This document shows positions 1 to 64,000 of a stretch of 64,000 bases of DNA, one piece after another. The stretch lies in contig JANJGN010000071.1 in assembly GCA_026770705.1 (NCBI GenBank), positions 2,046,001 through 2,110,000 on the forward strand. The letters run 5' to 3'. The notes below the pieces were generated by a model. The model searched no databases. It was given only the letters and a program-made list of their open reading frames with translations, and was not told the DNA's origin. The position numbers and the translations under genes are program-made. How positions within the stretch are numbered: the first letter of the stretch is position 1; every line of letters starts with the position of its first letter. The stretch is from Isurus oxyrinchus (taxonomy: Eukaryota).

Positions 1-270
1 CTTGTACACCTCGATCAGATCCCCCCTCAATCTCCTTTGCTCCAAGGAGAACAACCCCAGCTTCTCCAACCCAACCTTGTAGCTAAAATCCCTCATCCCT
101 GGACCCATTCTGCTCAATCTCCTCCCCACCCTCTCAAGGACACTCACTTCCTTCCCAAAGTGAGGAGACCAGAACTGGACACAATACTCTAGTTGTGACC
201 TAACCAGAGCTTTATAAATGTTCAGCATAACCTCCCTGTGTTTGTACTCAATCCCTCGATTTATGAAAAA
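1..270 (-). mobile_element. CR1-like LINE 3' fragment
   Basis: Typical antisense CR1 3' sequence (GGAGACCAGAACTGGACACAATACTC); related to 50450-50890 and, in the opposite orientation, 39045-39545. Confidence 0.6.
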
Positions 271-439
271 CTTATTCTTTCCATCAGCACAAACAGCAAT
301 TTCCAAGCGGACTCCCATCAGCAGACAGAGTGCAATGAAACATCGGCATGCCTGCTTCTTAATGTACGGAGAGAAACCTGGAACGAGAGATTCTCCTTCT
401 TCTCCTCAGCAAGCTGAAACTTTTCCTTATACCTGGTGC

Positions 440-860
440 TCCCCAGTCCTGCTGTGTGGACACATCATAACCACGGCATTGTCTGTCTGTGTGCAGCCAA
501 CATGGTCGAATAGGAATGAACAGAAATGTGACGTTGCTAAACTCTGTTCTCTGATTGGAATGTGCTTTCTGAATGCTGCACCTTTTTCATGCTGCGGTAG
601 ATTGTAAGAAGCATTTGTGTTATGAATAAAATTACATTGATTAACACAAGTGATTAAAATGCTCAGGCTGTTCTGTAGATATTTATTGATTAAAATTCTT
701 ATTTTGCTGCCAAATTCTTGCCTCAAAGAAAAGCTTCTTGTTGTCTCATTTTCTCTATTATATAAATTCCTGTGCCCATCCTTATAATAGAAATTTCCAA
801 TGTAAACATGTCACATTGTAGTTTCACACTCCTGCCAGTGGTGGTGCCATTCCAAAGCTG
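440..860 (+). other. Copy of the block found downstream of Siglec-like genes A and B (3' flank of a further paralog upstream of the window)
   Basis: Aligns by eye with 15370-15790 and with 36370-36535 plus 38605-38810 (CCCAGTCCTGCTGTGTGGACACATCA...TGTAAACATGTCACA...GCCAGTGGTGGTGC). AATAAA at 625-630. Confidence 0.6.
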
Positions 861-984
861 TCTTGCTGCACAGACGCAGTGAGAAATATTCTCGACGTGT
901 ACATGATGTTGTTGTTACACAGACATCAGGCGGAACCTTGGGCATTGCCTAGAATGCACTTGGGACAGTGCAGACCACGCTCAG

Positions 985-2440
985 AACTGACAGTGCAGCG
1001 TTTCCTCAGTGCTGACCCTCCGTCAGTGCAGCGCTCCCTCATTACTGTCTCTCTGACAGTGCTGCACTACCTCATTATTGACCCTTTTCAAGTGCTTCAC
1101 CCCGTCATCATTGACCTTCTGACCGTGCAGGATTCCCTTATGGCTGACACTCTGACAGTGCAGCACTCCCTGAATACTGACCCTCTGATACTGTACCCCT
1201 CCATCACTAATGACTTTCCAACAGTTCAGCACTCCCTAGGTACAGACAATCTGACAGGGCAGCATTCCCTCAGTATTCAAACTCCCACTATGCAGCTGTC
1301 CCTCAGGATTCTCCCCCCCACAGTGCAGCACTCCCTCAGTACTCTCCCTCCCACAGTGCAGTACTCCCTCAGTACTCACCCTCCCACAGTGCAGCACTCC
1401 CTCAGTACTCACCCTCCCACAGTGCAGCACTCCCTCAGTTCTCTCACTCCCACAGTGCATTACTCCCTCAGTACTCACCCTCCCAAAGTGCAGCAGTCCC
1501 TCAGTACTCACCCTCCCACAGTGCAGCAGTCCCTCAGTGCTCTCCCTCCCACAGTGCAGCACTCCCTCAGTACTCACCCTCCCACAGTGCAGCACTCCCT
1601 CAGTACTCACCCTCCCACAGTGCAGAACTCCATCAGTACTCACCCTCCCACAGTGCAGCACTCCCTCAGTACTCACCCTCCCAAAGTGCAGCACTCCCTC
1701 AGTACTCACCCTCCCACAGTGCAGCACACCCTCAGTACTCACCCTCCCCCAGTGCAGTACTCCCTCAGTACTCACCCTCCCCGAGTGCAACACTCCCTCA
1801 GTACTCACCCTCCCACAGTGCAGTACTCCCTCAGTACTCACCCTCCCACAGTGCAGTACTCCCTCAGTACTCACCCTCCCACAGTGCAGCACACCCTCAG
1901 TACTCACCCTCCCACAGTGCAGCACTCCCTCAGTACTCACCCTCCCACTGTGCTGTGTGAGTTGTTTCAATCAAGACTGGTGCACAAAGAGGGAGGTTTC
2001 AATGCTAAATCATTGAAATCGGTGAAAATTATTTTTAGGCTTACGAGAACAAGACTTAGTTCCTCATATCCTTTCTTTAGCAATAACACACAGTACTAGA
2101 ATCTCTGTTTAAATAAATTCCAGTTAAACTTTGCCATGAAAGGATATCTTCTCACACTCCTCTCTACCTCAGTACTAACCCTCCCACAGTCCGGCACTCC
2201 CTCAATACTGACCCTCCGACTGTGCAAATCTCACTCAGTACAGACCCGCTGACAGTTCAGCACTCCCTCATTACTGATCCTCTGACAGTGCAGCACTCCC
2301 TCATTAAGGACCCTCTTCCAGTGCAGCACTCCCACATTACTGTCCCTCTGACAGTGCAGCACTCCCACATTACTGACCTTCTGATAGTGCAGCACTCACT
2401 CAGTACTGACCCTCACACAGTGCAGCACTCCCTCAGTACT
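985..2440. repeat. 33-bp minisatellite (CACTCCCTCAGTACTCACCCTCCCACAGTGCAG), Deu-SINE-derived; two blocks, 985-1955 and 2165-2440
   Basis: Direct 33-nt periodicity; explains the 11-aa repeat ORFs 879..2099, 1236..1970 and 1537..2016. Confidence 0.9.
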
Positions 2441-2649
2441 ATACCCCTGTCAACATGTATCATACGGCCAGAGACCTGTATTGGGAAGTCTATCACCTGC
2501 ACTTCAGCCTCTGAGATGAGGGGGAGGGGTCTAATCCCACGGAGCCAATGGAGAAGCTTGATGACTACAGCTGCCCAAATATGAGCTGACAGATCACACA
2601 TGGTAAACGTTTTGCTGAGAGCACAAAACATCCTCGAACTTCTCACTGA

Positions 2650-2795
2650 TTACCCACTTCCTCATTTTGCCTCACAGTGACACATCAATCCTTTCTAATT
2701 AAACACACAGAGGGAGCAGCACAGGAAGAGGTCATTCAGCCCAAGCAGAGCGTGTGGGCAGTTCCTCCCCAGGCGAGCAGTCGGACAGGTCCTGG
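2650..2795 (+). promoter_or_regulatory. Putative promoter and non-coding first exon of Siglec-like gene A
   Basis: PU.1/ETS-like CACTTCCTCATT at ~2655, further GGAA motifs, donor CTGG|GTAAGT (GT at 2796). The block is nearly identical at 18575-18717 in gene B. Confidence 0.6.
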
Positions 2796-3245
2796 GTAAG
2801 TAACGGAACGATTGGAATTCACTTCCACCACCAACACCGTCCTTTGTTGATGTTGTGACTTTATAAAGACAGATTCCAATGATTGATGCCTTTGAAAGAT
2901 TTCTACTGATTATTGAGATCAGGGTGTGAGACTCAAGTCTGTTGTACAGAACATCTTTCTAGCTCAAGGGATGAGGGAAGTGCAGAGACATGAGCTTTGG
3001 GACATCCTGAGGTGGTGAAAGGTGCTATGGAAATGCACGTCCTTCATTGTGTTACTTTCTTAAAGCCTTGTAACTCTCTGTAGAGCACCTATCATCCCAC
3101 AGAGAATCAAATTAATCTGTGAGGACATTGTCTAAGAGCAGTTCTGATCTCTCGAGAGCATTCAGACAAGAGGTGAGGTCTCATTAACTCCTTTCTCTTT
3201 CAGAACTTCAGAGTTAGAAGCTGAGGAAATATCTGGGAGTGGACA

Positions 3246-3285
3246 ATGATCGGTAAATCTTACTTCCTCCTGTCACTTCTCCAAG
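3246..3285 (+). CDS. Gene A signal-peptide exon (MIGKSYFLLSLLQ-)
   Basis: Acceptor TTTCTCTTTCAG ending 3203, ATG at 3246, phase-1 donor AAG|GTAAT; joins the V exon in frame (VGLSQEWK). Confidence 0.8.
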
Positions 3286-4147
3286 GTAATACCATCGTCA
3301 GCTCAGACAGATTTATGGTGAATAGTCTTTGTAAAAGATCATTCTTATTGAGCTCTGATAGGGAACTGATTCAGCAGTGAGGCAGTGTACAAACTCACAC
3401 CAAGTCCCATTCACCCATCACCCCTAAACTATCTGACTCCTGGTCCTACAGCATCTCAAACTTAAAATACACATCTCTTTGTTCAAATGCATCCATTGCC
3501 TCACACTGCGTCCTTATCTCTGTAACCTCCTGCAACTCTCCCAACCAACGTCCCAGATCTCTGTGTTACTCCAATTCCGGCCTCTTGACCATGCCCCGAT
3601 TCCCATCACTCCAATACTGGCGGCCGGGCCTTCAGCTGCCTGGGGCCTGAGCTCTGGAATTCACTCCCTAAACCTCGGCGATGGAGGAGATCAGAGGGTT
3701 TCATTTTACTGAAAACCTCCACGACTACATCACAGCTGCAGTCAGAATAGACAGAGAGTCCAGCCCTTGCACTTCCTGCACAGTTTCACCATAGCAACCA
3801 CAATAAGGAAGTAAACTAACTGAAAGTTAAACCGAAGCCAAAGCAGTCAGTTTAGAGAGATGAGATATTTACACAGTTTCCCTGTGTGTCTTGTAGACAC
3901 TGTGTTGGGTGGAAGACTGGCTTCACTAAACAGGGTCCTGAGGACCATGAGCCAATGTAGAATGAACTTGTCCACTCCTGTGTCCAGGATTCTCTTCTAT
4001 CCATTGTGAAACCTTGGGGAGTTCCATGTGTGTCCTGTAGATGGTCCACACTGCAGCCACTGTGCCCCAGTGATGGAGGGGGTGGATATCAAGTCTAGTG
4101 GATCTACAAACCATCCAGAGTTAAATATTTGATATTTCTCTCCTCAG

Positions 4148-4516
4148 TTGGACTGTCACAAGAGTGGAAAGGTGACACTCCACGAGAGGTGACAGCGCAG
4201 GAAGGTACGTGTGTACAGATTCCATGTCATTACAGTTATCCAGCACATTTGGAAAACCAACCGCGAGGTGGAGTCTGGTTTAATAATGAGAAACAGATTC
4301 CCTGGGCTCCCATTGCCTTTCACTCCAAAGATCACAGTCACGAGTTACCACGGTTCCACAATCGGACCCGGCTTTCTGGAGACCTGAAAGATGGCGACTG
4401 TTCCCTGATTATAAACAACATCAGACGGGAAGATGCAGGACCTTATTTTTTCAGAATAGAATTTGACAATGGTCCGAGCCATAACTATTACCCTGTAACC
4501 CAGCTTCACATTTCTG
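4148..4516 (+). CDS. Gene A Siglec V-set Ig domain exon
   Basis: Siglec hallmarks: CVQIPC, GDLKDGDCSLII, DAGPYFFRIE with the essential F-strand Arg; phase 1-1, CTCAG|...G|GTAAGT. Confidence 0.92.
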
Positions 4517-5201
4517 GTAAGTGCTGTGTTATAATTACTCAACAATTCACATACAACACTCAATGGGAAATAACACAAACTGTGACGTTTACATATTAAC
4601 ACAAAACACAGCTTATTATAACACATTGTCTGATTCTCAATAGCTTCCAGTTCAGTCCTAAAGCAACGTCTAATACTCACTTTAATATCAATGATGAAAA
4701 GCATTAACTGTATTATCAGGTTACCATTCCCATCAATCTCTCCTGTCCTGTTTAAAAGTCTGACTTATCGATAAAAGAAAGATGTGCATTTCTGCTGCGC
4801 AATTTACCACCTCAGGAGGATCCAAATCCCTTCACAGCCAATGACATTATTCCTGAATTGTAGTCACAGATGTAAAACACAGCAGGCAGTTTGTGCACAG
4901 CAAGATCCAACAAACCACAAGGTGATAAATCACCCAGATCACTGAGGAAATGAGAAGCCAGTGAACTCAAACCTCTGGTCTGATGAAGAGTCATACGGAC
5001 TCGAAACGTTAACCCTGTCTTCCTCTCCACTGATACTGTCAGACCTGCTGAGTCTTTCCAGCAATTTTTGTTTTTGTTTCAGATTTCCAGCATTCGCAGT
5101 ATTCTGCTTTTAACTCCAATCTCTGGTCTGAGCCTCTTCTCTCATCCAGTGTTCTCAATTCACATGTCTCGGAGTGAAAGGATCCATTCTCCGTGTGTTA
5201 G

Positions 5202-5278
5202 ATTTCACAGATAAACCCATGATATTCATCAGAAAACCTGGAAATATTGCACTTGGCTCCCTCACCCAAGTCATTTAA
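5202..5278 (+). pseudogene. Gene A domain-2 (C2-set) exon remnant, truncated by retroelement DNA
   Basis: TTAG|ATTTCACAGATAAACCCATGATATTC matches the start of gene B exon 23840. Homology stops at 5227 and the frame reaches TAA at 5276-5278. Confidence 0.8.
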
Positions 5279-6380
5279 ATATATCGTGAATAGTTAGGTC
5301 CCAAGCACGGATCCCTGTGGTATACCACTAGTCACCGCCTGCCACTCAGATAAAGACTAATTTATTCTGACCCTCTGTTTCCTGTCTGTCGACCAATTCT
5401 CAATCCATGCCTGTAAATTACCCCCAATCCCATGGGCTTTAATGTTGCCCACTAGCCTCTTATGTGGGACCTTATCAAAAGCCTTCTTGAAATCTAAAAA
5501 CACCACATCCACTGGTTATCCCTTATCTATTCCACAAGTTACATCCTCAAAATCTCCAGTAGATTAGTTAAGCATGGTTTTCCTTTCATTAACCCATGCT
5601 GACTTTGTCTAATCCCATTAAAGCTTTCCAAGCGTTCCATTAGCACACCTTATATAATAGGCTCTAGCGTTTTCCCCATGTTAGACTAACTGGTCTGTAA
5701 TTCCCAGTTTTTTTCTCTCCCTTCTATTTTAAATAGTGGGGTTACAATTGCCACCCTCCAATCTATAGGAACTGCTCCAGAGCCTGTAGAATTTTGGAGG
5801 ATGACCACCAGTGCTTCCAATATTTCCAGGGTCACTTCCGTTAGTCTCTGGGATGTAGATTTTCAGGCCCTGGGGACTGTTCAACCTTTAACCCATTAAT
5901 TTCTCCAGGTTCATTTTTTAAAACTAATCCTGATTATCTTCAATTCCTCCCTCTCACTAGACACTTGGTTCCCTAACATTCCTGGGAAATTATTTGTGTC
6001 CTCTTTTGTGAAGACAGAACCAAAATATATGTTCAGTTCTTCTGCCATTTCTTTGTTTCTCATTAGAATTTCCCCCATTTCTGACTGCAAGGAACCTACA
6101 TCGGTCACTGCTAATCTTTCTCTCTTCACATATTTATAGAAGCTTTTACAGTCGGTTTTTACGTTCCCTGCAAGTTTACTCCCATGTTCCATTTTCCCCT
6201 TCTTGATCAATCTTTTTGTCCACTTTTGCTGAATTCTAAACTGCTCCCAATCCTCGGCATTGCTGCTTCCCCTGGCAATTTTATGTCTCCTCTCTGGATC
6301 TAATACTATCCCTAATTTCTTTTGTAAGCCCTGGTTGAGCACCATTTCCTGACTTATTTTTACGCCAGACAGAAATGGAT
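5250..6380 (-). mobile_element. CR1-like LINE ORF2 fragment
   Basis: ORF 5911..6345 (KSFYKYVKRER...EMAEELNIYFGSVFTKED) is CR1 ORF2-like; the DFxKAFDKVPH-type RT motif lies on the minus strand near 5460-5500. Confidence 0.85.
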
Positions 6381-6489
6381 AATTGTTGTAGCAAATGCTT
6401 CAGCCTTATCTTTTGCCCTGATGTGCTGGGCTCCCCCTTCATTGAGAATGGGGATATTTGTGGATTCCCCTCCTCCAGTGAGTTAATTG

Positions 6490-7500
6490 TCCGTTACCAT
6501 TGGATACGAGCATTAGTGGACTGTATTAGACCATTATCGAAAATGAAAGCTGGACTCCAGTATGGCCTCACTATGATGGATATGACAACTCGATTTCCAG
6601 AGACCATCCCTTTAGGAACAATTACAGCTAAAGTAGTAATAGGGAAGTTAACCCAATTTTTTACCCATTATGGATTACCGCTGGAGATCCAGTCAGATCA
6701 AGGTTCCATCTCTATGTCTTAAAATTTTCCGAACATAATGAGTAATTTGGGTATAAAACAGTTAAAGTCCACAGCATATCATCCATAGACACAGGGATCT
6801 TTAGAGAGGGACCAACAAACCCTCAAAACAATGATTGAAGCTATTGTCATGATCTCCCCATGACTGGGACAAAGGACTGGATTTCTTGTATTTCCCACAT
6901 GAGATTCACCAACTGAATCGGCAGGTTTTAGTCTTTTTGGAATAACTTATGGACACGAGATAAGAGGCTGTTTGAAATACATCAAAGAAAGATATTCCGG
7001 ACAGAGGGATGAATCCTCTATTTCAGATGATGTGTCCATGTTTCAGGAACGGCTCATGGGAGCCTCCAAAGTGGCACAAGAACATCTTATAGTTTCTCAA
7101 ACAGAAATGAAGGAATGGGGCAGACAGGCAAGCTGTGACCCGAACATCACAACCAGGGGGATGACGTGTTAGTATCATTGCCTTGGCAGGGGGAGCCTCT
7201 GAAAGCGCGGTTCAGTGGTCCCCACAAGGTAATTAGGAGGGTTGGTCAAGTAAATTATTTGATAGACACCCCAGATTGTAGAATAAAGAATCGGCTGTGA
7301 CACATCAATATGTTAAAACGATACCATCGTAGGGAGGGAGGTAAAAAGGAGCAGGTATTTCATTTCCAACCAGATTCTGCATAGATTACAGAAAGGTTAA
7401 TGCAGCAATAAAACCAGATTCCTACCCAATCCCCCGTTTAGAAGATGGTATTGACGAGGTTGGCAGTGCCATGTTCCTTACTGAGATAAATTTGTTGGTA
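6490..7500 (+). mobile_element. Degenerate Gypsy LTR-retrotransposon pol fragment, integrase followed by RT (Gmr1-like order)
   Basis: rve core (LTMMDMTTRFPETIPL...YGLPLEIQSDQGS), then RT motif RFCIDYRKVNAAIKPDSYPIPRLEDGIDEVG at ~7372-7500. Confidence 0.75.
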
Positions 7501-8354
7501 GTGGGGGGTGTTCGTGACCATCAGTGTGGAAGGGTTAGGTTTACAGGTTACACAGACCAGACACACACCAACAGACACACACACACATGTAAGCACGCAC
7601 ATTCACACGCACACGCGCACACACACAACACACACACGCACACACACACACGCACACACACACACACACACACACGTAAGCACGCGCATNNNNNNNNNNN
7701 NNNNNNNNNNNNNNNNNNNNNNNNNNNNNNNNNNNNNNNNNNNNNNNNNNNNNNNNNNNNNNNNNNNNNNNNNNNNNNNNNNNNNNNNNNNNNNNNNNNN
7801 NNNNNNNNNNNNNNNNNNNNNNNNNNNNNNNNNNNNNNNNNNNNNNNNNNNNNNNNNNNNNNNNNNNNNNNNNNNNNNNNNNNNNNNNNNNNNNNNNNNN
7901 NNNNNNNNNNNNNNNNNNNNNNNNNNNNNNNNNNNNNNNCACTCAGTGCTGCACTGGAGTCTCGGTGTCAGCTCCGATTCTGTGTTGAAGGAAGGTAAAC
8001 TCCGGATCAACAAGACCCTGAATTGGATGGAGCAACCTCCTTAACAGAGAATTGTAGATTTACCCCTCAGTGCTCCATCGATCAAATATAATTCATTGCC
8101 TGTCAAGCCCTTGGGGACATCCTGAGGATGTGAAAGGCAGTTTCTTTAAATCTGGATGGGCAGCGTCTCTGGTGGGAGAATGCTCCTGCAGTGTGACAGT
8201 TTACATAGGCAGTGCCCATTGTAAATGTGACATAGGAACTTATCTTGAGAGAAGGTGCCTAGAAATGCACACAGGCATCAGTTACAGCGAGATGATACAG
8301 GAAGTTTTGCTGTGCACTGTGTTTGCTCACATTAAAATCTTTATATATTTTTAG

Positions 8355-8636
8355 ATGCACCACAGAATCTCTCAATTACTTCTCTTGATATGATTAACGC
8401 TTCATCGATCAATATAATTGCGGGGAATTCTGCAGTGATAATCTGCTCTGTCGAGAGCTTCCCAGCTTCTAACCTGACGTGGCGACATCTTAATGTCCAA
8501 ATGAACAGAACAAGTTCCAACAATGAGCTGTGGTTGGTGATTCCTCACGTTACATCCAGGGACACTGGAGATTATCAGTGTGTGGCAGAGAATGAACATG
8601 GAGCAGTGGAGGGGTTCATAACCATCACTGTGGAAT
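8355..8636 (+). CDS. Gene A C2-set Ig exon (same family as the amplified gene B exon)
   Basis: 282 nt, phase 1-1; DAPQNLSIT...ICSVESFPASNLTW...DTGDYQCVAENEHG; four N-X-S/T sequons. Confidence 0.88.
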
Positions 8637-8689
8637 GTGAGTGTGGAGATACATTTGTTTGTTTGTTGTCTCCGTGGTCTCCGTGGAGC

Positions 8690-8965
8690 CATTGGGATCG
8701 TGTTGTTTTTAATCCAGTTTTCTTCAATCCTCGCTCAGTCCACGTTATCCACACATCCAATTTTTCCTCTCCCTTTCTGTTTTTGGTCTCAGTTTCTCCT
8801 TCAATGGTTGTCAGGACAAGGCTGTCAGGTCTTCGTTTCCAATCTCCATACTTGACGACCTTTCTCTCTCTAACTGTCCTGAACAACCCTTTTAATGGCT
8901 GAACGTCTCCTCTTGATCTAAGCCACTCATTGGTCTTTCTGTCCATCCAGCTGATTCTGAGCATC
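8690..8965 (-). mobile_element. RTE-like LINE 3' fragment
   Basis: Minus-strand peptide LRISWMDRKTNEWL...RERKVVKYGDWKRRPDSLVLTTIEG resembles an RTE ORF C-terminus; partly shared with gene B (33090-33285). Confidence 0.55.
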
Positions 8966-10020
8966 TGGCAGCATCTGTGGAGAGAAAGACAGGGTTAGCG
9001 TTTGGAGTCCGTAAGACTCCTCTTCAGAGCTAAAGGGAAGTAGACATGTGGTGAAATATATCCTGTCTAAGGGGGGGCGATGGGACAGGTGGAGCTGGAT
9101 AGAAAACCAGCGATAGGTGGAGGCAATGGAGAGATTGTGAAAAATGTCATAAACAAAAGGTCAAAGGGTTGTTAACAGTGGTGGTATTGGATAAAGGAGG
9201 TGCTAATGGTGACATTAAGCAGAGTGTGATAATGGGCGGACCAGGGTAAGCACTCTGGAAAGAGACAGATGGCCCTCGTGGGGGTGTGGCAGGGGGAGGG
9301 GACGGTGGAGGGAATAAAGATCGAAAATAGACTAAAATCTGCGGATAAAACAATCAATAAAAATGGAAATGAATTTCAAATAATAATAATAAAAATAAGT
9401 GGAAAACAGTTAACAAAAAAAACAATTAAAATGAATACATTAAAAAAGGGTTCAAAAAGCAGTGAAGATCGAGGAGAGAGTTCATGATCTGAAATTGTTG
9501 AATTCAATATTCAGTCGGGAAGGCTGTAAAGTGCCAGGTCGGAAGATGAGGTGCTGTTCCTCCAGTTTGTGTTGGGCTTCACTGGAACAATGCAGCAGGC
9601 CAAGGACGGACATGTGGGCATGAGAGCAGGGTGGGGTGTTAAAATGGCAAGCGACAGGGAGGTCTGGGTCGTTCTTGCAGACAGGGTGAAGGTGTTCATC
9701 AGAGCGATCACCCAGTCTGTGTTTGGTGTCTCCAATGTAGAGGAGACCACACTGGGAGCAGTGAATGCAGTAGATTATATTGAAGGAAGTCTGCATGAAG
9801 CGCTGCTTCACCTGGAAGGAGTGTTTGGGTCATTGGACAGTGAGGGGGGAGGAAGTAAAGGGGCAGGTGTTGCACCTTCTGTAAATACATGGGAAGATGT
9901 CATCGGAGAGGGTTGAGGTGCTAGGGGTGATGGAGGAGTGGACCAGGGTGTCCTGGAGGGAATGATCCCTGTGGAATGCCAACGGGGTGGGGGTGAAGGG
10001 AAGATGCTTTTGATGGTGGT
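8966..10020 (-). mobile_element. Penelope-like element (GIY-YIG endonuclease remnant)
   Basis: ORF 9482..9811: NIIYCIHCSQCGLLYIGDTK...PVACHFN...LEEQHLIFRPGTLQPSRLNIEF, the characteristic Penelope C-terminus. Confidence 0.85.
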
Positions 10021-10164
10021 CAGATTTTGTCCAAAGGAGGTGAGAAATGAGGGAGGGAATTCCAGAGGTTAGGATCCAGGCAGCTGAAGGCACGGCTGCC
10101 AATGGTGGAGCGATAGGAATCGGGGGAAGGTCAAGAGGCTGGAATTGGAGGTGCATCGAGATCT

Positions 10165-10695
10165 CGGAGGGTTGTAGAGGCTGGAGGAGTTTACAGAGAT
10201 AAGGAAGGTTGTAGGGGCTGGAGGAGGTTACAGAGATAGGGAGGGTTGTAGGGGCTGGAGGAGGTTACAGAGATAGGGAGTGTTGTAGGGGCTGGATGAG
10301 GTTACAGAGATAGTGAGGGTTGAAGGGTCTGGAGGAGGTTACAGAGATAGGGAGGGTTGTAGAGGCTGGAGGAGTTTACAGAGATAGGGAGGGTTGTGGG
10401 GGCTGGAGGAGGTAACAGAGTTAGGGAGGGTTGTGGGGGCTGGAGGAGGTTACAGAGATAGAGAGGGTTGTGGGGGCTGGAGGAGGTTACATAGATAGGG
10501 AGGGGTGTAGGGATGGAAGGTGGTTGCGGAGTTAGCGAGTTTTAAAGGGGCTGTAGGAGGTTACAGGGATAGGGACGGTTGTGGGGGTTGGAGGAGGTTA
10601 CAGAGATAGGGAGGGTTATAGGTGCTGAAGGAGGTTACAGAGATAGGAAGGGTTATAGGGGCTGGAGGAGGTAACAGAGATAGGGAGGGGGTAAG
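10165..10695. repeat. 37-bp minisatellite (GAGGGTTGTAGGGGCTGGAGGAGGTTACAGAGATAGG) inside a LINE-like fragment
   Basis: About 14 tandem copies; same unit at 53990-54240 and, inverted, at 56893-57710. Confidence 0.9.
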
Positions 10696-10999
10696 GAGGG
10701 ATTAGAAACGATGTGAATTTTAAAATTGTGGCTTTGTCGGACCGGGAGCCAGTGTAGCTCAGTGACCAACAGGGAGTGATGTGTGAACAGGACTCGGTGT
10801 GAGTTAGGACATGGGGACAGCAGAGTTTAGGATGAGCTGATGTTTATGGAGAGTGGAAGATGGGAGGTCGGGCAGGAGAGTGTTGGGATAGTTGAGTGCA
10901 GAGGTAACAAAGGCAGGAATGAGTGTTTCAGTGTGAAGATTCTATCTTACGCTCTAACTTTGCTATGACGTTGTCTCATTGTTGTCCTTACCTCCTCAG

Positions 11000-11293
11000 A
11001 TAAGCCGGAGATTTCCCAGCAGTCGGAGTGCACTCGGAGATCAGAGGGGGTCACCTGCGTCTGTGTGACCACCTCCAACCCACCGGGAGACCTCACCTGG
11101 CACCTGCCCAGTGCCAACATCAGTGGTAACCAAACACACGGAGATTTTGTGTCGTGGCAGGTCAGAGATGGGCATCTGGTGACTGGTTCCCTCACCCTGA
11201 TGAGACCTCAGGATGAGGGGGGAGTGATTGCATCCTGCTCGGTTCAAAACCCACATGGGGAAGCCATGTTCAAGGTGTATCTGTGGGTCAAAG
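11000..11293 (+). CDS. Gene A membrane-proximal C2-set exon, MAG domain-5-like
   Basis: YKPEISQQSECTRRSEGVTCVCVTTSNPPGDLTWHLPSANIS...VTGSLTL...ASCSVQNPHG; the C-x8-CxC...SNP pattern of MAG d5 and last domains of CD33-related Siglecs; 294 nt, phase 1-1. Confidence 0.85.
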
Positions 11294-11639
11294 GTGAGAG
11301 ACTCGCTCAGGATCGATCTCCACTCAGCTGGATTGATCCCTAAACTCGAGAATTCCCTCCCTCAACCTCTCCACCTCTCTCTCTACTTCCTCTAAGATGC
11401 TCTTTACAACTGACCCCTTTGACCAAGCTTTGAATCACCTGACCTCATGTGACAATGGCAACACTTGGTCAAATTGGAGCCAGGCCGTTCAGGGGGTGAT
11501 GTCAGGAAGCACTTCTTCACACAAAGGGGAGTGGAAATCTGGAACCCTCTCCCCCAGATAAGCTGCTTCATTGGGTGCAAGACAGAAAGCTTTGACAAAA
11601 TGTCCTTTCTCAGCAATACTCAGGTTCTCCTCCCAAACG

Positions 11640-11900
11640 ACGAAATATTATATATAAACATTACATAGATTACATCGAGAAACATTATATATAAATATTA
11701 CATAGATTACATCGAGAAATATTATATATAAATATTACATAGATTACATTGATAAATATTATATATAAATATTACATAGATTACATCGAGAAAAATTATA
11801 TATAAATGTTACATATATTACATTGCTAAATATTATACATTAATGTTATAGGGATCACATTGATAAATATATATAAATGTTAAATTGATTACATCGAAAT
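11640..11900. repeat. AT-rich ~37-bp minisatellite (AAATATTATATATAAATATTACATAGATTACATCGAG)
   Basis: About 7 tandem copies. Confidence 0.85.
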
Positions 11901-12395
11901 GCAAGACTCGATAACCAATGAAGCAGTTTCGAAGTGAGCTCACTGTTGTCATGTAGGAAACGCAACAGTTGATTTGTACACAGCAAGATCCCACAAACAA
12001 CAGCGTGAAATTGAGGTGATAATTGATTATTTTAGTGAGGTTATTTGATACATATATATATAGAAATTACATATATAATGTGGGTCACTAATGACCCTTA
12101 AGGGAGGGAAACCTGTCCATTTTAACAGGTCTGGGTGTATATGTGACTCCAGTCTCAGACACCATCATGGTTAACTCTTACCTGCCCTCTGAACTGGTCT
12201 CCCAGTTTGGGACAAACCAGTGGTTCAGGAGGAAGACTCCCCACCAGCTTCTCAAGGGGAAACTAGGGATGGACAATAAATGTCAGCATTGCCCGAGAAT
12301 GAGTATTTAAACACTGAGTGAGTGTATCGCTTCTCGAGATACATTGGAGCATCATTGTAAACCTGTAGTGCAGTAATTAATGGCTGTTTTTACAG

Positions 12396-12492
12396 GTAGA
12401 GACTCCAGTAAATGGACAGTAGGATTGTTCACGGCTGGGATCATGTTGAGTGTTTTCCTGGCTGGAATCTTCATCTTCATCTGTGTGAGAAA
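12396..12492 (+). CDS. Gene A transmembrane exon (GRDSSKWTVGLFTAGIMLSVFLAGIFIFICVRK)
   Basis: TTTTTACAG| and AA|GTAAGT; hydrophobic helix with no charged residue; near-identical exon at 33834-33930. Confidence 0.88.
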
Positions 12493-12639
12493 GTAAGTCT
12501 GAAGATTTAACTTGATTTTAATATAAACATTTGTTGAGGACTAATTGGACAGTTTTTACAAAGGGCCAGCACAGGCACGATGGGCTGAGTGGCTTCCTCC
12601 TGAGCTGTGAGATTTTAAATTCTTTAATCAAATGTGACT

Positions 12640-13085
12640 GTCACTGGGGAGGCCGTTATTAACTTGCCCATCTCTAATTGCCCCTTGAGAAGGTGGTGGT
12701 GAGCTGCCTTCTTGACCCGCTGCGGTCCATGTGGTGTAGGTACACCCACAGTGCTGTTAGAGAGGGAGTTCCAGGATGTTAACCCAGCGACAGTGAAGGA
12801 ACGGTGATATATTTCCAAGTCAGGATGGTGAGTGACTTGGAGGGGAACTTCCAGGTGGTGGTGTTCCCATGTGTCTGCTGCCCTTGTCCTTCTAGATGGT
12901 AGAGGTCGTGGTTTTGGAAGGTGCTGTTGAAGGAGTCTTGCTGAGTTGCTGCAGTGCATCTTGTAGATGGTACACACACTGCTGCCACTGTGTGTTCATG
13001 GTGGAGGGAGTGAATGTTTAATGTGGTGGATGGGGTGTCGATCAATCGGGCTGCTTTGTTGTTGATGGTGTCGAGATTCTAGATT
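12640..13085 (-). mobile_element. CR1-family LINE 3' end
   Basis: Reverse complement of the element end at 38230-38590 (peptides HGNTTTWKFPSKSLTILTWKYI shared). Confidence 0.75.
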
Positions 13086-13215
13086 CTGTGCTTTGTGCAG
13101 TAGTGATTTAAAGAGACAGTCCCAGTCATTGGTGTAAGTTACAGTGGGCTCTGTGTCTGTGCTGCACTGACTCTCTGCTATATGATAACCACAGTGTGAT
13201 ATTGTGTTATTGCAG

Positions 13216-13297
13216 GAGAAGGACAGCAATGGAGGAGAGAGTTTCAGGGACCAGAGACATTGCATTGACCCTCAGTTCACTCTCTGTGAACCACCAG
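13216..13297 (+). CDS. Gene A cytoplasmic exon 1 (RRTAMEERVSGTRDIALTLSSLSVNHQ)
   Basis: TTGCAG| and CAG|GTACAG, phase 2 to 0; conserved in gene B (34624-34705). Confidence 0.75.
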
Positions 13298-13432
13298 GTA
13301 CAGGAGCTGTTTACACTCACTCCAAAGCTTCAATCTCAGTGTGTAGACAACACATGTCCCAGATTCCCAGCCCAGTTACCCACTGATTTGTACCTGTGGA
13401 GTCAGCAATGGTTCAGTATCATGCTGTCTCTC

Positions 13433-14171
13433 TGTTATGACACAGCAACTGGTAAAGGCTGTTGTTTAAAATCCCAGAGGAAACTTTAAACAACTGTCAT
13501 AACCTATATTTCCCAGTGGAATGTTTGAGATGCAGCTCTAAATTCAGGAATAAGAGCACCAGTTCTCGACATGGGTGTTATATCAAACTACATGAGACAT
13601 TTATTAATTTACACAAGTTAAACATATGCACATGGCTACAAGCGAGTATTATCATAACTTTTTAACAAATTCCCAAACTAATCTCCTCTAAGACAACCCA
13701 TAGACTTTAAGCAGACACCAGGCAAAGCATTTTCACCTCACAAATTCCAAATGAGGTTCCTTTCACTTTGGTTCCTTTGCAGACAGATGTAGGCTTACAG
13801 CTGCTTTGATGTTACAAGCCTCTGCTCTGCACACACAAAACTGCTCAAGTTATACCCAATGCTTCTCTTTGAATGTAAATTCTCATTGAATCATCAGGAC
13901 CTTTGAACTCCACCCTTCATCGTATCAATTTTATTAGTAATATAAACATTGATTCGTTTAAGATTTCACTCCCAGACATTGAATGCTCTGTTTAAAAATG
14001 GAAATTACCCCTTTACCTCTTTGTTTACATCTCAAAACTACTTGACATCAAAGTACCCGGACTGGCTGGCTTTAATCCAATTAAAACACTCACACACACA
14101 CACCCACAGACTAAACCTCTGTTTAAAAAGACAATTTCCAATTACATTACATACATTAATAGATTAATAAC
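13433..14171. mobile_element. Solo LTR-like insertion in a gene A intron
   Basis: TGTTAT...ATAACA termini; related to 17230-18060; gene B has the empty site (~34835-34850). Confidence 0.65.
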
Positions 14172-14529
14172 ACCCTATCTCTATCCCTTTCTCTCTTTCT
14201 CTTCCCTCTCATCCTCTCTCTGATTACAAGGTTCTTGTTAATGAGCCTCACGTCAGGTACCTGAATGCAGAATCCAAGCCGGCACTCGCCAGAGACATTA
14301 CCGAGGGAGTGCGAGACTGACAGAGGGTCAGTCCTGAGGGAGTGCTGCGCTGTCGGGGGTCAGTACTGAGGGAGTGCTGCCCTGTCATAGGTGGTTTCTT
14401 TTTTATGATATGAGAGAGAGAGTAAAACCAACTGAGACACGACTGACACTAATGAGGCTGCACAATAATTTAACCCTATCAGTGCCAGTAAATGATGTGA
14501 GGATGTCTTCTGTTTCCATTTCTCTGTAG

Positions 14530-14778
14530 GGTAAACAGAACGTGCTGATTACTGAGCCCCGGAACACAACCAGAGACACAACTAGCGAGGGGGAGACCCC
14601 AGCTCCCCGGGGTCTCTCTGAAGGTCCAGTGGGAGGTGGTGCTGGACATGGGAACCCTGACAATCCCAACGACCTTCTCTACGCCAATCCTCAAGTCTTC
14701 AGGGTGCGCAGTGGTGATGGGACTGTCCACAAGGAAGAGGAGACGGAATACGCACAGATCAGATTCAAGCGAAACTGA
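14530..14778 (+). CDS. Gene A terminal exon with degenerate ITIM (LLYANP) and ITSM-like TEYAQI
   Basis: TTTCTCTGTAG|GGT AAA CAG, phase 0; ends EEETEYAQIRFKRN-TGA, like the distal TEYSEI motif of CD33-related Siglecs. Confidence 0.85.
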   Translation, partial: GKQNVLITEPRNTTRDTTSEGETPAPRGLSEGPVGGGAGHGNPDNPNDLLYANPQVFRVRSGDGTVHKEEETEYAQIRFKRN

Positions 14779-16499
14779 GTGTGATACGGAGAGAGGGGGT
14801 GAGGAGGTTTGTGGGTGGGGGCAGGGATTGTGATTCCTTGGAACATGAGACAACCCACTGGGGGAGAGGGGGAGAGAGGGAGGAAGGGACTGAATGGGTC
14901 TGTGGTTGGTGTGGTTTGGAATGAAATGTTTCCCCAGAGACGACTTGATGCTGAGTCATTGGGGACAGAGATTCAGTGTCTCTCTCTCTCCCAGTCTGTC
15001 TCTCTATCTCTCTCTCCTTCTCTGTCTGTCTCTCTCTGTCTCTCTCCCTCTGCATCTCTGTCTATCTCTCTCCTCCTTTAACATGGTCCTTATTAACTGG
15101 TTTTGTTAACTCAGCTTTTTGTCACCTGTCCCTTATATCTCATTATTTGTCTCAGAGATGGATTTATATGTGGTTAACAATCCCCTGAAGAGTTTTGGGA
15201 CAGTGTGCTACTTTAAGTGTGCTATATAAATGCAAGTTGTTGTAGTAACGTTGATCTGCCTCGATTCAGAATGGAAACACGGAGAATCCTTCGACAGGGC
15301 GTGTGTGCAACAGGCTCGCAATAAATGCATTGCACGGCAACAACTAAGCATGTCCGTTGATGCTGATGCATCCCAGTCCTGCTGTGTGGACACATCACAA
15401 CCGAGGGACTGCCTGACTGCGTGCAGCTAACATGGCAGAGTAGTAATTAGCAGAAATGTGACGTCACTGAACTTTGTTAACATTTCAGAATGTGCTTTCT
15501 GAATTCTGCAACGTGTTTATTCTGTGATAAATTAAAAGAAGCTTTTGCATTTTCTATAATATTACATTTATTGTCACAAGGGATTGAAATGCCCAGACAA
15601 CACTGTACAGATATATTTTTATTAAACAGCTTACTCTGGGACAACCCCCCTGCTCCAATCTGTTAATTCATGTCATTGCATTTCCCCACCAAATTATGTA
15701 AATTCATGTGTCCACATTTATCATGAAAATTTCCCATGTAAACATGTCACACTGTACTTACACTCTCTTGCCAGTGGTGGTGCTGTAAGCACACCAGATA
15801 CTTTCTCAGCGATTGCAGCACATCTCCCAGTTGTCTTTACAATATTATTAAGATACAGGGAATGGGGACAATCTTCACACTGTGGTTACGATGTTGTTAA
15901 GACAGATAGCTGGTGAAACCTCCCCCCCCCACTCCCGAGGCAGAATCTGTTCTGGCTGTGAGACCCCCACACTTATCCCATGCCCCCTGTTCATTTCTCC
16001 ATCCCTGCTCTAACTTAGCGCTTTTGGACATGAAGGGCGGGGCCCACAGGAAAGTGTGGAAGGGCTGCCCATCGCAGCTGGAACATGGAACCTGGCAGGT
16101 CTCCCAGGATAGAATGGCGGAGTGGGGGAGGGGGAGCAGTGGGGTCAATATCCACACCCTCCAGGAGGGCAGCATCACTCATCAGGGAAACGCAGGGCCG
16201 AATGCCCCTCCACCCGGAACGCTGTCCACCATGATTTCAACGTCCTTCACCGGAAGCCTTTTGATGGTTGCCGTGGCCAGATTTCAATCGGCCGCTTGGT
16301 CACCATTGGTCCAAGCAGTCACTAAGCACCCACCTCTGCCCGCCCCTTCGCACTCATTCTGCAGCCACATCTTATGCGAGCAGGCCTTAATTAGCCCGGC
16401 CGCGTAAAATCGCAGCGCGGAGCTGATCGCGGGCAATAGTCGGATTCCTCACCGCCCCCAGCCCTGTGCACCCCTGCCGAGGGCAAAAATCTGACCTGA

Positions 16500-18490
16500 A
16501 GGATCCCAGCAGAATAATAAAGAGGCAGAAATGATGATATGAGAGTAAACTAGCAAGAACCATAAACAATGACAGTGAGATGTTGTACATTAAAATAAGA
16601 GAGAAGCTACTGTAATAATGGGACACATAGAAAATCAGACTGGGGAATTAATAATGGGAAACAAGGAAATGACAGAGACTTTCAACAAGAATTTTGTGTC
16701 TGTCTTCACAGTAAAAATCTCTAAAACCATCCCAATAGCAGGAGAAAGTCACGGTGCAACAAGGAGGGAGGAACATAAAACAATCACTATCACCAGAGAA
16801 AAAGTATTAAGAAAACTAATGAGACAAATGCTGACAAGTCCCATGGAGCAGACGGCCTGAATGTGAGGGTCTGAAAGGAAATGGCTGCAGAGACGGTGGA
16901 TGCATTGGTTGTAATCTTCCAGAATTCCTTAGATTATGGGAAGGTCCCAGCGGATTGGATAAACATAAATGAAACATTTCTGTTCAATAAAGGGAGGAGG
17001 CAGAAAGCAAGAAACTACAGGTCAGTTAGTCTAACATCTGTCAATGGGAAAATACCAGAATTCATTATGAAGGAGGGAGCAGCAGGACATTTAGAAATCC
17101 ATAATTCAATCAGACAGAGTCAACATGGGTTTGTGAAAGGGATATCATGTTTGAAAAAATAATTAGATTTCCTCGAGGATGTAACAAGTGGATTGGATAA
17201 AGGGGAACCTGTAGATGTGGTGTATTAGGGACTATGACACAGCCAAGGGTAAAGGCTGAGTTGTTCAAATCCCAGAGGGAAAATTGAAACAACTGTCATA
17301 ACCTAATTTTGCTATTTGTAATTTCGAGATGAAGTCGTTGAATTCAGTAGGAATAAGACCACGGAGGCTTGTGGGTTTTTTTATATAAAACTAAATAAAC
17401 CATTTATTAATTTAACAACAAAATTAACACATACACATTGGCTACAAATAACTATTATAATAACTTTTTAACAAATCACCAAATTAATCAACCCCACGTA
17501 AATCTCTACTAAGGCAACAATGAACCATTGACATAATATAGACACCAGGCAAAGCACATTTGACATTACGAGTTCCGAATGAGGTTCCTTTGCAAGTTGG
17601 TTGGAGGCTACAGGCTGGTTCGGTCTGAAATGCTCCTGCCTCACACACACAAACTCCTTCCTTTATATAGCTAGCTTTCCCTTTGAATGTAAATTTTCCA
17701 TTGTATCACTCGGTCTTCTGAACTCCAGCTCTTCGAACAATAAAACCCCCTTTCATAGCACCAATTTCATTAGTAAGTTCAAGAAAAAACACATCTTTTG
17801 GCTCCTTCTAACTAGGTGCAAGACTTTACCCCCAGTCTGGAATGGTTTATTCAACAATTGCAAATGAACACTTTACTGTTCTCCTCACAATTCACCCAAT
17901 TAACATCTCAAAACTACTAAACATCAAAGCACACAGACCAGCTGGCTTTAATCCAATTAAGACACACACAGACACACCCCTATACATGGACCACCACTAG
18001 AATTCTATTTGAAAATATTATTTCCAAGCACACGTTACACACAAATATCTCTTCATGACATTGCATTTCCAAAAGGCTTTCGATAAGGTGCCACATCAAA
18101 GGATACTGCACAGGGTGAAATTGGATGGTGTTGGGGGGGATATATTAATATGGATAGAGGACTGGCTAACTGACAGGAAACAGAGAGCCAGGATAAATGG
18201 GTGATTTTCAGCTTGGTAAACTGTAACTAGTGGAGAGCCACAGGGATCAGTGCTGAGGCCTCAACTATTCACAATCTACATTAGTGACTTGGATGAAGGG
18301 ACTGACTGTACTGTAGGCAGATTTTCTGACTGTGTGGTGAAGATAGGTAGGAAATATATAAGCTGGGCAGGAAAGCAAGTTGTGAGGAGGACACAAAGAG
18401 GCTGCAGAGGGAGATAAATAGTTTCCGTGAGTGGATAAAATAATGAGTGGATGGAATATAAAGAATGAAAATGTCAGGGTGTCCAGCTGA
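16500..18490 (+). mobile_element. CR1-like LINE ORF2 fragment with a nested LTR-like insert at ~17230-18060
   Basis: Peptides LVVIFQNSLDYGKVPADW...NYRSVSLTS...QSQHGFVKG; the RT motif VDVVY|LxFQKAFDKVPH is split by the insert. Confidence 0.85.
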
Positions 18491-18574
18491 TCCTACTTGT
18501 TCTGTTCTTATATTCTTATACAGACACAGGGTTTACTGACAGTGCACAGCAAAGTGCTGTTCTCCCACTTTGTT

Positions 18575-18717
18575 CCAGCTTCCTCATTTTGACTCACTGA
18601 GACACATCAGCTCTTTCTAATTAAATACACAGAGGGAGCAGCACAGGAAGAGGTCATTCAGCCCAAGCAGAGCGTGTGGGCAGTTCCTCCCCAGGCGAGC
18701 AGTCGGACAGGTCCTGG
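18575..18717 (+). promoter_or_regulatory. Putative promoter and non-coding first exon of Siglec-like gene B
   Basis: Near-identical to 2650-2795; CTTCCTCATT ETS-like site; donor GTAAGT at 18718. Confidence 0.6.
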
Positions 18718-19149
18718 GTAAGTAACAGAACGATTGGAATTCACTTCCACGACCAACACCGTCCTTTGTTGATGTTGTGACTTTATAAAGACAGATTCCA
18801 ATGATCGATGCCTTTGAAAGATTTCTACTGATTATTGAGATCTGGGTGTGAGGCTCAAGTCTGTTGTACAGAACATCTTTCTAGCTCAAGGGACATGAGC
18901 TTGGGGCATCCTGAGGTGGTGAAAGGTGCTATAGAAATGCAAGTCCTTCATTGTTTTTCTTTCTGAAAGCCTTGTAACTCTCTGCAGAACACCTATCATC
19001 CCACAGAGAATCAAATTAGTCTGTGAAGATATTGTCTAAAAGCAGTTCTGATCTCTCGAGAGCATTCGGACAAGAGGTGAAGTCTCATTAACTCCTTTCT
19101 CTTTCAGAACTTCAGAGTTAGATGCTGAGGAAATATCTGGGAGCAGACA

Positions 19150-19189
19150 ATGATCGGGAAATCTTACTTCCTCCTGTCACTTCTCCAAG
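19150..19189 (+). CDS. Gene B signal-peptide exon (MIGKSYFLLSLLQ-)
   Basis: Acceptor ending 19107, ATG at 19150, donor AAG|GTAAGA. Confidence 0.8.
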
Positions 19190-20064
19190 GTAAGATCATC
19201 ATCAGCTCGGACAGATTTATGGTTAATAGTCTTTGTAAAAGAACATTCTTATTGACCTCTAATTGGGAACTGATTTAGCAGTGAGCCAGTGTACAAACTC
19301 ACACTATGTCCCATTCATCCATCACCCCTGTGCTCACTGATATACACTGACTCCCTGTCTGACAGCAGAATTGGAGGACAGCAGAGGCCTTGGAGGGTTG
19401 TAGGGGCTGGAGGAGTGTACAGGGATAGGCAGGTTTGTAGCAGCGAGAGCAGAATCTCAAAATTCAGGTGCTGTCAGACGTTGGTCAGTGAGCAATGGGG
19501 ATTGATGGATTGAATAGAGAAGCAGGGATAAAACCTGGTGGGTGAAGCCTATCCTAATGAGAGTTATCCGATAGCAATAACCTGAAATTTGTATCCTTTG
19601 CTGCCTTTATTCAAAACTTCCCATGAAGACAGCACAGCAGCTCCTAGAATAGACAGGCTGTTCAGTGTCACACTTCCTGTCCATTCTCACCTTGCTAGAT
19701 ACTTCAATAAGGGAGCAAGATAACTGAAAGAGAGAAGGAAGGGAAAGCTGTCTGTGTGTAAAACTGTCAAATATTCTGAGTTATCATGAGTGTCTCTGAT
19801 CTGCTGCAGAGTTTAAATTTCACAGAATCTGGGCACTTTGCAGCTCAGAGAGAGACCATTGACTCACTGCCTGAAAGAGCGGTGGAAGCAGATTCAACAG
19901 GAACTTTCAGAAGGGGAACTGGATAAATACTTGAAGGGAAATTTGCAGGGATGTGCGAAAGGTGCTGGAGAGGAATTGGGAAAGAGCCAGCACATGCACG
20001 ATGGGTCAAATGAGCTCCTCCTCTGTTGTATCATTCAACAATCAGACAATTTAAGACCCTTGTC

Positions 20065-21260
20065 AGCAAATCTTCAGAATCCTGCTGAATCACAGATGTT
20101 TCAGAAGGACAGGGAACAAGAAGTTTCTGGTATCAGCATTTCATGTGGGGCCCAGTTCAGTTTGAACAAAAAAAATGACAACAGCATCTTTGAAAGTCAT
20201 GAACCCACCACAGCGGCAACTCCGACACATGCAGAGCTCAGGCTAGAGGCGCTTTGTTAGTGTGTTTCACAGTGTCTGCTGGAGTAGGGTCAGTGCTGAG
20301 CTTGGGGACAAGTCAGTCTACAATGCTGCATCGGAATCAACAATACAACAATATGGGGTTTGGATCAGAAATAATCCCTTAGACAATGAGGATCCAAAGA
20401 GATTCCTGAGACAATGAGAATCCAAAGAGATTCCTTATTCCATTGGTTGTCTAACTGGGGTTCATGATTTTCCAAGGGGTCCTTGGCAGAATCAAATTAT
20501 CGAGCAATAGTGTGTAAAATACCGGAGAGAACGGGAAAGGTGGGATCAATGGAAAACTGTTCACTCTGTTTACACTAATGGGAGTTAGTCTCAGTAATGG
20601 AGACCATGAAACTATCATCGATTGTCATACACACCCATCTGGTTCACTAATGGCCTTTAGGGAAGGAAATCTGCCGTCTATATCTGGTCTGGCCTACATG
20701 TGACTCCAGACTCATAGCAATGTGGTTCCTCTGAAATGTCCGAGCAAACCATCCAGTTCTCACCATGCTAGAAACTTCAATAAGGGAGTAAGATAACTGA
20801 AAGAGAGAAGGAAGGTAAAGCTGCTCATGTGGATAGATGTCAAATATCCTGAGTGATCATGATTGTCTCTACTCTGCTACAGAGATTATGTCACGGGACA
20901 TTAGAGATGGGCAGTAAATGCTGGCCTTGGCAGCGACGCCCACATCCCATGAATGAATACATTTACAAAATCTTATTACTTGGAAGGTGCAAGTGCAGGT
21001 TGTTATGATCCTTGAGCAGACCCTCTCAGCACTGACCCTACTCCAGCAGACCCTGTGAAACACACTAACAAAGCGCCTCTCGCCTGAGCTCTGCATGTGT
21101 CGGAGGTGCCGCTGTGGTGGGTTCATGACTTTCAAAGATGGTGTTGTTTATTTGTTCAAACTGAACTGGGCCCCACACAAAACGCTGATACCAGAAACCT
21201 CTTGTTCCCTGTCCTTCTGAAATATCCGTGACTTCAGCAGGATTCTGAAGAGTTGCTGAT
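20065..21260. repeat. ~240-bp inverted repeat (20065-20300 / 21025-21260) in the gene B intron between the signal and V exons
   Basis: Arms are reverse complements; ORFs 19838+ and 21065- share FESHEPTTAAxPTHAELR. Confidence 0.85.
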
Positions 21261-22121
21261 GGAGGAACAGACACCCAATTTTTTTTGATAATTTACAGTT
21301 AGGAACCAATAATATTTTGTTTCAAGTAGACGAGGTTTGAGATTTAAGACGCTTGCAAAGAGAATAAAGCTACAAGATTCCATGGCTTTTAAACAAACAA
21401 AAATAACTTTACCAGCTCAGAAAGATAAAATAATTCACAATATCCACCTTATACCCTAACATTCTGGATTAATATGAGCTCATGTGAATTAACAGGCAAA
21501 CTGTGGTCTCACAGCCACATTACTCATTAAATTGTAAACGCAACCAAGATAGAGCCCAGGGATTTCACAACAACCCACCCGGACATCAGTGAACACTGTC
21601 AGTCAACCAATCTCACTGAAACTCTGTTTCTCTCATGAGGGATTCCAATCTTCAACTTCGAAGATCTTGCCTTGGAATTCTCTCCAAAAGTCGCTTCAAC
21701 TCGGATGGCCTCAGTGACGTTCCACCTCACAGGGTTTCCATCTCTTCTCCTGAGGCTCCATTGCCCTGGATTCCCCACTATATACTCAAGTACCACTAGG
21801 TTTAGATGAAAGGTTTTGATTGACTGGGTAGAGAGAGAATGTTGCCTCTTGTGGGCAGGAGAATAACTAGAGGCCGAGTGATTGGTAATTCCTTAAACAT
21901 TGAAGAGGGAATGAACACCAATCAGATTGAATCAGATTAGCCAATCAGCTGTGTTGAAGAGCAGACAGGAATGTTAGGCTAATTAGTGATTCATGACGGT
22001 GATAATGGGGGGAGTTCTGAGTGCTCCTAATCCATTGTCCTGTCTTGTAAATCAGCACTGAATGGATCTCAATTGGTGCGTCTTGTAGACACTGTGTTGG
22101 GTGGAAGACTGTCTTCACTAA

Positions 22122-22394
22122 GGGGAAGCGGTAGCAGAGAGGTATTGTCACTGGGCTAGTATTCCAGAGGCCCAGGGTGATGCTCTGGGGCCCTGGGTGT
22201 GAATCCCATCACAGCAGGTGAATGGGATTAAAAAGCCTGGTTCACTGATCACCTATAGGGAAGGAAATCTGCCACCCTTACCCAGTCTGGCCTACATGTC
22301 ACTTCAAACCCACAGCAATGTGGTTGACTCTTAAATACCTCTGATGGACATGGGATGGGCAATAAGTCCCATGAATGAATAATTTGAAAAAATT
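22122..22394 (+). mobile_element. tRNA-derived SINE inserted after the A/B duplication
   Basis: B-box-like GGTGTGAATCCC and CR1-like tail; flanked by CTAA on both sides; absent from the matching gene A site (~3925). Related copy at 54390-54740. Confidence 0.7.
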
Positions 22395-22615
22395 CTAAAC
22401 AGAGTCCTGAGGACCATGAGCCAATGTAGAATGAACTTGTCCACTCCTGCATCCAGGATTCTCTTCCATCCATTGTGAAACCTTGAGGAGTTCCTTGTGT
22501 GTCCTGTAGATGGTCCACACTGCAGCCAATGTGCCCCAGTGATGGAGGGGGTGGATATCAAGTCTAGTGGATCGAAAAAACATCCAGAATTAAGTATTGA
22601 TTTTTCTCTCCACAG

Positions 22616-22981
22616 TTGGACTGTCACAAGAGTGGAAAGGTGACACTCCACGAGAGGTGACAGCGCAGGAAGGTTCCTGTGTACAGATTCCATGTCATTA
22701 CAGTTATCCATCACATTTGGAAAAGCAACCACGAGTTGCAATCTGGTTTAATAATGAGGAATGGAGAACATCGTCTATAGCCTTTCACTCCAAGGATCAC
22801 AGTCACGAGTTACCACGGTTCCACCATCGGACCCGGCTGTCTGGAGACCTGAAAGATGGTGACTGTTCCCTGATTATAAACAACATCAGACGGGAAGATG
22901 AAGGACCTTATTTTTTCAGAATAGAATTTGACAGCAGAAATAAATACAGCTACTATCCTGTAACCCAGCTTCACGTTTCTG
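22616..22981 (+). CDS. Gene B Siglec V-set Ig domain exon
   Basis: CVQIPC...GDLKDGDCSL...PYFFRIEFDSRNKYSY; essential Arg and G-strand aromatic residue present; phase 1-1. Confidence 0.93.
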
Positions 22982-23839
22982 GTAAGTGCTGTGTTATAAT
23001 TACTCAACAATTCACTTTCAACTCTCAATGGGAAGTAACACAAACTGTGACGTTTACATATTAACACAAAACACAGCATATTATAACACACTGTCTAATT
23101 CTCAATAACCTGGTGATAGCTTCCAGTTCAGTTCTAAAGCAACCTCTAATACTCACTTTAATATCAATGATGAAAAGCATTAACTGTATTATCAGGTTAC
23201 CACTCCCATCAATCTCTCCTGTCCTGTTTAAAAGTCTGACGTATTAATAAAAGAAAGATGTGCATTTCTGCAGCGCAATTTACCACCTCAGGAGGATCCA
23301 AATCCCTTCACAGCCAATTAAATTATTCCTGAATTGTAGTCACAGATGTAAAACACAGCAGGCAGTTTGTGCACAGCAAGATCCAACAAACCACAAGGTG
23401 ATAAATCACCCAGATCACTGAGGAAATGAGAAGCCAGTGAACTCAAACCTCTGGTCTGATGAAGAGTCATACGAACTCGAAACGTTAACTCTGTCTTCCT
23501 CTCCACTGATACTGTCAGACCTGCTGAGTCTTTCCAGCAATTTTTGTTTTTGTTTCAGATTTCCAGCATCCGCAGTATTCTGCTTTTAACTCCAATCTCT
23601 GGTCTGAGCCTCTTCTCTCATCCAGTGTTCTCAATTCACATGTCTCGGAGTGAACGTGTATTAAGCTGAGAGACAGAAACACTACTGCCAAAGAGCAAGA
23701 AAATCTTTCCTGATCATTGTAACCTCTCAGTTCTGATATCATCCTTGTAAAAGTGCTTTCTCTTGTGGGACTATGATATCTATTTGAACTGATGCTTCAC
23801 GTTATATTTCTCTAAAAGGATCCATTCTCTGTCTGTTAG

Positions 23840-24136
23840 ATTTCACAGATAAACCCACGATATTCCCTGCTGAAATTATTGCAGGAAAGCGTGTGGATGT
23901 AAGCTGCACCTTCAACACAACGTGCAATGGAACAGCAGCACCTGTCTTAATCTGGGACACTCCCACTGACGTACCTGGATCAGTCTCAAACACTGTAACT
24001 CAGCATGGTGTCACTCTGACCTATACTTCTGTTCTGACCCTGATCCCATCACTCAAACACCACGGACACACTCTCAGCTGCAGAGTGAGATATCCATCTG
24101 TTTCATCGGAGCGGACCCTCGTACTAACTGTGCAAG
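23840..24136 (+). CDS. Gene B Siglec domain-2 (C2-set) exon
   Basis: DFTDKPTIFPAEIIAGKRVDVSCTFNTTCNG...SVLTLIPSLKHHGHTLSCRVRYP; has the extra Cys used for the Siglec D1-D2 disulfide; 297 nt, phase 1-1. Confidence 0.9.
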
Positions 24137-24355
24137 GTAAGAATGGACACCCTTCATTCTACATTAGCTAGAAGGCTCTACATAGTACATTGCAAGATCC
24201 CACAACTGCATTGTATTTAGCAACAAATCAATAGACTTTAACTGATACAAATTCACCTCTGACACTGCAGCAGTCCCTGAATACTGATTCTCCAACACTG
24301 CAGCACTCCCTCAGTACTGAGTCTTGTTCACAATGAAATCTTTAATTGTTCTTAG

Positions 24356-50077: not shown

Positions 50078-51245
50078 ATGGGAGAGGTCGGTCTGATATT
50101 GATCTTCATCAGCTTGCTGCAAGGTACAAATTCATTACTGATCGGAACTCAGGGAATTGGATTCTTTCCTGGAGTGAGGAAGTGAACATTTAATTTTAGA
50201 GAACAGGGTTAGTGATCACACAGAGAGTGAGTGAATAGCGAGTCAGAGAATGTAGCAAAAGAAAAAGCCTCATACGGACTCGAAACACCAACTCTGTTTC
50301 TCTCTCCACAGATGCTGTCAGACCTGCTGAGTTTTTCCAGCATTTTCTGTTTGTGCATCAGAGAGCTTGTTTCAATAGGAATGACAGTGCATTTATATAG
50401 CACCTTTAATGCAGTAAAACATCCTTATTGCTTCACAGGATTCCCCCACAAGGGGTAACATCCCCTCAGCATCCACCCTGTCAAACCCCCCACCACCTCA
50501 GAATCTTATATGTTTCAATAAGATCACCTCTCATTCTTCTAAACTCCAATGGATACAGGGCCCAACCTGCTCAACATTTCCTCATAAGACAAACCCCCTT
50601 CATCCCAGGAATCAGCCCAGTGATCCTCCTCTGAGCTGCCTCCAATGCAGAGTCTATCCCTCCCTAAGTAAGGAGACCAGAACTGTACACACTGCTCCTG
50701 ATACAATCTCACCAACGCCCTGTACAGTTGTAGCAAGACTTCCCTCCTTTTATACTCCATCCCTTTGCAATAAAGGCCAACATTCCACTTGCCTTCCTCA
50801 TTCCGTGCTGTTCCTGAATGCTGACTTTCTGTGATTCATGCACAAGGACACCCAGATCCCTCTGTACCGCATTCTGCTGACTCTCTCCATTGAAGTAATA
50901 TTCTGCTTTTTGATGTCCTGTCTCTTCCCTTGATGCCTTTCAGGAGTGACGTCAGAGGGATGGTCTATGAAGGCGCTGCCTCGGAGGGCCATCAGCAGCT
51001 CTTGTGTGGTTATTCCGTGTAGCTTTGACTTTCCTTCCCACTCTTACACAGCACTGCACGGAGCTTGGTATAAATATTGGTATAGATGGAAATATACCAC
51101 CACATACACCAAAGATCCCAATTATGGGGTGGCCACATTCGTGGGACGTGCTAAAATAATCGGCGACTTGGAAGGGAAGAATTGTTCGGTGAGGATTGAC
51201 AGTCTCAGAGCTGAAGACAGTGACGTGTATTGCACCCAATTCTAA
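50078..51245 (+). pseudogene. Siglec-like gene C (Siglec-1/CD22-type V domain), truncated
   Basis: Signal exon 50078-50123 (MGEVGLILIFISLLQ, phase 1). V exon from 50944: GVTSEGWSMK...SCVVIPCSFDFP...GDLEGKNCSVRIDSLRAEDSDVY, then Gypsy sequence and TAA at 51243-51245. Confidence 0.8.
50450..50890 (-). mobile_element. CR1-like LINE fragment
   Basis: ORF 50539..50760 MEYKRREVLLQLYRALVRLYQEQCVQFWSPYL. Confidence 0.8.
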
Positions 51246-51632
51246 ATCTTTTCACCAATTAGTCGTCCTCATGAAGATGTGTTTTCAGCTGAAGCCGTGG
51301 GTAATAATGCAGAGGTTTAAGTTTAACTCCAGAGTAAGGGCCCAGGGAGAGTCCATCGCAACCTATACACTGAAGTGGAAGCAGGTGACTGAGCACTGGG
51401 ACCTCGGAGACACACTCAATGACATGTTGCGGGGCCGATTGGTTTGTGTCGTTCACCCCAACGCCATTCAGAGCCGTTTACTCGCAGAAGCCGACATCGA
51501 TTTGAAGCGCACCATGGAAATAGCGCCAGGCATGGAAAGTGCTGGGAGAGACTGGCGGGATTTACAGGATGTACAACATGGCACCAGTCCTCAGCTGGGA
51601 CAGGAACCAACCACCGGGCGTGAGGCTCAAAC

Positions 51633-51665
<33 letters not shown>

Positions 51666-52400
51666 CCGCCAAGCGAGAGACAGTCTCTGCCGCTCCAGAA
51701 ACTAAAAGGCTTCGTGGGAGTATTTCAGCAGCAACTCCGAAGTTGGTCTGTTCTCGATGTGGGGGGCATTGAGCACGTACTGGACACCTGCAGGTTCAAG
51801 GGAGCAGAATGCCATCACTGCCACAAGAAAGGGGTGGGTAATAAAGCAATGCAGGGTGAAATCGAGACAGCCCATCAGGCAGTGCACCAACATGATGGAA
51901 GTGAATAATATCACAGAGCCTGAAGCTGCTGATACCGATGTCTATTCCCTGTCCAATGTCACAGTGGTAAAAACTGAACCTATAACCATCACAACCCAAG
52001 TGAATGGGCAGCCACTAGTAATGGGGCAGATACGGGAGCCTCAGACACAGTGGTGGAAGAGCCCACATTTAAACAGCTAAATGAAGGAACCCAGACGCTG
52101 AATTTAGAGCCAACAATGGATCAGCTGAAGACACACACTGGAGAATCCATACAGGGAAAGGACCTCATCCCAGTACCTGTGTCCTACAGGCAGCAGACAG
52201 CCCAGCTTCCAGTGATCATAGCGACAGGTGAGGGCCCTAGTCTTCTGGGCCGAGACTGGTTCCAGAAAACCAAGCTCAGCTGCTCTGAAATGTTTCACTG
52301 GAGGAGTTGCTGAGTTGCTGGGGGAATATGAGAGTGTATCTCGGAATGAGTTTGAAGAATTGAAGCATCCTCACAGGCTGCAAGTGTCCCTCAGGTCAGA
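51230..52400 (+). mobile_element. Gypsy LTR-retrotransposon gag-protease remnant
   Basis: VIMQRFKFNSRVRAQGESIATY...LNDMLRGRLVC...IQSRLLAE; zinc-knuckle remnants CSRCGG and CHHCHKKG; protease end GEGPSLLGRDW. Confidence 0.85.
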
Positions 52401-55319
52401 GTTGGTTCCACTGGAAAATCCTGAAGAGAAAGAAAGCGAATTCTGTGCCGCTCTGAGCAAACTGAAGAAACAGTTGGCAGGGAAGACCCAACCATGTCCA
52501 ATGTTCCAGGAGGAAGGCAAGAGATACAAGGAAGAGACTGAAGAGCTGAAGATTCAGCTGAATGAAACCAAAGAGGCAGTTACAGTATCACAACAATTTT
52601 ACAGTGCAGAAGGAGGCCATTCAGCCCCTCGAGCCTGTTACACAGGAACAGGAGGAGGCCCATTCAGCCCCATTGAGCCTGTTACACAGAAAAAGGACGA
52701 GGCCCATTCAGCCACTGATGCCCGTTACACAGGAACAGGAGGAGGCCATTCAGCCCCTTGTAGGGTGTGGTGGTGTGTGTCAGCTTCACCTGCGACTTCT
52801 GAGCCGTCTGAATCACTCCCACTCCCTGGGTTCTAGACCTTGGACTTATTCGGGGCTTGTCACAAAGTGCAGCAGACAACTGGTTTTGGTGCAAGACAAA
52901 AACTGAGTTTATTGAAGTCACAAATGAACTTCTAACATTAGGATGACACTGAGATTATACAGACTTACAAAGTACACTGAGTTAAGAATGGGGAACACAC
53001 GGCATAACGAGGGAGAATCACGCTACTAATGCCCTTACCCTTGTCCCACCCCCCATCCCTAACTAAATTGCACTAGGAGAGGTCAGGGGTCACGCTCACC
53101 AACCCAGGGTTCCTCGACAGTTGGAAATCCAGCCAGGTAAGCCGGTTGCAGTTTTGGGGGACGCTCTTTGTGTCCTCTGGGGCCTGTCATCCCCACGTGG
53201 TCCTGGTCTGTGGAATCTGTGAAGGGTCTTCAGTTGGGTGGAGGGCGCGGTTGTGGGTGGTCGATCTTCATGGAGGGCAGCGGTTGTGGCCTTGTTGTCT
53301 TCGGTTGAGCCTGCCACCCCGTGCCCCTCACCGTGATGTTGCCTGTGGGCCTGCAAACCTCCAGATCTCCTTGCTTAAACTCTGTTTCAACCGCTCCCAA
53401 CTGCTCACTGCCCTGTGTCAGCTTTCAACACTGCAACCCTTCTGCTGGCTGGTTTCTCTCCCAACTGACTGCCCAGTTATACTGCCTTTCGAGTTTCTTA
53501 TCGCAATCCAAATCAAGGTTCGTTCTTTGTTTGTCTTTGGTGGGCTTCCCCAGGTGATTGATGTCTCGTTGTTGTTAATGGGCTCGCATGATGTTTATCA
53601 TTGTCTTCCTGCCCAGTAACTCGTTTTGAACTGAAAGCCATTGTATGTGTGGAGTATTGATGGGTTCGCATAATTAAATTGCCGGCCTCAGAAGTTAGGA
53701 GCGATTATTGATGCAAGATTTAGATGGGCTTCAGTTGCGTGTGAAGTGAAGTCTTTCTCTGGGTTGATTGTATTAAAGGGAAGAATGCGTATTCTGTCTC
53801 CTCTCGTTGTCTGGTTTCAGGCCAAACATTCCACACTGCTCTCAATAAGCCCGGACATGTGCAGCCCCAGGCCTTCATGGGCCCAGCCTCCTGTCTGCAG
53901 GGTTTTCCACTTAACTCAGCAGTTTAAAGGGGCAAAAGTGATATCCTTGTTGATGATATGGAAAATGTGGGAATTTTGAGAACCCTTCAAGAGATAGGGA
54001 GGGTTACAGGGGCTGGAGGAGGTTACAGGTATAGGGAGGGGTGTAGGGGTTGAAGGTGGTTACAGAGATGGGGAGGGTTGTGGGGGTTGGAGGTGGTTAC
54101 AGATATAGGGAGGGGTGTAGGGGTTGAAGGTGGTTACAGAGATGGGGAGGATTGTAGAGGCAGGTGGAGGCTGCCTTAGGGAGGGTTGTAGGGGCTGGAG
54201 GAAAGGGACAGAGAGAGGAGGTTACAGATATAGGGAGGGAGACAGTCAGAGAGAGAGCCTCCAGGAGATAGAGAGCGATAGAGAGATTGAGAGACAGACA
54301 GAGACTGAGAGAGGGAGAAGAGAGAAGGAGAGTGAGAGAGAGAGAGAACAAGTGTGAAAGATGGTGGAAGGGAAGAGTGGGGAGGTGTTGGCCTGATGGT
54401 ATTTTCACTGGACCAGTAATCCAGAGACCCAGTGTAATGCTCCTGGGACCCTGGTTAGAATCTCACCACAGCAGTTGGTGGAATTTGAACTCAATAAAAA
54501 CCTGGAATTAAAAGTCCGATGATGACCAGGAAACCATTGCTGATTCTTGTATTTGGGTCACAAATGCCCTTTAGGGAGGGAAATCTGCTGTCCTTACCTG
54601 GTCTGGCCTACATGTGACTCCAGACCCACAGCAATGTGGTTCACTTTTAAAAAGTGGCCTCTGAACAAGGGCAATTAGGGTTGGGCAATAAATGCTGGCC
54701 TGGGCAGTGATGTCCACATCACATGAAAGAATGAAATAAAAGGACAGAGAGGGACAGACAGAGTCGAGAGACACCCAGAATGAAAAAAACACAGTAAACA
54801 CTGGAAAATAAACATTCTGGTCTGATCTGGTCTTGTATACCTTCAAATGGAACACCAGTAAAACAGGGAAATAAGAGTACTGGGCCAAACTGTTAGAGAG
54901 GGGGACATTTAGAGAGAGAGAGAGAGAGAGAAAGAGGGAGACACTGAAAGAGATAAGGACAAGGAAAGAAAGAGTGAGAGAGAGAGACAGACAGAGACAC
55001 ACAAAGAAGTAGAAAGAAAGTGATAGAGATGAAGCAGGAGAGAATGAGGAGAAAGATAGATAGATAGAGAGAGAGGATGGTAGAGAAAGAGAACGAGAGG
55101 AAAAGAGACAAAGGCAGAATGTGATGGAACACTGAATCCTTGTCTATGCGTTTTGAAATCCAGCCCAGAACTATCATTGGAAGATTCAGCGAGTGTCCAG
55201 TACAGGGGACCCAGCCCAACCTTCTCATCCTGACCTTCCCAGTGGGGCTGAAGAGGGCAGAGAGGAAACCTTCCTCTGTTATTCTGTTGTCGAATAAACA
55301 CAACAATTCTGGAACTCTG

Positions 55320-55930
55320 CCCTTTCTATCTCACGGATTAGAATATAAGGGGGCAGAGGTCATGCTTCAGTCTACATAAAGCCCTGGCTAGACCACACCT
55401 GGAGTCACTGTGAGACATTCTGGGCCCCACACCTTAGGAAGGATATATTGACCTCGGAGGGAGAGCAGTGTCAGTTTACCAGAATGAGACCTGGACTCCA
55501 AGGGTTAAATCACAAGGAGAGATTAAACACAAACTCGGCTTGTATTCCCTGGAAGTTAGAATGTTAAGCAGGAGATTTGATGAAAGTTTGCATGATATTA
55601 AGGAGAACAGATCGGGGGCGATAAAGAGAAACCATTTCCCCTGGTTGGGGGGAGTCTGGGACTCGGGGTCAGAGCCTAAAAAGGAGAGGCTGACCTTTCA
55701 GGAGTGAAATTAGGAAGCACAAAGTGTGGGAGAAATTTGGAACGGTCTTCCCCAAACTGAAACTGATGCACGATCAAGTTGTTCATTTTAAACCTGTGAG
55801 ACTGATAGATTTTTGTTATCCAAAGGTATTAAAGGAGATGGGACAAAGCCATATGGGGCTAGTTTGCAGATCAGCCATGATCTCATTGAATGGTGGAGCA
55901 GGCTCGAGGGGCCAAATGGCCTCCTCCTAC
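55320..55930 (+). mobile_element. CR1-like LINE 3' fragment
   Basis: GLEYKGAEVMLQ...LGLYSLEVRML and a CR1-type 3' tail. Confidence 0.7.
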
Positions 55931-56309
55931 CCTCATGTAATAGAAACTTACCTGTCAGAAGCCAGTTTATGTTGATGTGAGTCTGAGTCGATGACTGAAC
56001 CCAGTTGGTGACTTGTTCCATACAAAGCAAGAACGTTCATGCCCTTCAATGTTCCTGGATAAACCATGAACAAAGCTGGTGACAGACAGTCTCCACATGG
56101 TAAACACTGACCGATCAACACATGACATGGCTGTTAACCCTTAAACCTCAGCGTAAATCAGTTCCCCCTCGAGGCCCCTTGTCCAAAATAAAAGCAACGC
56201 ACACAATTTGTAAAATAGTAAGTGTAGCAATGAGAGGAGTAAGGGGTTAGGGGGCGTGCGCTTCACCTGATTTGCCGACATAAGAACCAGCCCCTCTGTT
56301 TTTGCTATG

Positions 56310-56530
56310 TTGTGTTGCGTCAATATGAACACATATTTGCACAAGGTGAAGGGCGTTGCGGAGGGACTGATAGTTCTCGGCGCCAGACAGTCAATGTCCC
56401 AGTGACCTTACTGCTGGTCCCAGGCCAGTGGGACAGGGAACATCGACACTGCAATATCCAGAAATGGGTGTGATACCACACAGCTACCCACCCGCGGCTG
56501 TCCCCTTCAAGTGTTTCAGGTATAAGAGCA
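56310..56530 (+). promoter_or_regulatory. Hepcidin-like gene promoter: TATA box, BMP/SMAD-like and C/EBP-like sites
   Basis: TATAAGA at 56521; GGCGCC at 56379-56384 directly followed by AGAC; TTGCACAA at ~56337; TTGCGTCA at ~56315. Confidence 0.6.
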
Positions 56531-56597
56531 GGAAGCTCCTCTAGTTACAAACCAAAGCATCAAAGCAGAGCCAGAAGATCAGAAGAGACAGGCAGAG

Positions 56598-56690
56598 ATG
56601 GGAAGCTCCCAGATGAAATGGCGACTTGTCTTGTTCACTCTGACTTTGCTGCTCTCCCTGCAGCTGAGTCACTTCTTCTCCTTGTCGAGG
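56598..56690 (+). CDS. hamp: Hepcidin-like exon 1, signal peptide (MGSSQMKWRLVLFTLTLLLSLQLSHFFSLSR)
   Basis: 31 codons, hydrophobic core, phase-0 donor AGG|GTAAGC, 77 nt downstream of the TATA box. Confidence 0.8.
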
Positions 56691-56892
56691 GTAAGCTAAG
56701 AGATGTCCCTCTGGGTGAGGTGTTTCTTGCACATGACTCTACATCTACCACCCAGATAGACTGGTCACTTCCGCAGTTTGATATTATTATGTTCGTGCCT
56801 TTAATATTGTCGCCCTCTATGAATTTAACATCATTTCCTTCTGTCATTTCCCCTGAAATTCTCATTCTTGTTTTCAATCCCTCCTCAGCGAC

Positions 56893-57710
56893 TCCCTATC
56901 TCTGTAACCTCCTCCAGCCCCTACAACCCTCCCTATCTCTGTAAACTCCTCCAGCCCCTACAACCCTCCCTATCTCTGTAACCTCCTCCAGCCGCTACAA
57001 CCCTCCCTATATCTGTAACCTCCTCCAGCCCCTACACCCCTCCCTATCTCTGTAACCTCCTCCAGCCCCTACAACTGTCCCTATCTCTGTTACCTCCTCC
57101 AGCCCCTACAACACTCCCTATCTCCGTAACCTCCTCCAGCCCCTACAACCCTCCCTATCTCTGTAACCTCCTCCAGCCCCTATAAACCTCCCTATCTCTG
57201 TAACCTCCCCCAGGCCCCACAACCCTCATGATCACTGTAACCTCCTCTAGACCCTACAACCCTCCCTATCTCTGTAACCTCCTCCAGACCCTACAACCCT
57301 CCCTATCTCTGTAACCTCCTCCAGGCCCCACGACCCTCAGAATCACTGTAACCTCCTCCAGCCCCTACAATGCTCATGAACTCTATAACGTCCTCTCCAC
57401 ACTATAACTCTCCCTATCTCTGTAACCTACTGTGGCCCCTACAGCAGTATCTATTTTGGTAACCTCCTCCAGCCTCTACAACCCTCCTTACCTCTGTAAC
57501 CTCCTCCAGCCCCCACAACCCGCCCCATCTCTTTAACCTCCTACAGCCCCTACTCACCTCCCTATCTCTGTAACCTCCTACAGCCCCTACAACCTTCCCT
57601 ATCTCTGTCACCTCCTACAGCCTCTAGAACCCTCCATATCTCTGTTACCTCCTACAGCCTCTACAACCCTCCCTATCTCTGTAACCTCCTCCAGCCGGAA
57701 CAACCCTACC
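56893..57710. repeat. 37-bp minisatellite, about 22 copies, in hepcidin-like intron 1
   Basis: CCTATCTCTGTAACCTCCTCCAGCCCCTACAACCCTC unit. Confidence 0.9.
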
Positions 57711-57771
57711 TAAATCTCTGGTCTGAATCTCACTCCAGGGAATTCAGTCCCATAACGTCGGTCAACACTCC

Positions 57772-58430
57772 GTGCTGAGGGAGTGCTGCACTGTCAGAGG
57801 GTCAGTAGTGTGGAAGTGTTGCACTATTGGAGGGACAGTACTGAGTGAGTGCTATACTGTCGGAGGTCAGTACTGAGGGAGTGCTGCTGTGTCGGAGGGT
57901 CAGTACTGAGGGAGCGCTGCACTGACGGAGGGACAATACTGTGGGAGTGCAGCACTATCGAAGGGTTAGTACTGAGGGAGTGCTGCTGTGTCGAAGGGTT
58001 AGTACTGAAATAGAGCTGCACTGACGGAGGGACAGTACTGAGGGAGCGCAGCACTATCGAAGGGTTAATACTAAGGGAGTGCTGCAGTGTCAAAGGGTTA
58101 GTACTGAGGGAGCACAACAATGTTGAATGAGACATTAAACCGAGTCCCCCGTCTGCCCTCTCGGGCGGGTGTGAAAGATCCCACAGCCACTATTTGGAGG
58201 AAGAGCAGGGGGTGTTCTCCCCGGTGTCCTGGGACCAATATTTATCCCTCACCCAACATCACCAAAAACAGATGATCTAGGCCATGATCACATTGCTATT
58301 TGTGGGATCTTGCTGTGCACAAATCAGCTGCCACATTTCCTACAGTGTGAGTGCACTTCAAAAACATCCTTCAGTGGCTGTGAAATGCTTTGGGATGTGG
58401 TGAAAGGCGTTAGAGAAATGCAAGTCTGTC
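57772..58430 (+). mobile_element. Deu-domain (SacSINE1/AmnSINE1-type) SINE with tandemly amplified 33-bp segment; similar copies at 60120-60745 (+) and 44600-44895 (-)
   Basis: AGTACTGAGGGAGYGCTGCACTGTCGGAGG array continues into ATGAGACATTAAACCGAG...AAAGATCCCA...GAAGAGCAGGGG, which I recognise from memory as Deu-SINE core sequence. Confidence 0.6.
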
Positions 58431-58526
58431 CTCCTCCCCCTCTCTCTCCTGTACCTCTCTCTCTCTCTCTCCCTCTCCCTCAATCCTCCTCTCACTTTCT
58501 CCCTGATAAATTCTTTCTTTTTGCAG

Positions 58527-58583
58527 GTTGACACTGCTTTAGGTTCTTCGACGATTGAGAAATCTGTGGATTCCCCGGACACG
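58527..58583 (+). CDS. hamp: Hepcidin-like exon 2, acidic pro-region (VDTALGSSTIEKSVDSPDT)
   Basis: Strong acceptor TTCTTTCTTTTTGCAG|, 57 nt, donor ACG|GTAGGT, phase 0-0; size like the 60-nt human HAMP exon 2. Confidence 0.7.
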
Positions 58584-60823
58584 GTAGGTGGAAATTCATT
58601 CCTTATTTTAAGGTTTCTCCCTGCTCGTTTCTTCCACAGAAAGTTTTCTGATTTCAAGCTGATTTCAGTGGCAGTCTGTCTCGGTTATACTCAGGAGGCA
58701 TGTTTGAAATCGAGCCCCCCCCCCCCCCCCGCCCAACTTTTTTTGCAAAGCTGGGAAGAGGCAATTCCAAGGAAGTGAACATATCCCCACAGGAATTTTA
58801 AATGTAACCCACGCCGGGAATAGTGAGAGGGAGACTGATCCAGCCTGGGAGTGGGTTAAAGAGAGGCTGGGAGTCGAGAGTCGGAGAGAGGGATGGAATG
58901 GGGGAGGGAGGGATTGGAAGAGAGAGACACAGAGTGGGACGGGGAGGGGTGAAAGGGAAAGAACATAGGTGGGAGAGAGTGACAGAGGGAGAAATTAAAG
59001 AGATGCAGAGTGAGGGAAAGTGAAAAGGGAAGAGAGATTGTCCAAGAGAGAGAAATTAACAGGGAAGGGAGAGTTACAGAGTGAGCGAAAGTTACAAAAA
59101 TAGTTTGAGAGAGAGGGAGAGATACAGAGTGGGAGAATGAGACAGGGAGAGAGAGGGAGAGAGACAGGAAAAGGGAGAGAGGAGAGAAAGATTGGGAGAG
59201 AGGGCAATTGAGAGGAAGAGTAGGAGAGAGAGAGACAGGGAGAGGAGGAGTGGATGAGAGGAAGAGAGAGAGAGATATGGAGCAGGAGAACACCTCCTCC
59301 GGTCCCGATGTTCCTCCAAAATCTCTGACATTACTGCATCTCCCGGGTCCCCCTGATTCCCATCGCTCCACCATTGGTGGCCGTGCCTTCAGCTGCCTGG
59401 GGCCCTGAGCTCCGGAATACCCTCCCTTAACCTCTCTGCCTCTCTCTCTCTCTCTCCTTTAAGACGCTCCTTAAAAACTGACATCTTTGACAAGCTTTTG
59501 GTCACCTAACCCTAATATCTCCATATGTGACTCAGTGTTAGACTTCTCTCTGATTTACGTTCCGGTAATGTGGGCTGGGACATTTTGCAATGTCAGAGGC
59601 GCTGTGTAAATGCAAGTTGTGAGTGTTATGTGGAAGGGAGACCCCAGGCGGCAGTCAGTGCCAGAGACTGGAGTCATTGTGTGCAGACCATATCTAATCT
59701 CTCCGAATGCACAATCGGTTTGACTGTCAGCCAAAGCACTTTTGATATTTGATCCTTCTAACTGTTTATAACCAGGCCTACATCATACACCGAGAGGCTG
59801 GTTAATCAACAGACACCTTAGAGGATCGAGTGAAAGACAAAGAGGACTTGCATTTCTCTAGCGCCTTCCAACACATCAGGACGTCCCAAAGTGTTTCGCA
59901 GACAATCAAGTGCTTTTTTTCTTTCATGTGAGGTCACTGATGTACTGTGGGAAAAGAATCAGCCATTGGCGCACAGTAAGATCCCACAGACAGCAGCATG
60001 ATAATGACCAGCGCGCTCCCAGTACTTGCACTGCAAATGTCAGTTCAGGATGTGTGCTCGATTCTCTGCAACTCTCAGCTCTGAGTTAAAAGGACCACCA
60101 GGCATAATTGAGAAATTACCGAGCTGTCGGAGGGTCAGTACCGGCGGGGGGGCAGGACAGTCGGAGGGTCAGTACTGAGGGGGTGCTGCATTGTCAGACG
60201 GTCAGTCTTGGAGTGCTGCACTGTCAGAGGGTCAGTACCGGCGGGGGACTGCACAGTCGGAGGGTCAGTACTGAGGGGGTGCTGCATTGTCAGACGGTCA
60301 GTACTGAGGGAGTGCTGCACAGTCGGAGGGTCAGTACTGAGGGGGTGCTGCACTGTTGAAGGCGCTGTCTTTCAGATGAGATGTTAAACTGAGACAACAT
60401 CTGCCCTCTCAGATGGATGTAGAGGATTCCATGGCCACAATTTAAATGAAGTGCGTCAGGAGTTGGGGGGTATGTGTGGAGGGGGTGGTGGGGGGTGGAT
60501 GGGATGCAGTTATGTCTGCTTTCCTGGGGCAAACATTTATCCCTCAACTGACATTGGTAAAAAACTGAAAATCGGGGCCATTATCACATTTCTGTTTGTG
60601 GGATCTTGCTGTGCGTGAATTGCCTGCTGCGTTTCCTACATTACAGCGGTGAGCTCACTTCAGAAAAAGTCCTTCCTTCAGCTGTGGAACACTTTGGGCC
60701 ATCCTGAGGAGGGGAAAGGCGCTATAGAAATGCGCCATCCTCCTTCCAATGACGCGCCTGATTGAAATGATGCCTTCTTTCTTTCCGGAATGTTCTCACC
60801 TATTGTGCTCCTGCTTTTCCAAG

Positions 60824-60939
60824 GCTCCTTGCTGCAGCGCCAGAACAGAATGAGCAGACAGCAGCTCTGCAGATTCTGCTGTCACTGCTGTAATTGGAGA
60901 GGACCAAATGAGACTTGTGGTTTCTGCTGTAGATATTAG
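60824..60939 (+). CDS. hamp: Hepcidin-like exon 3: convertase site and 8-Cys mature peptide (SLLQ-RQNR-MSRQQLCRFCCHCCNWRGPNETCGFCCRY)
   Basis: Diagnostic C-xx-CC-x-CC-xn-C-G-x-CC-xx-stop pattern; TAG at 60937-60939; acceptor either AAG|60824 or CAG|60838. Confidence 0.92.
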
Positions 60940-63479
60940 ACCCTGGCCTCATTCACGCAAGGTCATCCTGCACCATGCCACAGCCTCTCCCCTCCTTATC
61001 TACTGCTTAGCAATCTATTTCACACAGGCCCTGTTCATTAATCCAACTGAAACTTTACCTGCGTTTTACAGCAGGGAAAGAAGCCATTCGGCCCATCTGT
61101 TCCATGCTGGTGTTTCTGCTCCACACGAGTCTCCGCCCACCCCTTCTCCATCTCACCCCATCACCATATCCTTCTATTCATTTCTCCCTCGTGTGTTTAT
61201 CCAGCTTCCCCTTAAATACATCGACACTATTCACCTCACGTGACTGTGTTTGTGTCTGTCTTTATGAGCATGTGTGTGTGACTGTCAATATGTGTGTGTC
61301 AATGTGAATGTGTGTGATTGTGTCAGCGTGTGTGTGTGTATGTGTGACTGTCAGTGCGTGTCAATGTGAATGTGTGTGATTGTGTCAGCGTGTATGTGTG
61401 TGTGTGTGTGTGTGTGACTGTGTCAGTGTGTGTCAATGTGAATGAGTGAGTGTGTCAGTGTGTCTGTGTGGGTGTGTGTGACTGTGTCAGTGTGTGTCAA
61501 TGTGAATGAGTGAGTGTGTCAGTGTGTCTGTGTGGGTGTGTGTGACTGTGTCAGTGTGTGTCAATGTGAATGAGTGAGTGTGTCAGTGTGTCTGTGTGGG
61601 TGTGGGTGTGTGAGTGTGCAAGTGAATGTGTGAGGAATCTTATGACTAAGTCATTTGAATGGATGTTACTGGGGTTAATGATAGTTAAAATTCAGAGAGA
61701 TGTAAAGCGGGCTCCTGATTTTGCTGCTTTATGCTCCCGGGCACAGATTCACCCCGACAATGTGTTCATGATTCACCATCATCTTGTCGGGACTTTAATT
61801 GCAAAGATTATGATTTGTAAAAAAAAATGAATAAACAACTTTTGTCTTCACAAAGTGTCTGGCTTGGTATTTCAGGCTACTTGTCTCCCCCTATCCCTCC
61901 CCCCCACCATGCCCCCCACACCAGGGAACAATTGTCCCCCCTTCCTCTGAAGTTCTGGGTAAAGATCAGCTTTGTTCAATGCAAAATGTTCCGACATCGA
62001 GAACGTTGTTACAAATATCACACAAAGGGCACACGCCATGATAGCCCACTTTCAACAGATTTTACCAGTTGACCAGGTTGAAAACCTTTTCATAAACCAC
62101 AACGTAGGTGTTCAATTCTTGCTGCTGTTTGCTTAATGTTCTCATAACTGCTATAACCTCTCTAGTTCCACTACATAACAACACCAACATAAATAAACAG
62201 AAGCAGGAGTAGGCCTTTTGGCCCCCCAAGCCTGCTTGTCCATTCAATTTGAACCTGGCTCCTGCTGAAAGTTATTTAAGTTGAAGCGATAAAGCCATCA
62301 GGTGCAGGGATTAAAATGTAAGCAAAGGAAAAATAATACTTAGAGATGAGATTTAAAATCAGTTTCTGTCAAGTATCATAGTGAGGCCCATTGCTCTGGA
62401 TTCCTTCTTTCCAGAGTGAAGGGTTTGATGCTAGGAGTCACATTCAGCAGCTGCATTGTCTTCTCTAGTCGACTGTTTGGAGGTTGCCTGTAGATGTGAA
62501 TCAGCAGGTCAGCAGCTTTGAGGAGTGAGTGAAGGTCCCTTTTATTTACAGGATCTGCCACAGGATGTGTAGGAATATTCCTGCTGAATCCCCCATCCTT
62601 GTATTCATGAAGGTTTTGAAACTGGAAGTCATATTCAGCAGCTGCAATGGCCTTTGTAGTCAACTGTCTGGAGGTTGCCTGTACAGGTGGACTCGGCATG
62701 TCAACAGCTTTGTTGGGCGGGGGGGTGCACGGGTAGTGAAGGTCCCCTTTCTTTAAAGGCTCTGCCAGCGCAAAACTTGATGATCCTGGGTCAAAATCAT
62801 GTATCACCCTCCCCAAAAGCACTGTGGGTGTGACCTATGGAGGTTCCTTGGCTTCGACAAGCAGCCTACCAGCTCTGCTCTCAATTCCTCTTCACACTTG
62901 CTTCCTTCCTCCTCTGGTCTTTACTTTGTTATAGTGTTAGTGTCCGCTCTGCCTTTTTTGTAGCTTTCCCAATTCTTCCCACCAACTCTCTCTGGCTTGA
63001 TCCTTCTCTGTGCTCATCTCATTGGTTTGGGTTTCTATCCGTTCATTGACCTGGTGTAATCTGAAACTGGTGCAATCAGGTAGGGGTGGGGGGGTTGGCG
63101 CTGGCCGTGGGTGGTGATACACGGCTACCTTTTTACCAAAATTCTTTCACGGGATGTGGACAGCGTTTGTTACCTGTTCCAGACTGACCCCTTGAGAAGG
63201 GGGTGCTGAGCTGCCTTTTCGAAGTGCTGCAGTTCGCCTGGTTTGACTGGTCTGTGGCGGGTTTTGATATAACTCAGTGGCTTGCTCGGCCATTTCAGGG
63301 GCCAGTTAAGAGTCAACCACATTGCTGTGGGTCAGGAGTCACACGTAGGCCAGAATGGGTAAGGACGGCAGGTTTCCTTCCCCAAAGGGCATTAGTGACC
63401 CAGATGGGTTTTTGCAACAATTGGCCTTAGTTTCATGGTCACCATTACTGAGACTAGCTTCGCATTCCAGATGTCACAT

Positions 63480-64000
63480 CCAGTCGTGGACAATCAAACA
63501 ACTCACTGGAGGAGGAGTCTCCACAAATATCCCCATCCTCAATGATGGAGGAGCCCAGCACATCGGTGCAAAAGACAAGACTGAAGCATGCGCAACAATC
63601 TTCAGCCAGAAGTGCTGAGTGGGTGATCCATCTCGGCCTCCTCCGGAGGTCCCCAGCATCAGAGATGCCAATCTTTAGCCAATTCGATTAATTCCACTTG
63701 ATATCAAGAAAGGGCTGAAGGCACTGGATATTGTAAATGCTCCAGGCCCTGAAAATATTCCGGCAATAGTACTGAAGACTTGTGCTCCAGAACTTGCTGC
63801 ACCCCTAGCCAAGCTTTTCTGGAATTTTCTAGTACAGCTGCAACACTGGCAACTACCCGGCTATGGGTTACGTCCTGTACACAAAAAGCAGGACAAATCC
63901 AACCCAGCCAATTCCCCAGCAGTCTATTCTTGATCATTACTAAAGTGATGGAAGGGGTCATCAACAGCGCTTTCAAGCAGCACCTGCTTAGCAAGAACCT
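63480..64000 (+). mobile_element. CR1-family LINE ORF2 fragment
   Basis: NIPILNDGGAQHIGAKDKTEACATIFSQKC...VLKTCAPELAAPLAKL. Confidence 0.75.

Follow-up and report, generated by a model that had tools for sequence, protein, structure and literature searches.

An array of at least 13 Mb in the shark Isurus oxyrinchus combines Siglec-like receptor genes with co-amplified, derived hepcidin genes

This work describes a 64-kb window (the whole stretch of DNA analyzed) that is one slice of an array of at least 13 Mb in the genome of the shark Isurus oxyrinchus. The main feature of the locus is the scale of this array together with its co-amplified, derived hepcidin. We consider it probable that the window is one unit of an array shaped by segmental duplication, inversion, and gene conversion, likely recent, which carries more than 100 Siglec-like V exons and 89 derived hepcidins predicted to serve host defense rather than to act as the ferroportin hormone. 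The window is an amplified derivative of the HAMP-FFAR neighborhood, not the ancestral neighborhood itself. Our literature search returned no published description of the cluster; these expansions could already be tabulated among the gene families in the supplements of shark genome papers.

Scale and copy number of the array

The V exon of gene B, one of three Siglec-like genes in the window, gave at least 150 genome matches on 15 contigs (83 to 100% identity). Hepcidin exon 3 is present in 89 amplified copies, 38 on the + strand and 51 on the − strand, with a median spacing of 103 to 114 kb. These copies comprise 86 distinct haplotypes over 841 bp, with a mean divergence of 2.0%, and encode 42 peptides. 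Exon-1-only hepcidin remnants are also present in the array. No N was found in any of 100 cluster loci of 10 kb. Short-read DNA contigs over hepcidin exon 1, a rough gauge in which depth does not equal copy number, reached a depth of 1780 in run X3 versus 15 to 38 for rare contigs, and 1340 versus 14 in run X11, from another organism. An assembly artifact on the scale of the whole array was rejected in view of the deep short-read contigs and the 86 haplotypes.

Haplotype redundancy may nonetheless have raised the hepcidin count by up to twofold. It is possible, if on the doubtful side, that uncollapsed haplotypes inflate the count and that the haploid number lies nearer 45 than 89. All 14 hepcidin-bearing contigs are pieces of 0.2 to 4.2 Mb, only 11 of 89 copies share a contig with their nearest neighbor, and the depth ratio of 1780/38 would correspond to ∼47 copies. 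Four cross-contig pairs (8 copies) are identical over the 841 bp, and so some copies may be alleles. However, the median nearest-neighbor distance is 5 to 6 differences per 841 bp, one-to-one colinear pairing of copies is not evident, and contig C52 alone carries 30 copies (C71 carries 20).

Siglec-like genes and their genomic neighborhood

The original prediction placed three Siglec-like genes, the 3′ flank of a fourth, and a hepcidin gene in the window, all co-oriented. The genes, the flank, and their shared + strand were confirmed within the window, but the co-orientation is local only: the next gene downstream lies on the − strand, and array hepcidins occur on both strands. The flank (433..847, +) belongs to a truncated V-D2-half-D3 gene that ends ∼2.2 kb upstream of the window; the flank sequence is cluster specific, with 26 matches in 504 kb of contig C71 and none in 600 kb of contig C34. 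Gene A (3246..14778, +) comprises a leader (3246-3285), a V exon with the essential Arg (4148-4516), D3 (8355-8636), a d5-like exon (11000-11293), and transmembrane (12396-12492), cytoplasmic (13216-13297), and tail (14530-14778) exons. Its D2 survives as a 25-nt remnant, with the rest replaced by retroelement debris (5202..7690, +) that includes LINE-like open reading frame (ORF) fragments and an integrase core match below the cutoff (E 4e-4). When the D2 remnant is skipped, a 470-aa open model results; its tail has LYANPQ at the proximal tyrosine, which is not an ITIM, leaving TEYAQI as the sole motif.

Gene B (19150..36343, +) has a leader (19150-19189), a V exon with the essential Arg (22616-22981), D2 (23840-24136), and transmembrane (33834-33930), cytoplasmic (34624-34705), and tail exons; the d5-like exon is absent. 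Its stalk is encoded by a tandem D3 array (24356..33034, +) of seven intact 282-nt phase-1 exons (starting at 25125, 26118, 27147, 28240, 29310, 30571, and 31622), one internally deleted copy, and one fragment. The tail exon (36095..36342, +) contains an ITIM (LLYANI) and TEYTQI, both out of frame through a 1-nt deletion. The description of genes A and B as combining D2, a d5-like domain, an ITIM, and TEYxxI is thus a composite, as D2 and a proximal ITIM are missing from gene A, while gene B has no d5-like exon and its ITIM falls outside the reading frame. Gene C (50078..∼51233, +) consists of a leader (50078-50123) and a C-type V exon from 50944, cut just before the essential Arg position by a degenerate LTR-retrotransposon-like insertion (51234..52600, +; weak aspartyl-protease match, E 0.007).

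Membership of these genes in the Siglec family, as opposed to an origin outside it, was borne out by sequence matches. Genes A and B score above the cutoff for Pfam V-set and Ig_CD22, and the 18 best PDB matches of the V domain are all Siglecs. The essential F-strand Arg, located by alignment with Siglec-5 and sialoadhesin, is present in 23 of 25 V exons in the 504 kb. At motif level, the V domain (CxxxPC and DCSL) and D2 both have Cys residues that line up with those of MAG in the pattern for the B-E intrasheet and V-to-D2 disulfides. The predicted MAG-type layout also held at the level of the family: the alignment between a white-shark homologue and MAG spans all of d1-d5 (E 1.8e-58), and the d5-like exon matches MAG (E 3.6e-11). 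On sequence grounds, however, the family does not qualify as orthologous to MAG (Siglec-4), being multicopy (well over a hundred variable copies), fast evolving, and ITIM bearing, with V scores to MAG no higher than those to other Siglecs.

Variation among the Siglec copies is concentrated in the C-C′ region of the V domain and extends to the tandem-D3 stalk length and the type of tail. The pN is 0.100 for V versus 0.015 for D2 and 0.028 for D3, indicating faster change in V than in the C2 domains; V exons overall have a pN/pS of 0.64. A proximal ITIM and distal ITIM-like motif in frame, found in neither gene A nor gene B, occur in paralogues: among the best 150 genome matches of the tail exon, 141 have the full 82-aa frame, and the ITIM/ITIM-like consensus is in frame in 28 of 30 tail loci read. 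An intact ITIM tail is therefore present in about 140 paralogues, although 12 of 20 tails in the 504 kb are of an ITIM-less type. Homologues occur across sharks and rays (76 proteins), and elasmobranch proteins automatically annotated as "MAG-like," "Siglec-13," or "CD22-like" are members of this homologous set. An elasmobranch V-domain tree, built by a quick method from 102 rows by 121 columns and leaving 43 of 99 forks open, contains lineage-specific expansions, including a ray clade with a support of 99. The outliers of an Ig_CD22 family search on contigs C1037 and C2274 group with other elasmobranch Siglec-like V domains; this search, in which 150 of 810 matches were scored, was dominated by cluster copies. 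Together, the copy lists, truncated copies, and V-domain tree bear out the suggested birth-and-death evolution.

The proposed HAMP/MAG neighborhood was upheld in part. In mammals, FFAR2 adjoins HAMP, USF2, and MAG, as described in part of PMC4453067, and on C34 two conventional hepcidin copies adjoin Siglec-like and FFAR genes (FFAR identity, E 4e-59), as in the mammalian HAMP-FFAR block. FFAR was found only on C34, so co-amplification of FFAR with the array was rejected. Descent from a HAMP-FFAR neighborhood is thus traced through C34, but searches around both loci did not turn up MAG, CD22, or USF2. None of these three, nor LSR, was seen in C34 15.02-15.62 Mb; within this region, which has a gap at 15.110 Mb, 150 of 240 candidate ORFs at 15.02-15.42 Mb were scanned and matched only transposon families, and the 164 ORFs at 15.42-15.62 Mb were compared with Siglec-like proteins only. 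A degenerate 9-codon MAG pattern with 1 mismatch gave no match. USF2 was not recognizable among 87 HLH matches, none on C34 or cluster contigs, and a USF pattern search is uninformative for USF2 because it was blank even for USF1. As for the other flanking genes, LSR-family matches lie on C18, C452, and C1620, and FXYD matches are likewise on other contigs.

In the strong form of the original prediction, these shark genes would be orthologs of the ancestor from which the CD33-related Siglecs of mammals arose at the MAG locus. By its title, Cao et al. 2009 has already proposed an ancestral Siglec region held in common. Such orthology would accord with the union of a MAG-collinear five-domain layout and an ITIM/ITIM-like tail in one family, with the location of the family in the HAMP-FFAR block, and with Siglec-5 as the best PDB match of the V domain (62.7 bits). 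We nevertheless regard it as unlikely: the V scores are nearly level (sialoadhesin 57, CD33 55, and MAG 52 bits), and since the elasmobranch tree contains lineage-specific expansions, a parallel origin fits equally well.

The amplified hepcidin

The amplified-type hepcidin gene of the window (56613..60939, +) scores 27.9 bits against a cutoff of 27. Its layout is that of a hepcidin, with three exons (56613-56690, 58527-58583, and 60823-60939; +), signal, pro-, and mature regions, a furin-type site, and a 29-aa mature peptide (60850-60936, +) with 8 Cys and an NET sequon. In this copy the usual exon-3 acceptor AG is AA, which was seen in 1 of 88 matched contexts. Across the array, 68 of 89 amplified hepcidins follow a truncated-type C V exon at a distance of 4.4 to 11.4 kb, whereas none of 16 intact-type C V exons has a hepcidin within 20 kb; of 60 fetched hepcidin loci, 23 have the complete junction of gene C with the LTR-like insertion.

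The amplified peptides differ from those of the two C34 copies. The type-1 N-terminal motif Q-S/I-H-L/I-S/A-L (given in part of PMC8502971) is absent from all 42 amplified peptides, whereas C34 peptides read MSHLSI and keep 4 of 6 motif positions. Mature-region DNA differs from that of the C34 gene at 30 of 87 positions (34.5%), against ∼8% in the flanks, with pN and pS equal at 0.345 (14.5 synonymous sites). In-frame amplified peptides have charges of 0 to +4, while the C34 peptide has five Lys; this lower cationic charge does not favor simple membrane killing. Amplified-type hepcidin gave no match in two protein collections and none in the PDB. The basking-shark hepcidin XP_078389754.1 is of the C34 long-loop type, and the amplified type differs from it. 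A long loop unique to the amplified type was rejected, since the peptides of C34 and of the basking shark have the same length of 29 aa.

Hepcidin could be a passenger in the array, with selection or drift having multiplied the Siglec genes and a few hepcidin copies supplying all function. Only 30 of 60 fetched loci are intact; 21 have the exon-1 donor GT changed to TT, 3 lack exon 2, 2 are frameshifted, and 4 have no exon 1 within the fetched stretch. Copies with the TT donor do not cluster on the hepcidin tree (16 changes versus 17 in shuffles), the dead C-type V exon has been amplified equally often (102 truncated-type genome matches), and the window copy itself has a mutated acceptor. On balance we doubt this explanation, since an in-frame set of 8 Cys persists in 84 of 89 copies and the N-glycosylation sequon in 87. 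At 52 loci, amino-acid-changing alleles occupy 4 of 100 sites in the signal and pro- exons, compared with 208 of 1219 noncoding sites (P 2e-4), which argues for constraint; low diversity also reaches into the intron next to exon 2, so this signal may partly reflect conversion. At the same loci, the mature peptide has 19 of 70 such sites (P 2e-5 versus signal/pro), a modest excess over noncoding sequence (P 0.036). The pi of 0.042 for the mature region is nearly equaled by some intron windows (0.037).

Probable expression also speaks against a passenger role. No listed run is recorded as RNA, but four (X2 and X7 to X9, from one sample) are taken to be RNA by guess. In three of these four, splice junctions are seen and exons are covered far more deeply than introns, and several peptide variants occur together in the probable RNA runs (at 60853, 60854, 60883, 60902, and 60922). 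In this one sample, amplified hepcidin is thus probably spliced and abundant. Continued regulation of ferroportin, with the expansion as a dosage change in iron control, would fit the gene structure, furin-type site, and Cys frame shared with the C34 gene and the increase in macrophage iron by some teleost HAMP2 peptides (described in part of PMC6240063), but is improbable given that the type-1 motif partly kept in C34 is missing from every amplified peptide. Judged from these sequence features, amplified hepcidin likely serves host defense rather than iron control.

Proposed origin and comparison with known systems

Our model begins with a conventional HAMP/Siglec-like/FFAR locus of the kind seen on C34. 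A hepcidin duplicate would have landed behind a C-type Siglec gene that the LTR-like insertion had interrupted, and this cassette would have been copied with neighboring A/B-type Siglec genes, the copies of which came to vary as described above. Intact copies are predicted to bind sialylated glycans via the F-strand Arg and to signal through ITIM-recruited phosphatases, and the amplified hepcidins, with no type-1 N terminus but with the 8 Cys and sequon kept, may form a secreted, furin-processed defense peptide family parallel to teleost HAMP2. More tentatively, lamniform sharks may have independently invented a HAMP2-like split, in which a glycosylated, non-ferroportin hepcidin exists in dozens of diversifying, highly expressed copies that recombine with hundreds of Siglec-like receptors as one HAMP-FFAR-derived immune supercluster.

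As in teleost HAMP1/HAMP2 (sea bass, large yellow croaker, and gilthead seabream), described in parts of PMC8502971 and PMC6240063, one conserved type-1 form accompanies many variable copies without the type-1 N terminus, and a conserved signal/pro region accompanies a variable mature peptide. Part of PMC6240063 describes HAMP2 as restricted to Percomorphaceae/Ovalentaria, so the shark expansion is likely independent. Unlike teleost HAMP2, the shark copies are dispersed in a Siglec array and combine a long, sequon-bearing loop with low charge. The Siglec-like genes, in turn, resemble the mammalian CD33-related cluster in having a V set with the F-strand Arg, a C2 stalk, and, in paralogues of genes A and B, an ITIM plus ITIM-like tail. 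Both also have rapidly changing V domains, copies that have lost the Arg, pseudogenes, and traces of conversion. The shark genes differ from the mammalian cluster in number (at least 150 V exons versus 2 to 18 paralogues, a range given in part of 10.1101/051953), in location beside HAMP/FFAR, and in a stalk length that varies via tandem exon copies.

If the proposed explanation is true, this is the largest Siglec-like receptor array that we found described. The presence of about 140 intact shark ITIM tail exons fits badly with the statement in PMC7226832 that inhibitory CD33-related Siglecs are missing from the genomes of fish, and the C34 locus provides a concrete outgroup for the origin of CD33-related Siglecs. 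Type-2 hepcidins have been described as a specialty of spiny-rayed teleosts, and the largest published hepcidin number found is 15 (seabream; part of PMC12255565), compared with 30 to 89 copies here. The amplified and C34 peptide types are open to direct synthesis and comparison. If true, a shark with 30 to 89 separately derived hepcidins would point to repeated splitting of iron control from defense.

Siglec-like genes of the window

Gene A (window 3246-14778) yields an open 470-aa model in the order leader-V-D3-d5-like-TM-tail. Its D2 exon ends after 25 nt at retroelement debris, and its tail carries TEYAQI, with LYANPQ at the position expected of an ITIM. In gene B (19150-36343), V and D2 are followed by a row of seven intact D3 exons in tandem and by TM, and a d5-like exon is absent; a 1-nt deletion puts both LLYANI and TEYTQI out of frame. 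This frameshift is nearly private, since the full 82-aa frame is kept in 141 of the 150 tails scored (at least 150 matches to the ITIM tail, from 408 candidates). The original prediction combined MAG-like D2 and d5 with an ITIM and TEYxxI in both genes, of which the d5-like exon and TEYAQI hold in gene A only. Gene C consists of a leader followed by another type of V exon, which an LTR-like insertion truncates. The predicted fourth Siglec-like gene is real, albeit truncated, and the co-orientation described for the window does not extend to the 504 kb around it, where cluster genes lie in both orientations. A 4-kb purine-rich satellite (45762-49812; 70/142-bp period) lies between genes B and C, a direct duplication (40613-41392 and 42033-42810; 79% identical) has short open frames with no Pfam match, and 33-bp and 37-bp minisatellites are spread over the whole window.

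The 18 best PDB matches of the gene B V exon are all Siglecs (Siglec-5, 63 bits; sialoadhesin, 57; CD33, 55; MAG, 52), with which its essential Arg aligns. D2 is not distinctively MAG-like, as had been claimed, because nectin-4, MAG, and CD33 match it weakly and about equally. The d5-like exon matches MAG at an E value of 3.6e-11, among PDB matches in which no CD33-related chain was long enough to contain a domain of this kind. The d5-like exon is 93 to 96% identical to white-shark proteins and 57 to 81% identical to proteins from other sharks and from rays, which points to a lamniform shark as the source. One white-shark homologue aligns to MAG d1-d5 in a single stretch. A tree of 102 V domains from elasmobranchs, built by a quick method, unites the A/B types in one clade spanning sharks and rays (support, 99); the C type forms a separate clade, and ray-specific and catshark-specific expansions are seen. 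Within the 504 kb, 23 of 25 V exons retain the essential Arg. V-exon variation clusters around the C-C' region, with a pN of 0.100 (0.015 for D2) and an overall V pN/pS of 0.64. Siglec-like genes of two additional, older types, both falling outside the clade that was amplified, occur on C1037 (L071-L075) and C2274 (L078); of the seven Ig exons in the gene on C1037, the last is the same d5-like exon.

Extent of the array and its chromosomal setting

Across the 4.98 Gb searched, the gene B V exon gave at least 150 matches on 15 contigs at 83 to 100% identity (150 scored of 1,084 candidates, all matching), 137 of the 150 being stop-free. C-type V matches numbered 102 truncated and 16 intact, as classed by us from alignment span and frame length. 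The 12 cluster contigs of known length total 13.1 Mb, and all 100 cluster loci inspected (10 kb each) are gap-free. In the unbroken 504 kb that surround the window, 25 A/B V exons and 55 D3 matches occur alongside 20 full tails; C-type V exons, all truncated, number 4 there, and hepcidin exon 3 is present in 3 copies. Twelve of these tails are ITIM-less and eight are ITIM-type, the latter including one with a stop and that of gene B.

Exon organization varies among paralogues. At C71:1927654-1946430 and 2137062-2156289 (C71 being the contig of the window, which spans C71:2046001-2110000), paralogues carry a pair of V exons and a tandem run of nine or ten D3 exons, so that their stalks would be very long and variable. 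At C71:2203606-2215270, there are as many as four tandem repeats of cytoplasmic and tail exons, in which the ITIM-less types come first and the ITIM type last; two tails are joined within a single protein in the white-shark model P0003. A second TM exon type (C34:15178258-15178347; C71:1956783, 1987168, and 2033922) has no recognized tail exon downstream, and one C34 copy carries an Arg within the TM, as activating receptors do.

The probable parent locus of the array, on contig C34 (15.13-15.30 Mb), carries A/B-type genes, FFAR genes, and two conventional hepcidins with an MSHLSI N terminus and intact splice sites; a basking-shark protein is of this hepcidin type. In mammals, FFAR2 lies alongside HAMP, USF2, and MAG (excerpts of PMC4453067). 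Of the proposed HAMP-MAG-CD22-FFAR synteny, C34 shows the linkage of hepcidin, Siglec-like, and FFAR genes; neither 600 kb of C34 nor pattern searches yielded MAG, CD22, or USF2, blanks that weigh little. FFAR-family genes lie at C34:15265312 (matching 151 of 160 query residues and perhaps truncated), 15292772, and 15508816. An LSR-family exon scores equally at C452:60361 and C1620:70134, on two unplaced contigs, possibly representing LSR with haplotype redundancy. A 100-N gap at C34:15,110,243 adjoins Siglec-like genes, and the unplaced cluster contigs could belong there.

The amplified hepcidin family

The search for hepcidin exon 3 yielded 97 candidates, of which 91 matched: 2 on C34 and 89 on 14 cluster contigs (30 on C52 and 20 on C71). 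The 89 copies represent 86 haplotypes over 841 bp, with a mean divergence of 2.0%. Because four identical cross-contig pairs suggest that some copies are allelic redundancy, we give the count as a range of 30 to 89. Exon 1 depth in short-read DNA contigs, a rough check only given that contig depth is not equal to copy number, was 1,780 in run X3 (rare contigs, 15 to 38) and 1,340 in X11, from another organism (14). The exon-1 donor G>T variant appears in short-read DNA contigs of X10.

The amplified copies encode 42 peptide sequences, with eight Cys in frame in 84/89 and NET in 87/89; the type-1 motif, as given in excerpts of PMC8502971, was found in none of the 42. Relative to C34, 30 of the 87 bases that make up the mature region are different, compared to about 8% in the flanks. 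Amino-acid-changing sites exceed non-coding divergence (P about 1e-8), yet pN equals pS; either a burst of change or an old divergence kept while conversion homogenized the flanks would fit. Among 52 loci, the signal/pro exons show constraint (P 2e-4); variability of the mature region exceeds theirs (P 2e-5) but is just slightly above that of non-coding sequence (P 0.036). An argument against function is that no more than 30 of 60 loci are intact throughout; 21 have a TT exon-1 donor, and TT-donor copies are scattered over the hepcidin tree. A truncated C-type V precedes hepcidin within 11.4 kb in 68 of 89 cases, and hepcidin is so placed behind none of the 16 intact C-type exons.

In the window copy (56613-60939), the usual exon-3 acceptor is AA, compared to AG in 85 of 88 matched contexts. 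Splicing at the shifted AG would break the reading frame, which the use of an AG farther downstream or of an alternative donor would preserve. In contigs of three of four probable RNA runs, from one sample, exon bins reach 1e5 to 8e5 versus roughly 10 to 2,000 for non-repeat intron bins. Both splice junctions, exon 2-3 (58583/60823) and exon 1-2, are present in probable RNA contigs together with several peptide variants, and the reads mostly carry alleles of copies other than that of the window. One probable-RNA contig (run X7) joins the gene C leader exon (50096-50123) to hepcidin exon 2 at 58526; with mismatched phases, its product would stop at once. A GGCGCC hexamer at 56379 resembles a BMP-response element and precedes the hepcidin ATG by 234 bp; no STAT or TATA consensus occurs within 2.1 kb.

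Proposed origin and significance

We infer that repeat-rich units, each about 100 kb long, recombined unequally and also underwent inversion and conversion, which multiplied the Siglec-like genes together with a dead-Siglec/LTR/hepcidin cassette. Siglecs sense sialylated glycans and signal through ITIM or ITIM-like tails; by analogy, the receptors would do likewise, with varied specificity and reach. The C34 hepcidins likely continue to control iron, and a role in defence is likely for the amplified type, paralleling the teleost HAMP1/HAMP2 split (excerpts of PMC6240063 and PMC8502971). For the amplified hepcidin as a defence peptide, we consider the case about evenly balanced, because the charge of the peptide is low.

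The observation of a hepcidin-linked Siglec-like cluster is confirmed in part, and its interpretation is supported in part. The conjectured origin of CD33-related Siglecs from such a locus is not a new idea; a common ancestral Siglec region was reportedly proposed by Cao et al. in 2009 (cited in PMC3338513). Inhibitory CD33-related Siglecs are absent from fish according to PMC7226832. Published numbers are up to nine hepcidins in fish (PMC4690011), fifteen in seabream (PMC12255565), and 2 to 18 paralogues in mammalian Siglec clusters (10.1101/051953). In the open-access literature surveyed, supplements apart, no account emerged of an expansion of Siglec or hepcidin genes in sharks. The terms are nowhere in the main text of two Greenland-shark genome papers and receive one general mention in the whale-shark genome paper; passages of PMC13262535 and PMC6288428 add nothing further. 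What stands out is an array of Siglec-like genes spanning multiple megabases, in which a derived hepcidin family has been co-amplified and, judging by probable RNA, is expressed.
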